Source of the DNA: Stylophora pistillata
Taxonomy: Eukaryota
Direction: 5' to 3'
Length of the DNA stretch: 64,000 nucleotides
Assembly (NCBI RefSeq): GCF_002571385.2
Contig: NW_019218339.1
Coordinates: 1-64,000, forward strand
Position numbers and translations under genes: made by a program
The notes under the pieces: model-generated
What the model saw: only the letters and a program-made list of their open reading frames with translations
Database searches by the model: none
What the model was told of the DNA's origin: nothing
Part shown: piece by piece, positions 1 to 64,000 of the stretch
How the letters are laid out: each line of letters starts with the position of its first letter
How positions within the stretch are numbered: the stretch's first letter is position 1

Positions 1-240
1 ATCTGGTACCCAGGGTTCACTGGCCTCACGGTCATCTCGATGTTGAATGATTATACTTCATTTTGTCACATTTGAGAAGTTATGATAATCCTTCATTCGG
101 GAAGGAGATCGTGTTGTCTCGACACCATGTAATGAAAAAACATTGCACAAAGATCCCTATGTTAGGGCCGTACGCGATAGCGTAACGTCAAGGCCGTAAA
201 AAGCCGTACGGCTTGGCGAGATGCTATCTGAACTGAAGTA

Positions 241-450
241 AAAAAGAAAAGGAAAGAAAAAGGAAGAACGACGGTCAAATGATAAAATACTCATTGGCTG
301 TGTCAGGTCGGGCGCGGTCATGACGCACTTCGCGAATCAGTAGCCGTTTCACGATAATAAAGGAAGAAAAGGGAAGAAAAAGAAAGAACGATGGTCAGAG
401 GATAAAATGCTCATTAGCTGTGGTAGGTCGGGCGCGGTCATGACGCATGA
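241..450. repeat. Short tandem duplication (~120-bp unit, second copy partial)
   Basis: GAAGAACGA..GGTCGGGCGCGGTCATGACGCA occurs at ~263-328 and, with a few substitutions, at ~383-448. Confidence 0.6.
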
Positions 451-1065
451 ACCTCGCTACGCTGAAAGCATTTCTATCAAGCTTCTTACCTTGAAAATCA
501 AGGCCTTCTCAGTGGATTCAGGATCAGTAGCCGTTTTACAAATAATGCATACATCTCGAAGCTGTTATTTCATACAAGGGCGGTACAATGCTTGACATTT
601 ATTCTCTTCAGCATGCTCTGATTTAAAACGAAACTTCAACAGATGATATATCGCAACCGCATAACCGCGTAAGGAAACTCAGAAGAGGTCTCTCATGAAA
701 CGAACATTTCAATTTCTTTTTTTCTTTTCATTCAAGATCACCGTTTGATTATCTCTGGAAAAGTTTTTACAGTAGCTTTCCCAGTTCCTATACCGATTCC
801 CACCAATAAAATCCAAAGTATCGCATATTATTCATATCTGCCCTCCAAAATCTCACCATCCGTCCCCCACATTCCTAAATAAACCAGTCATAAAAATTTC
901 CTAACCTCGAGTCTGCAATCAGTCAAAGCTCGGATCCCAAAAAACCTATTAAGACCCTCACAGATGTCGGATATGGGCTTCAGTTGGGAATAAAGTGGAT
1001 GAAATATACGATTGCTGAAAGAACATATATACCAATGCCATGAGAAGTTTACTTGGTGTGCACTT

Positions 1066-1600
1066 AATAGTATACCAGCTGACATGTAACAGCTGCAAAC
1101 AGCAATACATTGGTAGTACGACACGCTTCATACACGACCGCGTAAGAGAACATCTCAACAATGGAAACTCGCCGTGAAAAAACATCTACTCCTGCCAAAA
1201 GAAAAACCATGAAAGCATTGATGTCAAGGTTATTATGAATGAAAACGAACCCGTCAATCTACGCCTGTACGAAGTATTTTTCATTAGAAAGTACAAGCCT
1301 ACACTCAATTCCCGAGAAGAATGTAGTGAATTTGCAGACCTTCTATTTTAGCACCATTTTAACGCTCTTTTACATCGTTTGTTTATACGGTCCATCATTA
1401 GAGCATTTATTATGTTCAATTCACAGTTTATTTCTACAGCTTTCATACATAGTCACGTCTTTCACACATTTCACGACACACTCTTTTTACATATATATAT
1501 TAATATATAACTGCAGACAGTTATATATATATATAACTATATAGTGCTCCCGGAATATTTTCTTACGATGATGCCGTTGATCGGCGAAAGCTCGGATTTG
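1066..1600 (+). mobile_element. Penelope-like retroelement 3' fragment (degenerate GIY-YIG endonuclease plus pLTR remnant)
   Basis: Translates IVYQLTCNSCKQQYIGSTTRFIHDRVREH...LRLYEVFFIRKYKPTLNSREE with stop/frameshift. A degenerate hammerhead-like motif CGATGATGCCG..CGGCGAAA lies at ~1566-1589. Confidence 0.8.
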
Positions 1601-2969
1601 TGAAACATTTTACTTTTTACAGCAGTGTAAGGCTTCATTCGATTAATTTGTATGTAATTATTTCAACAATGCTGCTGAAGGACAACATGAACAGATTAAT
1701 ACACTTGATTATTTACATATTTTCCATTTGTTCATTTTCTGTGCTCTATTATCAATCAACTTTTTCTTAATCAATTTTCATGGGTGTTTTGTTTTCCTGT
1801 TTGTGTTCTACAGCTGGTATGAGTGAAGCAGTAAAACGCGACTTTGCTTTGTACTAAGGTTAGAATGAACGCTGATTACCAGTACCAGGTCACTCATGGG
1901 GCTCTTGTTTCGCGCGGCTACGGCCTTTGTTGTTGATCTATGTAGTGCAGATCCAAAAGAGCTTCGAAAATTCCTTTAAATTTGTCTGTTTGCAAACCTC
2001 TTTTCTTTCCGAGATGGGTCTAGGTGATCATTAATCTGTGTGGGAATATGAAAATTATCGTAGACATCCTGCAAGGTACACAATTTGAACGAAAACCTTT
2101 TGTTTCCAATTCGTGGGTTCGTGCAGAAGTCCGTAAAAAGTTGTTACCTCTTCCGTTCCATCCCGATAAAGGTAGACCTTTTAGAGCTCAAAATAAAACC
2201 ACCTATTCTACGAATATGGACAAGCGCTAGGCACCCCGGATAAGTATCAATGCAGATGGCGATTGTAATGTTCAGGAGTTCGCTTACACCGTTCGCTTAC
2301 GGTTCGCGTAGTTTGTTCGTTATCCTAAATTTTCTCACCCCCGTTCTCACTCACAGTGCATAATAAGTACTCGAGTCTACGTCTCCTGGAGCCTTGGGCA
2401 TGGACTTGGAGGCCTGGACACTACAGCGATGTCGATGGCGGTTGGAGCAGATAATTTTGAGATTAATGAATAAAGGCTGAAAGTTTCTAAACTGTGGTGC
2501 CGCGTCGGTGGAGGTAACAAGGTAATTTGGTTATATCGACAAAGTTGAAATTGTAAATTGGCCACCGTAACGAATAAAAAAGCTGACGTTTCGAGCGTTA
2601 GCCCTTGATCAGAGCGAATGGAGAAATTGTGGGTTGTATGTGGGTTTACATACAGAAAGCGGAGCTACGCCATTGGTGGGAACATGGCGACGAGAAAAAC
2701 ACGAATAACTTAGTGGAATGAAAAGCGTTCGTTGATACCCGTGGGATTAAAAATGCCGATTTGAAAGATAAACTTTTGTTCAAGAGTTTTGCGGCTTTCC
2801 GTTTTGCCTAAATGTAAGGAAAGACCGCAGATTGCCATATGTTGTTTAGAATGATCAAAGAGGTAAGGGAGCAACTTCAGAATACCTGTCCAGCTCATTT
2901 ACATGTGTGAAGGTGTAGTCTGATCGTCCGGGTGAGTGTAGTCCTGAGAAGGACTGTTGTCGGTGGTAG

Positions 2970-3014
2970 TGACTGACGTTTCGACAACCTGTGCGGAAGT
3001 CATCATCAGAGTCA
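2970..3014 (-). ncRNA. Minimal type I hammerhead ribozyme motif in a PLE pLTR
   Basis: Minus strand reads ugacu-CUGAUGA-ugac..guc-GAAA-cg-UC-aguca: intact core with stem I UGACU/AGUCA. The copy at ~3859-3903 (+) has two core substitutions. Confidence 0.65.
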
Positions 3015-3070
3015 AGTGAATGATTGTTGTCAGTAGAATGTTCTTATTCCAGTTCGTGTGAAATGATCGG

Positions 3071-3718
3071 TTGGTTTTGACGNACTCGACAGACAGCTTA
3101 TCCGACGAGAACAAATACCTTCACCGTGTTTTTACGAAGAACAACTACAACAACGACTTCATCCGACGAAACACTCACCGACCCACTACCACTACCGAAA
3201 CAAACGACACCGCAACCCCTACGACTACAGCAACCATACCGTACATAAAAGGCATGTCTGAAAACATCTCGCGCATCTTACTACCCTTCAATATCCGCGT
3301 CGCCCACAAACCCATCACCACACTACGTCAGTTACTAACCAACGTTAAAGACAAAGACGAACCGAGGAACAGACAGGGAACGATTTATAAGATCAATTGT
3401 TCCGACTGCCAAGCCTCCTACATCGGTGAGACTGGCAGAAACCTCACAACAAGACTGACTGAACACAGACGGGCGACGAGGAAAGGTGATGTCAGCAATC
3501 ACATTGCTGAACACCATCGACTTACCAACCACAACATTGACTGGGACTCTGCGCAATGCCTAACCTACAGCACTGACTATTTTCAACGACTGACTCTGGA
3601 AAGCTGGTTTACTAACTTAGAACAGACTCCCCTAAACAGATGTCAACAACTACCCGCTCCATACAAACGACTCATTCACGACATAAACATCACAAACGAC
3701 CGAAAAAGAACGACCTAA
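3071..3718 (+). CDS. GIY-YIG endonuclease region (C-terminal part of a Penelope-like ORF)
   Basis: ORF contains TIPYIKGMSENISRIL and GTIYKINCSDCQASYIGETGRNLTTRLTEH, then LESWF..LN. Confidence 0.85.
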   Translation: MVLTXSTDSLSDENKYLHRVFTKNNYNNDFIRRNTHRPTTTTETNDTATPTTTATIPYIKGMSENISRILLPFNIRVAHKPITTLRQLLTNVKDKDEPRNRQGTIYKINCSDCQASYIGETGRNLTTRLTEHRRATRKGDVSNHIAEHHRLTNHNIDWDSAQCLTYSTDYFQRLTLESWFTNLEQTPLNRCQQLPAPYKRLIHDINITNDRKRTT

Positions 3719-5919
3719 CTTTACCGACAGATCGAAACAGACCAATCACGACCGACTTACGTCACTTGAGTCTTACAGCCAATAACATCACGTCAAAACC
3801 AACCGATCATTTCACACGAACTGGAATAAGAACATTCTACTGACAACAATCATTCACTTGACTTTGATGATGACTTCCGCACAGGTTGTCAAAACGTCAG
3901 TCACTACCACCGACAACAGTCCTTCTCAGGACTACACTCACCCGGACGATCAGACTACACCTTCACATGTTACCCCCGGGTTCAAGCCATTTACTGCATC
4001 ATTTACATGTGTCGGGAGGCTTTGAAGAACGAGGCATAACACAATAGGCGCTATTCTTATTAATAAATGGGTGGTCGGGTATTCTGAAGTTTAGCCGAGG
4101 AAAGATTGGAAAATTTGGTACTACGATTGAAATTAACTTTGTTAATATCGTGGCGACATTATTTGATGAAAAAGTCACAGTAATGATGCGAACTGGCCCT
4201 CTGGGGGAGTCCATTTAGACTTTCGAATCTGAAGTGTTTCGAAAGTGTCTTTGTTCGAGGCGTTAGAATTATCCTCTTTGTCATGAAAAAAGGCTTTTAT
4301 TGAACGCGGCGGAGAAATTTTTCTACGTCTTGTTTAACTGAGAATTTGTCCTTTGTTTTAGAAATGGGAACAAAATTGAAGCCCTCGCTGAGGACGGATT
4401 TTTCTGAATCGGAAAGTGAAAGATTTTCTGGAATGGCAACCACAGTTTTGAGGTTTTCTGGTGATGAGCGGTTAGCAATTTGGGGACCGATAAGTTGGTC
4501 AAGTTTTTGGGTCATAATTTGGTTCAAGTGATTGAAAAGTTCAAATTAGTTTTCTGAATTTTGGCGTGGAGAGATTGTAATAAAACTGCTGGACAGATTT
4601 TGGAAAGTCCAGAGCGGCAATGTAGAATTTTTTCGGTGAGGTGATTACGTTTTTGGCACATAGCTCTAATGGTAATTCTCATTATGTCGCGTGAAAAGGA
4701 ATTTTGGGCGCACTGAATTTGGTGATGATATTGGTAGGTAAAAAAAGATGCATGAAAATTGGAGCGAAAACCCTTAGGAATAACTTTAGACTGAAGGCAA
4801 CGGCCGATGAAGTTGATGCGGCTACAAAATCTAGTTTTGGCGAAAGTGAATGGCTAAACGGAATGCCAGATCTTTACTAATAAGGGGGAAAAGGAAGAAG
4901 ATAACTTACGATTTCCTGGCGTAGCTCCTTCGTGGGTTTCTTGAGGCTTGGCAGGTCCGCCGTTCTGAATGCTGTGGATTGAAGAATACTAAGACGAAAG
5001 TTAGTGGCCGCAGCTACAAAAAGACAAATGAATAAAGGCTAAAAGTTTCTAAAGAAACTGTGTTGCTGCGTCGGTGGGGGTAACAAGGTAATTTGGTTAT
5101 ATCAACTAACTTTAAATTGTAAATTGGCCACCGTAATGAATAAAAGAGCTGACGTTTCCAGCGTTAGCCCTCGGTCAGAGCGAATGGAGGAATTGTGGGT
5201 TGTATGTGGGTTTACATGCAGAAAGCGGAGCTACGCCATTGGTGGGAACATGGCGACGAGAAAAACACGAATAAATTAGTGGAATGAAAAGCGTTCGTTG
5301 ATACCCGTGGGATTAAGGGTGCCGATTTGAAAGACAAACTTTTATTCAAGAGTGTTGCGGCTTTCCGTGTTGCCTAAATGTAAGGAAAGACCGCAGATTA
5401 CCATATGTTGTTTGGAATGATTAAAGAGGAAAGACTGGAAAATTTGGTACTACGATTGAAATTAAGTTTGTTAATATCGTGGCGACATTTTTTGATGAAA
5501 AAGTCTAACGAGGCGAACTGGTCCTCTGGGGGAGTCCATTTAGACTTTCGAATCTGAAGAGTTTCGAAAGTGTCTTTGTTCGAGGCGTTAGAATTATCCT
5601 CTTTGTCATGAAAAAAGGCTTTTGATTGGACGTGGCGAATAAATTTTTCTACTCTTGTTTAACTGAGAATTCGTCCGTTGTTTTAGAAATGGGAAAAAAA
5701 TTTAAGCCCTTGCTGAGGACGGATTTTTCTGAATCGGAAAGTGAAAGACTTTCTGGAATGGTAACCATAGTTTTTGAGGTTTTCTGGTGATAAGCGGTTA
5801 GCAATTTGGGGACCGATAAGTTGGTCAAGTTTTTGGGTCATAATTTGGTTCAAGTGATTGAAAAGTTTCGAATTAGTATTTTGAATATTAGTTAATTAGA
5901 ATATTAGAAATTAGTTTTC

Positions 5920-6580
5920 TGCGGCAACTTTCTGACACCTCTTTTATCAAAAGGTTGACAAAGATCTTACTTCCATTAATCAAAAAATCGTCGAAAATAC
6001 GATTAACGAACTCATAGCTAAATAAGAATTGCCGGCCACTGCAAAAAATCTCATCATAACCACTCCTAGAACTTCTAGTATTTAATTTACTTTTTACCTA
6101 AAAATTCACAAACCTAACAAACCAGGTCGGCCCATTGTCTCGGCTTGCAGTTTCCCTACCGAACTTATCTCCAGCTATCTAGACAAAATTATGGCTCCCA
6201 TCGTCAAAACTTTACTATCATATATTAAAGACAGCCAACACGCTCTTCAAATTTTTCGAGACTTTAATTTCCTTGGCCAAAANNNNNNNNNNNNNNNNNG
6301 CACGGAAAGCCGTAAAAATCTTGAACAAAAGCTCATCTTTCAAACCGGCAGTCTAAATCCCACAGGGATCAACGAACGCTTTTCATTCCACTAATTTATT
6401 CATGTTTTTCTCGTTGCCATGTTCCCACCAACAACGTAGCTCCATTTTCTGCCTTTAAAAGCACACACAACCCACAACTCCTCTATTCGCTCCGACGAGT
6501 AGAAACGCTCGAAACGTTAGCTTTTGTAATCGTTACGGTGGCCAATTTACCATTTCAACTTTGTTGATAGATCCAAATTA
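5920..6580 (+). mobile_element. Penelope-like RT fragment and pLTR, opposite orientation, spanning an N-gap
   Basis: Translates [37 protein letters not shown] (PLE RT N-terminal motif). The pLTR at 6300-6580 matches the reverse complement of ~2520-2800. Confidence 0.8.
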
Positions 6581-6949
6581 TGAGGATAAGGGACACGAGT
6601 TCTGAAATAACGTATATATCGATGTAGACTTTAAGCAAGCGCTCCCTTTGGGTGACTGGGTCCGTCGCTCAAGTCCCAAGAAATCAAAGAAAAGAAAAAT
6701 CGATGCTTGCACGCGCTTTCTTTTCGAGCGGCTCACTCCAAGTGCTCCCTGCGGTTAAAAAGTTCGTTTTTCGCTTTTAGACGCACGCCACGGACTTACC
6801 CGAAAAGGAAGGACTGCTGGTATTGTAATCATCGATGAATTACTAGAAGCACACTCGGCATACGCTAAACTATTTTCATATTTTCGATTTGTTTATTTTC
6901 TGTCACCCTTTCGATCAATAGGTGTTTTTTTCCCTTCATTACTTATCAG

Positions 6950-7045
6950 TAGCCTCCTTTACAGACGTTCTTTGGGTGTCAAGTTAAAAATTCTCCCCCG
7001 AGATTTTTTAATTCGTCACCCAAAGAACGTCTACAAAGGAGGCTA
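6950..7045. mobile_element. Short palindromic MITE (~96 bp)
   Basis: TAGCCTCCTTTACAGACGTTCTTTGGGTG ... CACCCAAAGAACGTCTACAAAGGAGGCTA form imperfect inverted ends. Confidence 0.6.
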
Positions 7046-8160
7046 TCTCATCAGCGAAGTAGCAACTTGGTGCGCAAAGACTAGGCACTAGAGTATTCGG
7101 CGGGAAGCTAAGCTGAAGCAAAATGGCGGTGTTGATGGCGATCGTATCTGTTATTGATATGAAATCCCTTCAAATTAAATGCAATTATTTGTCAGTATTT
7201 CGCTCGACTGAGAGTTGGGTATGTTACCTTGAAGACCTTGAACATAATGAAGACGCGAGGGTGAAATTTTTCTTCTCCCATTGGACTCTTCATAGTTGTA
7301 TGTTGTTACTTGGAGTAAACAGCGATTCCATTGTGATTGTTGCGGACAATGTCAGAAGTGTCGCCTTCAGGATTGGTTAGTATTGTAGTTTCACACCACA
7401 TCATTAATTGAAATATTCTCGTATGTAAGATTTTTGTTTTATGGCTTGGGAATACGGTGTTCGATGGTTATGGTAATTGCTAGTAGAATGGTTTCAGCTC
7501 CCTGAAAGATTTCGCGTCGTTACTGTAAAGAAGTATTGAAGTAGTTCTATGGGAGAATCTGACATTTGTGCAAAAACTGATGGAGATTTTGTGGATTTTC
7601 ACTTATTGGTGGTTTGTTACTATGGTTATCTTGCTGAAAAGAAGTCTGCTAATCGGTACGATCTTTGGGCGCATCAAGGCTTGTTAAGCTATTTGTTGCT
7701 GAATTGCTTCGTCTTCGTCCAAAATCGAAAGGAAATAAACGTCAATTAAGCGTCCGTTTTGTTCATCATCAAATACACTGAAGCAAAATATTGCAATTCT
7801 CTATGTTTATTTCAAGTGTATTTTAATCGCTTTTTCACAGCACGTGTACATATTTTTGTTCACAGAGGCTGCTGGCGATGTCGACGTTACAATCCTGGTG
7901 AACAAATTATCCTACTAAAGTTTGTGAATTCGTTTTGCGATCGAGCGGCCAGCCACGTTGATAATCCGCAATGTAAGTGTTGTCGATGCTGGGACGTATA
8001 CTTAAGGAGTTGAGCTAGAGTCAGCGAAAAGAACCCAAAGCTTAATCGACCTGATTGTTCTTGGTAAGTAATCATTATTAGACAATCAATCGTTATGACT
8101 GTATACTTGCACTTTATCTTCCATCTTGGACTAAAAGGCCACGCTGATTTGTCCAAAAAA

Positions 8161-8231
8161 ACCGCCTCCTGGTTAGCTCAATGGATAGAGCGCTGGACTG
8201 TTGTGTGGGAGGTCGAGGGTTCGAGCCCCGG

Positions 8232-8265
<34 letters not shown>

Positions 8266-8352
8266 AAGAATTTGCTACCTTTCTATAACATCAAGAAATG
8301 GTTAGATATTCTAGTCTTCTCGGATAGGGACGAATAAATGGAGGTCCCGTCT
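8161..8352 (+). mobile_element. tRNA-derived SINE (5' part)
   Basis: A-box TAGCTCAATGG and B-box GGTTCGAGCCC, followed by non-tRNA body GGCCGGACCAACACTCAGGGTCTT. Confidence 0.7.
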
Positions 8353-8536
8353 CCTTTAGGGTTAGGGGCAGGAGATGCTAATTTCCCATGCATGAGATTA
8401 CTGTGTGATGGATGTCCTCTCCTGGGGTGGGATGGGTGGGGATAGAGGGCCATGGGGTCATCAGTTGTACTTAAACTGGTACGTGCTACCCTCTTAAAAT
8501 AAAGTCATTATCTTATCTTATCTATCTTATCAAATA

Positions 8537-9235
8537 CAGTGAAACTTCTATTCAAGCAAACACCCTTTATTGAGTGGACGCTAAGCCAGGCTGCATTCAC
8601 TCTTGGTGCTTGAGTAATGGTGCCTGTGTATGATTCCAGATGGCACTAATATGAACACAAGTTTTCTTCAAGCACTCATGCCAGAACTTGAGCACCGTGC
8701 CTATGCACTGGCACTGAATTGTGTACTGATATATCAGGTACCCAGTGTCTGAACACATCTTGTGGCATTACCCTGGCACAAATGCTTGGTCACCAAGTGT
8801 GAATGCTGCCTTACATTTCTTTTTATGTTGAAGTCCTGTTCAGCAGACACCTCAATATAAATTATATTTGGCTTATTTGTATCATTAAGAACCTCAATCA
8901 AGGGGAAACCAGACTGAATTCACAATATAGTGAATGGGATTACATCCTCAAAATTGTTGATTAAATGTAATCAATATATGTTGATGTACTGTGTATGTAG
9001 TCATTGCTGTTTTACTGTTATGTTTTTGCATTATTACCAACAAATTTGAGTTGGTAACGAAAAGTAATAAACTTGATCACTGGATAGCTTTGTTGACCCC
9101 ACAGAACTTTACCACAGTACAGAGTAACCCTTAAATGCCAATTGTTAACAAACACTGTGCAATTATATTACAAACCTCTATTTAGCCAACACTTGAGGAG
9201 ATCCCCAGGGTGACTACTTGATAAAGGTTTCACTG
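8537..9235. mobile_element. TA-flanked Tc1/mariner-type MITE containing a nested TIR element (8589-8810)
   Basis: TA|CAGTGAAAC ... GTTTCACTG|TA. The inner element ends GGCTGCATTCACTCTTGGTG / CACCAAGTGTGAATGCTGCC are 18/20 inverted. Confidence 0.55.
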
Positions 9236-9977
9236 TACTATTGTGAACTGAAAGTCAAAAGAGTAAATGTAGTGTCAAAATTAATGGATAATAATGCACT
9301 ACCTGGACTATAATTGTTGATAAAATTTTGTGTTGATTACAGATACTTTATCTACAGTTGTATAACTAGAATGTTTCTAATCAAGTTTCCTACAAAACAT
9401 GTTAAAAAGGATCACAGTAATTAACATTTTAAATTATGGTTATCTTTGTAAATAGCCCCACTGAATGTATCCCTGTACAATGAGCTCAAAGTTGTTATGT
9501 TAATTTGCTTAAAATCCCGCGGGAGTTTCGTAACCCAGAACTGTTATGAACTTATTTAGCATTGTTGTTTTTAACCGCATGTGTTGTAAGTTGCTGGTCA
9601 GTTTTAGTTTAATCGTTGAGTATTAAAGGTCGTATCTTAAAAGTTTAGAGTCGCTTTTCGAGTGAAGACACAACAAAAGTCTGCTCATGTCTTGTTGTAG
9701 TTTTCCAGTGTTTGACATGATAGTGAATTTCGGGGCATCACTCAAGCCCAGTGAGTTATGTAATGTAATGGGATAACATTTGTCAATCTTTGAACTTGTG
9801 GATAAAATTTCTTCAGCATGAAAGAAGTTATCAGTGTGTAACCTTTGTATGGACCTGTAACTGATGAATCAATTAAAGAAAATGAACGAGCTAGTATACC
9901 TTGATGCCACCATTTCTTTTTGCTTCACATTGGAAATGTTCTGAAACACACCAACATTTGGGATTAGTAAATCAAAG

Positions 9978-10132
9978 ACCTGGCGTGGTTGTTCAAAAGG
10001 TGGATAATGCTATCCACTGGTTAAGTCTCTATCCACTGGACAGTGCTTTATGTTTTGTTACTACTTATCTGCTGGAAAGGGATTAATAGCCACTGGGTAA
10101 GGTGATCTGTCCTTTGAAGAACTTAGCCCTGG
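9978..10132. repeat. Degenerate palindromic MITE-like repeat (GTGGATAA..TATCCAC motifs); second copy at ~23443-23577
   Basis: Both copies share internal TATCCACTGG/GTGGATA inverted motifs. Confidence 0.5.
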
Positions 10133-11494
10133 CTTGCTCTGTATCATGGTTGTCATGGTGCAGGGAAAATTAAATGAATCAGTCAAGGTTAGGAAAATTC
10201 AAGAACTTTAAGAAGAAATCTATGTCACTCATGATTTTTCCTGTAGCTCTAGTCATAAAAGTTTCTTAATTGAAGTGTGGGTAGGCAGATTTAGGCCAAG
10301 CTACTGTAGAGAAGGTTTACATACTGTAAAAGTGTGTACCCATATGTTACGACAAAATATGAAATTAAATCAACGAGTAATTTCTTAGACACTAACACTC
10401 TCTTGTTAAATATTTAACTAAGGACACATTTTGTGTTGTCATTCTTAGTGCCTGTCAAGTTTGTTAGTGCACCAAGTGACCAGACTATCAATGAAACAGA
10501 CACAGTAACATATGTCTGTAATGTTAGTGGTGTTCCAGCCCCTGTCATCAAGTGGCAGAAGGATGGAGGAACTGTTGGTACAGGAGACATGCTTAGCTTT
10601 CCATTTACAGGAATCAATCAGGATACTACTGGTGCTCAGCTGATAATGGCTTGAGTGTCACTGTCAATCCCAGTGCGTACCTTAATGTGCAATGTGAGTA
10701 GAAATCAGTCAAAAAGAATTTGTAAAAATTATGATACATAGCAACATTCAAGGCATGATCAATGAATACTGGTGTTCTACACCTGTTCTTGTTTATTTTG
10801 TCAAAAGGCTAGCTTAAATGTTGTATTGTATCCTGGAGCTGCTATAATTGCAGGTTATTCTAGTTCTTTTAAAACATGATCTATAATGTTACAAAGTAGA
10901 GGACAGGAAATGGGGGTCAAATGTCTATATCTGTGTGTGTGAATGTTGTACTCACTGAGCAACATGCTTATAGGTTGTCAGAGCCAAGCTATCTCACATA
11001 AGTTTAAAAAAACCACTCAACTCAGAGAAGTTCGTGATTTAAAAGCATAGAACTTTCTTGATAAAACTGAAAACAGGAGGATAGGTCAACAGGGTACCCT
11101 AGCTTACTTAAATAGACCTTGTGTTCAATAAGTCTCAAATTCTTAGTGGATAGCACTCTAATACCTCTCTGATGCTTTTAACCACTGGAAGTTTTATTTG
11201 AAAGCAGTTAAAACTTCTCACATTAATTAATCCAATTCATAATCTAGTGCTATAAGAAAAGTAGATTGACAAAACCACCAACCAGATGTTATTATCTGGA
11301 TACCAAGTTAATTGAGATTCTATTAAAAGTCTTTAACATGGAAATATGAATTAATTAGGCTAAGCTAAAGGTGTAATTACCTGCTAGATCATAGGGGGTT
11401 GGAGGGTTTAATAACCAGGATGATGCTTCCTGTGGTTTCCATAGGTGATAATTAATTAAGTGGGAAAGAAGTGGTTCTCACTTGTCATGGAGCT

Positions 11495-12810
11495 ATTTCA
11501 TCATCAAACTTTATTTCATGCACATCATTTTACCATCTCCACCCGCAATAGCAAAAGCTATACGAGGCGGGCGGAGAGGTAAGGTTACAGCAGTCATAAC
11601 AGATAATATAATGATTGTAAAGTAACTAACTAACTACCTATTTAACCAACTAACTAACTAGCTAATAATTGTAAAGTACTGTAACTAAGTAAGCTTATAA
11701 TCTGGATAAATAAGAATTACTGAAAAATAAGCTAGGGTTACAAAATATATAGTCTTACAGAATAGTATTACAATCAAATTTATCCCTAACAGAACCTATT
11801 GATTATTAGTACATTTATTCAAGGATACAGAATTTGCCATTTTTTGTAGAAGAATGGGCACTTCAACATAATCGTCCTCTGCTTCCATTATTGAGAGCAA
11901 AGAGTCATGAAAATTTTTCTTAAAAGCCCCTTTGGAGAGTCGACGAAATTCGTTAGGCATTGTGTTCCAAAGTTTAACTCCAAACCTGGAAAAAGAATCT
12001 TGATTTAGATTCAGTCTTGAAGTTTGAACATAATAATTTCCAGATGAAGAAAACGTGGTCTCATGCTTGTGCTTTGAATTAGCTTTAGTAAAGAAGTCAC
12101 AGATGTTAGATGGAGCATTCATGCAGGAAACGTCAAACATTATAGAAGATACTTTTTCAGCATATAACATTTGTAAAGGTAGAATTTTTGAGGAAATAAA
12201 TAAAGGCACAACATGGGCTCTCAGAAAAGTATATCAAATGAAGAACTCGTTTTTGAAGCATGAGAATTTTTTGTAAATGGGTTTTGGCAGCTTGACCCCA
12301 AGCTGCCAAACCATATGTCAGATGAGGCAAGATCAATGACTGATAGATATTTAAAAGGGTTTTACATGGGATGAAGAGCCTAAGACGGGCAAGAACACCA
12401 ACAGTTCTGCTTATTTTCATCGCAACATTATTAATTTGAGATTTCCAACTTAGATTGCTGTCCAATAGGATGCCAAGATATTTGACATGGTCTTCGCACT
12501 GAAGCATGGTAGGAATTTGAGTACTGAGTTATCAATCATTTTAATGTTATCCAAGTAGTTCAACTTACGTTGATATGGACGAAAGATAACACAGTTAACT
12601 TATTTGCATTGAGCCAGTCAGAGACTTTGAGCAGTTTGCTATTGATGGTTTTTTAAAGAGATTTCAAATTAGAGTCAGCATACAACAAGCTCGTGTCGTC
12701 AGCAAAGAGATAGAATGACAATTTCGCTGAAGAGTTATGAATATCATTAATATAGATTAAGAATAACAGAGGGCCAAGCACAGACCCCTGTTGGACACCA
12801 CATGAGATCA
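11495..12810 (-). mobile_element. 5'-truncated non-LTR retrotransposon (CR1/L2-group LINE) RT fragment, intronic
   Basis: Translates [25 protein letters not shown] and VKYLGILLDSNLSW..YQSLILPHLTYG with frameshifts. The 3' tail has AATAAA near 11510. Confidence 0.85.
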
Positions 12811-12941
12811 TACATGAGATCATTCATCATACATATATTTCAGTCTCATTTGGCAAATTGGTGGCTTCTTATTCATCAGCTTTGGAACATTTTGATGTAA
12901 GCAGTGAGACAACCCTTTTAGTTATCTTTTTTGTTTTGTAG

Positions 12942-13199
12942 ACAAGCCAAATGGGATGAGTTTTACATCCTGCCCAACCAACACTACTGTACTACGTGGT
13001 AGGAACATGGTGTTAAGCTGCAAATCAGATGCCAACCCTGTGCCACATGTGTATCACTTTTATTTTAATGGTACCTTTATTGGTATGGACAACTTGAGTA
13101 AGTATACTGTCATAGTTCAAGCAGATGGAGTGTACACTTGTGTACCTTTGAACGCAGTTGGTACTGGTGGCAATACCACCATTGCTGTCATAGCAGTCG
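12942..13199 (+). CDS. Gene 1 intact Ig exon (type B, no C-strand Trp)
   Basis: 258 bp, phase 1-1: LSCKSDANPVPHVYHFYFNG..GVYTCVPLNAVG. Confidence 0.7.
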
Positions 13200-14113
13200 G
13201 TAACTAAAAAAATTGTTCTACAAATTTGTTCTTTTAACCACCCAGAACTAAATAAATATGAATATGAACATAAAAGTATTAAGGACAATTGCCTGGTTGA
13301 TTAAATTAATCTTCCTCCTTCTACAGAAAGTGGTTTTTTGTACACATTAAAGTGGCTGTGAAAATAGGATTTAAAACCCCTTTATCTATTAGATATACTG
13401 TAATTCCATACTTTTACAGATAAATGTATTTTTTGATCATGAGAAGAATTCAACTGTTATTTTTGGGGGCAAACTTTGGAGGAAGTTCTAAACAGAAAAA
13501 CTCTTAGATAAACAGAAAATTAGTTGTCTATTTTTAGACTATGTAGCTCTCCATGTACTAAAAAATCAAAATTTAAGAAGCTGATGAAAAATTATGGAAC
13601 ACTCAGCATTAGGAATCAAACAAAAAAAAAATAAAAAAAAAATAGAATAATGAATAGATGAAAAGGCTCAAACAGAACTTTGCACACTTGTGGGCAAGTA
13701 GCCTGACCTTCTGTTTTTTAAGTGAAGCACTATCAAGATATTTTTGTGAAAACTATTTTTTCTTGTACATTATTGCTACAAAAGATGAATGAAGGTAAAT
13801 TTGTGTCGAAAGTGCACGTTTAAACAGATTTATATGTGCCTGTGCAGCTCGTGTTTCTTAAGTTTTACCTCCTTGTTGCACACAATCATACAGGTTGTGT
13901 CCTATGAAAAAAAAAAGATCTAAAGAGCTAAGGGGAACTGCTCCCCCTGATTTTTAAACCAAACCCAAGGAACCAAGATTCATTTTTAGTTGCAAAACAA
14001 TAGCAACCCTGCATTACACTGAAGTATCAATCCACTGCTATACTACCAGTAAAAGTATTGCTTAAATAGTCATATAATAAAGTAATTGTTATTTTGTCTT
14101 TCATCTATTTCAG

Positions 14114-14380
14114 ATGCACCTTTAGTAGATGTTTTCCCAGCCACAACCTATGTCAAAGAAGGAAACAACATCGCACTGTCATGCAATACATCTGGAAAAC
14201 CAGCATCTGTTATAGCATGGACTAAAGCTGGCTTATTACAAGTTCTTTCTCACACTTCTCTGTTGTCAGTTGTCAATGTGACCAGACCTGGGAGAGCAGA
14301 CAACATGATCCATTATCGATGTACAGCCAGTAATGGAGTGGAGACACCATCCACAGCCACAGTCAACATCACTGTCCATT
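14114..14380 (+). CDS. Gene 1 intact Ig exon (type C)
   Basis: 267 bp, phase 1-1: LSCNTSGKPASVIAWTK..HYRCTASNGV. Confidence 0.7.
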
Positions 14381-17300
14381 GTGAGTTCCACTCTGTACCT
14401 CTGTTACCCATCGAATTTATAGTTTTTTTTTTCATGAAGTGTCTATCATGTTACTTGTACATCCAGCCAATTTTTTGAATCCTTTTTTTAAGCTTAGGGA
14501 TACTGTAGCACTGAAGGATAGTAGAGTTACATTATTGTAAAACTAAATAAGCCACAGGAATGACTATTAGGCCAGGCATGAAGTGCTCATCCTTAAATTT
14601 CATCACAATTTTTGTTCATGCTGTTTTTTTTTTTAAGGAAGCCTCATTTCTTAACTGCATGATATCCATACAAGGTTTAGAGATTTCCACTTATGAATTA
14701 TGAATAATAAATGATTTTTATCATAACTAGAAATTTCATGCACTCTGAAAATACAGATAAGAACAAAAGCAGTGTTTGTAGTAGTTTATTAAGGTACATG
14801 TCATTGATCTGAATAGGGTATGATTTGCTCTGAAATCCTGCACATGATTTGAAAATTGAACAAGCATCCAGCATGACTTTGTTTAATATCACTAGTATGA
14901 TTTTGACAAAAATTGCCTGACTCATTGCATCCAGTTTTGAAATCACAGTCAAGGTTATTTGCAGACTACATGTATGTACTGAAATACACATAGAACTGGA
15001 TTCAAACAGATGGTTTTTTTATGTATTTTTTCCTTATTGTCATGGTATAATTTTTATATGCTGAAGACTGTATACTTGTGGTGTTCCTCGTTTTATCTCT
15101 ATTTAAGTTCCCCCAGATATGATCATGCTCCATACTCCATGAGGATATTTCTTGAGTTTATCTAAATTTGAATGAATTATTAGACTAGTTTAAAAAATAT
15201 TATTTGAAAGAGGATTTATACTACAAAATGTTTCTGTGATTAGCTTTCAAAAATGTCTGCAGTCATAATTCACACATGTTTCCTCTTGTTGTTACTACAC
15301 TTGTACTTACAATAGTTATTCCTTACAGGTATTCACACTGGTTCTTTTTGGTACACACTTAAAGAGTATTTATCTACCCAGGAGTTAATCTTGACTGAAC
15401 ATTTCATCCTCCATTCAAGTGCTTTCAATTACCTTAATAATAGATCCTTATCTTTTTCCTTCTCTGGGTAGCACACAAGTCCACGCCATAAATATAATTG
15501 AATTTCATTTCCTTAGATTTACCAAAGGCTGTAGCTCTGCTAACAACTCCAGTCAATACTACGGTGCTATGTGATAGTGCAGTGATGCTGAAGTGTGGTG
15601 TGGATGCCAACCCTGATGCTTATATTTATAACTTCTACTTTAATGGCAACTTTATTGGTAACTGAGCAGCTTTGGTGTGTTTAGCATCAGTGTGACGGAA
15701 GATGGAGAGTACACGTGTGTTCCTGAAAACACAGTAGGCAAAGGAAGCAAGGCTAATGTCAGCATCACTGCCACAGGTGGGTATTGAGTCAGATTATAGG
15801 TTGAACTTAAGTGATAATAAAGTTGAAATGAAAGGTTGTCAACATTTGTTTGCAGTTAAGGTTACTCTGAAGTTTGTCCTCAGCCCCTGAGACTAAAAGC
15901 AAAAATATTTAAGGATATATGTGGTTAGTAAATTTTTTCAGGCAAATTTGATATGACTCGGGTTGGATTTTATAACTTGTAGAGTTTTACAAAGGCCGGT
16001 ACGTAGATCAAGTCTGAAAAGAAAAACTTTCAATTTTTTCCCATAATTATCATATAAACTACAGGACACAAGAAAGTCAGGAAACAGAATTAATTGCAAC
16101 ATCAAAGGTGAGAATTTTTTGTAAGAATGCTGTCAATATTTAAACTCCAAGATTCATTACATGACTATTTCAGTAGCTTTGTAAAAGAACTGTTTGAGTT
16201 GCACAATTATTCACTATGTTTTTAGATAATTGAGAAACATAGAGTTATTATGAATAGTGTGCCAGTAGTATCTCTTGATAAGATAAGATGAGATAGGAAC
16301 TTTATTTAAGTGTCAGAAATACTTTGGCATAACCGCTAATTCAGGGACACCTGATCAAAATGGATCAGAAAGTGGCTAGGTCATTTTTTATCCATTGTTA
16401 TCTTAAAGTATGAAATGTTTCTTTTCTCTCTGATATGATTGTAGTGGCTCCATCAGTGCATGTATCAGTCTTGGTAGTGGTTATAGATTTCATTGAGCTC
16501 TAATGTATCTGGTAAACCTGAACCCAGCATATCATGGACAAGAATTGGTAGTTTGGATGTTCTCTCTATTTTACCAGATGTCATTAACTATTAAGAATGT
16601 GACCAGACCTGGGAGAGCAGACAACGTGATCCAGTATCGATGTACAGTCAATAATGGAGTGGGAACACCAGCTACATCTGCAGTTAATGTCACTGTTCAC
16701 TGTAAGTGGAAAACTGCATTAAATGGGGAAGTTTGTGGATAAGAAAAGAGCACTGTGGCCACAAATCTGTATTTTTGTAAAACATCCTGATGTCTCTCTA
16801 AATACCAGCTGTATACCTGTATTATTTCCTTAACTCTCCAAGTAATTATACAGTTGTTGTTGTAAGTTGTGAAAATGAATACACGTACTATTAGGAGGAA
16901 TAAGGAGAGGATGGTTGGATAAACCAAATTTGCTGTCACATTTTTTGTCCTCAGTGGACCTTTGAACAAGTAAAACACTGTACAATGGAAAATTATATAC
17001 ATTTGTGATAACATTGTGGTCTGGTAAGGTAGAAGTGGGTTCTTACTGGTCACTTTTCAAAAAGAAACATACAGTGTTATTATATTGGTAATCATGCATG
17101 AAACTAATCTTACATCATCCATTATTTGTCCCTGCAGTTCCCCCTGGTATTGACCATGCCCCATCAGCTTATCAAGTTGTAGAAGGAAGTGGGGTGACCC
17201 TGTTCTGTAATGCTACTGGAAATCCAAAGCCTGGCATAACTTGGACAAAAGAAGGAAACAATAGTGCACTGTCCACATCAGAGACTCTTACTCTGACAAA

Positions 17301-18040
17301 ACTGATTAAAGAAGATGATGGGTTTGTTTAAAAATGTACTTCAGCAAATTATGTGGGATTAGCTCAAGATACTTCCCAAGTTACTGTCTTTTGTAAGTTT
17401 CTTATAATGTAAATATGCTAAATGTACATTACGATAGTTCTTGTTTGTAAGTTTGATCTTACTTACACAGGCCAGTACAAATGCTATTGTTTCATTTTAT
17501 CCCTTAGTTGAGTTAAAACTAGGTAAAACTTTTTTGTAGTTTTCTGGTAATAATTATGTCATGATTTATTAAGGCCAGATAACTGCATATGCTCATTATT
17601 ATATAATGCAATGAATGATGTATGATGATATTATCACTCACTGACTTGTCCAAGGACCAATCAAAATATCAAACCAAAAGATGAAGGGAATATGTTTGGT
17701 CTATCTGACTTTCTATGCTAACTTGAGGATATTAATTTTGTTACAATAACAGTTGTTGTTCATGACAACATCATTAGCCTAAAATTCACCCATCAACATT
17801 TGTACTGTGACATTATTAAGTCTTTGTTACCTTATTGTTGTTTTCATGAGGGTATTCTATTCAAGTCGGTGTTTTAGGAATACTTACCAATGGAAATGAA
17901 ACAGTCTACAAGCAAGGCTTTGGGGAAAAATGATGTATTTGGAGGTTTATAAGCACAAGGCCTGTTACTCTTTTAGCAGTGTTAGTATTAGTGTGTCAGT
18001 ACTGTTCTGTTGTCGTTTGAAAATAAATATGTATTTGCAG

Positions 18041-18292
18041 ACCCACCACAGCCTTCCATACAACTTTGCCCTAGTCCAGTAACTGAAGGAGACAATGTAA
18101 CGTTATATTGTAATGGGACTGGCAATCCATCACCTCACACAGCCTGGATAAAGTCTGGAAAGACTCTGGTGACAGACAGTGTATATGTTATAACAGCAAT
18201 TAACAGAAGTCAGGCTGGAATGTACCAGTGTATGGCTTGGAATGGAATCATCAGAAATGTTACTTTTAACTGCACCACTGAATTTGTTCACT
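18041..18292 (+). CDS. Gene 1 intact Ig exon (type E)
   Basis: 252 bp, phase 1-1: VTLYCNGTGNPSPHTAWIK..GMYQCMAWNG. Confidence 0.7.
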
Positions 18293-18840
18293 GTAAGTTA
18301 AGTTATACCTTGTGAGTCTTTTACTGTACATTTTTCTAGCTGAATCCTAAACTTTTGCCAATATGCGAACATTCATTTTCTTTTATTTGATTTTTCCACC
18401 CAAAAGATGCTCCAACATCAAGCATGATTACAACTGTTCTCACAAACACAACAGTGCTATGCAGTAGTACAGTGATGCTGAAGTGTGGTGTAGATGCCAA
18501 TCCTGCTGCCCATACATATAACTTCTACTTTAATGGCAAACTTATTGGTAACAGCAGCTCTGGTGTGTTTAACATCACTGTGAAAGAAGATTGAGAGTAC
18601 ACTTGCATTCCTATCAACAGCGTAGGTGCAGGAAGCAATGCTAGCTGTCTGTATCACGTCTGTTGGTGAGTTTCAAATGAGAATGCAGCCTTAAGAATGA
18701 CTATTTAAAAAATTAATATATTAGTACTTAATGGCCATTAATGATTATTATAACTGTAAAGGATGCATGCACAATATCCTTTGTAGATATTTGATAAGCT
18801 ACAATTTTAAGAGACTACTCAGGTGAAGTGATGTTAGAAG

Positions 18841-19826
18841 GGGAGATGACAAAATGCAGAGCCCTACTCCATGGAGTACCCTATGGAGTACCTGGATGGA
18901 GTACCCCTAAAAATAATGTTTTAGTGAAATAAAATACTTTATGAACATGGTGAATTGTTTAGATGTACATATCCTGATATATTTGGAGCTTGTCAGCTCT
19001 CTGATTGTTACAGTTCGATGTAGTACACGAATTGTCCACCATCTTGAAATTAACATTAAACTGCTGACCACTTCCAACGGAAAGCTTTAATGTAGCTAGC
19101 ATCCATGAACGTTGTCGTTAATAGGCCGACTACCATGTATTTTTATATGATCTTCCAGAGGCCAAAAGGACGGACAACCTTCATTCTGCAACGGGTTTTA
19201 CGTCTTCCAAAATACCTCTTTATGTGTGGCGTCTGTAAGAAGTGTGGCTTCCCATTTAATAACATATGACCTCATGGGTTTCTTAATTGTGCGAAACGAT
19301 GAGGATACAAGCTTACATTTGTAGGTTGAGACTAAAAAAAGGTAACCCATATCTTAAAACTGAGCTTCTCCTTACCCATCTATTTGAAGCGCAATAAAAT
19401 TGAGGTATGTAAACAAACCCAAAAAAACCGTGAGGGGTCAGCAAATAAATCCAACTGGGGTCGTTGATCTGGGAAATGCAGTAAGCTTAACTTTTACCTC
19501 ATGCAGAAATTGAAACAGTGGGTTTTGTTTATCACATGGAGTTTTTTCTCTTCTCATCAAAGGACTCATTACACAGCGGTAAAACCAAAATGGAGGAACC
19601 AGTAAGACTGGGAGCCCTAGTCAACTGTCCCCAAAAAAACTGGATTGTATCGAACTGTGACATTCAGAGAGCTGGTAAGCTCAATATATTTTAGGATATG
19701 TACATCTAAACGGTTCACCATGTTCATAAAAATTTTATTTGACCAATACATGACATTTAGGGGTACTCCATGAAGGTACTCCATAGGGTACTCCATGGAG
19801 TAGGGCTCCGCATTTTGTCATCTCCC
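18841..19826. mobile_element. Non-autonomous DNA transposon with ~185-bp TIRs and 9-bp TSD (Mutator-like)
   Basis: GGGAGATGACAAAATGC.GAGCCCTACTCCATGGAGTACC at both ends, inverted. Flanks TGTTAGAAG (18832-18840) and TATTAGAAG (19827-19835). Confidence 0.8.
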
Positions 19827-20823
19827 TATTAGAAGCAAGGTTGATGATGGTAATGCATCAGAATCATTCAAAGATATCAAATCCATCCTTGAAGTATTGA
19901 CTTTCTGTTTTAGGCTTGCTAATTAACTATTCATGGTGTAAATGGCCTGTTCCCTAATGGTGCAAACTGAGAGATAGAAATAGTTATAGCACTTTTAATT
20001 CTTATCATCTTACAATTAAGGAGACTAAAAATTTTGTCTAAATGCATGTTTATCAATTTGGGCTCCACATCTTTACCTGATATATGTTTTCAAGTGCTAG
20101 TGTTTTTTTTACAGTATTTTTATTTCTGAGTCAGTGGCCCTTGTTGTGGAAGAGGTTGCTCAAACTGGCAAGGTCAATGATGTTTCTAGCACTAGGCCTT
20201 CATCAGAGCAATGACAAAGGGCTTGTTAAATGTTAGAAACATGAGCATTGAAACCCCTAATGTGTCCAATTGACATTTAACTACTGGGTTGATAAAAGCA
20301 ATATTTCTATGTGAAACTCCACCAGAGGCAGCACCACAGTTTCTTTAGAAAGTTACCCCCTTTAGCTTATGTTATATAGAAGTTGTGTCAGTTTTTTAGT
20401 TTGTTTATGTAACTCTTTGCTTTTATAACTAAACTTTTCTCTTCCTTGGTTGATGATTGCTTTCTTTATTCTCATGACCTAGGTGTCTGATTAAACAGTG
20501 ATACTGACAGAGAGAGAAGTTAGATGTTAGTCACTCTTGGGGATGAGAGGTTTAAAATGATTCTCTGCTCTCTGTTATGATTTTAGTGGCTCCATCAGTG
20601 CATGTGTCAATCTCTGCAGTGGTTATAGAAGAAGGAGGTAACATTAAAAAAATTTTCATTGAGCTCTAATGTATCTGGTAAACCTAAATCCAGCATATCA
20701 TGGACTAGAATTGGTAGTTCCAAAGTTCTCTCTATTACCATCATTAACCATTGTGGATATGAACAGACCCAGGACAGCCGACAACATAATCCAGTATCGA
20801 TGTACAGTCAGTAATGAAGTGGG

Positions 20824-20967
20824 TGTCGAGTTATTCAAGAGACAACAGCGCGCTTGCGTTCATAAACTGCCATGTTTTATTCTCCTCCCCATTTCTCCAG
20901 TGCGCATGCCTAAATACCGAACAACACACGCACGTGACACATAAGATCAAAGTTCAGTAACACAACA
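20824..20967. mobile_element. 144-bp solo-LTR-like insertion inside an Ig exon
   Basis: TGT...ACA termini with 5-bp TSD GTGGG (20819-20823 and 20968-20972). Removing it restores colinearity with the paralogous exon at 16445-16701. Confidence 0.7.
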
Positions 20968-21495
20968 GTGGGGACACCAGCTACAGCTGCAGTTAATGTT
21001 ACTGTTCACTGTAAGTGGAAATTGCAGTGAAGAGGGCAGTTTGTACTAGACATTGAAAGTGAACACTATGGCCTTAAATTTGTAGTTGCATTAAGCATAC
21101 ATTCAGATTTCTAGGACATAAATTTGTGATGGCAAATATATCTCAAATCTGCTTGCTACTTGAGTGTTCCAAACTTAAACTCTCCAAGGAATCATACAGT
21201 TGTACTAGTAAGGTTTCAACAAATAATGAAAATATCATAGCAGAGTGACTAAGAGAATACTTTTGGTTTACATGTATCTTCATGTGCACAAATTTGTTTG
21301 CCTGAATTCCATGTAGAGCTTATTTCAGGATTTTACTTGCAATTCCATTCATTATACTAGTTATTAATACTTATAATGAAGTGATACTGCTCTAGACTTG
21401 TAATATAATGATAAAAATGTCTTTACAGACCAACCACAGCCATCCATACAACTTCGCCCTAGTCCAGCAACTGAAGGAGACAATGTAACATCATA

Positions 21496-22028
21496 TGATG
21501 AACCTTTGTACACTTGGCAGTATTTGTGTTAACAATCATAGTTATTTTTGTTTCTGTCCAAAAGATCCAGCAACATCAACCATGATTACAACTGTTCCCA
21601 CAAACACTATACAGTGCTACATGGTAGTAGATTGGTGCTGAGGTGTGGTGTAGAAGGGAACCCTGATGCTCATGCTTATAACCTCTACTTTAATGGCAAC
21701 TTTATTGGTAGCAGTAGCTCTGGTGTGTTAAACATCAGTGTGAAGGAAGATGGAGAGTATACTTGTGTTCCTGTCAACAAATGAGGCATATGAAGCAATG
21801 GCAGTGTCCGTTTGAATGTAGTTGGTAAGTTTGATGAGGAGCAGATTGATAAAGAAATGAATGTTTTGATACACGAAAGGGTGCATCCCAAAAAAAAATG
21901 TTGAGAAACTACAATGAGTGATGTATCTATGGGTTCAAATAAAGAGGTAATCCATGATGTTTGTGTATTATACTTATCCAGTGAGTTTTCTCAACAATAA
22001 GGTTTTTCAGGTTTCCCAGAACTCTACT
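21496..22028 (+). repeat. Near-identical segmental duplicate of ~23626-24157
   Basis: The intron and exon sequence GATGAACCTTTGTACACTTGGC...CCCAGAACTCTACT is present twice. Confidence 0.85.
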
Positions 22029-22522
22029 NNNNNNNNNNNNNNNNNNNNNNNNNNNNNNNNNNNNNNNNNNNNNNNNNNNNNNNNNNNNNNNNNNNNNNNN
22101 NNNNNNNNNNNNNNNNNNNNNNNNNNNNNNNNNNNNNNNNNNNNNNNNNNNNNNNNNNNNNNNNNNNNNNNNNNNNNNNNNNNNNNNNNNNNNNNNNNNN
22201 NNNNNNNNNNNNNNNNNNNNNNNNNNNNNNNNNNNNNNNNNNNNNNNNNNNNNNNNNNNNNNNNNNNNNNNNNNNNNNNNNNNNNNNNNNNNNNNNNNNN
22301 NNNNNNNNNNNNNNNNNNNNNNNNNNNNNNNNNNNNNNNNNNNNNNNNNNNNNNNNNNNNNNNNNNNNNNNNNNNNNNNNNNNNNNNNNNNNNNNNNNNN
22401 NNNNNNNNNNNNNNNNNNNNNNNNNNNNNNNNNNNNNNNNNNNNNNNNNNNNNNNNNNNNNNNNNNNNNNNNNNNNNNNNNNNNNNNNNNNNNNNNNNNN
22501 NNNNNNNNNNNNNNNNNNNNNN
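22029..22522. other. Assembly gap (N-run)
   Basis: ~494 N. Smaller gaps at ~6283, ~25457, ~29416 and ~39134. Confidence 0.99.
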
Positions 22523-22526
22523 GTAG

Positions 22527-22781
22527 TTCCCCCAGGTATTGATCATGCTCCATCAGCTTATCAAGTTGTAGAAGGAAATGAGCTGATTCTTTTCTGTAAT
22601 GCCACTGGAAATCCAAAGCCTGACATTACTTGGACTAAAAAAGGAAAAAGCTGTGAACTGCCCACATCAGAGACTCTTACATTAACAAAGCTGACACGAG
22701 AAGAAGATCAATCTATTTACAAATGTGAGGCAAAAAATTATTTAGGATTGACACAAGTCTTTACTAAAATTACTTTCCTTT
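22527..22781 (+). CDS. Gene 1 intact Ig exon (type D)
   Basis: 255 bp, phase 1-1: [29 protein letters not shown]. Confidence 0.7.
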
Positions 22782-25700
22782 GTAAGCTATACACAGTAAA
22801 TATATGTAACATATTTTGAATTCTGTATTGTTTGTACGTGATAATAGTTATACAAAGCAGATGATTCTGTTCCGCTTCTTTTTTTTCGTTATTAACTTTG
22901 TCGTGTGCTCTTGTGTGACATGTTATGATAACGTGGTTTGATCCAAAAAGTCAATTGCATGTCTTTAAATGATTATGTAAAACAAGGTAAAAGAGGAAAT
23001 CTTGATGGATAAAATCCAACCACATTAATAGTGTTACTCCCCCATCCAAGTCAAAGATTAATTAAACCAAGAGCAGCTTCATTTTCCTGAATTCTAATGC
23101 TATTTCGATGATGTCTGCATGTCTTTACAGACCTACTACAACCTCCAATACAACATTGTTCCACTCCAGTAAATGAAGGAGACAATGTAACATTAAACTG
23201 TAAGGGAAATGGTAATCCATCGCCTCGCACAGCCTGGATAACTTAGTCTGGAAAGGTTCCTAGTGACAGGCAGTGATTATGTTACAACAACAATTAACAG
23301 AAGTCAGGCTGGAACATACCAGTGTATGGCGTGGAATGGAATTACGAGAAATGAAATCTCACACTGCACTGTTGATGTTCACTGTAAGTTAACTTTGTAC
23401 TGTAAGACAATAGCTCAGTCTGTTTGTGATGTTTACCCTCCTAGCCCCGGTTATTTGAAGGGTGAATAACACTATCCACTGGATAAAACTCTATCAGGTG
23501 GATATAATCACTGGATAATCGCTGGACAGCGATTTGTCTGGTGGATAGTGTTATCTGCCCTTTATACAACTGGGCCCTGTAAAGTACAACTGCCCTGTAA
23601 AGTACATTCTGGTAATGAAAATCTGATGAACCTTTGTACACTTGGCGGTATTTGTGTTAATAATCATAGTTATTTTTGTTTCTGTCCAAAAGATCCACCA
23701 GCATCAACCATGATTGCAACTGTTCCCACAAACACTATACAGTGCTACGTGGTAGTACATTGGTGCGGAGGTGTGATGTAGAAGGGAACCCTGATGCTCA
23801 TGCTTATAACCTCTACTTTAATGGCAACTTTATCGGTAACAGTAGCTGTGGTGTGTTTAACATCAGTGTGAAGGAAGATGGAGAGTATACTTGTGTTCCT
23901 GTCAACAAATTTGGCATAGGAAGCAATGGCAGTGTCAGTGTGAATGTAGTTGGTAAGTTTGATGAGGAGCAGATTGATAAAGAAATGAATGTTTTGATAC
24001 ATGGAAGGATGCATCCCAAAAAAAAAATGTTGAGAAACTACAATGAGTGATGTATCTCTGGGTTCAAATAAAAAGGTAATCCATGATGTTTGTTTATTAT
24101 ACTTATCCAGTGAGTTTTCTCAACAATAAGGTTTTTCAGGTTTCCCAGAACTCTACTAACTGAAAATTATCTGCACTCTATGTTGGTACTGACTAGGATT
24201 TAAACTGATGCAGTGCCTGATCAATGAGTGAATTATTATTTTTGTCATTGTTTTACTGAGATTCAGATTGACAGTTTTTGTATACATGCATCTCTGATGA
24301 GCTTTATCCTTCTCCCTGATGATCATCTTATCCAGTTCTTTGTCATAACTTATTGCATTCACGATATTTTGTATCAGTGTCCCCAGTTGCTGAGGTTGTT
24401 CTTCAAGCTGGCACAGTTGAGGAAGGTGGAAACATTACCTTGATCTGTAACAGCAGTGGTGTTCCTTCTCTATCTGTTGTCTGGACTCAAGTTGGAACTG
24501 CAAAGGTTTTGTAGGCAGACCAGGGACACCAGATAGCGTGAACCAGTATCAGTATACAGCCAGTAATGGAGTGGGTTCACCTGCTACAGTTGTAGTTAAC
24601 AACTGTTCATTGTGAGTTGATAACTTCATAATTATATATAATTATGTGCTGCGTGGTTATCTGTTAATTGTACCAGTATTGCATTTCATTACGAAAAGGC
24701 TCTGTGCTTGAAGAAGAAGAAGGAGAAAAACAGGAGAAATAGAGGATATTTCATGGCCACTTGGAGATACTGATAACATGTTATTTAAAAAAACACCTTA
24801 TATTTCACACGAGATGATCTTTATTTTCACGCGTGAAAACGAGATCTGTTGGTCGATGTTGATCTTGCTTGAAGGCTTTTTTTTTTTCTGCAAATACATA
24901 CATGTTTCAAATTGTAAGTAATTAGTTACTTTAAAGGTCCTCCAGAGACAGTCAGATATCTCTATCCACGACAGTCGTCACTGAAGGTAGCAATATCAAA
25001 CTTGTCTCCCAAACTACTGGGAATGTATGACCAAATATAACTTGGACTAAGATGGGACGTCGAGGGAACTATCAGTTCGAAATTATTCATCTCATCCATA
25101 TTTGTTCAAATCTACAACAAAGACTCGATCATAGAAAGATGTGTTTCATATACTGTAGGGTTGTGTTTGGGTGTAAAGTGAAGTATCTCATTCTTTTAAT
25201 CTGATCAAATCCTGCAGAGATAGTGACTAATCCTAAAGACCAAGCGTTGAGGATAGGAGAGAAAACAGCTCTATCTTGTGACGCTGTTGGTAAACCTGTG
25301 CCGAACATAACCTTCTCTGGAGAGAATGTCACAGTTGTCCACAGCAAGAAACTTGTTGTCAACAGCTCCCGTATAACTTATTTTAAGATCTACACATGTA
25401 CAGCATTTAATGTAATACAGACACCAGTATCTGTCACTGCGACTGTTACTGTGTTGNNNNNNNNNNNNNNNNNNNNTAGTAAACACCTGCTTAACATCAA
25501 TGTTTGCTTGTCTCGCTTGAAGATGTCCAATAATTGAAATTTTCATCCATTACATGTATTTAAAATATTATTTTCACTCAGAAGGTCTATAACTTTGGTT
25601 GGCATGAGAAAGAGAAAGTGTTCTCTATTAAACACAGTGTCTTTCCAAATTTCTAAAAATGGCTCCTGAAGAGTAAGTTTGAAAAAAGGAGCAAAATGGA

Positions 25701-26184
25701 ACACATATTTGTTAAATGCAAATAGAAGATGCAGGCAGACGGTTCTTCTACGAAGCCAATTAAGATTAATTTCTAAGTGACAACAAATGATCTGACATGT
25801 GTCTATCTAATAGATATACATTTTTCATCACCGTTGACAAGTCATATGTGTGAATAACAAACTTGTTGACAACCAAAGGCCTAGATACAAATCGAAAGAA
25901 ATGGCGTCAATCGATCGTGAAGTTTTTAGCACTCCAAATTTACCGTTAGCCTCCAAAATTGTTTGATTCGCGCTACGTGACGAAATCTGATACTTTTCCT
26001 TATCGGCGACCACAACATTTTGGAGCTATATGTACGAACGAAACTTTGCTTTGAGAATGTTTTATGAATAATAATGATCAGAGTTACGGCGTAAAGGAGA
26101 CAACACAGAACGTTTACCGTGCGACTCGTAAGGTAGGATAACTATAAAACTTTCAGAAGTCCTTAACAGTCGAGTAATACTTAC

Positions 26185-26782
26185 ACTGTACGTTTAACTC
26201 GATAATACTCGGTGATGTGAAGAAACTGCTTCGAAATGAGCACTGGTAGCGAGTGTGATCTTCTTCGGTCACGTTCATAATATTCAAAGTCTTGTCCGTA
26301 ATGAAAATGCGTTGTGGATCATCGTAAATGACTTTGCTTCCAGTCATTGTTGAGTTGATGGCCAATCCGGCCCATTCATCACTGTTATAAGGTTGTTCTC
26401 TGGACCAGGTAAGCAAATGAAATATATCGGCTTGTTGTTGTTCTTGAGGAGTCAGCACATAATCGCATGGGAGTGCAACATTTAAACCAGCGACCACGTC
26501 GATTACATGGTTTGCTTGTTGCTGATAAGACCATTGAAATCCCTCTAAAACCATATAAGCCATTAGTCAGACATAATTCAAACCCGACGGCTTAAGAAAG
26601 TACCGACTACATACGGCAAACAGCTCAATATTAGCGACATGGTTTGAAAGTTTTACCCGCCGCTCGCTTAAAAGATACAATCAAACCAAACTCTGACAAA
26701 ACAAATTTCAACATCACTTACCTAGTAAAACTACACTGTTTAGAAAAAGTAGTAACACCCAGGCGGTATTGGAATCTTCCAT
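26185..26782 (-). CDS. Gene 2: signal peptide plus canonical Ig V-set domain (5' part only)
   Basis: Exon 1 26782-26722 (MEDSNTAWVLLLFLNSVVLL, GTAAG donor). Exon 2 26544-26185 (360 bp: VALPCDY..LLTWSRE..DHTRYQCSF, GTAAGT donor). Confidence 0.8.
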
Positions 26783-28287
26783 TCTTCACGCGATCTTCTT
26801 TAAGAGGAAGTAAGGCATGATCGAAAGCTCTTTGTATATTTATTTGTGTTAGCGACAAACTCTGCGGTCCCTCCTTAACTGACGTCAAACGCTTTCCCGA
26901 GCTATTGTTTAGAACTTTTCAATCATGCATAGATGATTATGTAAGCAACAGGAAATGAAAACATGCCGAGAATGACTGATACTGTTATTTGCTGTACACA
27001 GTGTACATGTTTGTCACTCTCTTGTATGTCTATTTCTGGCTCCAAATTTTTAGCCCCAGCCCTGGGGGACAATCTAAACATCTTGGAAGCCAACTTAACT
27101 GATGGTTTTTTTTTTTTCATTTTTATCCTTAAGTATTTATTTTGTAGTAATCGTTTAAAATGGTTAGCGGGTGGGTTTCGAAAGGAGTGAAAATTGTTTC
27201 TCAAGAATACTTGCAAAATCTAAACAGAAAAAGTCAGGTCGCACAGGTTTTTTTTTTAAAATGTGTAAAATATACGAGGCCGATATTGATCCATATTTGT
27301 CAAGGATCAAGGCATATAACGTTTTTGTTGGAAAATATAAGGTGTAAGGGTTGTCTGTCCAAACAAAATAATAACTGCTGTGGACTGTGTAACATTTGGG
27401 GGTAATTTTAATTGGAAACTAATCGACGACGCTGTGCTGTAGAGATGTCTTACTTTAGCTCGAGGCTGTGTTAATATCAAACAGTGTGCCTAGCTTGAAA
27501 ATTATATGCAAGTTTTAAATTTTGCGAATTTAGCTTGATCCGCAAATATTGGTTTCAAAATACACCGTGAATTAAGACGTCACAAAAAAATTTTTGTTAG
27601 TGCAATGAAAAAACTCGAGGGTATTAACAAGGATAAGTGGCAAGCTATCGGTTAGATTTCTTTGTTGCGTCAAATCTTCTACGAAGTGATCGATTACCTT
27701 CTAAGATTGTACAGAATTCAGTTAACTTTCCAAAATTCTTTTCGCAAATCTCAAAATCGCCAATTTGCAACATGAAACTAGGACAACATTTTCATGCCTC
27801 GGGTAATTATTGTGGGCAAAGCAGTTTTTTTTTTTAGCCTTTCCACATGTTTACCTTTTATGTTTTTCCTTTTGGAACAATAGCAGTAATGTGTGCTTTG
27901 TCTGTAAGAGATTTTAGTGAGACATCTGTGTGATTTCATTTCTCTTGTATTTGTCTCAGTGCGATTGTAAATCTGTGAGTTGGCGATGTCAGAGCGGCCA
28001 TGCCGAGTGAACGACTGAATGCAACGAAAACCAAAGAATTCCTTCATTCATTTGCAATAATTAGAACTAAGTTTTAAGCGGTAGGTTAGATAAGAATATG
28101 CAAGGTTTTTGGACCTTATTATTTTAAAAATAAAGTAGACCTTCATCAAAGATCTGACGTATGTAAACAATGCTTTTCAAATTTGTGCGTCGAAAGAAAG
28201 GAATTGAGATGACTCGGAAGATGATGACTAGCTTTATGAAAAGTGTTTTTGTAATTAATGTTCACAACTTGATTCTGTGGTTAGCAT

Positions 28288-28403
28288 TTTATCCTATTTT
28301 CGCCAGTTAAGGAAATATCAGGTGGCAAAATATTGATTCCACATAATTATCCTATTTTCGACGGTGAAGGAAATATCATGCGGGAAAATATTGACTTCCC
28401 ATA
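28288..28403. repeat. Two-copy ~58-bp tandem repeat in the gene 2/gene 3 intergenic region
   Basis: TTATCCTATTTTCG..AAGGAAATATCA..AAAATATTGA occurs twice. Confidence 0.6.
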
Positions 28404-28830
28404 ATGCTAATAAGTTTTATATATTCCGCAGCCTTGTGTTGCAAGTCATCATGAAGTGTCTCCATCTGGAAATAACACTGAAGGTGTGGTAAATTTTTTC
28501 TTAATATTTCCGGGTAGAACTTTGAATACCCCGCGCGCGTTAAATAGCTCGCGTTCGTCACGCATATGCTTTTCTTGAAAGCGAGCGTCACGGATTAAAT
28601 CCGTGGCGCTCGAGAGAAAAACAAAAGAAAGGGTACCGAAGTTGTCTTTTAGCAGAAGGCACGTACGTACACTGAATCGAGGTGGCCCCGCCTCAGTTGG
28701 ATCGAAAATTAATTGGTTTATGAAAAGATGGTTAATCCGGACGTGTGTAATTCTTGAGTTCTCATTTTCTTAAGGTGAACTTGAACGGCCGCCTCAAGTT
28801 TTAATAAGAACTTCTTGGTCATTGTTGATC

Positions 28831-31800
28831 ATGGATAACTCCCTGACAGTTTGGACGTTTTTTTCGCTATTTTGTGTGTCAGGTAAGGTGCAATGTAATA
28901 CCTCTTAAAACCTATTTTAATAGCCAAGTATCTTTTTTTTCCTTTTACTCACTTTTTAATCCCTCTCATTTTTCGAAGAATCTCTGTCTTGGACCATCAA
29001 ACAGCCCCGCAGTGTATACAGAGGATCACCCATCACACTAGAATGGACAATATCACTAACAACAGAAGAAAGGAAGAGAGCGGATCGCTTTTCTTTGATT
29101 CTCTTGGAACGTGAGAAGTTTCTTTACAGCAATCAGTGGCAGATCATGGCTGTTAAACAGTATTACAATGGTATTTATCAGGAAATCGACAATGAGGACA
29201 CTTTTGATGTGATTCCTGGAAAGGACATGGCACTCAAATTGAACAATGTCACGGACACAGATGCTTCCCGGTTTCGTTGCACATTTCTTAGCTCATTTGC
29301 ATCTCCGAAGAGTATCATAGAGGTGGAAATAGAAGGCGAGTCTTTGTCGTCTGTGGAAGTCTCTACTTTTAGATGTAATAGGTAATCTTTCAGGTGTACC
29401 CCTGACCTACTGCCTNNNNNNNATCATTATCTAACAGGACAGCGGGGTACTCTTCACACTTTTAATTGGGGATGTTATTTCTTTCTTGTTTTAGATTCTC
29501 CGATATACGTACGTCTTATGGACGGAACTACTCCCAATAGAGGCCGAGTAGAAGTGTATCGTAATGGATTTTGGGGCACCATCTGTAGAGACAGTTGGGA
29601 TATTCCGGATGCTTCAGTTGTTTGTCGAATGTTGGGTTACGCGGGAGCCTGGAAAGCTGGCTGTTGTACTGATTATCGGGGTGGGACTGGTCCAGTATGG
29701 CTAAGTGACATTTCATGTACAGGACAAGAGAAGTCTTTATTAGAATGTCGTCACAGTGGTTGGGGTGTCAATAACTGTGATCACAAAAAAGATGCAGAGG
29801 TCGTATGTTACAGCTCGCCAACAGTAAAACCATCTCACTTTTTCAGTGGACAAACCATGTCAGCAAGAACACAAAAATCTTTTTTTTCTAGCACAACAGC
29901 AGTTACATCCACATTGGCTCAGTCTATTTCGACACAGGTGCTTCCACCAATACCCTTCAGTCCAACATCAATACAATTCCAAACCCATATTGTTCGAGTT
30001 ACAGAAGCTATAGACGTATCTCCGAGTTCTTCGTCGTTGGCCGTCATGTCCAGCTCTGTTATTTCGTCCACAAACCCCAGTAAGTAGCCCGTGCAGTCGT
30101 TGTTCCAGCTCATTAACAACTGTCGAAATGCAATCACTTTCCAAGGCTTTGACATGAATATAGACGTTAAGTTGTGTTACCCCTTTGTTGTCAGTGTGGA
30201 ACGGCTCTCGATTAGTAAAATAAGTTAGATTCTGTGATCAATCAGGGACTTCCATGTGAGTGTGCTTAGCATAGAGATTAACCCCCAGAAAATGAAGATG
30301 AGAGGATACAAAAGAACGGTTTGAGGCAGACACTCACCACGCAGTTCTATTTTACAGACATGAACCATTAAATGATAAACAAGTCACTGTTTTATGACTT
30401 AATTGTTGAGCTCAACACCGAATACAAGTAGATACGTGTGAATTCGGCATTTTCGATCACAATATGACTTTTTTAAACAGTTGTGTTTATTGAGCTGCTG
30501 AATGGCGGTGGTCACCCAAATCAAGGTCGTGTTTCACTTTACTACAATGGCCAGTGGGGTACAATATGCCAAGATCATTGGGAGTTGAATGATGCCCATG
30601 TGGTGTGTCGTATGCTGGGATACCCAAGAGCTTTTGACTTTACCAACAGGACAGTCTTCGGTAGTGCTAACGATGGACCAATATGGTTAGATGAAGTCAA
30701 CTGCACGGGAAATGAGAGCACCCTCGCAGCTTGTCCACATGCTGGCTGGGGAAAAAGTAACTGTGATCACAGTAAAGATGTGGGGGTGAAATGTGACTTT
30801 AATTACACTGTGGAGGCAAAAGGTACGGCAATAAGCTAATACGATTATCAGATAATATTTGCAAACCGCAAATTCATTAATTCCTAGAAGTCAGCCAGTC
30901 CGTCAAGCAATCGATTTGTGCTTCGTAAGTTTTTGGTACCTGGGTGTTTCGACAAAGTCTTTAATGTCTGAAACTCTCTCTGCAGATGCAAGTTGCTCAT
31001 TTGACACTTGGTATTGCGGTTGGGAGAATGGACCAGGCAGCCAGGGATTTACATGGACCAGGAAGTTTGGTTCGACGATATCAAGTGAAACCGGACCATC
31101 CCAGGATCACACCTCTGGGAATGGTAAGGGATGCTTCATACCGAGGAATGTGAACGAGTTATCAACATGATGATACAATTAAAAATTTTTCGTGTGTATT
31201 TTAGTGTTAGAAAAAGCTTAGTTTTTGGTTCCACGTTCACGATAAGACGATTTACATTCTTTTATTCGTCGACGGAACTTAAAATCAACCGTTTTTTGGT
31301 TTGTTTGTTTCAGTATTGAATGTGCATGTAACTGTCGGAATCACTGATTGTTGTTTTTTTCTCTCCGCTAGTATCAGTAACTCCACCAACATTATTAATT
31401 GCCTAAGGGATGTCACGCAAAGCTTTTGCGTTACATCCAGGAATGACCATGACCACCCTTATTTCATTGTAGTTCTTTCCCCACTGCAGGTTTTTACTTT
31501 TACATTGAGGCATCTGGACGAAGCATGGGTGAAATTGCTTCACTCGTGTCTCCATATATACGAAGTGATGGAAACACCACGTGTATGGTATTCTTTTATC
31601 ATATGTATGGACAGTCCATTGGTACGCTCACAGTCAAGGCTGGAGATCAAGTTTTGTGGCAGTTGTCAGGCAACCAGGGAAATGCTTGGTACAGGGCAAC
31701 TGTACCCCTTAATTTCAATGCCACTTACAGGGTACGGCAGCTGATCTTTTCACGAACATACGTCACCTGCATGAAGTAAAGTATTTCATGACAAACGATT

Positions 31801-34800
31801 TTTTTCACGTATTTTACTTTATCCTTGTTTGGTTCAGGTGATGTTTGAAGGTGCTGTTGGTAGCACTGCACGCAGTGATATCGCTATCGACGATGTTGAG
31901 TTCCAGGGAAATACAGAGTGCGAGAAGACGGCTGAAACGTTAGGTTAGTGGACCGTTAAACTTCGAAATTATGCCATGGGACTAAAATAATTGTTGGTGT
32001 TACCAGGTACGATGTAAATGTAAAAGAGTTTCAGGTGTAACTAGACTCAGTGTTTTCATTAGTTTCCGCCAAGTGCTTCTGTCCTTGCCTTCTCGCTTAG
32101 AGGCACTGTGTTTGAGTGAAGAAAGCCTTGTTCCCTCAATCCAGAGGTTCGGGCTCAAGAATCGCTGTGATCGCCAGATGGAATTATTTATGGTCAGTTC
32201 AAATCTTCCACCACGCTTTTTGATGGCAGCTTCTTCCTGCCATTTGGTGATTTCGATCGTGTCACGCTTGAATACTATTATTAAATTTTAGTCATTTGAC
32301 GGTTTGTTTAATCAGTGGGCCACAATGAAAACTACCGGGCCACTGGTAATTACAAAGTATTTTTATCAGTAATGGTGTGCAGGAAGGTCAATTTGATGGC
32401 ACCGCACTTGTTAGACCCTTGGAAATTACCTTTCTTGATTAAAACTCACGGTCTCAAATATAATTTGGAAAGCTCGAACGAACGATTTTCAAAGATTTAG
32501 TTCCTCTTTGTTGGCATACATTCGCTCATATTCTCATTCTCTTTCCTTGTTTTCAGTCCCACCAAAAATCGTGTGGATTTCCCCAAATCGAACAGCTGAA
32601 CTTGGCAGTGAGGTTACGTTAGTATGTACCGTAATTGGTCTCCCCACACCACGTGTGATATGGAAGAAAAATAGAAGAGTTCTTTCGGGGAGTCAGGTGA
32701 CTGGTAACGTCACTCTACTGAATATCTCTCAGTCCGATATTGGCAGTTATGAGTGCTGGGCAGCTAATGATGTGGGCACTGACACCAGAGCTACAGTACT
32801 CGACGTTTTAGGTTGGTGGATTAATTTTTTTCTTGACTATTCCGGAGTGAATACATTGAAATTGCGTACATTTGATGAATCAGAAGTAGCATTGTTAAAA
32901 CTCAGACGAGTTGTGAACTTAGCAAATTTGAGGGCTCATTAATTTTGAATACCCAGAAAAGCAAACGTACTCTCCTCTACTTCTACAGAACGTTTTGAGT
33001 GTCTGGGAATTGCAAATAGTTTGCAGTAACGGGGCTGTTCTCTTTTTTGGAATGACCTATGCAAAGTGCTGAAACTGTGAGTGTTATGGATGAGAAGCGC
33101 AATCCAGACCAGATTTTCTCTAGCTTAGTTATTGTTCCCCAATCTAAAGATGGACATTCTATGAAATTAACTTCTCTTGTTTCATTCTCTGAAGGATCTC
33201 CGATGAAAATAGTAATCACCAGCAACGCGTCTTCGAATGTGGCAATTTAGGGGGACTCTGTTGCCATACGGTGCTGGTCATATGGCTACCCTGGTCCACT
33301 CTGTCACATATATCGCGAGGGTAATTTACTAGGCGCAAATAGAGGTGTTTATGTTATTGAAAACTTCACTACTTTGGATCAAGGAGTCTACATTTGCAAC
33401 TGCTCTAATGTCGCTGGTGCAGCGCAGGCAAACTTTTCCCTCGCTCTTTATAGTAAGTGGCTTGATGATTAGATTCGTTTTCTTAGTACAAACAAGTGGG
33501 AGAATAGTTGACTCCAAATGGCTTATAGTTGTTTTTTAGTATATCTAGTGTGTTTACTCGAGTCCTAAAATGTCATCCGTAGTAACATTGTTAACCAATG
33601 ATAATGATAATAATCAACTTATTTACGGAAGATAACCGTCAAAAGTATTTCAACTGATGAGCAAGTGGTCCTCTATCTTAAAGCCAAACTGCAGCATGCA
33701 ATGTGGAACTGGAAGGGAAAGGTCCAAGACTTACTTTTTACCTTACAGAGTCCCCAGCTATCCACACCATTTATCCAGCCTATCAACTTGTGAACGAAAC
33801 TGATGCATTTGAATTTTTCTGTAATGCGACGGGAAATCCAACCCCGACAATAACATGGTGGAAAATTGGCGACACTAGCAAAGTATATTCCACAGAACCA
33901 ACACTGGCAATACAAAATGCTTACAAATCAGACTTTGGCAGCTACCGATGTACCGCAACAAGTATTCGCGGTGAAAACGTGTCAGCTGTTGCGCGGGTGG
34001 AGATGGATAACTGTGAGTAGAATTTCTGATAATACGATAGTCACAAGATAGAACATGTTCTGGCTTAGACGGAGGCGAAAATTCATCGTGAGCCTTACGT
34101 CAGTTAGATTTGGGCGTTAACATCGATTTATACAGGTAAACAATATGATAAAGAAAGAAATGATAGTGTATCACCAAAGTAAATAAGACGGCAGAGTTTA
34201 AGTTGGGCGCAAATTATCAGTGCCTATAACGGTGTTTGTCAGTTAATGCACTCTCCCCCTCCTTCCACCCCTCCCCAATGATTTACTCCTCCTCCCAACC
34301 CCCCTCCCGAATGATTCACTTTGTATCAGAACAGTATCTGATATGCTTAAATATCAGTAAGGAAAAGCATCAACCTTGATGGCGACTGATAATGTTTTTT
34401 TTTCGAAGAAGTCTTTCAAAGCCACTGCGTGATCTGATTTTCAAGATTTGTGTTTTTACATGTTTGTAGTTTCGCCGACAGTCGACTACATTTGCTGTAA
34501 CGTGACTATTTTGGAAAAAGAAAGAAGAAATGTTACAATGTACTGTAATGCCACAGGAAGACCAGCGGCTCAGCTGTCCTGGATAAGAGTTGTAGATGGT
34601 AAAACATTGGTCACTGGGAATACTTTAGTAATCACAGCTGCTGGTCGGTCGCATCGTGGTGAATACAGATGCGTCAGTGATAATGGAGTGCGGAATCCTG
34701 TGTCCAAGTCGGCATACGTGAACGTGCTTTGTAAGTTCAGAAAGTTTCTTGTTGAAGTCACCTAGGCAATTATTGTTCGAGGTGTCTTTCTCGTGAGTCA

Positions 34801-37800
34801 AGCTTCACTTCAAATGCTCAAAGACCACAGCTTAAAAAGGAGAATATATGTTTTCCACAGCATCATCGCCTAAACTCCCACGGGACTTTTTTCGCATTTT
34901 GCAGTTACCAAGAATGTTGAGTCCTTTTTTCACATTTTGTCCATTCTATTTAAAGACGCAGCAAATGCATCATCTGAGAACGAGAATCGTTTATTTCATA
35001 CTAACGAAATGGTGGGAAACTACACGACGATTAGTATTGTCCGTACTTGAAACTTGACCAAGTTCTTTCAAATTAAGTCAGTTAATGTTAATTCAGTAAG
35101 TTAAGACAAGCTCTGGACATATTCTCGTATTTATATTCACCACACACCAAAAAGCGTCTGTTAGAGGAGGTGTACTGTTTGCCTAAAATCAAAATCTCAA
35201 TTTCTCTCTTTTCCTAAAGATAATCCAATAACCACAAGATTAACAACCGATAAATTAAATGCAGTGGTGCTAGGAAATGGTCGCATTGCAATGACTTGCA
35301 TAACTGATGCCAACCCACCGCCAAGTCAATACAAGTTTTATCGTAATGGTGTCTACTTAAGGACAAGTCTTACAAGAGTGCATGTTATTCACAAGGCCAG
35401 ATATTTTGACGCAGGAACCTATATGTGTGTACCAATCAACAGGCTTGGCTTTGGTTCAAACGGCTCTGTCCAGGTTTCGGTGATTGGTAAGTAAGACCAG
35501 CTCTTGCACTTTCAGTCGCCATAACTTTAGGCGACTCGAAGCGACTCAACTGATTTAAGTACAATATTTCCGAAATTTCACGCGACGTGAGGCGACTTAA
35601 GTAGGCCTCAAGCAACAAGCACAGCATCAAAAAGTCATCCACCTGGCGTTGTGTCCATGGTATTTTGATTTGTGCAGAAATACAGAGAAACTAGTCCTAA
35701 GCTTGTGGGTCATTGACCTGCTTTGTCGTCAAGTCTTCAAAGAAATAAAGAGAACTGCGATCTAAATTCCTCCAATGTTTGTCAACAGGTGCTTTTTCTA
35801 TCATGCACTTCCCACGGAACATGACTGTCAACGAAAGTGCACGTGTGTCATTTTTTTGTAATGCTACTTCTTATGCCCCATATGGGAAATTTGCTCCTCA
35901 AATCTCTTGGAGTAAGCTAAGAGACAAAAGCAAAGTATTCCCAGCAGGTGAACAGCTCGTTATGAGGAATGTTAGTAGATACGATGGAGGTACATACATC
36001 TGCACAGCTAGGAACGGAGTTGGGCTTCCTGATACTAAAACGGCGGTGCTAAGTGTGTTACGTGAGTAAAAACATTTGACATTATGAAAAAATGATTGTC
36101 TTTAGTAACCAACCAATTTGATTGAGTTGCTGAACCGGTTGTTACTATATTCTGCAGATAAACCATATGACACTAAGCTTGGGGCATCAGTTCCAGACAA
36201 TATTGCAGTATTAAACTCATCAGTGGTATTAACTTGTAGAGCAAAGGCCAATCCACCGGTTACATCCTATAACATTTATCACAATGGCATCTTAGTGTCC
36301 AATACATCCAGTGGTATTCACAACATCACGCACGCTCTGGCTGAAGATAATGGATCATACGTCTGTATACCGCACAACGAGTTTGGTGAAGGCGAAAAGG
36401 CAGCTTTGAACGTGTCTTTTGTGGGTATGTTAAGACTCTCAGTTATGAATCCGTCCTTTATGTCCAAAGAGTTTTGAATGACCAGTATTACTTGAGAACA
36501 TGTTAACTAAACTGAACAATCCGGTTATAAAAAACGAGCTATCTGTAAATTCCATAGAAATTCGTTATTATCTTGCTTTTGGCTAACGCACTTAGTTGCA
36601 CAAAAGAACTCAGTTAGAAGCATTATTGTCTCCTGTAATATAATTGGTTAATTTTGTCGTAGTAGCCCAGTGATAGTAATAGCCTCACATACTGAGCGTC
36701 TGATAGTTTTCAAACATAGGAACTGTCTTCGAGAATAATATTGATTGAGAAGAGTTATAATTAAGCTACCACTTAGACATACGCATGATGCACGATCCTC
36801 GCAGTAGATAGCGCTATTTATGCAATAGCGAAAATCAGACCTGAAAAAAATCAGGCCTGTACGGAACTCGAACCACGGACCTCTGCGATACTAGTGCAGC
36901 GCTCTACCAACAGAGCTAACAAGCCAACTGGGAGCAGGCCGTTAAGTTGATTCGTAATAAACCCGTGAAAGTGATAAATGAGAAACAATGAATATATGAA
37001 GTTCATATATTTTGAACTGCGGTATTAGATACGTATGATGCACGATTCTCGCAGTACATAGCGCTGTACAGGCCTGATTTTTTTCAGGTCTGATTTTCGC
37101 TATTGCATGGTGCTATCTACTGCGAGGATCGTGCATCATACGTATCTAATACCGCAGTTCAAAATATATGAACTTCAAATATTCATTGTATCTCACTTAG
37201 ACATAGTGCATGCCCAGAAAGATAATGCAAGTTTGGCTGTTTTTCCAAACAGGACCTTGTGGCGTTAAACGCGTGCATCATACCTGGTCGCCGCAGATTG
37301 TGGCAGGAGCTAAAGCTAAACCAGGGGAGTGGCCATGGCAGGTCCAGCTCGGATACTTTGACAAAACCGATAGCATCCCTCATCTTTGTGGTGGCTCCAT
37401 CTTGGATCACTACTGGATTGTCACGGCTGCACACTGTGTAAAAAGTGAATTTGGTAAAAAAACCCCCGCCAACTTCAATGTCACTGCTGGTAAGCCCTTT
37501 TTAGTTGGTACGAGTGTTTGTTATCCATACGGTAGAACACAGCCACTTGACCTCCCCAAAATTACAACCTCTTGCTACTAATAATCGAAAGCTTTGTCTT
37601 TTCATTAAGCCCGGGACACAGTTATATCGGAATGTTCTGACAATTATAGTATAGCTTCTAGTAGTCTAGTAATGTTACCTATTTACGATAGTAGCGTCAG
37701 TTTTGTTAACGTGATTGACCAAGACGCTTATTGCAACGAAATTTTATGGCTCAAGCATAGTCATTTTAAACTAAAGTGTGCAAGATTACATTCTCAAAGG

Positions 37801-38529
37801 ATTGAAATTTTGAGCTGGGATGGGGGTGGGGTGGGTGGGTGGTTGGGATGAGTAAGGTAGTGGAGAAGGAGTCTCAACATGCCTTCTCCCTTTGGGAAAT
37901 TTCCAGCGGGACTCTAGTATACATGCTCATAGGTATGACCACTGACCACTGGCCTGTTCCTTTCATCGTCAGGTGAACTCCACAGAGGGGTCAGTGAAGG
38001 AAGAGAGCAAACTGTTCCTATAGAAAAGATAATTGTGCACGAGAATTTCGACCAAAAAACTTTACAAAATGATATCGCTTTGATGAAGCTCCGGACACCA
38101 ATCTTCTTTGATGCGCATGTGTCGCCAATATGCCTTCCAAACTTTGATTTTGACGACGGTACCAAGTGTTACGTCACCGGCTGGGGTCGTACTGGACCTC
38201 TTAGTTCGACGCCAAACATTCTTCAAGAGACTTTAATTCCTCTTGTAGCTCACAGAGTTTGTCAACTGTATTACAAACAGAAAAGAGTTAATAATGTAAC
38301 GTCAGATATGCGCTGTGCTGGAACCCTGGGTCAGAGTCGAGGTACATGTAAAGGTGACAGTGGTGGACCGCTGGCCTGTGAGAGAGACGGCCGTTGGTAT
38401 TTGATGGGAGTTACAAGTTGGGCAAATGAGGGCTGTATGCACAGCGGTGACCCGGGAGTCTTTTCAGATGTCTTGTACTTTAGGAGCTGGATTGAAGAAG
38501 TCATGAAGAACAATACAAAGGCAACATAG
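28831..38529 (+). CDS. Gene 3: secreted mosaic serine protease SP-IgV-SRCR-(S/T linker)-SRCR-MAM-Ig x7-S1 protease (~1486 codons, one in-frame TAG)
   Basis: Exons 28831-28882, 28979-29335 (GC donor), 29495-30079, 30481-30822, 30986-31123, 31490-31731, 31838-31943, 32557-32811, 33195-33452 (TAG at 33248-33250), 33749-34012, 34470-34730, 35220-35486, 35789-36061, 36158-36424, 37253-37489, 37973-38529. Phases are consistent (sum 4461 nt). No transmembrane segment seen. Confidence 0.88.
28979..29335 (+). CDS. Gene 3 exon 2: atypical Ig V-set domain (Trp at B-strand Cys position)
   Basis: [27 protein letters not shown]. Confidence 0.8.
29495..30822 (+). CDS. Gene 3 exons 3-4: two SRCR domains separated by a Ser/Thr/Pro-rich linker
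   Basis: [42 protein letters not shown] and [34 protein letters not shown]. Confidence 0.92.
30986..31943 (+). CDS. Gene 3 exons 5-7: MAM domain
   Basis: [56 protein letters not shown]. Confidence 0.92.
32557..36424 (+). CDS. Gene 3 exons 8-14: seven Ig (I/C2-set) domains, one per phase-1 exon
   Basis: Each exon is 255-273 bp with C..(W/Y/H)..DxGxYxC-type motifs. Confidence 0.88.
36779..37199. mobile_element. tRNA-derived SINE-type repeats in inverted arrangement (intron 14 of gene 3)
   Basis: Minus-strand tRNA-like head at ~36860-36930 (TAGCTCTGTTGGTAGAGCG..GGTTCGAG). ~36779-36862 and ~36975-37060 are inverted relative to ~37066-37199. Confidence 0.7.
37253..38529 (+). CDS. Gene 3 exons 15-16: chymotrypsin-fold (S1A) protease domain, intact triad
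   Basis: CG..WSPQ|[29 protein letters not shown]. Confidence 0.95.
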
Positions 38530-39886
38530 GAGAGCGGCTTGATTAAAAACGTTGGATTCAATTTTCAGAAAAAACACGAGCAGTTGAACGGAGAGATAAA
38601 TGAGTGGTATGGTTTAAGAAAATTGTCACAGAATTTCAATTATTTTTGGAACTCTTTCCACTAGTTTGAACAAAGCTGTGCGAGCATTACACGTGTCAGA
38701 AGGCTAACTCTTTTGGGGTAAAAAATCGAATAACGAAGTTGTTGTGATGATCCTCGAAACATTTTAATCTACAGTTGAACTTGAACCAAGTTTTAGCACC
38801 AGCTTATATCTAGGATGCATGAATTTTTACATAGATATATTTAAGCACCGTGTGTTTGTAAATTTACTTTTATGAATTTCTCCGGAAAGAAATAATCAAC
38901 ATTAAGAAACAAATTATTAATGATAAAAAAAAATTTATCTTGACGTAAACAATTTTGTAAAGAAATCCAATAACACTGTTTCAACAACGAAGTGTGGGAT
39001 TAATTATTGATTATAAGTCACTGTTTGGAAAGGTCACTTTTTTTATGGATCCTCTCGGCCGTAGAGCTCAGAGATTGAATAAGCCCTTATCCAAACAGCC
39101 ATATGTTGGGTTAGGTTGAGTGTTAAGAGGTTGNNNNNNNNNNNNNNNNNNNNNCTTTTTCTTCAGTTACATTTGGGCTGCATGCAATTTTTTTCTTCCA
39201 ACAAGAGCTTGCAGGAAATTTTCAAAATTACCCACCCCCCCTCAAGAGTTAAGTAGTCGGCCCCTTAGGGATAGGGTTAGGATTCCACAAAAGCACTACA
39301 CGCAGTAAAACGTGCTTAACATTTTTTTTTATTTTTTTTTAGTGTGGCTGTTTGTAATCTATACGTTAAATATTCAACAGCAACGACGTCAGTTGATACA
39401 TTCCAGGAGGCTTCGGTTAGAATTTTGGTTTAGTACTCCAGTTACAAAAGACTGATAAATGATATCCTTCTAGGCAGCCGCTATGTTTGGTGTCTTTTAT
39501 TAGAGACTATAATTTTATGCACATCAGACCATATGTAAATTTGCTGAACTCCTCTCGCTCAACGTGAAGTTTTAACACCAGTTCTGAATATATGTTTCCC
39601 TTTAAGGTTTTAATCCTCCAAGCTGGCAATTCATTACTTGTAAAGGATGCACATCGTTGTAAAGTGATTATTTCGTTGTTTTTCCTATCGGAAGTTGTAT
39701 AAACTGCCTGTCGTGTCACTACTATGAATTTTCGGTTAAATAATTGTTTTATTAAAGAAAACGTCCCCAATATATTAGACAAATCTTCTCGAATTTATTT
39801 TGTAAGAAGAAACCGGATGTTACAATGTACAGATATTAGATTATGGTATATTGGCTCATATAACGTAATGGCTAAGCTAATAAAAC

Positions 39887-39925
<39 letters not shown>

Positions 39926-40257
39926 TTGTTGTTATCTTCCTGACCAACGTCGCTTTTTTATCATCTCCTATCCAGCGCGAGCACGTGGGATGATTTGTTA
40001 TTATACATGCATTGTCTCTTTTAATAGCAGTCAGGGAAATATGCTGCATCCACGACAAATGATGGCAGTAAATGCTCTTCGGTAAAGTAGGTAACAGGTT
40101 TTCAGATAAAATGAAGCTGAGGAACTCTCTAAAAAAAGTTAGTACGTCCAACAGGTTTGGTCTTTTCCGGTGCCGGAAACAAGGGATATTTTAGTTTAGT
40201 TCAAACACGATTCCTAGGAAGACCATGTAAGATGATACGATTTCGTGTATAAATAAA

Positions 40258-40260
40258 GAT

Positions 40261-40296
<36 letters not shown>

Positions 40297-40331
40297 CGAT
40301 GATGATGACGATGATGATGACGATGATGATG
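40258..40331. repeat. (GAT)n microsatellite
   Basis: About 24 GAT/GAC units. Confidence 0.95.
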
Positions 40332-40473
40332 AGAAAGCAAGCATCCTTCTAACGGGGGTGCACCTTTATGGGAGTAAGGTTATGGCCACAATGGATCTCT
40401 ACAAAATTGAATCTGCTAGGTATCTTTCAGAAAGCTGGGGAGAAACTACAACTTCTTTAAGGAAAAAAAAGTA

Positions 40474-41329
40474 CCTTATTATCACTTATTTTCGCGCGGC
40501 TTTAATTTCGCGTATTTGGAATAAAAATATTTCGCGCGACTTAAAATTCGCGATTTTGACGAATCACTGTTTTTCAAGGTAATTAAATTTCGCGAATCAA
40601 GTAACTGGTGCTCGTTTTTTAAACTTTCATTTCAGTATTTTATTTAACCATAACGGAATAGAAACCTCAAACGCAACAAACAACTGGCTGAAATGTTCAA
40701 CAATGTCTGCAACTTCGTAACATCTTTTTAAAGGGCTGATACAAGCAAGATGAGTCAGATGATGAGGAATAAGTGTAAATGTTTCCTTTCAAGTTAGAAT
40801 TTGCACTCGATTTCCGGGTTGGTACACGCGTAAGCGATAAACACCAAACCAATATAGGATAAAGGTAAAAAAACCTAGCGATAGGTTTGGCTTTGAATCA
40901 CAACTTTGAGTTAACATAATCACAAAATAAATTGTTGCTTAGCAACGTTCGCAGGTCTTGACTACTTATCGAGGATTACGGTCTAACTTTTCTTCTATCT
41001 AGAAACGGTCTTGATTACACGAGGTCTTATCCTAAACTGAAACGCTAGCAATGAACTAATCACGGAGGCGTTTATCAAACCACAAAATATTTCACAGCTT
41101 CTCTCGGAAGCGGCAACATTTAGCTTTAATTAACGGAAGCGGTTACAATTAGGGCATGCGTCGAACTACTCGTATGTAAACTCCTAGCAGACGGAAAACT
41201 TAAATAAAGGATTTTATAAAGGTCTCTAAATTTCGCGTCTTTAATTTTCGCGGGACTTTATTTCGCGAATTTTTTTTTAATTACGAAAATCGCGAAAATT
41301 AAGTCTCTCGAAAATAAGTGATAATAAGG
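40474..41329. mobile_element. TA-flanked MITE (Tc1/mariner-type), 21-bp perfect TIR, subterminal TTCGCG repeats
   Basis: TA|CCTTATTATCACTTATTTTCG ... CGAAAATAAGTGATAATAAGG|TA. Confidence 0.8.
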
Positions 41330-42175
41330 TAAAAGGAACCAATCAGGTAACACTCAAGAATATCATGTTTTGAACCTTTTCTTTTTATGATAAATTTCCT
41401 TTCTTTAAGCCGGTAAACCCTTACAAATAGAATGCTACCCAATATTCTCGTTTGCATGAAGAAAGTAGAACTGAATAAACTGTATAAATAAATAAATACA
41501 TGGATGTTTTCTATATACACTTTATCGTCAGGCCTGTGGATCCTGAACATCCCCTTGAAATGGACGGATGAAATATTTTCATGATTAGATGAAAACTTAG
41601 TAAACAACTTTATCAGAACTCTATGAGAGAATTACTTTATCAATATACATTTTCACATCCACTTTGCTTCATTATAGAATTAAAAAAAATACAGGTAGCT
41701 ATATAAATATTTTCGTCCAATTTGCGGATTTGTATCTGTGTAAGAAATAATAATATTAAAAAAAAAAAACTGCGTCAACAAACCGGTTAGCGTTAAAGAA
41801 ACATGTTTCGGCTTTAAATTACATTAATCTGCTTCTTTTATACTACGCTAAACACCAATAAACAGACATGATTTTATCAGACACATTTGTTAGTTATTAC
41901 ATTTCATTTATGTTTTTCTGTTCAACACATCCTCGTTTGGGTACTCTTGAAGGAGAGGGGTAAAATTCGGGAAGCGGTGCCCCAGTGACGGGATTTTTTC
42001 AAGGCAACATGGCTTATTTGTGATCCACTATGTTACACTTTAGGTTGTGAAGTAAGTGCCCCACAAAACGTCTTTGTTAATACACGACAACATTGTTCCA
42101 AAGTCGCAAACTGCTAACAATTCATTAATATTTTAGGCATTTTACCCACTGTCGCAAAATAAAATCTGTTGCGTC

Positions 42176-43081
42176 CTAAACGGCTGTGTTGTTTCTCATA
42201 ACTTCTTCAATCCAATTTTTGAAATGAAGAGTATCGGAAAATACTCCAGGGTCACCATTGTGCATACATCCTTCGTTTGTCCAACTTGTAACACCCATTA
42301 AATACCAGCGGCCGTTTCTTTCACAGGCCAGCGGCCCACCGCTGTCTCCTCGACACGTGCCTCGACTCTGACCCACAGTTCCCGCGCAGCGCATGTCTGG
42401 TGTCACATTTTGTATTCCCACGTAATGGTTTTTGCATACTGTGTGGTTCATCAGTGGTACAGTGGTCTCCTGAAGAATGTCTGATGGGGAACCCAAAGGT
42501 CCCAGATATCCCACCCAGTAACATAACAACTAGTACCGACATCAAAGTCAAAATCTGGAACGCAGATCGGCGACACGTGAGGACCAAAGAGAATGGGTTG
42601 CTGCATTTTTATCAACGCGATGTCATTTTCAAGGTCAATATCATCGAAGTTCTCGTGTAAAATTATCTTCTCTACAGGTATGTTCTGCTCACTTCCTTCA
42701 TTAATACCCCTGTGAAGCTCTCCTGAAGATTTAAAAACATCCCGTGAGTGAAAGAGCATCGAATAAAATTTTGAAATATCCAAACTAGACCAGAGAGAGC
42801 CTTCTCAGCTCCATTCGAGCAATCTAATTTATTTAAATCCTTACCAACAGTGACATTAAAATTGGCTGGGGGCTTTGCTTGAAGCTCGCGTTTCAGACAA
42901 TGAGCTGCAGTAACAATCCAGTAATGATCTAAGATGGATCCACCGCAAAGATGAGGGATGCTTTCGGTGTTGTCGGAGTATCCCAGCTGGACCTGCCACG
43001 GCCACTCTCCTAGTTTAGCATAAGTTCCAGCCACAATCTGCGGTGACCAGGTATGATGGACACGTTTAGCACCACAGGGTC
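42176..43081 (-). CDS. Gene 4 protease domain (frameshift between catalytic Asp and Ser)
   Basis: WSPQ|IVAG, TAAHC and NDIAL are in one frame; GTCRGDSGGP is in another after GGG TGG GAT (expected GGG TGG GGA). Confidence 0.85.
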
Positions 43082-43302
43082 CTGTTTCAAAAAAGAGAAA
43101 ATGATACAATGACCTAAAAACAATCGCACACTGAGGAAACTTTGTGATACTCTGCAATCCACTTAGTGGTACCATTTTCTTTCCTTTAAAGCCAAATTGT
43201 TACGTTGAATAATTCTGAATAATTATTTTCTCATCACAATTTGCCATCCGCCGCGCCTATCGAAAAATACTATCAACACTCAAAAAGTCGCAAATAACAC
43301 AC

Positions 43303-46300
43303 CTGTAAAAGACACGTTCAAAGTTGCCCTTTCGCCTTCCCCAAATTCGTTGTAAGGTATGCAGACGTACGATCCATTATGTTCAGCTAGGGTGTGTGTA
43401 ATGTTGTGAATACCAGTGGATGAATTGGACACTAGGATGCCATTGTGGTAAATTTTATACGACGTAACCGGTGGGTTGGCTTTTGCAGTGCAATTCAAGA
43501 TCAGTGATGAGTTAACTATTGCCACGTTATCTGGAATTGATGCCTCCAGCCTGGTGTCGTATGGTTTATCTGCAAAATAGAAATAAATAACAATCGTAGT
43601 GAGTATTACTCACACATGCCGTTACATTTCTATTGGTATTCATGGTACATCGGATGGTACCGTGAAACCCTGTTACATGTACATTGAGGATGTTATGTAC
43701 GTTCTTCCTCCTTTTTGAAACCAAAATGTAGAGCACCAAACTCAGACCTAGATCCAATTAACTCGATATCGAATTACACTAAGTTAGAGAACAGCTGAAT
43801 GCAAACTACTGGATCCCACGACAGAGCAAGTTTATACTTACGTAATATATTCAGTACAGCTCCTGCAGTATCAGGAAGACCAAGTCCGTTCTTAGCTGTG
43901 CAAATGTACGTTCCTCCGTCGTATCGACTCACATTTTGTATAACAAGCTGTTCACCTGGCGGAAATACTTTACTGTTGTCTCCGAGTTTACTCCATGAGA
44001 TCATAGCGATAAGTCGGTCATACGGAGCAAACGAAGTAGCATTACAGAAAAAAGACACACTTGTGCTTTCGTTGGCGGTTATGTTTCGTGGAAGAGAAGT
44101 GATCGAGAACGCACCTGAAAAAAAAATTAAATAAATTGGATTACACTATCACCTCATTTACTAAAAATCTCCCGTCGATAATAATCACGCTTTGCGGATT
44201 CAATCCTGTTTTCACATTTCTCGAGTTACTTTCAAATCAGAAGGTCCTAGAGTCATCCTCAAGTGAAATATTTACTCATTCATATGTCAATTACTTACCA
44301 ATGACATCAACCTGGGTGGTGCCGTTATAACCGGAGCCAAGAGTGTTGAGTGGTACACATAGGTAGGTTCCTGCATCTAAATATTTGGCCTTCTGAATAA
44401 TATATACTCCGCTGAGACTGGTTCTAAGGTAGATACCGTCACGATAAAACTGATATTGACTTGGAGGGGGGTTCGCATCAGTTATGCACGTCAAACCAAT
44501 GCGACCATTTCCAACGACTACTCCATTTAGTTTGTCGGTTGTTAGTCTCGTCGATGAAGGATGATCTTGAAAAGAAAGCAATATATATTTTACAATACCA
44601 GGAGAGGTAAGATTTTGTTTGATATTAAATACTATCTAAAAGTAGAGTATTTTCAACCACATTGTCTTCGAGGAAATAACTGAGCTGAGTCTCGGGGCTA
44701 AAGCCTAAATTGTCAGAGCATGAAACCTCCATAAGTAAACATTTACTGCGGTGCGACTTGGTTGAAATCAGTCTCGGTAAAATAGAAACAGGTGCATTTT
44801 GCTACTTCCGTTCTCTTTTTGTTGACGATTTAGAAATGTGATACTACAAACTTCTATAGCAGTAATCCCAGATTCATTGAAAAATGATAAAAAAAATTTC
44901 ATTTTACAATTTCAAAGTGCCAGAATATTCCTAACTTACAAAGCACGTTCAGATATGCTGATTTATAGACAGGATCTCGCACTCCGTTATCGGCTACACA
45001 TCTGTATTCACCCCGATGTGATCTGTCAGCGGCTGAGATTACTAGAGTTTTTCCCGAAGCCACTATTTTTCCATCTCTGACTCTTATCCAGGACAACCGT
45101 GGAGCTGGTTTCCCTGTGGCGTCACAGTGCAGGGTAACATATTTTCTTTCCTTTTCCATGACAGTAATGTTTTGTGGACTTTGGACAATACTCGCTGCAG
45201 CTACAAATTAAAAGAATTAAATATCATAAGTCATTGGATATTAGCTTCCCTCAGATACCTTCAAAAACTAACCATACCTCTGAGAGAGGTTTGTTTGTTT
45301 GTTACATTAACAAGGCCAATTTTTAAACCACAACTCAAAATCAACTTACAGTTGTCAACTTCCACCAGTGCATCAGCTGAAACATTCTCACCCCGCTCGC
45401 TCACAGCTGTACATCGGTAGCTCCCAAAGTCTGATATCTGAGCATTTGTTATCCTCAGTGTTTGTCCTGTATAATTTACTTTGCTTGTGTTGCTTAGTTT
45501 ACTCCATGTTATTGCCGGGGTTGGATTTCCCGTCACATTGCAGAAGATTTCAAAAGTGTCCGTTTCATTTACAAGCTGATAGGCTGGATGAATGGCGGTG
45601 ATATTTGGAGATTCTAAAAGAAAGAAAGTGAATAGATGTGAAATTTTGAGAGTTTTCGTGATCAAGTTGTAATTCATACGTAATTTAAGAGACCAAATAG
45701 GAAAGTTTTTCTTCTATATTGGCTATATGCAATAGAGGGCTTCTCATTTCTGAGAGTTCTCACCATAAAGAGCAAGTGTAATATTCGCCTTCTTCACACC
45801 AGCAACATTAGAGCAGCTCCACAGGTAGTGTCCTTGATCCACAGGGGTGAAGTTTTGAATAACATATACACTCTCATTGATGTTAAATGAGTTATCCTCT
45901 CGCTGAATTCGACAGACTGGAGTAGGATAACCATTAGACGAGCACTTTATGACAACAGCATCACCAAGGGCGACCGCACTGAAAGAGATGTTGGCTGTAA
46001 TCGTCGTTTCCCTGAGATATCCTACAAAGCGATCATCATTATTTTTCATACGTCAATGGGAAGAAAACTATTGTTAAGGAAACCTCGTTTAGAATTAGTG
46101 GTTAACTGATGCGCTCAGAGATCCTCTACATGAACTGATCCATCATCTTCCTTAGTTCCAACGGGTGCCAAAACTTATTTAACGGTATAAATCATGTAAA
46201 AACGATAACAGTTCAGTAAAGGGAATGAAAATCATGTCATAATAGACCTCTTTAGCTTGAAAGTTTTTTTCTACCTATTTCAGGTCTAAATAATGGCATA

Positions 46301-46705
46301 ATTTACAAAAGAAAAAGCTAGAATTCCCTAAAAGACCGGTATAATTACATAAAGGCATTTTTGATCACTACAAAAAAATTACTAATGAAAAAAAGGAGAA
46401 GAAAAAAACACTCAAAAACGTTTGGTGGGGTTGAGAGCCTAACCATTTACCTTCAACTTTGAGCTCCATTGTTCTTGATTCAGTAGCCAAATGATTGCTT
46501 ACTGAGCACTCATAAAATCCGCCATCTGCTTGAGAGATGTTTAGTAAAGTGATGTTACCAGTCACCTGACTCTCATTGAGAACCTTACCATTTTTCCTCC
46601 ACACAATGGTAGGTTGAGGGCTACCAATCGCGGTACAAACTAGTGTTACGTTGCTTCCAAAGTAGGCTGTTTGATTCGATGAAATAGATATGATTCTTGC
46701 TGGAA
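43303..46705 (-). CDS. Gene 4: seven Ig exons
   Basis: Lengths 255, 258, 264, 261, 267, 273 and 267 bp equal those of gene 3 exons 8-14. Confidence 0.88.
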
Positions 46706-47118
46706 CTAAAAGTTAAAGAGATTTGTTCATGTTGTCGGTTTCAAACATAGTGGCTTTCGCAAATTCATAGGAGCACCATCGTCGGTCAAGCGTGTAGCTA
46801 AAACACTGATCAAATGTGCGAAAACTATGAATACGAGATTAATCTCGCTACTTGATAGAAAGGACGTCAATTAATACTGTAAACACCTCGGTCACAGGGT
46901 TCTACTAAATTACCATAACAGATACAATAAGGTGCACCGCTTTTGGTTGTGTAATATTCTCTTGATGTTACTAAAAATGAGAAAAAGAAGGATTTGCAAA
47001 CTAACAAAACAAGTTTTCTTCTATCAATTATTTGGAATGGCACCACTTCGTCTCATGCGACCAAGTTAAAACTCTGTGTAACCTGTTCAGTCACAATTTT
47101 ACTGGCAGAGGTTATTAC

Positions 47119-48791
47119 CTAACGTTTCGGCTGTCTTTTCGCACTCTGTATTTTCCTGGAACTCGACATCGTCCATAGCGATATCACTAAATGCAGTACT
47201 ACCAACTACACCTTCAAACATCACCTTCAAATAAGTAAGAATAATGAAGACATCAAAAATCCAATTATTTGAATCTATCACTTGTAAATTTTCCAAAACA
47301 TAAAATTATACCAGTAAGTAAATAGGGTCTGTACACGATGTGATCGTGTGGTCTAATCGGCCGGACGACTGTAGTCCTGAAAAGGACTGCTGTTCGTAAA
47401 CATTTCAACAACCTGTAGCAGAACTGGTCATCATACTGAACTGAAGGACTATTGCGAGTAGAGAAATGTAAGTCGAGTCCGTTTCAAACCGATCGGCCAG
47501 TTTGCCATAAAGTTGTTGACACTGCGGCTTACATAGATCTTGATTGGTCTGTTTCGATCCGTCGTTCCGTTCGGTTTGACTGTTGTGTAAATATCGCGAA
47601 TAGGTTGTTTGATTGCTGCCAGTAGTTGTTGAGATCTGTTGAGTAGAGTCATTGCTTAGTTACTGAGCCAGCTTTCCAGAGTCTATCGTCGAAAGTACTT
47701 CAGTCATGCTGAAGGTTAAGCTTTGTACAGACTCCAAGTTAATAGATTGGTTTGTAAGTCGATAATGTTCAGCAATGTGACTGTCGACGTGGCCTTTTCT
47801 CGTCGCTCGTTGTGTTAACCCAGTCTTTTGTTCAGTTTCCTGCCGATCAGTCCGATAGAGGAGGCTCTGCAGTCTAGGCAGATCTTGAAAACTGCTCCTT
47901 ATGAAGTATTGAGTAATCGGTCTGTTAGCGACGTGGACATTGTAAGAATGTAGAATCCGCGAGATAGTTTTAAACATGAGACTTCACGATCGAGTGTTTC
48001 TCTCGTATTCAAACTATTAACTGTCTGGTCTCCATACACCTACAGCTGCATGTAGTGCTTTCATAACAATTACAAAGGAATAACTTCGCTTGCGGCAATA
48101 CATTACTTGTTTGTTTTAATTTTGTGGATCACTGAAAAAGTAAAACTATCTTACCCTATAGGTGTCGTTAAAATAAAGAGGCAATGTCGCTTTGTGCCAA
48201 TCGTTTCCCTGGTTGCCTGACAGCTCCCACAAAACTTGATCCTCAACCACCACTCTGAGTGTATGAATAGACTGCCCATACATATGATAATAGAACACCA
48301 TACACGTTGTGTTTCCATTGCCAGCTATGTTTGGAGACTCTATTGTCGAAACGTCACCGACGGTTTGTCCGGAGGCCTCCACGTACACGTAAAATCCTGC
48401 AATAAAAGCGTGTAGGGTATTGATCTATCTATCTGCAGGTAATGCAGTGGACTATATGGCTAAATAAATTTGACCCTCTATTTAAAAGTATACCCTAGAA
48501 TAGCGACACCTTAAGTTTAAAACGATTTTAAAAATGGTGCAGCACTTTTTGGAAAACTCGCTGAAAATTTTTTTAGAAAATGACTACTCGTAACGGATTA
48601 CGTTTCTCAGCATAAAACATCGCAGGAGAAGAGAAAACACCAACCGTTCTTACCAAATCCAGAGGTGCGATCTTGAGAGGGCCCTGTGTTGTCTGTTATA
48701 GTTGGACCAAATTTTCTTGTCCATGCGGGACCCGACCTGTCCGCTGAAGTTTCCCAGCCACAATACCAGATGTCAAAATTACAACTTGCAT
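47119..48791 (-). CDS. Gene 4: MAM domain (3 exons)
   Basis: CNFDIWYCGW..YVEASG..CMVFYYHMYG..SDIAMDDV; exons of 138, 242 and 106 bp as in gene 3. Confidence 0.9.
47335..47990 (-). mobile_element. Degenerate Penelope-like fragment (same family as 2909-3998), intronic in gene 4
   Basis: ISRILHSYNVHVANRPI..RATRKGHVDSHIAEHYRLTNQSI matches the 3071 ORF. A pLTR-like GTAGTCCTGAAAAGGACTG is at ~47370. Confidence 0.75.
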
Positions 48792-49210
48792 CTGAAAAAG
48801 CAATTCCGTTGCTTACAAACGTTGATGATATGAGCTAAACGGAAAAGTAGTACTAACTCTTGTGTAAACTGAGTGCAATAGTGTTCTCATCCTAAACGGG
48901 TATCTTAGGACGTCATACTGCACGATTTAATAAAGGACAGATGAAAAGACCATATTTCCTGTTTTATGTTCGAGATTTTAATCAAATTTCAGTTGATGGG
49001 GAATAGAATTAGAGGCTAAATGGGTTGGTCAGAAGATTTTATTCCTCGTGTCTATCAGTTCAAACATATAGCGAACATTTTTCTTTTTATAGCTTGTCAA
49101 AAAGGCTTATTTTTACCAGAGAAAGATGCTTCTTCGGTTCTTTACATACCACTGTCACACCCAACAAAATTTAGAAGTTATTGTAGCGATTACTAACATG
49201 ACAATCTTAC

Positions 49211-52200
49211 CCTTTGCATTCACAGTGTAATCATAAGCACATTCCACTCCCACATCTTTAGTGTGATCACAGTTACTGTTTCCCCAGCCAGCATGTGGAC
49301 AAGCTGCAAGCGTGCTCTCATTTCCCGTGCAGTTGACATCATCGAGCCATATTGGCCCATCAATAGCACTCCCAAAGATTGTACTGTTGAAGAAGCCAAA
49401 AGCTTCCGGGTAACCCAGCATTCGACACACCACGTGGGCATCATTCAAATCCCAATGATCTTGACATATTGTACCCCACTGGCCATTGTAGAAAAGTGAA
49501 ACACGGCCTTCATTTGGGAAAAATCCATCTAACAGCTCAAGCTCTATCACTGATAATAAATAGTAACAAATCATTGTTTAGGGGAGAGTGTTATTTCTTT
49601 GGCCAACTTAATGCTTTGTCTTGCATTGTCCAAAGTCCAGGAGGCTGGCCTTTCTATTATAGAAAGTTTGAAGAATCAAATGACACTTGCTAAAGTAGGG
49701 AAATTGTAAAATTTTAGAATCTTAGAAAATAGTATTGTACAGCTCCACGTGCAGCTGCTTCATAAAATTTAGCGAAAATATCAGAAATCATACTATGAAT
49801 TGTGAAATAAATCGGGCTCATGAACATTTATTTTTCCACCTAAAAAAGGCGTGGTTGTATGAAGTTATGAGCAATATTTCCGATGTAACAATATTTGGAT
49901 ATAAAAATGCACGATATTCCATAGCACTTTTCCAACTGAAGAATATGTGTTAATTTTTACCGAAGGCGTTATTCATGCGTTCCAATGGCAACGCAGTTAA
50001 CATGATCGTATTTCTCGTTCCCCTTCTCTGAAAAGTGACGTTCCCTTTTTACTCTAAAGCTTACAGTAAATGCACGAACATACACGAGCCAAACCCTTCC
50101 ATGTACCTGGATATTTCTCTTTGCACACAACACCGGCGTCGTCATCATGGCTGCAGTTATGTGACCCCCACCCTCTGAATGAACACAAAGCTACCGAAGA
50201 CTCTTTCCCTGTACACCATAAATCATCAAGTAAAATTTTCTGGCTAGTATGTCCGGCGCCAAATCTTCCTTTCACTTCAGCAGAGACAGCCCCAGGAAAG
50301 CCCGTCATTCTACAAATGACGTCTGCATCTTGAATATCAAATAGATCACTGCACACAGTTCCCCATTCACCATTGTAGTTGACCTCCACACGACCTTCTC
50401 TATCACTTGACCCATTCACTAATCGTGCATAAACAGCTGTAGTGATAAATTTAAAAATAAATGTCACTGAAAGAGTAAAGTTTCTTCTTAAACTCTTAAT
50501 ACCGGTCGTGGTCACCCTTCCTATGTTTCCAAAGAATTGAGATACATAAGATAAATTCTTCATAAATCTATCCCAATGTTGCGAAAGGAAAAGCATGAAA
50601 ACTCAAAGAGGTCCTACATGATCATGCATTACTTTCATTTTCTGCGAGTGACCCTTTAATAGAGGTTTCACCGTACAACAGATGGCAAAGCAACAACCCA
50701 AGCATTGGACAGAGCGTACATACCAGGTGGTCCAACTGGTTTGTTAGTATCATTCACTACTGTTGAATCTGCCAATCCGTCTGGCGGTGGTGAATTACCG
50801 CAAAATACTCCGGCGTCTTCCTCATGATCACAATTATGAACCAACCAACCATTGTGACCACATTCAATGAGGGTGCTCTCAACTCCGAGGCAATTAACAT
50901 TGTCGAGCCAAATGGGCCCTGTTCCGTAAAATTCATTTGCGTTCTGTTGTTTCATAAACACACCGAATGAGAATGCTTGCCAAGCATACTTATAGCCAAG
51001 CATTCGACAAACTACGGTGGCATCCTTGATATCCCAGTTGTCATCGCAGACTGTGCCCCAGATTCCATCGTGGTAGATCTCTACCCGGCCATGCGTTTCA
51101 TCTCCATCTCTTAGTCTCACAATTGGAGCTATTAAATCAAAACAAAGTAGGTTTTAACCCACAGTAGCTCAGTCGAAAAAATTAATAAATTTTAGCAAGA
51201 CTGGACAGTGTATTTTCCTTGCAGAACTGCACATTAACAGCATTAAGGAATTACCTTTAATTTTCTCCTTGCAAATTACACCAGCATCTTCGCTATGATT
51301 ACAATTACTTGATCCCCATCTTCTGAATGAACAGGTAGCTAATGAAGTCTCCTGTCCAGTGCACCACAAGTCATCGAGCAAAATCTTCTGATTGGAATTT
51401 CCAGGACCGAATCTTCCTCCTATCTCTGCAGATACCGCTCCAGAGAAGCCCATCATTCTACATACCACTTCTGCATCTCGAATGTCAAAGTCATGGTTGC
51501 ACACAGTTCCCCATTCTCCCTTGTAGAAAACCTCAACCCTACCTTACCGATGACTTGATCCGTTGACTAATCGAACTTGAACAGCTTTGGTGAGGAAAAA
51601 AGATAAAAAACAATAAATTCAAACTTATAAAGAATTTGAAAGATACGATAAAAAATGATGAAAAATGATGAAAAACCTAAAACAGACTTTTTCTGAGGTG
51701 GTACTACACTGAGTTTCCGAATAACAAAAAAGGAAGTTACAAGTTACATGCGAAATAGAAAGAAATCTGAGTCCTATTACGAGAAATCGAACTTCTGACC
51801 TTCACTCTAATTCACGAAGGTTAGCCATATGGAAAAATGTTATGTCTAATCGACTTAAGACAATCATATAAAATCTTTCCTTATGTTTTTCAGGGATAAG
51901 TAAGCACAATTATGGTACTTACAAGGTGGTCCAATAGGTTTGTGATTATCAAGAACCACTGTTGATTCAGGAATATCCGCCTCCCTTGATGTATTAGCAC
52001 ACCAAACTCCTGCATCTTCCAGGTGATCGCAATTATGAACCAACCAGCCATTATGGCCACACTCGTTTAGAGAACTCTCGTTTCCGAAACAGTTAACATC
52101 ATCGAGCCAAATGGGTCCTGTACCATAAAGATCCAGGTCGTCTGTGGTTATTTCTACAGCAAATGAGATGGCAGTCCAAGCGTATTTGAAGCCCAGCATT

Positions 52201-53370
52201 CGACAAACTACAGCAGTATCGTTAATATCCCAATTATCATCGCATACTGTACCCCAAGTACCATTGTAATAGATCTCTACCCGTCCGTAACCAGGAGAGT
52301 CGCCATCTCTCAAGCGCACTATCGGAGCTGTTGAATAAATAAATAAATAAATAAATAAATAATGATTTAACAATGGACATCCACTGGGTGGCTATTCTTG
52401 TCCACTGTTCCAGATCGAATTGGAATTTAGAATGTTGGTTTTTGCGGAGGGAGGAAAACCGGAGGACCCGGAGAAAAACCCTCGGAGCAAGGACGAGAAC
52501 CAACAACAAACTCAACCCACATAAGACGCCAGGTCCGGGAATCGAACCCGGGCCACAGTGGTGGGAGGCGAGTGCTCTCACCACTGCGCCATCCCTGCGC
52601 CATCCCTGCTCCCCTGAATTGGATGGAAAGAACGCATTCTTAATATGATTCAATCCTGCAGTCATTTTACTTCTCTCATAAAAGAAATTCAGTATTTTTA
52701 TAGAAATAAAAGGGCACTTTTCTCCTCTCTTACTAAGCAACCAGTGCGTGATGCTCGACAATGAAAAGGAGTCCGATAGAATCACACGTACACGGCTCAA
52801 ATGCATGCATGGGGAAAACTAGAAGGTTTGTTTAAAAAATAAATACTGAGGAAAGAGAAAAATGTAGTGCTGACATACCGGGTGGAGAGGTTGGAGTGGT
52901 CGAGCTCTGCATCACAGTCAGTGAAGGTGAACTTGGAGATACCACTGAAGGAACGACTATTTCATAAGAGCTACCTGGTAACATTTTCACTTGAGATGCA
53001 GGGGAAGTAGAAATTCGTAAGGGTCTCTTTGTGGGTTTCTCTGTTGCTGGACTGTGACAAATAACTTCAGCATCTTGGGTATGATCGCAGTCATGGACAC
53101 CCCACCCGCTATGTTTACATTCGGATAAAGTGTTCTCTTGACCCGTACAAGATAGATCACTCAACCAAATCGGATCACGGCCCCCTGATTGTTTGGTGCA
53201 GCAACCAGCTGTCCAAGCCCCAGGGAATCCCAACATCCGACAAACAACTGATGCGTCTGGCATATCCCAGCCATTCTTACAGATAGTTCCCCAACGTCCA
53301 TTTCGATATACTTCTACTCTTCCCCTATTAGGAGAGGCTCCACCCGTAAGGCGAACTTTTACAGGAACCC
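49211..53370 (-). CDS. Gene 4: six SRCR exons
   Basis: Each exon has GRV(E/S)..WGT(V/I)C..C(R)M(L/M/T)G..LDD/LSD/LDN..C..DA/V motifs. Confidence 0.9.
52333..52615 (-). mobile_element. tRNA-derived SINE with (TTTA)n tail
   Basis: Minus strand TGGCGCAGTGGTGAGAGCAC..GGTTCGATTCCC, body TGTGGGTTGAGTTTGTTGTTGGTTCTCG..CTCCGGTTTTCCTCCC, tail TATTTATTTATT. Confidence 0.85.
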
Positions 53371-56300
53371 CTAAAACAAAAGAGAGAACGACAACGTGAG
53401 AGTGAGTTTATCCGACTTACCACTTTAACCCAAACCAACCAAACGTTTAGCTTAATGCTAACTGTTCGCAAGAAAGTTTGCAATGCACAAGTTGCAAGAA
53501 TGGATTTGATGAGCGTTCGAAGACATATAACAACATCATAACATTGCTAGGGACGGCAATGAGAAACGAACAAACAGAAAAACAAGCCAAGTAAGTTGTA
53601 TGATGAAATCAATGTTCCGAAATATATGATACAAGAATAACTAGCATTAAAAAAAATTAAAAGCAAAAAAGGTAAAACGACACATGCATCAAATCCAAGC
53701 TTTGCATGCATGGGTTAAGGTGACAGGGAATTTTCTTGGCGTGTTTCTTCCGCATGGGTGTTGTTAGACAGACATGTACCTTCCATTTCCACCTGAATGA
53801 TACTCTTGGGTGCTGCAAATGAGCTGAGAAATGTGCAGCGAAAGCGAGTGGCATCGGTGTGTGTGACATTTTTTAGTCTGAATGCCATGTCCTTTCCAGG
53901 AATCACTTCAAAAGTGTTCTCACTTCCAACTTTTTGGTGAATTTCACCAGGATACCCTTTCACAGCCATCATCTGCCATTCGTTGCTGTAAAGAAACTTT
54001 TCACGCTCCACTATAATTAAAGAAAAGCGATCTGCATTCGTTTTCTCTTCTGTTGTAAGTGATATTGTCCATTCCAGTGTGGCGGTTGATCCTTTGCGAA
54101 CATTACTAGGTTGCTTGACGTCCCATTCAAGAGAATCTATTGGTTTGAAAATACAAAAAAGAGAGTCAAATATGCCTATAAAATGGCGCCGTAACAGTTA
54201 TACTCGGACATTAATGTACTAATTTTGTTAATTTCGATAATACCAATAAAGATGTGGAATATAACGAAAGAAGACGCCTCTCTTAGAATAGACTGCCAAG
54301 TGCGGTTGTCAAAACGCGGGAAGACGAAGTGATTCAATTTACCTAACTTGAGTGACGCCTCATCGGTGGGCATCAACCCACAAACAACCGGTTACCTGAA
54401 CCCCCATGTAACCAAGCTCCTACTCGTAATTTTTTACTCTTTTATCCGAAGAGAGAGAGAAAAAATTGTTCTCAGGCTAAGAACCAAATAATTGTTCAAC
54501 AATATATTATTTATTCAAAATATATCTCACTAATGTAATCTACAGCTCATTTTTAAATAATCTTAACAACCAGCTGCTATTAAGCAGGAAATGAAACCAG
54601 ACTCGTGGAGAGTGGCGAAAATCGAGGTTAAATCAAGCCTTTTTTTTTCTTTCTCGGCTATCCTGTTGCCTGGACGTAGAGTTTAGCAATATAAATACAG
54701 CGACAAATGTCCAAATTGATGGCATCAACATCATAAGCTGCAGGTGCAATATTAAATTTCTCTAACGTTTTAACATTTTGTGTGCTAAAATGAAGGTCAG
54801 ATAGGATTTCATCTCGGCAAACAATGCAGGAAATTTGCTTTACAAATCCGTGCTACTGGCCCAAAGCTACCATTCAAAATAACTCATAAGCATGATGTAA
54901 ATCCGAATAAAACACGAAACAAACAAATGTAGTCACGTAGAATAAATTTATCACTCCGCATAAATTTATCATTTTCGCATGTCGAATTTTTGTCGGAGTT
55001 ATGAACACGTTTCCTGACACTTTATAAAGCAGCTTATAATTTAGAAATAAGAGGAAAGCGCCACAGATTTCGCGTTATCGTCCCGGGTTTGAATACTAAA
55101 ACGAACGATTCGCAAGAATTGGCAACTTGAACTATAGAGTAGCAAAGAAATAACACGAAAGTTTGTTTTCGATGTTCACATCAGTACTTCACTAAGTTGT
55201 CATTTCATGGAATCATTTTGTCAGATTTACACTTGAAATTACTCCCCATAATCATGAACTTGTCAGCTAAATAAACATCTATAAGTCTGCATGTTTTTCA
55301 CTCAAGCATTATTAACAAGTATGCAAATTATTCCAAAGGTTAATACTTCGACAAGAATCCCTAAAATAAATGAAATAGTTCATCGTAGTTCAGACAGAGA
55401 GGCGGCATCATTCGTGAAAAATTCGGTGCTATCATGTTGCAAGGTTGAAACAATCGTTGCTCAGTACCTTTCAGCGTTATGTGGCGAACAGTTTAGGGAC
55501 GATTGTGAAAACTACGTAAACATTTGCATACGGGTTCGAAAACTTACCTGTAAATGAAATCTGTGACCACAGGAAGAAAACCAGCAGAAGATGAACAACC
55601 ATCGTCACTTTGGAAGAGTTCGATTAAATAATAAAATCGATTTTGAGTAATAGAGATTGACGTGAACAGTTTAACCTTCCTGATGCGAAATAATTCCGTT
55701 TGTAATGTAGATGAGACACTGACGTAGTTATTAAGATATGAACATACACTGAGGAATGTGCACACCTCTTAACACTGAACAAGAGATATGCTAAATCAGT
55801 CGGTAATGATCTATTTTTGTCACGCCAGCTTGTATCCGGCTGATGTCGTAATCCGTCACAGATCCTTCTAGAGTGGGCGAAATTTTCAAGGACATGTTTA
55901 TGTGTCCTTTAACTTTTTGTTATGTATGGTGTGTTTATTCTGTTATGGTCGAAAGAAAAATAAAAGGAAATCATCGATGGGAAAGATATTTTCGAAATCT
56001 ATTGGCTGTCACGCGCCCGTAAACGGCGCAGGTTTTCCCTAAACGGACCGCTTTGGAGCTGATTGATGTGCGCGTCACGTTCGCTTCGGAGTGAACGAAA
56101 ACTTCACCGTCTTGGGGAGAGGGGGGAAGGTTGCTTTGCTTTCAGCTCCTTAGGTTTTACTGTATACTTTTTTCTTCGAAAATACTGATTTTGTTTTATT
56201 TGTTTTTCCTTACCAAATAATGAGTTATACATCATGAGAACGATTTTAAAAAGAATAAAGTTTTTTGTTCGAAATGTCGGTTCGATACTATATGTCAGTC

Positions 56301-56797
56301 GAAAAACATTTTGATAATTTCTCTTGGTTTAATAATCGAAAGGAAATTTCGAAAGTCTAGGAATATGTTACTGCTTTTGTAGTTATATACATTAAATCTG
56401 TAAACAAACCATAAAATTGCATCGTAGTCGTTGTTTCAACGTGTGGTCTCTTGAAAACGCCAAAACATAACAAAAAAAATAAAATAATAATAATAATAAT
56501 AATTTAATATTTATATTGCGCAAATTAACGTTGGGATATGATCAAAGGCGCATCAAAATGTTTTGTGGAAGACTTAACAGTCTTAACAGACTACTTGCAG
56601 CAGTTTACAATTTTTTGTGAAGGCTAATTGTAACAGATGCCCCCAATTTCAGTAAAGTCAAATAAGAATCGAGTTTCGTGATCACGTCCGATGTAAGTAA
56701 GGGCGCAACCAGCCTACTCACACATTCTCAAATTTTTAAAGGGCTACCAGGGAAGGTTGCTATAAGGAAATTTTAATGACCTGTTCATAGCTTTGAG

Positions 56798-56827
56798 TAT
56801 AGTTAGTAGTCCCCTCTACTAACTATG
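56798..56827. mobile_element. 30-bp hairpin element with 7-bp TSD (copy 1)
   Basis: CTTTGAG|TATAGTTAGTAG-TCCCCT-CTACTAACTATG|CTTTGAG. Confidence 0.65.
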
Positions 56828-57458
56828 CTTTGAGTTACGTTTTCTTTATGAGTCGGCGTTGTTTTCTTTCCGTGTAAGTTGAGGTTTTTTAGGATAAATT
56901 TTAGGGAGATTTTGTTCAAATTTCCTCATCGAAGTTTCGTCGGTTTCTCTGCTTAAATTTGGCTGGAGTAAAAACTCAAACTGTGCGGTATAGAAAAACA
57001 CAATTTACCTTAATCTAGGTACTTGAGAAGTTTTTCTTTGTTTCGTAACTTATTTTCTTTGGTCCTATTCTTACGACATCTCTATATATTTTCGTTTTTC
57101 TCCATCACTCATAAACGGGACAATTTCCTACACAAAGGATGAATGCCCAAATCATTTTGGAGAATTAAGCAATGAAAGCAGTGGCCATGTAAAATTTATG
57201 CCTTAAAGAATTACTTTGTCTTTATGTTTCATCCCCCCCCCCCGAGTTGCTCTTTGTGAAGCCTTTTAACATAACGAAATGTGACGATTTCATAGCTGAT
57301 TTCCACATACGCAAGCGATACCACCACTGATGTACTCATTCCCATGCTTGCACTTGTTCTTGAATTGAGCTCTCGAACTAATTTCATGAACGTCTTGCGA
57401 TTCATACGGAAATTCTCTTTCCATTCCTCTTCAGCAACCCTTCCCTAAACAAAGTCGT

Positions 57459-58240
57459 CTACATCTACATCTATATTTATTAGTCTTGCAAAGGGGGGCC
57501 ATCACGCAAGACATAAAATAACAATAATAATTAACAAAATGAGATAAAAAATGTAAAANCCCCTAATTGCATCTTTAAAATTAATTAATTTATCAATTCC
57601 TAAAACACTATTTGGTAAGGAGTTCCAGTCTTTGATTGTTCTACAATAAAATGAATTCTTATACGTTTCAGTGTTCGGTTTTATTTCTATGTATTTATCC
57701 TTATGATATGATCTTAATTGACGGTTTTTCTTCTTGATATAATTTGGGAGTTCCATCTGGACTTCGCCATGGAGAATCTTGTAGAACATGGTTAAACGTG
57801 CAGACTTTCTTCTTTTCTGTAATGGAGGCCAGTCCAAAACATTTAGAAGATTTGACACAGTCCTTGGTTTACGCTCCCAACAATTTTTTACAAAACGTGC
57901 AGATCTTCTTTGAACAGCTTCAATTTGATTTATGTGTTTGTCCTTCCAGGGGTTCCAGACTGTGCTTGGATACTCGAGATGCGGTCGAACTAAGGATTTA
58001 TATGACATTTCTTTGATAGATTCAGGACATTTTCCAAGATTCCTTTTTAAGAAACCCAAAGCTCTGTTTGACTTATTAGTCTTCATATCAATATGACTCC
58101 AGTCTAGTGAACTTGACAATTCCACCCCAAGGTATGGTTAGTGTGACGCAGACTCCAAAGTATGACCCATTAGCTTGTAATCGAAAATTATTAGATGAGA
58201 TTTCCTAGTAACTCTCATAACAAAACATTTGTTGGGGTTA
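57459..58240 (-). mobile_element. 5'-truncated LINE 3' end (CR1/L2-group-like)
   Basis: YLGVELSSSLDW..KSNRALGFLKRNL..YKSLVRPHLEY..IEAVQRRSARFV..SFYCRTIKDWNSLP; AATAAA and (TAGATG)n tail. Confidence 0.85.
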
Positions 58241-59019
58241 AATTGCATGAGCAATTTTTTTGCCCATTGTTCAATTGTAGAAAGATCAAAATAATATTAC
58301 AAGAGAAGAGGGTCTGGTGCATAAAAACTATACTATATATACTCTACAGCGTTTTATTTTTTTCTTTTTCGCACGACTGTGCAGCCTAGTAAAAAGCCCT
58401 TGAGGACACCTCTCGTTGGCTTTGAAACTTATCCGATATGTGACAATTCCCTTTCAAGATCGGCGCGGCACAACTTTTGTCTGTTACAGAAACTGACCCA
58501 GAATCAATGTGTTATGAGCGACCTAAAGCCCCCCCCGCAGAATATCTTAATGTTTTCTTTCGACGTTATAAATTCTTTGCCAAAGGTTGTCGAGCAAGCT
58601 GGTCCTTGCAGTTGGCATCGAATTCAAAATTAGAAGCTTTTATAACTTCCAATTTAAAATTTTTTAATTATATCGCCGCGTGCGAATTTTTAAAATCGTT
58701 TACTGTACCTTAAATAATTTTAGGAGTACGTTTGTGGTTTATTTCAAAATCCTTCGTAATAAAAAAAATCCCTTTTCGAAACGAAAATGCTCTAAATTAC
58801 GGGAAAATCACCGTCTAGCCCACAGCAGACTGTTTGACACGATTAGCGTCTGAATTAACATGTCAAACATTGATTAAAGTCAGAAAAACGCTCTTAAAAC
58901 CTAAGGAAATTGTATCAGATAACATTCTGTCGATGACCTCTGCGGATGGAAAGCAAACGACATCAGAACGAACTCAGTAATTATTTAACTTTTAACGGCG
59001 TATTAAGGCAGCCGCTGAG

Positions 59020-62000
59020 ATGGCTCTCACCAAACCTGTTAGGTCTTGCATGTTGCAGAACATGTACCGTTGTGTGATTATTTTTTTGAGTTTGACGACG
59101 CTATCTCTTCCAGTATCAGGTTTGTGCTTCAGCACCAAAGGCGCCGTGAACTTTGGAATTCCCAACAACAAATCATAGAAGGCTACTAAGAAGAACTTTT
59201 TTTTCTTTTGCAGCGTTCCACTGGAACAAAGAACCTACAACTGTTAAAGGAATACTCGGTGAAAACGTTACACTTGAATGGAATTTTACCATTTCATCCG
59301 CCAACGAAACTTTGGACAGTTTTGTTTTGTTGCGATCCTCCTCAGATGATATGATTAAATATAGTCACGGCAAGGGTATAGTGATCTACCAAAAATTTAA
59401 AGGGAAGGTGGCGATGTTGGCCGCTGGAACTCCGACATTTTTATTAATCAACTTACAGAGAGAGGACGACAAAGCTGACTTTTGCTTGAAGGTCTCCACA
59501 AAGATCCCATCCAAGTCAACAAATGACGATGGAATTATTCATTTGCCTAACCCCAGATGCGCTAAAATTGAAATCTTGGGTAAGATTAGTTTGTACTCTC
59601 TCCATTGAATCGAATCGCACATTTTAAATCTCTAACTAGTTGTTTTTCTTCCTTCTTCTGTCTAAAGAATCATAGTAAAATGGAATTTACTACTTTATTG
59701 GATCGAAATTAGATTTCGAGTACACAAAACATCTTTCATTTTCTATTTATGGACGAAAGGTCAAGTTTGATGATTCGTTCCTCTAGATCATATCGATAAT
59801 ATCGAGACTGGCAGGCCTATTTGTTTCACAAATCTAAAAAAGAGAAGAATGGATGATATTTAAAACGGTATCGCAAACAGTAATGATAATGTACTTAGAG
59901 TTTTTTAAGCTGCACAATGAAGAACAGTTTCCGTATGCTGACGGATGATTCGACAAAACGGAACTTAAACAGATCGACCCATTGGCTAAAAACGAGATTA
60001 GCTTGAGTCAAATAACAACAAATCTTGGTTATGATTACTTTTCCCATTTATTGAATCAATATTCAGATTTTGAAGTCTACTTCAAACTTTTATCTTAAGG
60101 TAAACAGCACAAATGACAATCATAGAATCTACTGCAAACATCGGGAATAAAACAACATAAAAGCGAAAGGACACCGTCTGTAAATTTCAATTTCCTTCCA
60201 TGTTAGGTGATGTAGTTTGTCAGAATTCGTCGTCAGTCCAATAGTAACCGATCTTTCGTATCCCGTGCAGGTTTGTTTGTTTGGTTTTTTTTTTTTTTTT
60301 CTTACGTTACCTGCGAAATTGTTCGTCCCAAGTTGATTGATTGATTGCTGTTCATGTATAAGAGTAACTGACACAGAAATATAGCCTCACAATAAGGTGT
60401 CTCATACAAAAATCACGAAGTCTCCCTATTCCAAAAACCTACTCGTCCGAAAACTACATTGAAGTTTCTAATTGTAAGATAATCTTCCCATTCACTTTCT
60501 CCTCTATTGAACTTATGGTTAGCTTAGTCTGACAATCTTTTAAAATGGAATAATTATCTAGTGTCGAAAACGTGGAAAAGTTGTACCACGGTTACTTATC
60601 AAGTCACGGGTTAGTCACTTCATTTTAGAGTTTTGCTACAACCCTTCGGTTACATATTACTCACAGTGTTTATTGGAATAAAATGACACTAAAGGCGTTC
60701 TATTCATAGTTAGTAGAGGGAGCTACTAACTATGTTCTATTACAGCCTCGTGGAACATGGCCATATATGAGCAAAACACGTGCCGCATAAATGTTGTTTG
60801 GTTATGTAATAGATCAACGAAATCACTTAGAATGTCAAACAAATTAAAACTAATTAAGGTATCGTCCAGTTTCCAACACTAGTAGTCCTTTATTGATTTG
60901 ACCAATATTCGGTAAAATGACTGTAAAGAAACAGTTGATCATAATTCTCATATCTATTTTCTCTGATATCGCATGTCAAACTAACGAGCGAACTAAAAAT
61001 TTCTCCCGATGAAAATTTTCCAGACATATCTTGCATATCATGACAGCTAAACAGTTAAAAAAAATTGAATGTTTGTTTAGCCAAAAGTTAGAGGCCTCCC
61101 TAAACCGTTTTGGTAAGACTCGTTAGCCATTCCGCGTCAAATTTCATCACTTCCTGTGCTCACGGCCAGCCTTCTTTTTTAACTTTACCTGTGGACTCTT
61201 CTCCTTATTTATCATTCTCCATTCACATTCTCGTTTCAAACGCAGACAGACAGAAAAGACCTCCGCGCGCAATCGAAATCAGGAAATGTTGAAGCGATTG
61301 AAATTCAACGACCAGGATGTTTTGCTGCAAGATATCCATCGGAGCTAAAGAATACAGTTGGAAAACACATTTTTGTAAATAACTCGCGTGCTTTTCAGTA
61401 TTTTACCAAACGTTTTGATGAGCACTATAGTTAAAATAATAATACCCGGGTTGACATAGAAAAAAAACTGTCCCTCGAAGGTCTACCGTATCCTTAATCG
61501 GTCGCTTATGTCGCTAAGGCTTGGCTTAATTAATTCTTGAGTGATGCCTTCTTTTTTTGATATTCACTCTGGAGACTCTCTTCAATTCTATGCTTCAATG
61601 CTTCTGAGTGGATCTGCGAATCAATGACGTTTTCGGGGCTTTTCAAAATTCCATATTTTTTATAGAACGTCCCACAATTGTTAACATCTCGAAAAACTCC
61701 ACCTGGACATCCACTGAGGGAGACGATTTGATCATCACCTGCCATACAACTGGCATACCAACTCCTAATGTTACGTGGACAAGATCAGGCAAGAAAGCCA
61801 AAAACTTTGGACCATCATCTTCCTTAACATTAAAAAATATAACCAGAGAAGAGGACGGCTTATACTGGTGCATGGCAGATAATGGTCTCAGTACAGCCAC
61901 AGCTTCTGTCAGGGTCATCGTTAAATGTAAGTATAAAGTTGAAAACAGAGGTAAATTGGGCGATTTTCCTTCATATTTAGTCTTCAAGATTCACCGTTAA

Positions 62001-63010
62001 ATGTGTAGAGGAAAATATTAGATGCCTGAAAAGTGTCAATGTAAACCTTGGAGAAAGATATGACAACAGTACTTTATTCCTTAGATGAGGAATGTTGTTG
62101 ACATGGATAACAATTTGATATAAAAAAAAAAAAAAACAAATTTACTGATTGGTTGAAATGGGATAAGAGAAAATAACATAAGCTATACGAAGGAAACAAC
62201 GAGAAAGAGCCCCACGACTTTAACCCACGAATGATGCAGGTCTATAATCACAAATATCCAACCACAAAACCCTATTCATTTTAAATGTTATGAATAAGGG
62301 AATATAAATTGTAGTGTTTGAACAAGACCTCAGAATCTTTGTTCAGTGTAATCGTTGCGCAGCACTTTTTAAGTTACGTCTCTATTTGAAGCTGTTAGAT
62401 TACAACACTTTTTGAACGTGGGAAAAGTATTTCTTTAAACGTAAGATCCCATACGAAGGACATGATGCGCTGCTGATCAATATCTGTTCCTTAAATTGAT
62501 GGTGTAAATTTCGTACGTTCCTTTATTAAAATATAGTATCCGCTTATTGTTCTTGTTATACAATTGGATGGTACATCCTTGAGACAATCTGGAAGCCCCT
62601 ATGCAAATACATATCCAGATTTTCAAGTAATAGCGCTTTGGTCCACTAAGGCGTGAGGCCTACAGAAGTGTACCAAAAGGGAAAGTAAGCCCCAAATTCT
62701 ACTTCTAACACTGTCCAATATTGATCCTTTAAACTAAAATTTAACAACGTTTTAGTTCCACCGTCAATAGAGTATATTACCAATGATACCAATGTGAATG
62801 AGACTGATGATGTCACTCTGTTCTGTAACTCAACTGGAAACCCTGTTCCAAAAATTACGTGGGTATTTGGCTTGGATGGGAGGATCATTGGAACTCAAGA
62901 AACTTTAACCTTGTCTCATGTCAAGAGAAACCAATCCGGAACGTACTGGTGTAGTGCAGCCAATGGTGTGAAGAGACCAAGGAACGACAGCGTGCGTGTG
63001 ACGATAAACT
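59020..63010 (+). CDS. Gene 5: IgSF protein SP-atypical V-I-I (3' end beyond window)
   Basis: Exons 59020-59119 (hydrophobic signal VIIFLSLTTLSLPVS), 59214-59579 (V-like, VTLEWNF..DDKADFCLKV), 61666-61926 (ITCHTTGIPTPNVTW..DGLYWC), 62756-63010 (LFCNSTGNPVPKITW..SGTYWC). All phase 1 and open. Confidence 0.85.
60705..60734. mobile_element. 30-bp hairpin element with 7-bp TSD (copy 2)
   Basis: TTCTATT|CATAGTTAGTAG-AGGGAG-CTACTAACTATG|TTCTATT. Confidence 0.7.
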
Positions 63011-64000
63011 GTGAGTCAAAAGAAAGAACTTTAATTAGCTTCTAACTAATTATATTACGGTATCTAACTAACGCACATTTGAGTAATGACTTACTACTAT
63101 ATGCGAATTAATCCAATACCACTGTAATTTTCAAATCTGAACGAAATGGTAATTTAAATTTTAAATGGATTTGGTGCATCGATCTATTTTGCCAGGTGAA
63201 ATTCAACTGAGTTTCGCTCATGTTTACTTTAAGTACTCAATGACGTCTGGTGTTAGATGAACTAACTTTAAAATATTTAGATGAAATTATATTATACACG
63301 ATTCAGATCCTTAAAGGGAAAGTACGGTCTGGAAAAAGTTTACTTACATGAAAATTTCTTTGCTTGCATTGTTGCATTGTCCTAATTGGGTATTTATTTG
63401 AGCTAAACGCGGTTTAGTTGCGAACGATTACGTTCCAAAATTCGGCATTTCCAAATTCAAATCCGCCATCTTTGATGTTTGAAGTATCAATAGTCAAGCA
63501 AGCTCAATTTATATCGCTGCTGAAGTGGATGTAAACAAAGAAAACCGGTGAGAAGAGCGCCACTTATTGAATTCTCGACTTTGATTTTAATCTAGCCGAG
63601 AGGGTGTAATACATCCATTTGAGTTTCAAACGAGACATGGCTCGCCTTCAGCATGGGGAAGGAGATACCTTTGCTGAGGAGAAAGAGACAGAAAGTCAGG
63701 AAAATGAGTCTCAAGAAAAAACGTCGACCCGCTCAGTCGCTCACGTCTGGGAAATCGCGAGTGGTTCTCCTGCAGTAATTGTAGTGAGAAACCAACGGAA
63801 AACGACAATGCATGCTCCTAAGAATTAAATGTACTAAGACACCGACTCAATTTGAAAGGCAAAGGTCTTTTCCACAAACAAATCCAAGCTGTAGAGTGAT
63901 AGTTATTTTGCTAAAGAAGACCGCAGTGCCCGCGACGGATTCCTTTACAGGAACCCAGCTTCGGTGTATAACTAAACACGAGCCATTTGGAACTAAAAAC

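Follow-up and report, generated by a model that had tools for sequence, protein, structure and literature searches.

The window, a 64,000-nucleotide stretch of Stylophora pistillata DNA (contig NW_019218339.1), contains several genes with immunoglobulin (Ig) V domains, of which genes 2, 3, 4, and 5 are described here. Gene 2 lies on the minus strand. The coding part of its signal-peptide exon (26722..26782) encodes a hydrophobic 20-residue leader, and the RNA joint 26544/26722 connects it to the V-set exon (26185..26544) with 67 and 48 reads in two RNA runs. The V exon was identified by Pfam V-set (E 1.2e-5; 25.9 bits, just under the cut-off of 26), by a fold model, and by 97% identity to the full-length protein P0001. 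Its core is canonical, consisting of C26 (TGC at 26467), W46 (TGG at 26407), and C101 (TGC at 26242).

A 20-N assembly gap (25457..25476) likely conceals the I-set, transmembrane, and tail exons of gene 2. RNA reads (67 and 29) that splice out of the V exon continue in the following exon of P0001, and RNA contigs extend 100–197 unmatched letters beyond either side of the gap. The later exons were not found in assembly G000, which is incomplete, with the full protein, the tail protein, or a 30-base pattern. Because reads splice the V exon to the next P0001 exon, gene 2 is neither a lone secreted V domain nor the start of gene 1 placed in the wrong orientation.

The layout of gene 2 read from P0001 and orthologues is signal peptide, V, I-set-like Ig, transmembrane segment, and PDZ-type tail. 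Full-length orthologues have 66–97% V identity in 19/19 matches, and a C-terminal S/T-x-I/L/V is present in all 11 gene 2-type tails checked, that of Nematostella among them. Between families, the V domain is 70% identical, its value against Acropora, and the I-set domain 59%. Automatic database names for the orthologues are CXADR-like, VSIG1-like, A33, and V-set.

Gene 3 lies on the plus strand. Its signal-peptide exon (28831..28882) encodes a leader and is connected by a GT-AG joint, supported by 3 reads and a single RNA contig, to the V-set exon (28979..29335), whose core is W23 (TGG at 29044), L43 (TTG at 29104), and C101 (TGC at 29278). A GC-AG intron comes next, as a 159-base joint is supported by 6 + 3 reads and one contig. 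The remainder of gene 3 (29495..38529) encodes two SRCR domains, a Ser/Thr stretch, a MAM domain, seven Ig exons, and a serine protease, located by open reading frames and tblastn to P0053, P0076, and P0078; the domains of the orthologue P0076 were called by Pfam.

Gene 4, on the minus strand, is an inverted duplicate of gene 3, with exons 70–89% alike in exon-by-exon self-BLAST. Its signal-peptide exon (55548..55602) encodes a leader that a GT-AG intron would join in frame to the V exon; it is absent from the RNA joints listed. The V-set exon (53780..54136) has a W22-V42-C100 core, is 70% identical to the gene 3 V domain in protein, and is spliced to an SRCR exon in an RNA contig. Six SRCR domains, a MAM domain, seven Ig exons, and a serine protease occupy the remainder (42176..53385), as found by self-BLAST and spliced RNA. 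Gene 4 is not a pseudogene. An assembly error accounts for the frameshift at 42509, since the extra base is present in 19/31 and 9/11 RNA reads and in both contig sets. Genes 2, 3, and 4 are all spliced in RNA and transcribed in the same RNA runs, and 5′ untranslated exons of gene 3 overlap gene 2 in antisense.

The His-Asp-Ser triad motifs are intact in genes 3 and 4 (AAHC, DIAL, and GDSGGP), with an activation N-terminus of IVAG, and the protease domain of the gene 3 orthologue matches Pfam Trypsin at E 6e-61. Position 189, numbered from the conserved Cys191 and Ser195, is Gly in both genes and in three coral orthologues, and Ala in Nematostella, so that Asp189 of the trypsin S1 pocket is absent from all those compared. 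With Gly189 and an activation site of Pro-Gln followed by IVAG, the specificity is probably not tryptic. The V-SRCR-MAM-Ig-serine protease layout is kept in Acropora, Oculina, Pocillopora, and Nematostella. Genes 3 and 4 lack a transmembrane segment, and they likely encode secreted zymogens.

Gene 5 (V exon at 59214..59579, plus strand) is a more distant relative, in which Trp stands in the column of the B-strand Cys and Leu in that of the F-strand Cys. Its V domain lacks the C-strand Trp and both pin cysteines, and has two cysteines at other positions. The orthologue P0081 has a V-(I)n-FN3-TM layout.

The first-pass annotation had aligned the gene 2 and gene 3 V domains by eye, and their homology is borne out: the quoted peptides lie where it had placed them, and the two domains are identical at 33 of 107 positions (31%, E 1e-15), ungapped from the A′ through the C′ strand. 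Their local score is 136, against 27 ± 5 with a maximum of 53 in 2000 shuffles. Profile–profile comparison gives a probability of 99.3% with shared columns W23/C26, L43/W46, and C101/C101 (gene 3/gene 2), thus placing the gene 3 Trp at the B-strand Cys column and not elsewhere. The proposed exchanges of B-strand Cys for Trp and of C-strand Trp for Leu (gene 3) or Val (gene 4) are therefore real, giving W-L-C and W-V-C in comparison with C-W-C of gene 2, and the F-strand Cys, there called unpaired, is the only Cys in each of these V domains. Gene 2 V is also closer to gene 3/4 V than is any other coral V group sampled, with best cross-group matches linking the two groups in 12/12 and 13/13 cases.

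Canonical and rewired states thus stand side by side in one family, as had been claimed, but which of them is the exception has to be reversed. Trp occupies the B-strand position in 15 of the 16 V exons found in the source genome, making gene 2 the exception. Across alignable relatives, the cores include Cys-Trp-Cys, Trp-Trp-Cys, Trp-Leu/Val/Ile/Phe-Cys, Trp-Trp-Ile/Phe, and Trp-x-Leu. The F-strand Cys is retained in 13/13 protease-clade rows. Gly16 and the E-F Asp (Asp98) are present in genes 2, 3, and 4; residue 102 is Tyr in gene 2 and Phe in genes 3 and 4, and the E-strand Leu of genes 2 and 3 is Phe in gene 4. Both V clades retain Glu, Trp, and Ser-x-Phe, at positions that would fall on the GFCC′ face, in keeping with a common interface.

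Pfam V-set has no match in genes 3, 4, and 5. The V domains of genes 3 and 4 nevertheless have a V-set fold, as modelled for gene 3, in spite of the incomplete Cys23-Trp41-Cys104 pin. AlphaFold2 models (pLDDT 84.1 for gene 2 V and 88.5 for gene 3 V) both contain the V-frame β-sandwich including the C′ and C″ strands, with W23 of gene 3 within strand 19–26, and both have a predicted helix in the B-C loop. The gene 3 V model reaches its highest Z, 13.3, against an antibody V domain (110 residues, rmsd 2.5), and Z 12.8 against TIGIT. In fold, the gene 2 V model most resembles CAR, nectin-1, and sodium-channel β4, with TM 0.76–0.77 to the D1 domains of CAR and nectin-1. Searching PDB sequences with two profiles (A3 and A5) yielded partial Ig matches only, none of them aligned residue by residue to a V domain of known structure. 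In the ESM Atlas, the Nematostella receptor V falls in V-set clusters with CAR among the top structural rows, and the Acropora protease V mostly in unnamed clusters that agree on no family.

In trees built with the three core columns removed, receptor V and protease V form sister clades (support 98/94 and 99/95), and the sister clade appears in 928–983 of 1000 bootstrap trees over four LG+G4 taxon sets. Both V families are traceable back to Nematostella. Receptor and protease genes adjoin in Pocillopora and Acropora: pdam_00019990 and pdam_00019992, whose records are equal in length, are neighbors in Pocillopora damicornis, and two Acropora muricata gene models fuse receptor and protease, head to tail. 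In Nematostella, whose orthologues are XP_032218573 and LOC5509856, they lie on separate long records (17.3 Mb and 13.7 Mb), which shows that this animal does without the adjacency. Identity to Acropora is lower for the protease V (54%) than for the receptor V.

How gene 2 came by its Cys is a separate matter from function. The trees favor, short of proof (AU p 0.055–0.23), a re-acquisition by one base change from TGG to TGC, in which case gene 2 would have gained its textbook disulfide anew instead of retaining it; taken alone, this reversal has a chance slightly short of one half. An even chance goes to the other history, in which gene 2 keeps an ancestral Cys-Trp-Cys and Trp arose either once, with the root on the gene 2 branch, or repeatedly, each time by one base from TGY to TGG. 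Such retention would place gene 2 with the outgroup, a grouping found in only 0–8 of 1000 bootstrap trees in four runs, although the AU test rejected it in none of five runs (p 0.095, 0.055, 0.089, 0.117, and 0.227). On the best trees retention takes at least three independent Cys-to-Trp changes, compared with two steps for gain and reversal, where the minimum of two was computed and the three is our reading of the tree. On the other hand, the Trp-Trp-Cys rows P0131 and P0148 provide a natural intermediate from Cys-Trp-Cys to Trp-Leu-Cys, and the trees rest on just 120 columns with distant outgroups and long branches.

A wider version of the reversal, which we regard as tentative and rather unlikely, would make these domains members of a large hidden anthozoan V-set family with an ancestral, Alr-like Trp-x-Cys core. 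The gene 2 lineage would have rebuilt Cys-Trp-Cys, its new Cys pairing with the retained F-strand Cys after the one-base reversal; the likeness of this junction receptor to CAR would be convergent, and the receptor would dock its sister-domain protease at cell contacts. If this is true, the ‘invariant’ Ig pin is switchable in both directions and the family bridges canonical V-set domains and Alr domain 1.

Our main reading, to which we give a probability of about 0.58, is that gene 2 encodes a CAR/A33-type adhesion receptor and genes 3 and 4 secreted V-SRCR-MAM-Ig-protease zymogens with a docking V domain, mutual binding not being required. The adhesion and docking roles are likely from the architecture and from general knowledge of the CTX family. 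We infer that a single V exon underwent duplication and, by exon shuffling, came to join the protease before the divergence of sea anemones from stony corals. The conserved V-I-transmembrane product of gene 2, likely a junction adhesion molecule, would bind a receptor of its own kind through its GFCC′ face and be anchored to a PDZ scaffold by its S/T-x-hydrophobic C-terminus. In the sister V domain, the likely docking tip of the protease, the B-strand Trp would take up the room vacated by the lost disulfide and by the smaller C-strand residue, and the F-strand Cys would probably be a buried free thiol. The protease would attach to a surface through V, SRCR, and MAM and be activated by cleavage before IVAG. 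An inter-chain linker role for the free Cys was considered and is judged unlikely, for this Cys occupies the Cys104 column, which is normally buried.

The first-pass annotation had suggested that gene 2 and the proteases may interact V-to-V, an idea whose support, homology and linkage in stony corals, is circumstantial. Heterophilic V-to-V contacts exist, as between CAR and JAML or nectin and TIGIT. Gene 2 could likewise be a membrane dock for the gene 3/4 proteases, focusing proteolysis at cell contacts, and the sister relation of the V domains, the invariant residues common to both clades, the adjoining or fused genes in P. damicornis and A. muricata, the overlapping transcription of genes 3 and 2, and expression of genes 2, 3, and 4 in the same RNA runs would agree with it. 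Homology by itself, however, does not imply binding, receptor and protease are unlinked in Nematostella, and the differing V identities to Acropora show no tight co-conservation. Neighbors also arise by duplication in an Ig-gene cluster such as this one (genes 1–5, with adjacent accessions in Montipora). We rate the dock as unlikely, and its conjunction with the Cys reversal as improbable. In the main reading, shared origin and the Ig-gene cluster explain the adjacency. Its persistence across Acropora and Pocilloporidae, like the antisense overlap, could also stem from a functional or regulatory link.

In the open-access literature we found neither this pairing of receptor and protease V domains nor any coral V domain with Trp for Cys described. 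Already known are the automatic V-set/CXADR/A33 names of gene 2 orthologues and the protease layout. The locus adds a PDZ-tailed receptor of CAR/A33-like type that stony corals and sea anemone have both kept, and among alignable relatives two different cores adjoin at 31% identity. With varied pin cores in one family, how the Ig pin arose and whether it is dispensable can be tested by single-residue swaps in small domains.

The first-pass annotation also pointed to a Trp-for-Cys signature in Hydractinia Alr domain 1. This is correct for Trp at Cys23, but the likeness is partial: according to Huene et al. 2022 (PMC9546547), neither pin cysteine is present in any Alr domain 1 sequence, while genes 3 and 4 keep the F-strand one. 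Those authors knew of no other V-set domain outside bilaterians and found the reason for pin loss unclear. Of the Alr domain 1 features, the aromatic residue at Cys23 is seen as Trp in genes 3, 4, and 5, with Cys in gene 2, and absence of Cys104 only in gene 5, genes 2, 3, and 4 keeping it. Like Alr domain 1, genes 3 and 4 combine a V-set fold lacking the B-F disulfide with a hydrophobic residue for the C-strand Trp and Phe at the tyrosine corner. Pfam V-set largely misses Alr domain 1, and it has no match in genes 3, 4, and 5.

A coral counterpart of the Alr allorecognition complex, with Trp-for-Cys V domains as Alr-type self markers, is nonetheless very improbable. The B-column Trp, the lost C-strand Trp, the clustered V-I genes, and gene 5, which lacks both pin cysteines and partly resembles Alr in its V-(I)n-FN3-TM layout, speak for it. 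But Alr proteins are membrane proteins (V-I-I-Fn3-like-TM), whereas gene 2 is V-I-TM and genes 3 and 4, F-strand Cys retained, lack a transmembrane segment and carry a protease at the C-terminus. Alr1/2 are highly polymorphic, whereas genes 3 and 4 are conserved; V residue differences are 0–4 among 10 gene 2 cluster members and 2–6 among 16 gene 3 cluster members, as counted within 90% clusters, where more divergent alleles would not appear. Among RNA reads mapped at 95% likeness, only two substitutions are listed near the gene 2 coding exons. Gene 2 V is moreover better conserved between families than its I-set domain, and the helix is predicted in the B-C loop rather than between C″ and D as in 17/29 Alr models (PMC9546547). 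Homologue searches brought up no Alr protein, nor did the 150 representatives listed, which are unnamed.

Cnidarian proteins with SRCR, Ig, and trypsin domains are in print already (Neubauer et al. 2016, PMC5119243); the passages on them mention neither an N-terminal cryptic V domain nor kinship to a neighboring receptor. Gly189 and the Pro-Gln/IVAG activation site of genes 3 and 4 also differ from the trypsin label given there. The cnidarian SRCR-Ig-protease noted there is thus shown to carry an N-terminal V domain that Pfam misses.

Vertebrate CAR similarity is weak in sequence (profile E about 1e-6), so no orthology is claimed, and the gene 2 clade joins anthozoan V domains rather than the fish CAR-like row in a tree that includes few vertebrate CTX sequences. 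The V-set fold can be stable without the pin disulfide, as in CD2, CD58, the SLAM family, and CEACAM N domains, among which we know of no B-column Trp together with a single retained F-strand Cys. The second domain of CTX proteins is C2-type with an extra disulfide, whereas that of the gene 2 type (P0001) scores as Ig_2/I-set with two Cys only. Gene 2 also differs from CTX proteins in the predicted B-C helix of its V domain, and its Acropora and Montipora orthologues in having extra tandem Ig repeats. The R-x-E dimer motif of JAM was not seen in C′ of gene 2 V. What gene 2 shares with the CTX family (CAR/CXADR, CLMP, A33/GPA33, VSIG1, JAM, and ESAM) is a signal peptide, a canonical V domain, a second Ig domain, one transmembrane segment, and a PDZ-type tail, and the best match of its V model is D1 of CAR, a member of this family.

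The V domain of gene 2 (C26, W46, C101) has the complete V-set pin of B-strand Cys23, C-strand Trp41 and F-strand Cys104, whereas those of genes 3 (W23, L43, C101) and 4 (W22, V42, C100) contain one Cys each. The peptides and both kinds of core were thus present in the window sequence as the first-pass annotation had read them. The V domains of genes 2 and 3 share 33 of 107 residues (E 1e-15) with ungapped B and C strands, scoring 136 when the top of 2000 shuffles was 53. Profile-profile alignment matched all three core pairs column by column (probability 99.3%), confirming together with the ungapped strands that the Trp occupies the B-strand Cys column. Pfam V-set matched gene 2 V at E 1.2e-5, slightly below the curated cut-off, and did not match genes 3, 4 or 5.

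The gene 2 and gene 3 V domains were modelled by AlphaFold2 from 16-row alignments, reaching pLDDT 88.5 for gene 3 V and 84.1 for gene 2 V (other models down to 63.9 and 32.4). W23 of gene 3 lies in the strand after the Gly16 turn, and its register, rather than side chains, suggests that the Trp may fill the core. The B-C loop of both models contains a helix of 9 residues. The gene 3 model matched TIGIT and the V domains of antibodies, with Z up to 13.3, and CAR D1 and nectin-1 D1 ranked first for gene 2.

In the S. pistillata genome (398-Mb assembly), at least 16 V exons have a readable B strand, fragments being left out, with Trp in 15 and Cys in gene 2 only. A profile search over 1.84 billion representatives was pooled with other proteins retrieved, for a total of 97 distinct full-length V domains. 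The C-W-C core occurs in 38 (36 from a heavily redundant set of gene 2 relatives and 2 from fish), C-F-C in one, and Trp at the B position in 58, in combinations including W-W-C, W-I-C, W-F-C, W-W-I and W-W-F. Because W-W-C cores exist, a domain with Trp at the B position need not lose the C-strand Trp in compensation. Expanded Trp-Trp-Ile/Phe V exons (loci L025-L036; 23 matches including fragments) were seen on contigs C189, C455, C198, C583, C668, C833 and C2161, heading hemicentin-like receptors and receptor tyrosine kinases.

Kinship was assessed on 61 rows reduced at 90% identity. The best outside match of gene 2-clade rows fell in the protease clade in 12 of 12 cases, and the reverse held in 13 of 13, so gene 2 V is nearer to gene 3/4 V than the other V groups sampled are, as had been supposed. 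The mean score between the two clades was 52 bits, against at most 31 for other groups. Their joint clade had 89/92 support with all columns. A second set of 42 hand-picked rows included 8 bilaterian-type outgroup rows; without the three core columns, it gave support of 98/94 (LG+G4) and 99/95 (C20), and three reduced sets recovered the clade in 928-971 of 1000. We regard this feature as real: two sister V domains with opposite chemistry in the core, one carried by a receptor that likely acts in adhesion, the other by a protease that is likely secreted. The family offers a natural series for loss or regain of the Ig pin.

The gene 2 Cys could be a reversal or simply retained. The best trees place the gene 2 clade inside a set of anthozoan domains that carry Trp, which requires the B-strand residue to have changed at least twice, from Cys to Trp and then to Cys again. 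The codons here, TGC and TGG, are one base apart, and the retained F-strand Cys would be a ready partner for a regained B-strand Cys. None of five AU test runs rejected rooting on the gene 2 branch (p 0.055-0.227), with 120 alignment columns and distant outgroups. The odds between reversal and retention are about even.

RNA reads (67 and 48) join the signal exon of gene 2 (− strand) to its V exon; 67 and 29 reads go on from the V exon to an exon that is missing from the window sequence and codes for the residues that come next in P0001. This full-length relative has 383 aa in signal-V-Ig-transmembrane-tail order, its V being 97% identical to gene 2. The downstream exons were not found in the S. 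pistillata assembly, and most likely lie in the 20-N gap at 25457-25476 because RNA contigs extend beyond both gap edges. The gap, which conceals far more than 20 bases, likely also holds the end of gene 1 (10400-25456, + strand), the first of five clustered Ig genes in the window. Gene 1 is a degenerate tandem Ig-exon array with many stops and frameshifts, its 3′ end transcribed at depth 20-55 with introns retained, and is probably a transcribed pseudogene.

Gene 2 V homologues were 66-97% identical in all 19 matches of one search, and the Nematostella orthologue XP_032218573 (‘A33 antigen’; V 41% identical) keeps Cys-Trp-Cys. All 11 receptor tails examined end in Ser/Thr-x-Ile/Leu/Val, the class I PDZ-binding pattern. 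We infer that gene 2 is likely an adhesion receptor. Between V and the last Ig, its orthologues P0011, P0014 and P0015 (Montipora, Acropora) carry near-identical Ig repeats in tandem, the number (one to several) differing with species and isoform.

Genes 3 (+ strand) and 4 (− strand) are inverted duplicates, both spliced in RNA. Each encodes a signal, V, 2 or 6 SRCR, MAM, 7 Ig exons and then a serine protease in which the triad motifs are intact. No transmembrane segment was found in their orthologues, and the products are likely secreted. The GC-AG intron after the gene 3 V exon (29336-29494) is used in RNA. A one-base frameshift at 42509 in the gene 4 protease exon is an assembly error, the extra base being present in reads and contigs. 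The protease domains (37207-38529 in gene 3, 42176-43199 in gene 4) have Gly189 and a Pro-Gln/IVAG activation junction, making tryptic specificity unlikely; they are possibly self-activating. Nematostella LOC5509856 is V-MAM-SRCR-MAM-Ig-protease, with a V 42% identical, a Trp-Phe-Cys core, a Pro-Met/IMGG junction and Ala189. The receptor/protease V pair predates the anemone-coral split. A 228-base imperfect inverted repeat (36975-37199) lies in an intron of gene 3, and a short repeat of very high copy (52400-52600) in one of gene 4.

The receptor and protease genes of Pocillopora damicornis are neighbours, with locus tags that differ by two and records of equal length. The record length is also the same for both genes in Acropora millepora. 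Acropora muricata models P0049 and P0054 fuse protease and receptor head to tail in one chain, probably by annotation read-through; if real, the fusion would make the protease membrane-anchored. Genes 4 and 2 are likewise head to tail in the window, with gene 3 between as an inverted copy. By record lengths alone, the Nematostella pair is on different records (17.3 versus 13.7 Mb). Transcripts of gene 3 begin at or before 26130 and splice across the first exons of gene 2, which is on the other strand, as seen in 3, 5 and 4 reads and in one contig. The 5′ untranslated exons of gene 3 (26130-28772; few reads) begin inside the second intron of gene 2, so the first two exons of gene 2 are antisense within a gene 3 intron. 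The V-to-V docking of gene 2 with the proteases that the shared family had suggested seems improbable.

As for Alr, the Trp-for-Cys signature noted in the first-pass annotation held in part. The portion of PMC9546547 used here gives Trp, Phe or Tyr at Cys23 of domain 1, but also reports both pin cysteines absent from all these sequences, with the pin Trp kept in only two. Genes 3 and 4 therefore have two of three Alr changes. They differ from Alr in layout, helix position and variability: across 10 members of the gene 2 cluster the V domains differ by 0-4 residues, and across 16 of the gene 3 cluster by 2-6, after five listed members without V were dropped and with 90% clusters limiting visible divergence. 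Gene 5 (59020-64000, + strand; also locus L049) has a V without pin cysteines followed by Ig repeats, FN3 and TM. Lacking the pin Cys and having a V-(I)n-FN3-TM orthologue, it is a better Alr look-alike, and its layout is the closest to Alr at the locus. Its V has two Cys that may form a link between strands F and G. P0232, a possible Nematostella relative, has the same record length as the gene 2 orthologue.

The portion of PMC9546547 used states that its authors knew of no other non-bilaterian V-set domain; V-set Pfam matches are listed for sponge in the part of PMC5400394 used, and gene 2 orthologues already carry V-set/CXADR/A33-like database names. No coral Alr homologue is named in the sections consulted of the anthozoan immunity review PMC7563517. 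The SRCR-Ig-trypsin layout is published in PMC5119243, whose sections consulted make no mention of a V domain on such proteins, and no account of the receptor-protease V pair was found in the literature searched. Gene 2 relatives share the layout of CTX-family junction receptors, a likeness that need not mean orthology. The known kinds met here are the V-set, a CTX-like receptor, the cnidarian SRCR-Ig protease and an Alr-like core.

Follow-up and report, generated by a model that had tools for sequence, protein, structure and literature searches.

Organization of the locus

The window (the whole 64,000-nucleotide stretch of Stylophora pistillata DNA analyzed here) holds four genes whose layout resembles a mirror image (Table 1). 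Genes 2 (reverse strand) and 3 (forward strand) diverge with their ATGs 2,050 bp apart, genes 4 (reverse) and 5 (forward) diverge with their ATGs 3,418 bp apart, and genes 3 and 4, which encode mosaic serine proteases, converge with 3.6 kb between their stop codons (38527–38529 and 42176–42178, respectively). A short first exon, a hydrophobic leader by sequence reading in 4/4 cases, is followed in genes 2, 3, 4, and 5 by a V or V-like exon of 360, 357, 357, and 366 bp, and all eight of these exons are in phase 1. Direct reading of the sequence agreed to the base with the ATG spacings, stop spacing and V-exon sizes given in a preliminary description of this DNA. Its account of IgSF-rich surroundings with pseudogenes was also borne out, the latter being likely pseudogenes.

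Table 1. Features of the four-gene locus (window positions unless the contig is named).
Feature	Position	Strand	Basis or remark
Gene 2 V exon, 360 bp, canonical Cys-Trp-Cys core	26544–26185	-	Pfam V-set, homology
Gene 2 exon 1, ATG 26782, hydrophobic leader, GT donor, phase 1	26782–26722	-	Sequence reading
Gene 2–gene 3 intergenic region, 2,049 bp	26783–28831	.	Single copy in genome (1 match, itself)
Gene 3 exon 1, ATG 28832, hydrophobic leader, phase 1	28832–28883	+	Sequence reading
Gene 3 V-like exon, 357 bp	28979–29335	+	Sequence reading, AF2, Foldseek
7-N run in intron 2 of gene 3, no exon touched	29416–29422	.	Sequence reading
Gene 3 SRCR, two exons	29495–30079, 30481–30822	+	Pfam SRCR E 5.6e-33, 4.9e-35; splice sites as in gene 4
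Gene 3 MAM, three exons	30986–31943 (inner limits approximate)	+	Pfam MAM E 1.7e-16, 8.3e-4
Gene 3 Ig (I-set type) exons 1–4	32557–32811, 33195–33452, 33749–34012, 34470–34730	+	Pfam
Gene 3 Ig (I-set type) exons 5–7	about 35200–35486, 35789–36061, 36158–36424	+	Pfam
Gene 3 trypsin-like domain, two exons	37253–37489, 37973–38529	+	Pfam Trypsin E 7e-14, 3e-44
Assembly gap, intergenic or in 3' UTR of gene 3, edge of high-copy repeat	39134–39154	.	Contigs, depth
Gene 4 trypsin-like domain, two exons	43081–42845, 42722–42176	-	Match to gene 3, RNA contig
Gene 4 Ig, seven exons, each with a gene 3 partner	43303–46705	-	BLAST pairing, shared splice sites
Gene 4 MAM, three exons	47119–48791	-	Pfam MAM E 1.7e-15
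Gene 4 SRCR, six exons	49211–53370	-	Pfam SRCR in 6/6 pieces
Gene 4 in-frame TAA in third SRCR exon, as read in assembly	51544–51546	-	Sequence
Gene 4 V-like exon, 357 bp	54136–53780	-	Sequence reading, match to gene 3
Gene 4 exon 1, ATG 55602, hydrophobic leader, phase 1	55602–55548	-	Sequence reading
Gene 4–gene 5 intergenic region, 3,417 bp	55603–59019	.	Contains two dispersed repeats
Gap within a repeat	57559	.	Sequence
Gene 5 exon 1, ATG 59020, hydrophobic leader, phase 1	59020–59119	+	Sequence reading
Gene 5 V-like exon, 366 bp	59214–59579	+	Sequence reading, AlphaFold, Foldseek
Gene 5, first two I-set exons	61608–63042	+	Pfam
Gene 5 TM-like exon	69822–69998 of contig	+	Sequence

The mosaic protease genes

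Genes 3 and 4 share one domain order, namely a predicted signal peptide, a V-like Ig domain, SRCR domains (two in gene 3 and six in gene 4), MAM, seven Ig domains and a trypsin-like domain. The V-like exon of gene 3, which has a Trp instead of the first pin Cys and a predicted GC rather than GT donor, is modeled by AlphaFold (AF2) as an IgV fold (pLDDT 92.6) with VHH and antibody V domains as its top Foldseek matches (TM 0.64–0.74). The first pin Cys is likewise replaced by Trp in gene 4. A Pfam search at E ≤ 0.01 found no Ig family on the V-like exons of genes 3, 4, and 5, so that V-set was recognized by Pfam only in gene 2. The Ig exons of gene 3 carry Pfam Ig families in 7/7 pieces and have phase 1-1 sites in common with gene 4. 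In its trypsin-like domain the His, Asp, and Ser motifs are all present, and alignment to PDB sequences places Gln-Ile at the activation site and Gly where trypsin has the S1 Asp.

Self-BLASTN aligned the two protease genes in 14 collinear inverted blocks (29019–38517 vs. 54096–42185) of 70–88% identity. The exon frames match as protein in 15/15 pairs (56–82% amino acid identity), and splice sites and phases are common to both genes at most exon limits. The V-like exons are 69% identical and the trypsin exons 72%, the runner-up to the latter in a search of the whole assembly reaching 44%. By sequence comparison, the two genes are inverted paralogues that correspond exon by exon, are placed tail to tail and are mutual nearest relatives within the entire assembly. 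Introns and UTRs of the two genes were not alignable by self-BLASTN, and their first exons have no similarity. Summed exon by exon, dS is 0.87, dN 0.21 and dN/dS 0.24, and in the tree each gene groups with its own orthologue-like sequence (support 97/94 and 100/99). The duplication would thus be old, with both copies apparently held by purifying selection.

A polyA RNA run (X11) that covers the trypsin exons of both protease genes shows each to be transcribed and spliced. In the trypsin region of gene 3 the polyA depth is 97–173 over the exons and 0 in the intron, and a fraction of 0.33–0.53 of the words of this gene was found in RNA runs from four studies. A polyA contig of gene 4 lacks the 122-nt intron 42723–42844, removed exactly at the predicted sites. 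The frameshift read in the trypsin-like exon of gene 4 is only apparent: the assembly is one letter short after 42509, and the extra letter occurs in 4/4 sequencing runs. The four additional SRCR exons of gene 4 derive from tandem duplication of a two-SRCR unit (50114–51090 vs. 51262–52286). Because of the in-frame TAA in the third of its SRCR exons, gene 4 may either have lost some of its function or leave that exon out of the transcript.

The flanking receptor-like genes

Gene 2 has a leader like that of its Desmophyllum orthologue P0265 and a V exon that matches Pfam V-set with E 1.8e-5 and 25.3 bits (cut-off 26). With P0008, a V-Ig-TM transcript, this exon shares 80% identity, and it falls in a clade (support 97/95) with Nematostella proteins of the 'CAR' and 'A33' types, named by NCBI 'coxsackievirus and adenovirus receptor' and 'cell surface A33 antigen'. 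Its relatives P0008, P0041, and P0043 have an N-terminal canonical V-set domain followed by a single Ig domain, a TM segment and a tail, like the CAR/CTX-type V-C2-TM receptors, and the top full-domain PDB matches are CAR D1 (E 0.009–0.06). The similarity to CAR is nevertheless weak, and, unlike those receptors, gene 2 is represented in this window by leader and V exons alone; a search for Ig, TM, and tail exons 3' of the V exon found none in this assembly. On its sequence, gene 2 is therefore a 5' portion only, leader plus canonical V exon, belonging to a CAR-like family of V-Ig-TM receptors. The N-terminal V-like domain of the proteases has its nearest relative in this V domain (31% identity between genes 2 and 3, E 1e-15), the two types being already split in Nematostella.

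Gene 5 comprises a nectin-like V domain, at least six Ig domains and a TM segment, and extends beyond the window, with further Ig exons at about 65.6, 66.9, 67.5, and 68.4 kb of the contig. The first pin Cys of its V-like exon is replaced by Trp; the AlphaFold model is an IgV fold (pLDDT 82.1), and its top Foldseek matches are nectin-1 D1, CD155 D1, CRIg, TIGIT and CAR.

BLASTP detected no similarity between the V exons of genes 2 and 5. Desmophyllum has sequences of both the gene 2 and the gene 5 type, at 58–79% identity to the window, and gene 2-type V domains occur also in Acropora, Montipora and Nematostella. Genes 2 and 5 thus seem to represent two families already apart in other scleractinians and, on this evidence, are not duplicates of each other.

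Origin of the mirror layout

The locus is probably the product of an old inverted duplication of a protease gene that lies between two IgSF receptor genes of different families, in an IgSF-rich neighborhood. One mosaic serine protease gene of ~10 kb would have been copied in inverted orientation long ago, gene 4 would later have expanded its SRCR domains from two to six via tandem exon duplication, and the outer genes 2 and 5 would have stood outside the duplication. The symmetry is therefore that of an inverted protease pair within an IgSF-rich, probably conserved neighborhood. Since the flanking receptor genes are not copies of each other, as the proteases are, only the inner half of the mirror is genuine, and the arrangement is rather unremarkable. 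The preliminary description had suggested an old inverted duplication of a two-gene module, which holds for genes 3 and 4 and fails for genes 2 and 5. A module of receptor plus protease, the outer genes of which later diverged past recognition, finds some favor in the mirror-like layout, in the shared start of 4/4 genes, where a leader exon precedes a 357–366-bp IgV-fold exon of phase 1-1, and in the remote homology of gene 5 V to the V family of genes 2, 3, and 4 (hhalign 93.5%, E 2.3e-7). However, the V exons of genes 3 and 4 retain 69% identity yet those of genes 2 and 5 lack any BLASTP match, the outer genes differ in architecture, and both outer families are separately conserved in other scleractinians. 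This version is largely refuted and most improbable; the separateness of the families and the missing BLASTP match argue that the module was not duplicated, and copying was confined to the protease gene.

The mirror orientation rests on scaffolding, since the gap at 39134–39154 (605 bp beyond the gene 3 stop and 3.0 kb from that of gene 4) is the sole join of the two arms and is bridged by none of the listed contigs of four runs. Contigs on the left end at 39133, with 26–118 further letters that never reach the right flank; those on the right begin at 39176 or 39223. The right flank opens in a high-copy repeat, depth over 39101–39300 being 55,000–149,000 vs. about 110–180 nearby, and the same assembly contains the one-letter error at 42509. 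A misjoined or misoriented arm is nonetheless quite unlikely: polyA contigs flank the gap at similar depth (151 vs. 123–217), with none in the intron of gene 3, a pattern that fits a 3' UTR crossing the gap, and the gaps of the window range from 1 to 494 N, which would suggest paired-read scaffolding. With 70–88% identity the arms are, moreover, genuine paralogues rather than the artefact of a collapsed or palindromic assembly. The gap lies in intergenic DNA, so no reading frame is affected.

The head-to-head arrangement of both gene pairs could also reflect co-regulated sensor/effector pairs, in which a receptor-like gene and a divergent protease gene share a bidirectional control region and are kept together by selection. 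The gene 2–gene 3 spacer is single copy, the V domain of gene 2 is homologous to the V-like domain of the proteases, and V domains of this receptor type often bind each other. There are also hints of conserved linkage: the Desmophyllum gene 2-type and gene 5-type sequences have locus tags four apart (OS493_024251 and 024255), apparently on one contig, and V exons of the gene 4 and gene 5 types were found on equal-sized contigs (14,856 and 47,202). These data suggest that neighborhood linkage is kept in other corals; from the Desmophyllum linkage it follows that the flanks are not a random neighborhood, which leaves room for a functional tie. Microsynteny may, however, also be conserved neutrally. 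Classical bidirectional promoters span less than about 1 kb, so that ATGs 2.05 and 3.4 kb apart are wide for one. Self-BLASTN found no sequence in common between the two spacers, that of genes 4 and 5 containing repeats with at least 14 (56466–56656) and at least 19 (57458–58289) copies elsewhere in the genome, and no Ig, TM, or tail exons accompany the V exon of gene 2 in this assembly. Co-regulation is accordingly rather unlikely.

Comparison with allorecognition genes and other proteases

The preliminary description likened the locus to the Hydractinia allorecognition complex (ARC), a likeness that the analysis did not support. As in the ARC, an IgSF gene cluster includes likely pseudogene fragments, V-set folds are overlooked by Pfam, and an aromatic residue (Trp in genes 3, 4, and 5) takes the place of the first pin Cys, which is replaced in domain 1 of Alr proteins as described by Huene et al. 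(2022; PMC9546547). In contrast, genes 3, 4, and 5 retain the second pin Cys, and the at least six Ig domains of gene 5 differ from the one to three plus an Fn3-like domain described for Alr, no Fn3-like domain being identified at this locus. No equivalent of the proteases figures in the description of the ARC. Pairwise identity among V-exon variants of a close relative is 94–100% (per-cluster means 97.7–99.4%), with no hypervariability in the variants examined. That this locus is part of a comparable coral allorecognition complex is extremely improbable.

The proteases are probably secreted as zymogens, and no TM anchor was seen in either. Docking of their V-like, SRCR, MAM, and Ig modules to a ligand or surface would carry the C-terminal protease to its substrate, and activation would require cleavage of the unusual Gln-Ile bond. 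The Gly in place of the S1 Asp of trypsin argues against Arg/Lys specificity. The closest solved sequences in the PDB are enteropeptidase, TMPRSS2, kallikrein and crayfish trypsin (E 1e-35 to 1e-40). SRCR and/or MAM domains precede a chymotrypsin-fold domain also in vertebrate neurotrypsin, enteropeptidase and TMPRSS2; genes 3 and 4 differ from these in their seven Ig domains and V-like domain, their Gln-Ile rather than Arg/Lys-Ile activation bond, and the Gly at S1.

A related architecture was found in five of six cnidarian resources (PMC5119243, 2016), to which genes 3 and 4 add the N-terminal V-like Ig domain and MAM; the passages of that study on the architecture give neither gene layout nor a paralogue pair. 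In Nematostella, trypsin-MAM and trypsin-SRCR proteins, the former belonging to a clade expanded in anthozoans, join trypsin to the same modules (Babonis et al., 2019; PMC6767649). Unlike genes 3 and 4, these are presented there with no mention of Ig domains, and the text of that article never uses the word 'immunoglobulin'. The Nematostella protein P0036 (A7SDB2), from a truncated gene model, combines V-like, MAM, and Ig domains.

Layout of the Locus and the Gap at Its Center

The locus consists of two divergent gene pairs, gene 2 with gene 3 and gene 4 with gene 5, in which the inner genes (3 and 4) encode mosaic proteases arranged tail-to-tail. The mirror layout put forward in the preliminary description (divergent ATGs, each gene beginning with a leader exon and a V exon of 357–366 bp) is borne out by direct sequence reading, and exon 1 and the V or V-like exon are in phase 1 in genes 2, 3, 4, and 5. 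The ATGs are 2,050 bp apart in genes 2/3 and 3,418 bp apart in genes 4/5; bidirectional-promoter pairs are recognized by correlated expression and by divergent starts separated by under about 1 kb. A literature search, the supplementary lists of PMC5119243 and PMC6767649 excepted, found no paper describing the four-gene layout. As a genome finding the layout is ordinary: an inverted duplicate pair within an IgSF-rich region accounts for the mirror.

Coordinates of the four genes and of the central assembly gap
Feature	Strand	ATG	Exon 1	V or V-like exon	Gap	Position relative to stops	Basis
Gene 2	-	26782	26782-26722	26544-26185 (360 bp)			sequence reading
Gene 3	+	28832	28832-28883	28979-29335 (357 bp)			sequence reading
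Gene 4	-	55602	55602-55548	54136-53780 (357 bp)			sequence reading
Gene 5	+	59020	59020-59119	59214-59579 (366 bp)			sequence reading
Gap					39134-39154 (21 N)	605 bp beyond gene 3 stop 38527-38529; 3.0 kb from gene 4 stop 42176-42178 (-)

The 64-kb window forms the start of a contig of 197,898 bp (assembly size 398 Mb), has a GC content of 29–45% and contains seven N runs, three of which fall within the four-gene region (29416-29422, 39134-39154, and 57559). The second of these touches no exon, so that the reading frame is unaffected; it is the sole N run separating the gene 3 arm from the gene 4 arm, and the mirror orientation therefore depends on it. Four sequencing runs were compared over 36701-42700: X1 and X6 (DNA-like, treated as DNA because introns are retained in their contigs), X9 (random-primed RNA) and X11 (polyA RNA). 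None of the contigs listed from these four runs spans the gap. The alignment of the left contigs ends at 39133, though 118, 78, and 26 further letters are present, and the right contigs start at 39176 or 39223. Depth reaches 55,000–149,000 in 39101-39300 vs. about 110–180 in adjoining single-copy DNA, so that the gap must border a high-copy repeat. The polyA contigs of X11 flank the gap on both sides at similar depth (151 on the left, 123–217 on the right, reaching 39769), and X11 depth is 0 in the gene 3 trypsin intron, giving no sign of DNA carry-over at that spot. These contigs fit a gene 3 3′ UTR that crosses the gap, which argues for continuity. Inversion of the 3.9-kb contig between N runs 25457-25476 and 29416-29422 was also considered and rejected, since in gene 4 the V exon and the SRCR exons have this same arrangement and no gap lies between them.

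An Inverted Pair of Mosaic Protease Genes

Self-BLASTN aligned genes 3 and 4 in 14 collinear inverted blocks (29019-38517 vs. 54096-42185) of 70–88% identity, and at the protein level all 15 exon frames pair between the two genes (56–82% identity). The homology is a collinear reverse complement between V exon and stop codon, as in an inverted segmental duplication; no alignment between the two genes was obtained for the first exons, the introns, the 3′ UTRs or the DNA upstream. At most exon limits the two genes agree in the aligned position of the splice site and in its phase. Pfam recovered two SRCR domains, MAM, trypsin and Ig families in all seven Ig pieces of gene 3, and MAM, trypsin and, in six of six SRCR pieces, SRCR domains in gene 4, whose four extra SRCR exons derive from tandem duplication of a two-SRCR unit (50114-51090 vs. 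51262-52286, 73–75% identity). In the whole assembly the trypsin exons of genes 3 and 4 are mutual best matches (72%), the next match being at 44%. Summed over unjoined exons (every search was run exon by exon, with no spliced protein assembled), dS is 0.87, dN 0.21 and dN/dS 0.24, with per-exon dN/dS values of 0.13–0.45. On these values the duplication is old, and purifying selection acts on both copies.

Cnidarian mosaic proteases combining SRCR, multiple Ig and C-terminal trypsin domains have been described (Neubauer et al., PMC5119243). In terms of the available portion of that paper, gene 3 (two SRCR, seven Ig, trypsin) and gene 4 (six SRCR, seven Ig, trypsin) fall within this class, an architecture read from separate exons whose order is collinear and whose splice phases are compatible in both genes. 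Trypsin-MAM and trypsin-SRCR proteins are likewise covered in the available text of Babonis et al. (2019; PMC6767649), the trypsin-MAM clade being expanded in anthozoans. The locus of genes 3 and 4 thus belongs to an already-known kind of mosaic protease and arose by inverted duplication of a single gene.

The preliminary description had proposed, as one of two readings, the inverted duplication of a two-gene module. This stands for the protease gene, which is duplicated (69% identity between the V exons of genes 3 and 4), but not for the flanks, as the V exons of genes 2 and 5 gave no BLASTP alignment. The mirror is accordingly half a duplication, with a duplicated central pair and flanking genes that were not duplicated. 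The spacers between genes 2 and 3 and between genes 4 and 5 share no sequence; the former is single copy in the genome, and the latter carries dispersed repeats at 56466-56656 and 57458-58289 that make up about 1.0 kb of its extra size. The second of these repeats has at least 19 genome copies (77–96% identity).

Transcription and Integrity of the Proteases

RNA runs from four studies contain 0.33–0.53 of the sampled words of 29423-39133, which by estimate about equals the exon share of this interval. X11 covers the gene 3 trypsin exons, extends through 600 nt or more of the 3′ UTR and leaves the intron empty. For gene 4, a 3,031-nt X11 contig lies on 41004-42700 and continues into the upstream trypsin exon with 122 nt absent, exactly the intron (42723-42844) predicted from splice sites; the matching X6 and X9 contigs retain these letters. 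Both genes are therefore transcribed and spliced.

Two apparent defects in gene 4 bear on its integrity. In the last exon, a one-letter deletion in the assembly splits the trypsin frame (42509-42510). All covering contigs, in four of four runs (two DNA-like, two RNA) from three studies, contain one extra letter after 42509, so that the frameshift is an assembly error or a private allele. The other is an in-frame TAA at 51546-51544 (-) in the third of the six SRCR exons, where the tandem twin has a Glu codon; it could be a real nonsense change, lie in a skipped exon or be another assembly error. This exon is probably of phase 1-1 like its neighbors, in which case skipping would preserve the frame. 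A search for near-identical ORFs to it gave 374 matches at E ≤ 1e-20, the best just 79% identical. In gene 3, the V-like exon has a GC donor (GCGAGT, 29335-29341) vs. GT in gene 4, and an alternative GT donor 48 nt downstream is also frame-keeping.

Predicted Action of the Protease Domain

The trypsin family (PF00089) is recognized with E values of 7e-14 and 3e-44 in gene 3 and 4.3e-13 and 1.9e-22 in gene 4. The catalytic His, Asp, and Ser motifs (TAAHC, NDIAL, GDSGGP) are intact in the ORF translations of both genes, which on this basis encode S1 chymotrypsin-fold serine proteases; their closest solved sequences are crayfish trypsin, plasma kallikrein, enteropeptidase, and TMPRSS2. In both, the Pfam trypsin profile starts at IVAG and is preceded by Gln (WSPQ|IVAG; 37253-37320 and 43081-43010), so that the Arg/Lys-Ile bond of zymogen activation is missing and the activating cut is predicted at Gln-Ile. 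Both also have Gly under the S1 Asp of crayfish trypsin and plasma kallikrein (38330-38370), and the same holds against enteropeptidase. As read from the sequence, the Gln-Ile bond and the Gly at the S1 Asp position suggest unusual activation and non-basic specificity. Genes 3 and 4 have a leader and no TM segment was found in them, so both mosaic proteases are probably secreted. The protease domain is preceded by a long series of V-like, SRCR, MAM, and Ig domains, which suggests that it is positioned through binding of a target.

The V Exons

The gene 2 V exon has the canonical Cys-Trp-Cys core and is the only one of the four with a Pfam V-set assignment (E 1.8e-5, 25.3 bits, cut-off 26). Genes 3, 4, and 5 have Trp (TLEW) in place of the first Cys and keep the second, and their leading V-like exons gave no Pfam Ig family at E ≤ 0.01. 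At the level of models, structure prediction settles the V fold of the gene 3 and gene 5 exons. The gene 3 model (30-row alignment) has a pLDDT of 92.6 and its top PDB matches are antibody/VHH variable domains (TM 0.64–0.74); the gene 5 model (13-row alignment) has a pLDDT of 82.1 and matches nectin-1 D1, CD155 D1, CRIg, TIGIT, and CAR. The gene 3 model (28981-29334) also contains a 9-residue helix (residues 28–36) between predicted strands two and three, which by our own assignment would be B and C, the position occupied by CDR1 in antibody V domains.

The V exons of genes 2 and 3 are 31% identical (E 1e-15), and those of genes 3 and 5 align with E 0.001 over 60 residues. Profile-profile comparison indicates that the gene 5 V family and that of genes 2/3/4 are remote homologues (93.5%, E 2.3e-7, 110 columns). 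A profile of three related V exons searched against 1.84 billion representatives gave 71 matches at E ≤ 0.001; against metagenome contigs, 366 pattern-matching stretches included no confirmed relative. Full-domain matches within longer proteins are of two kinds, gene 2-type and protease-type, the latter represented by Nematostella A7SDB2, in which MAM and Ig domains follow a V-like domain whose first Cys is replaced by Trp. In a maximum-likelihood tree, in which long branches are flagged for Nematostella rows, gene 2 and the CAR-like proteins form a clade (97/95) and genes 3 and 4 fall in another (86/90). This tree and its Nematostella members indicate that the two V types split before the divergence of sea anemones and stony corals. 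The possibility that gene 2 is a recent local copy of the gene 3 5′ end was rejected, since the two types are already separate in Nematostella.

The Flanking Receptor Genes

Gene 2 is related to a family of V-Ig-TM receptors of stony corals and Nematostella with a canonical V-set domain (Cys-Trp-Cys; P0008, P0013, P0041, and P0043). P0008, a transcript-sized ORF of 366 aa with a Pfam V-set score of 43 bits, consists of a leader, a V domain that shares 80% identity with that of gene 2, one Ig, TM, and tail; P0013, from Montipora, has V, four Ig, TM, and tail. Two gene 2-type proteins of Nematostella are annotated by NCBI, one as "coxsackievirus and adenovirus receptor" and the other as "cell surface A33 antigen," and among solved structures the best full-domain relative of the gene 2 V exon is CAR D1, a weak match (E 0.009–0.06). 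Two further proteins, P0042 and P0046, were rejected as full-length orthologues, being unrelated Ig-repeat proteins. In the available part of Huene et al. (2022; PMC9546547), it is stated that no V-set domain was known to the authors outside bilaterians except in Alr.

In this assembly gene 2 comprises a leader and a V exon only, the latter open and with a good phase-1 donor. Searches of the window minus strand with P0008 and P0013 (tblastn) found no Ig, TM or tail exons; with relaxed settings the best tail match in the window had E 0.09. The rest of the assembly likewise yielded no such exon, P0008 having no match in it past residue 266. A scan for hydrophobic stretches over 1–28.8 kb of both strands gave one match, 3178-3327 (-), with no minus-strand Ig exon upstream. 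Gene 2 is either a gene fragment or spliced to an unrecognizable exon; its complete relatives have Ig, TM, and tail. Gene 5 extends past the window, with Ig exons at about 61.6, 62.7, 65.6, 66.9, 67.5, and 68.4 kb and an exon (69822-69998) encoding a hydrophobic stretch of 21 residues and, after it, basic residues, as in a TM segment. On this exon content it is a type I IgSF receptor. Other corals contain 12 relatives of its V-like exon at E ≤ 0.001 (41–71% identity).

The resemblance to the Hydractinia allorecognition complex (ARC) suggested earlier is not supported at this locus, where the architecture is different, one pin cysteine is kept and proteases are included. The ARC, as presented in the part of Huene et al. 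(2022; PMC9546547) available, is a cluster of single-pass receptors with one to three unusual Ig domains from which both pin cysteines are missing. In Alr proteins the V-set domain 1 is without both pin cysteines and usually without the Trp, and the architecture consists of one to three Ig-like domains, an Fn3-like ECS, a TM helix, and a tail. Compared with this description, genes 3, 4, and 5 lose only the first Cys and gene 2 is canonical throughout; gene 5 combines a V with at least six Ig exons and a TM-like exon, gene 2 is incomplete, and genes 3 and 4 are proteases.

Conservation and Variability in Other Corals

In Desmophyllum pertusum, gene 2-type OS493_024251 (KAJ7371576; P0265) and gene 5-type OS493_024255 (KAJ7371580; P0126) are orthologue-like over the leader plus V; they are four locus tags apart and each is listed on a 1,237,823-bp contig, so they probably share one contig with three gene models between them. 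In a close relative, gene 4-type and gene 5-type V-exon ORFs occur on contigs of equal length (14,856 for P0100 and P0125; 47,202 for P0102 and P0300), equal size being only a proxy for the same contig. Read with the same proxy, gene 2-type or gene 5-type V exons occur on contigs as long as those of SRCR exons that rank among the best matches to gene 4 SRCR exon 3 (70–72%), with lengths of 138,818, 760,483, 684,609, 1,167,054, and 1,145,884. No equal-size contig match was found between gene 2-type and gene 3-type ORFs among the cluster members listed (15 of 130 and 15 of 23). These hints favor a neighborhood conserved in other corals and are silent on orientation and co-regulation.

Among the V-exon variants listed for the close relative, gene 3-type rows comprise 8 distinct variants in 15 (9 of 118 columns variable, mean pairwise identity 98.1%), gene 4-type rows 3 in 12 (2 of 118, 99.4%) and gene 2-type rows 9 in 13 (10 of 118, 97.7%), leaving out the truncated P0104 and two short ORFs, P0116 and P0119, that are in the cluster but unrelated. 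In this rough comparison, whose rows are no population sample, nothing like hypervariability is seen.

A Possible Receptor–Protease Link

Genes 3 and 4 are two expressed paralogues in which five types of binding module are attached to a protease of unusual activation bond and S1 pocket, which makes them reasonable candidates for a recognition-coupled protease role. To our knowledge, corals have no well-defined recognition-coupled protease systems, complement-like genes excepted. The adjoining receptor, whose V domain is homologous, and signs of a neighborhood kept in a distant scleractinian allow a concrete hypothesis to be framed, which we regard as highly improbable: that the gene 2-type receptor and the mosaic protease form an ancient linked recognition pair. 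V domains of the CAR-like receptor class pair with one another. The altered V-like domain of the protease might then dock onto the homologous canonical V of the CAR-like receptor, and this V-V docking would tether a protease of non-trypsin specificity to particular cell surfaces, the conserved block acting as a proteolytic switch. If this were true, corals would have in this block, made up of CAR-like receptor, protease(s) and nectin-like receptor, a switch for cell contact or microbe sensing.

Gene 1 and Retroelement-Like Repeats

Gene 1 (12950-25460, +) consists of arrayed Ig exons that repeat as tandem units of about 5.1–5.4 kb, with matching pairs such as 17136-17397 vs. 22525-22786 and 21493-22028 vs. 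23621-24157 (95%). No leader, V or TM exon was found for it. Its exons resemble Ig domains of gene 2-type receptors and several matches carry stops; from its sequence, gene 1 is probably a pseudogene array. Related repeat copies occur at 3071-3718 (+) and 47338-47977 (-, within a gene 4 intron), with 69% over 571 bp, and contain ORFs resembling what we take to be the endonuclease part of a retroelement.

Follow-up and report, generated by a model that had tools for sequence, protein, structure and literature searches.

Two convergent genes in the 64,000-nucleotide window analysed here, the whole stretch of Stylophora pistillata DNA, are best explained as old paralogues encoding secreted multi-domain S1A zymogens of the hexacorallian SRCR-MAM-Ig-trypsin group, a reading of the whole to which we assign a probability of about 0.8. 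Gene 1 lies at 28831-38529 on the forward strand and gene 2 at 55602-42176 on the reverse strand. In both, a signal peptide leads into a divergent Ig domain of the V-set type, followed by SRCR modules (two in gene 1, six in gene 2), a single MAM domain, a string of seven Ig domains, a short activation segment bearing a tether cysteine, and the S1A protease at the C-terminus. Thirteen exons are identical in length between the genes, and all introns are in phase 1 with the sole exception of the MAMb/MAMc intron, which is in phase 0, a pattern compatible with a single gene.

In gene 1 (forward strand), exon 1 (28831-28882) carries the start codon at 28831-28833 and the signal peptide and ends in a phase-1 GT donor; the same start is found in 15 related ORFs. 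Exon 2 (28979-29335) encodes the divergent V-set Ig domain of 118 amino acids, and its donor is GC, compared to GT in a related coral, with an alternative GT donor at 29374. The first SRCR, followed by a mucin-like, Ser/Thr/Pro-rich linker of about 85 amino acids, occupies exon 3 (29495-30079) and the second exon 4 (30481-30822). Three exons make up the MAM domain (30986-31123, 31490-31731 and 31838-31943; span 30986-31943), and the seven Ig domains (span 32557-36424) take one exon each: 32557-32811, 33195-33452, 33749-34012 and 34470-34730 for Ig1 to Ig4, and 35220-35486, 35789-36061 and 36158-36424 for Ig5 to Ig7. Protease exon A (37253-37489) contains the tether cysteine, the activation site WSPQ|IVAG and His57, while exon B (37973-38529) contains Asp102, Gly189, Ser195 within GDSGGP and the stop codon at 38527-38529.

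Gene 2 follows the same plan on the reverse strand. Its exon 1 (55548-55602) holds the start codon at 55602-55600 and the signal peptide (MVVHLLLVFFLWSQISFT), and the V-set-like N-terminal domain (53780-54136) is 70% identical to its gene 1 counterpart. The six SRCR exons (span 49211-53370) lie at 53370-52879, which includes a linker, 52327-51923, 51584-51255, 51128-50724, 50436-50107 and 49549-49211; the SRCR2/3 and SRCR4/5 pairs represent a tandem duplication of two exons. Downstream are the three MAM exons (48791-48654, 48396-48155 and 47224-47119; span 47119-48791), the exons of Ig1 to Ig4 (46705-46451, 46021-45764, 45613-45350 and 45200-44940) and Ig5 to Ig7 (44565-44299, 44114-43842 and 43569-43303; Ig span 43303-46705), and protease exons A (43081-42845) and B (42722-42176; span 42176-43081). 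An assembly gap at 39134-39154 falls between the two stop codons, 605 nt past that of gene 1 and 3022 nt before that of gene 2; it is outside every coding exon, is crossed by no reading frame and is possibly inside the 3′ UTR of gene 1. A second gap, at 29416-29422, sits in intron 2 of gene 1.

Domain and fold searches were run exon by exon, not on the joined spliced protein, and single exons gave Pfam E values of 1e-30 to 1e-35 for SRCR, 1e-15 to 1e-16 for MAM and 3e-44 for Trypsin (PF00089), with Ig_3/I-set matches in seven exons of each gene. SRCR (PF00530) was found in eight exons; the leading SRCR of either gene has eight cysteines and the others have six. For MAM (PF00629), the middle exon matched at 1.7e-16 and 1.7e-15, the last exon matched weakly and the first, scanned alone, had no match. 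The catalytic triad His57/Asp102/Ser195 is complete in both genes (TAAHC, NDIAL and GDSGGP), with the gene 2 trypsin domain split between two frames in the reference. Outside the signal peptides, no 19-residue Kyte-Doolittle window had a mean of at least 1.6, and no membrane segment was detected in this exon-by-exon scan, which would miss a segment spanning an exon junction. An earlier note had proposed two genes with an IgV-SRCR-MAM-Ig7-protease order, matching exon sizes and a signal peptide with no transmembrane segment; the order is borne out by the per-exon Pfam matches together with the V-fold model and homology described below, the exon sizes by the thirteen equal exons, and the absence of a transmembrane segment besides the signal peptide by the hydropathy scan. 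Its structural reading, a secreted mosaic zymogen with a C-terminal S1A protease, is likewise supported.

The architecture itself is not new: it was catalogued in 2016 and has never been studied functionally. Neubauer et al. described SRCR-MAM-Ig-trypsin proteins in Acropora, Aiptasia and Anthopleura with no function given, and listed the architecture as a 'potentially novel domain configuration' in five cnidarian resources (PMC5119243). Their entries include A. millepora TRY1 (signal peptide-SRCRx4-MAM-Igx7-trypsin, 1647 aa) and Aiptasia TRY2 AIPGENE15640 (SRCRx2-MAM-six Ig-type domains-trypsin, 1337 aa), with A. digitifera TRY1 and A. elegantissima TRY2 also in the SRCR and trypsin table (PMC5119243, supplementary file 2). 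Compared by domain strings, not sequences, both genes fit the group string SRCR(n)-MAM-Ig(6-7)-trypsin. The catalogued entries are Pfam strings only, in which gene structure, locus, activation site and function are absent, and the V domain is missing from them because Pfam misses it. The statement in the earlier note that no characterized protein is known to have this domain order stands insofar as this is not a characterized named family, although the order had been published (PMC5119243). In the literature searched, we found no mention of AIPGENE15640 and nothing specific on links to the skeletal matrix or allorecognition.

The activation region appears to be a conserved feature of the group. 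Among the aligned orthologue exons, the IVAG/IVGG motif and the upstream CG, which holds the presumed tether cysteine, are retained, and the residue before the isoleucine is Gln in 17, Leu in 2 and Met in 1 (Nematostella) of the 20 alignment rows that cover the site; in the next paralogue family this residue is Arg. Position 189, assigned by counting back from Ser195, is Gly in both genes and in the coral orthologues, Ala in Nematostella and Asp in none of these, and neither gene therefore carries the Asp189 of trypsin-like specificity for basic P1 residues. This putative non-basic activation site, with Gln, Leu or Met before Ile, together with Gly/Ala189, is new here.

Several known systems resemble the coral pair in part. 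Enteropeptidase is also a mosaic S1A protease with MAM and SRCR domains and a disulfide-tethered C-terminal protease, and its protease domain is among the nearest solved ones; it is, however, membrane-anchored, carries SEA, LDLa and CUB domains with no Ig, and combines Asp189 with a basic activation site. In neurotrypsin and TMPRSS-type proteases, SRCR lies directly upstream of S1A, and TMPRSS2 is among the nearest solved domains, whereas kringle or LDLa domains stand in for MAM and Ig in these enzymes, whose activation sites are basic and whose pockets are tryptic. By analogy, C1r/C1s/MASP and horseshoe-crab factor C may share the design principle, in which modules for recognition or docking are placed ahead of a zymogen able to self-activate upon assembly. 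Their modules (CUB, EGF, CCP, or LCCL/lectin), Arg activation bond and Asp189 are unlike those of the coral pair, and the homology is limited to the protease fold; CUB, EGF and Sushi had no match in any exon of either gene, and the CUB-EGF-CUB-CCP-CCP arrangement that precedes the protease in C1r/C1s/MASP was not found.

The N-terminal domain had no Pfam match, and PF07686 was not detected even at an E value of 1. Nevertheless, an AlphaFold2 model (pLDDT 92.4) contains ten strands in a V-type beta sandwich including C′ and C″, and all listed Foldseek matches to this model were V domains, the top ones antibody-type (TM 0.64-0.74, E about 1e-6 to 1e-5). The domain is also homologous across the aligned stretch to domains scored as V-set by Pfam, and as model, fold matches and sequence homology agree, it is V-type. 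The canonical V-set marks, namely the B-F disulfide, the C-strand tryptophan and a Pfam V-set match, are absent from the protease-gene V domain: TLEW takes the place of the B-strand cysteine, a single cysteine remains, in the F strand, and the gene 1 domain has no C-strand tryptophan. The V-set exon of a neighbouring receptor-type gene (26186-26542, reverse strand), transcribed away from gene 1, keeps the C..W..C pattern and matches V-set at 1.8e-5. This V-domain family has only three genome copies, the two proteases and the receptor exon, all within 30 kb. Modelled V-V pairing scored 0.80 versus 0.07, a value that may reflect memory of antibody-like pairs, since V-domain pairs are very common in solved structures; in a comparison by eye with the invariant columns, the predicted interface holds 5 of 14 conserved positions versus about 3 expected, and we therefore make no claim of interface conservation. 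The V domain invisible to Pfam and its modelled pairing are both new here. On a contig of another coral, the same pair is intact and convergent, with 6 and 2 SRCR modules and the same V-set receptor gene adjoining; this conserved three-gene locus of two proteases and a V-set receptor is also new here.

The enzymes may work outside immunity in the extracellular space, processing matrix or mucus or acting in digestion or development, with SRCR, MAM and Ig serving as spacers or matrix anchors only; this is a realistic possibility that falls somewhat short of even odds. Many cnidarian trypsins carrying MAM, SRCR and other domains are produced by gland cells (PMC6767649), and the genes were found in polyA RNA of ordinary adult samples; conversely, a recognition setting is suggested by the V domain that the proteases share with the adjoining membrane receptor, and by the conservation of the locus.

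The architecture proposed in the earlier note holds, with the correction that the reference has an in-frame TAG in the Ig2 exon of gene 1 (33248-33250), an in-frame TAA in the SRCR3 exon of gene 2 (51546-51544) and a last exon of gene 2 that is one base short at the G-run 42513-42510, upstream of the catalytic serine. The part of gene 1 compared with reads lay downstream of Ig2 and included, in addition, position 33249, where RNA run X9 and roughly half of the depth of DNA run X1 show T, giving TTG (Leu). As RNA reads TTG and both alleles are present in the DNA, the gene 1 TAG, and with it at least one of the many in-frame stops in this coral assembly, is a true allele in the heterozygous state rather than a case of recoding, and gene 1 is expressed with an intact allele. 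An alternative splice acceptor just after the Ig2 TAG, and the GTAAGG made by the SRCR3 TAA as a donor, were both rejected because phase would break.

On the strength of these three lesions, with the gene 1 stop confirmed as an allele by its share of the DNA depth, the pair could be decaying in this species, with gene 2 and the gene 1 reference allele as pseudogenes and only remnants of a mosaic protease left. We regard this as unlikely, given that RNA shows the Leu allele of gene 1, that the orthologues are intact, and that both nonsense exons are phase 1-1, such that in-frame skipping is possible. Furthermore, pooled dN/dS relative to the related coral was 0.24 in gene 1; in gene 2 it was 0.20 overall, with 0.12 both for the TAA-bearing exon and for the sequence 3′ of the frameshift; between the paralogues, dN/dS ranged from 0.12 to 0.48. 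These ratios indicate that both genes evolve under purifying selection. The two disabling changes in the gene 2 reference must be recent, allelic or base errors, and this individual may lack a working gene 2.

Selection and diversity also speak to the suggestion, made earlier, of a role in allorecognition. The V-like N-terminal domain with no canonical disulfide, and a locus that forms an IgSF cluster with related V domains, would suit polymorphic allorecognition determinants or effectors comparable to the Hydractinia Alr genes, which also lead with a V domain. Such Alr-type determinants combine extreme V-like diversity with a membrane anchor, and the coral pair shows neither: 15 variants of its V domain from public samples share 94-97% identity and vary at about ten positions, and the dN/dS of the V exon is 0.13-0.28. 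With so little V diversity and with purifying selection, allorecognition looks very improbable, and the earlier inference is disfavoured.

The continuity of the pair with its protease exons was assessed from transcripts and from Nematostella vectensis. In two separate studies, contigs of RNA runs X9 and X17 connect 36158-36423, 37252-37488 and 37972-38600 in that order through GT..AG junctions, and the X17 contig additionally joins Ig3, Ig4 and Ig5 of gene 1. The proposal that one transcript covers the gene was thus confirmed for the 3′ half of gene 1, where Ig7 is spliced to both protease exons; no whole-length transcript was seen in these data. In Nematostella (contig DS469629.1), the N-domain, MAM, Ig and both protease exons occur in the same order, with the N-terminal domain 41% identical and the complete MAM domain matching at 1.6e-31; SRCR exons were not found at this locus, and the assembly has a portion of the Ig exons in inverted orientation. 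A search with the 668-aa Nematostella protein gave a listing dominated by multi-MAM proteins. The notion that SRCR/MAM/Ig and protease exons are separate genes, as in the old annotation GCA_000209225.1, which calls a 668-aa N-domain-MAM-Ig protein (P0023) apart from a 244-aa trypsin, can be set aside, as it is contradicted for gene 1 by the spliced RNA and runs against the matching phases, the lack of both a start codon and a signal peptide ahead of protease exon A, and the position of the two Nematostella calls on one strand, 214 bp apart. By splitting them, the old Nematostella gene models hide an SRCR-less version of the mosaic architecture.

Taking the two genes as secreted zymogens, we envisage that the non-protease part would anchor the enzyme to a surface, a ligand or a partner, and that V domains of this small family may pair with one another. 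Activation of the zymogen would fall to a protease whose specificity is non-tryptic, which could be the enzyme itself or its paralogue, and the active protease would stay disulfide-linked to the recognition part. The idea of self-activation has a single basis, namely that the non-basic P1 residue matches the non-acidic residue 189. A bolder version, in which the three-gene locus acts as one unit whose zymogens dock by V-V pairing on the receptor or on each other and cross-activate at the Gln-Ile bond, which only a non-tryptic protease could cut, is a long shot.

Cnidarians possess large sets of mosaic proteases, and what these do in immunity, symbiosis and tissue contact is largely conjecture. 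The coral pair provides a well-defined, conserved and, for gene 1, expressed example, with three testable features: an activation bond that trypsin-like enzymes would leave uncut, a recognition-type V domain shared with the next-door membrane receptor, and an SRCR number altered by exon duplication. If the one-unit idea were true, the locus would constitute a receptor-anchored, self-contained cnidarian protease trigger, independent of the Arg-specific complement and clotting cascades. The pair thereby offers a practical entry to the question of whether corals run self-designed extracellular protease triggers.

Gene models were built from open frames, single-exon Pfam scans and alignment of the paralogues, and all searches and folds of the protease genes were run exon by exon. 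The window (G+C 39%, short exons) is eukaryotic DNA present in public runs with coral labels, and the two protease genes within it are convergent. Gene 1 (28831-38529, + strand) begins with an exon carrying the start codon and signal peptide (28831-28882), followed by an N-terminal domain exon (28979-29335), SRCR1 with a Ser/Thr/Pro-rich linker (29495-30079), SRCR2 (30481-30822) and a MAM domain in three exons (30986-31123, 31490-31731 and 31838-31943). Seven Ig exons (32557-32811, 33195-33452, 33749-34012, 34470-34730, 35220-35486, 35789-36061 and 36158-36424) and protease exons A and B (37253-37489 and 37973-38529) complete a coding total of 4461 nt, or 1486 codons. Gene 2 runs from 55602 to 42176 on the minus strand (~1942 codons) and follows the same plan except for six SRCR exons, an expansion through tandem duplication of two exons. 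The earlier note had described two secreted genes with matching exon sizes in the order V-SRCR-MAM-Ig7-protease, and this description was borne out: 13 exons are exactly equal in length, the order was recovered by per-exon Pfam scans (the V domain by model and homology), and a per-exon scan found no membrane-level hydrophobic stretch beyond the signal peptides in either gene. Introns are in phase 1 throughout both genes, save one phase-0 intron inside MAM; exon DNA identity between the genes is 70-89%, and their introns fail to align. In a gene 2 intron (52240-52818, - strand), a long open frame containing the motif GWRRDGAVVRALASHHCGPGSIPGPG looks like a dispersed repeat, and a 211-aa open frame at 57505-58137 (- strand) resembles, by eye only, the end of a retrotransposon reverse transcriptase.

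RNA contigs from two public runs of different studies, X9 and X17, splice Ig7 (36158-36423) to protease exon A (37252-37488) and on to exon B (37972-38600) with GT..AG borders, and thus remove the possibility that the Ig and protease exons belong to separate genes, as far as the 3′ half of gene 1 is concerned. Ig3, Ig4 and Ig5 of gene 1 are likewise joined in one X17 contig. For the 5′ half of gene 1 and the whole of gene 2, it is intron-phase logic and conservation that suggest single genes. The Ig5-Ig6 intron (35459-35817) is fully covered by RNA contigs of two runs, which points to a retained intron or else to unspliced RNA alongside spliced molecules. A very high-copy repeat (36740-37300) sits in the intron separating Ig7 from exon A; its summed contig depth ranges from 1e4 to 3e6 across the four runs, and the DNA run shows numerous rearranged joints there. 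Between the two stop codons, 605 nt past that of gene 1 (38527-38529) and 3022 nt before that of gene 2 (42178-42176), is the gap at 39134-39154; no coding exon adjoins it, so frame continuity across it is not at issue. Two RNA contigs extend ~580-610 nt beyond position 38600, and the gene 1 3′ UTR may therefore reach this gap. A 7-N gap (29416-29422) falls within gene 1 intron 2, and a simple repeat of ~25 Asp codons lies between the genes at 40253-40330 (+ strand).

Both genes carry lesions in the reference. In gene 1, Ig2 contains TAG at 33248-33250, at a codon that specifies Leu in gene 2 and in the orthologues. Since position 33249 reads T (TTG, Leu) in an X9 RNA contig and in one contig of the public DNA run X1 (depth 50 out of 105.6), the TAG is a true allele alongside an intact, expressed one. 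In gene 2, the third SRCR exon has TAA at 51546-51544, in place of the Glu found in its internal duplicate and in the orthologue, and the G-run at 42513-42510 is one base short, so that the C-terminal half of the trypsin domain, which includes Ser195, is shifted to another frame. These two lesions must be young, allelic or base errors: dN/dS of gene 2 against its orthologue is 0.20 for the whole gene and 0.12 both in the SRCR3 exon and past the frameshift.

The N-terminal domain has no Pfam match, even at E 1. A search of 1.8 billion representatives returned 41 relatives. Coral contigs account for most of them, as exon-sized ORFs; a Nematostella protein combines the N-domain with MAM and Ig, and P0034 and P0037, both full IgSF proteins, are called V-set by Pfam over the aligned stretch. 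AlphaFold2, given an alignment of 23 sequences, predicted a sandwich of ten strands, C′ and C″ included, whose B-C loop contains a helix (pLDDT 92.4); the Foldseek matches listed for this model were antibody-type V domains only (TM 0.64-0.74). Together, the fold model, these matches and the V-set homologues identify the N-terminal domain of both genes as a V-type Ig domain. It lacks the B-strand Cys (TLEW in its place) and the C-strand Trp, and keeps the F-strand Cys alone. In the 398-Mb assembly, the family has three copies, all inside the window: gene 1, gene 2 and an exon at 26186-26542 (- strand). A further IgSF gene at 59150-63042 (+ strand; Ig exons 61608-61997 and 62725-63042) has TLEW, as in the protease V domains, in a first large exon that has no Pfam match and went unmatched when the genome was searched at E 0.001.

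The third copy keeps C..W..C, matches Pfam V-set at 1.8e-5 and is part of the receptor-type gene beside gene 1; in Montipora the orthologue of this receptor, named 'peroxidasin-like' by NCBI, has the order signal peptide-V-Ig-membrane-tail. Co-folding of the gene 1 and receptor V domains scored 0.80, against 0.07 for the best of three controls, which were non-V domains; solved complexes attain that mark in 51 cases out of 78 and mismatched pairs in 2 out of 108. Contact agreement between runs was at least 87%, partner pLDDT was at least 90, and each chain contributes its C, C′ and F-G strands to the modelled interface, as in antibody VH-VL pairs. With V-domain pairs abundant among solved structures, the model supports a putative binding of the gene 1 V domain to the receptor V domain without singling out a family member, and V homodimers or gene 1-gene 2 pairs would be equally likely. 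The receptor V exon lies on the minus strand (26680-26186). The Ig exons best matching the Montipora orthologue (12995-25534) occupy the side expected for further minus-strand exons, but read on the plus strand. There are gaps in the scaffold at 22029-22522 and 25457-25476, and in a related coral (ENA ERZ25067556) V and Ig exons share one strand. The gene (12995-26680) looks mis-oriented, and a contig at the scaffold start may be inverted. Two near-identical Ig exons (21542-21781 and 23670-24047) flank the 494-N gap, and may be a two-haplotype assembly duplication or a true tandem repeat.

The protease domain has an ordinary S1A fold, with crayfish trypsin, plasma kallikrein, enteropeptidase and TMPRSS2 as the nearest solved structures (E 1e-39 to 1e-35). 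Its activation bond follows the pattern CG.K[RQ]V..[ST]W[SA]P-Q|IV[AG]G; among the 20 alignment rows covering the site, the preceding residue is Gln in 17, Leu in two and Met in one (Nematostella), and the next related exon family has Arg there, as usual. Instead of Asp, position 189, assigned by counting backwards from Ser195, is occupied by Gly in the corals and by Ala in Nematostella. On established S1A knowledge, these two features mean that the predicted protease would not be tryptic, and that a trypsin-like convertase could not free its active N-terminus. Gly/Ala189 and the activation bond would both be consistent with a chymotrypsin-C-like preference (Leu, Met, Gln), which could permit self- or cross-activation. 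A Cys upstream of the activation site and ten Cys in the two protease exons fit the usual tether that would hold the protease to the rest of the protein.

In the related coral, one 760-kb contig carries a matching three-gene arrangement with all exons intact: one gene (N-domain, six SRCR, MAM, seven Ig and protease) is convergent with a two-SRCR gene, and a V-set/Ig receptor gene lies 2.7 kb from the 5′ end of the latter, pointing away. The gene 1 exon 2 donor is GC here and GT there. Synonymous divergence between the related coral's genes and ours is ~0.6-0.7 and dN/dS 0.20-0.24; between gene 1 and gene 2, dN/dS is 0.12-0.48 per exon. The V domains of both related-coral paralogues (L008:2253-2606 and L007:6992-7345, two of its stretches) are 84% and 86% identical to that of our gene 1, nearer than to that of gene 2, a pattern that hints at gene conversion there or at faster V change in our gene 2. 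In Nematostella, a single contig carries the N-domain, MAM and Ig exons and then the two protease exons in this order, and the locus lacks SRCR; the 2007-era annotation divides it into two models separated by 214 bp, one for a 668-aa protein and the other for a 244-aa trypsin. In the passages returned by term search, the Nematostella 'tryptome' paper does not mention a trypsin-Ig combination (PMC6767649), which would fit the split gene model.

According to the earlier note, no characterized protein is known to have this domain order, and this holds for function and not for architecture. A supplementary table (Neubauer et al. 2016, PMC5119243) lists A. millepora TRY1 (signal peptide-SRCRx4-MAM-IGx7-trypsin, 1647 aa) and Aiptasia TRY2 (SRCRx2-MAM-six Ig-type domains-trypsin, 1337 aa), together with A. 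digitifera TRY1 and A. elegantissima TRY2, and assigns them no function; our literature search found no later study of such proteins. The architecture is thus catalogued but uncharacterized, and genes 1 and 2 are further members of it. Of the roles suggested in the earlier note, immunity is hypothetical and allorecognition is unlikely, given purifying selection and the low variation of the V domain: 15 variants from public samples share 94-97% identity with ours. The proteases may also serve a plain housekeeping function outside the cell. To this catalogued architecture, our analysis adds the hidden V domain, the gene structure, the gene pair with its receptor neighbour, the activation-site signature, the SRCR expansion by tandem duplication and the allele status of the stops.
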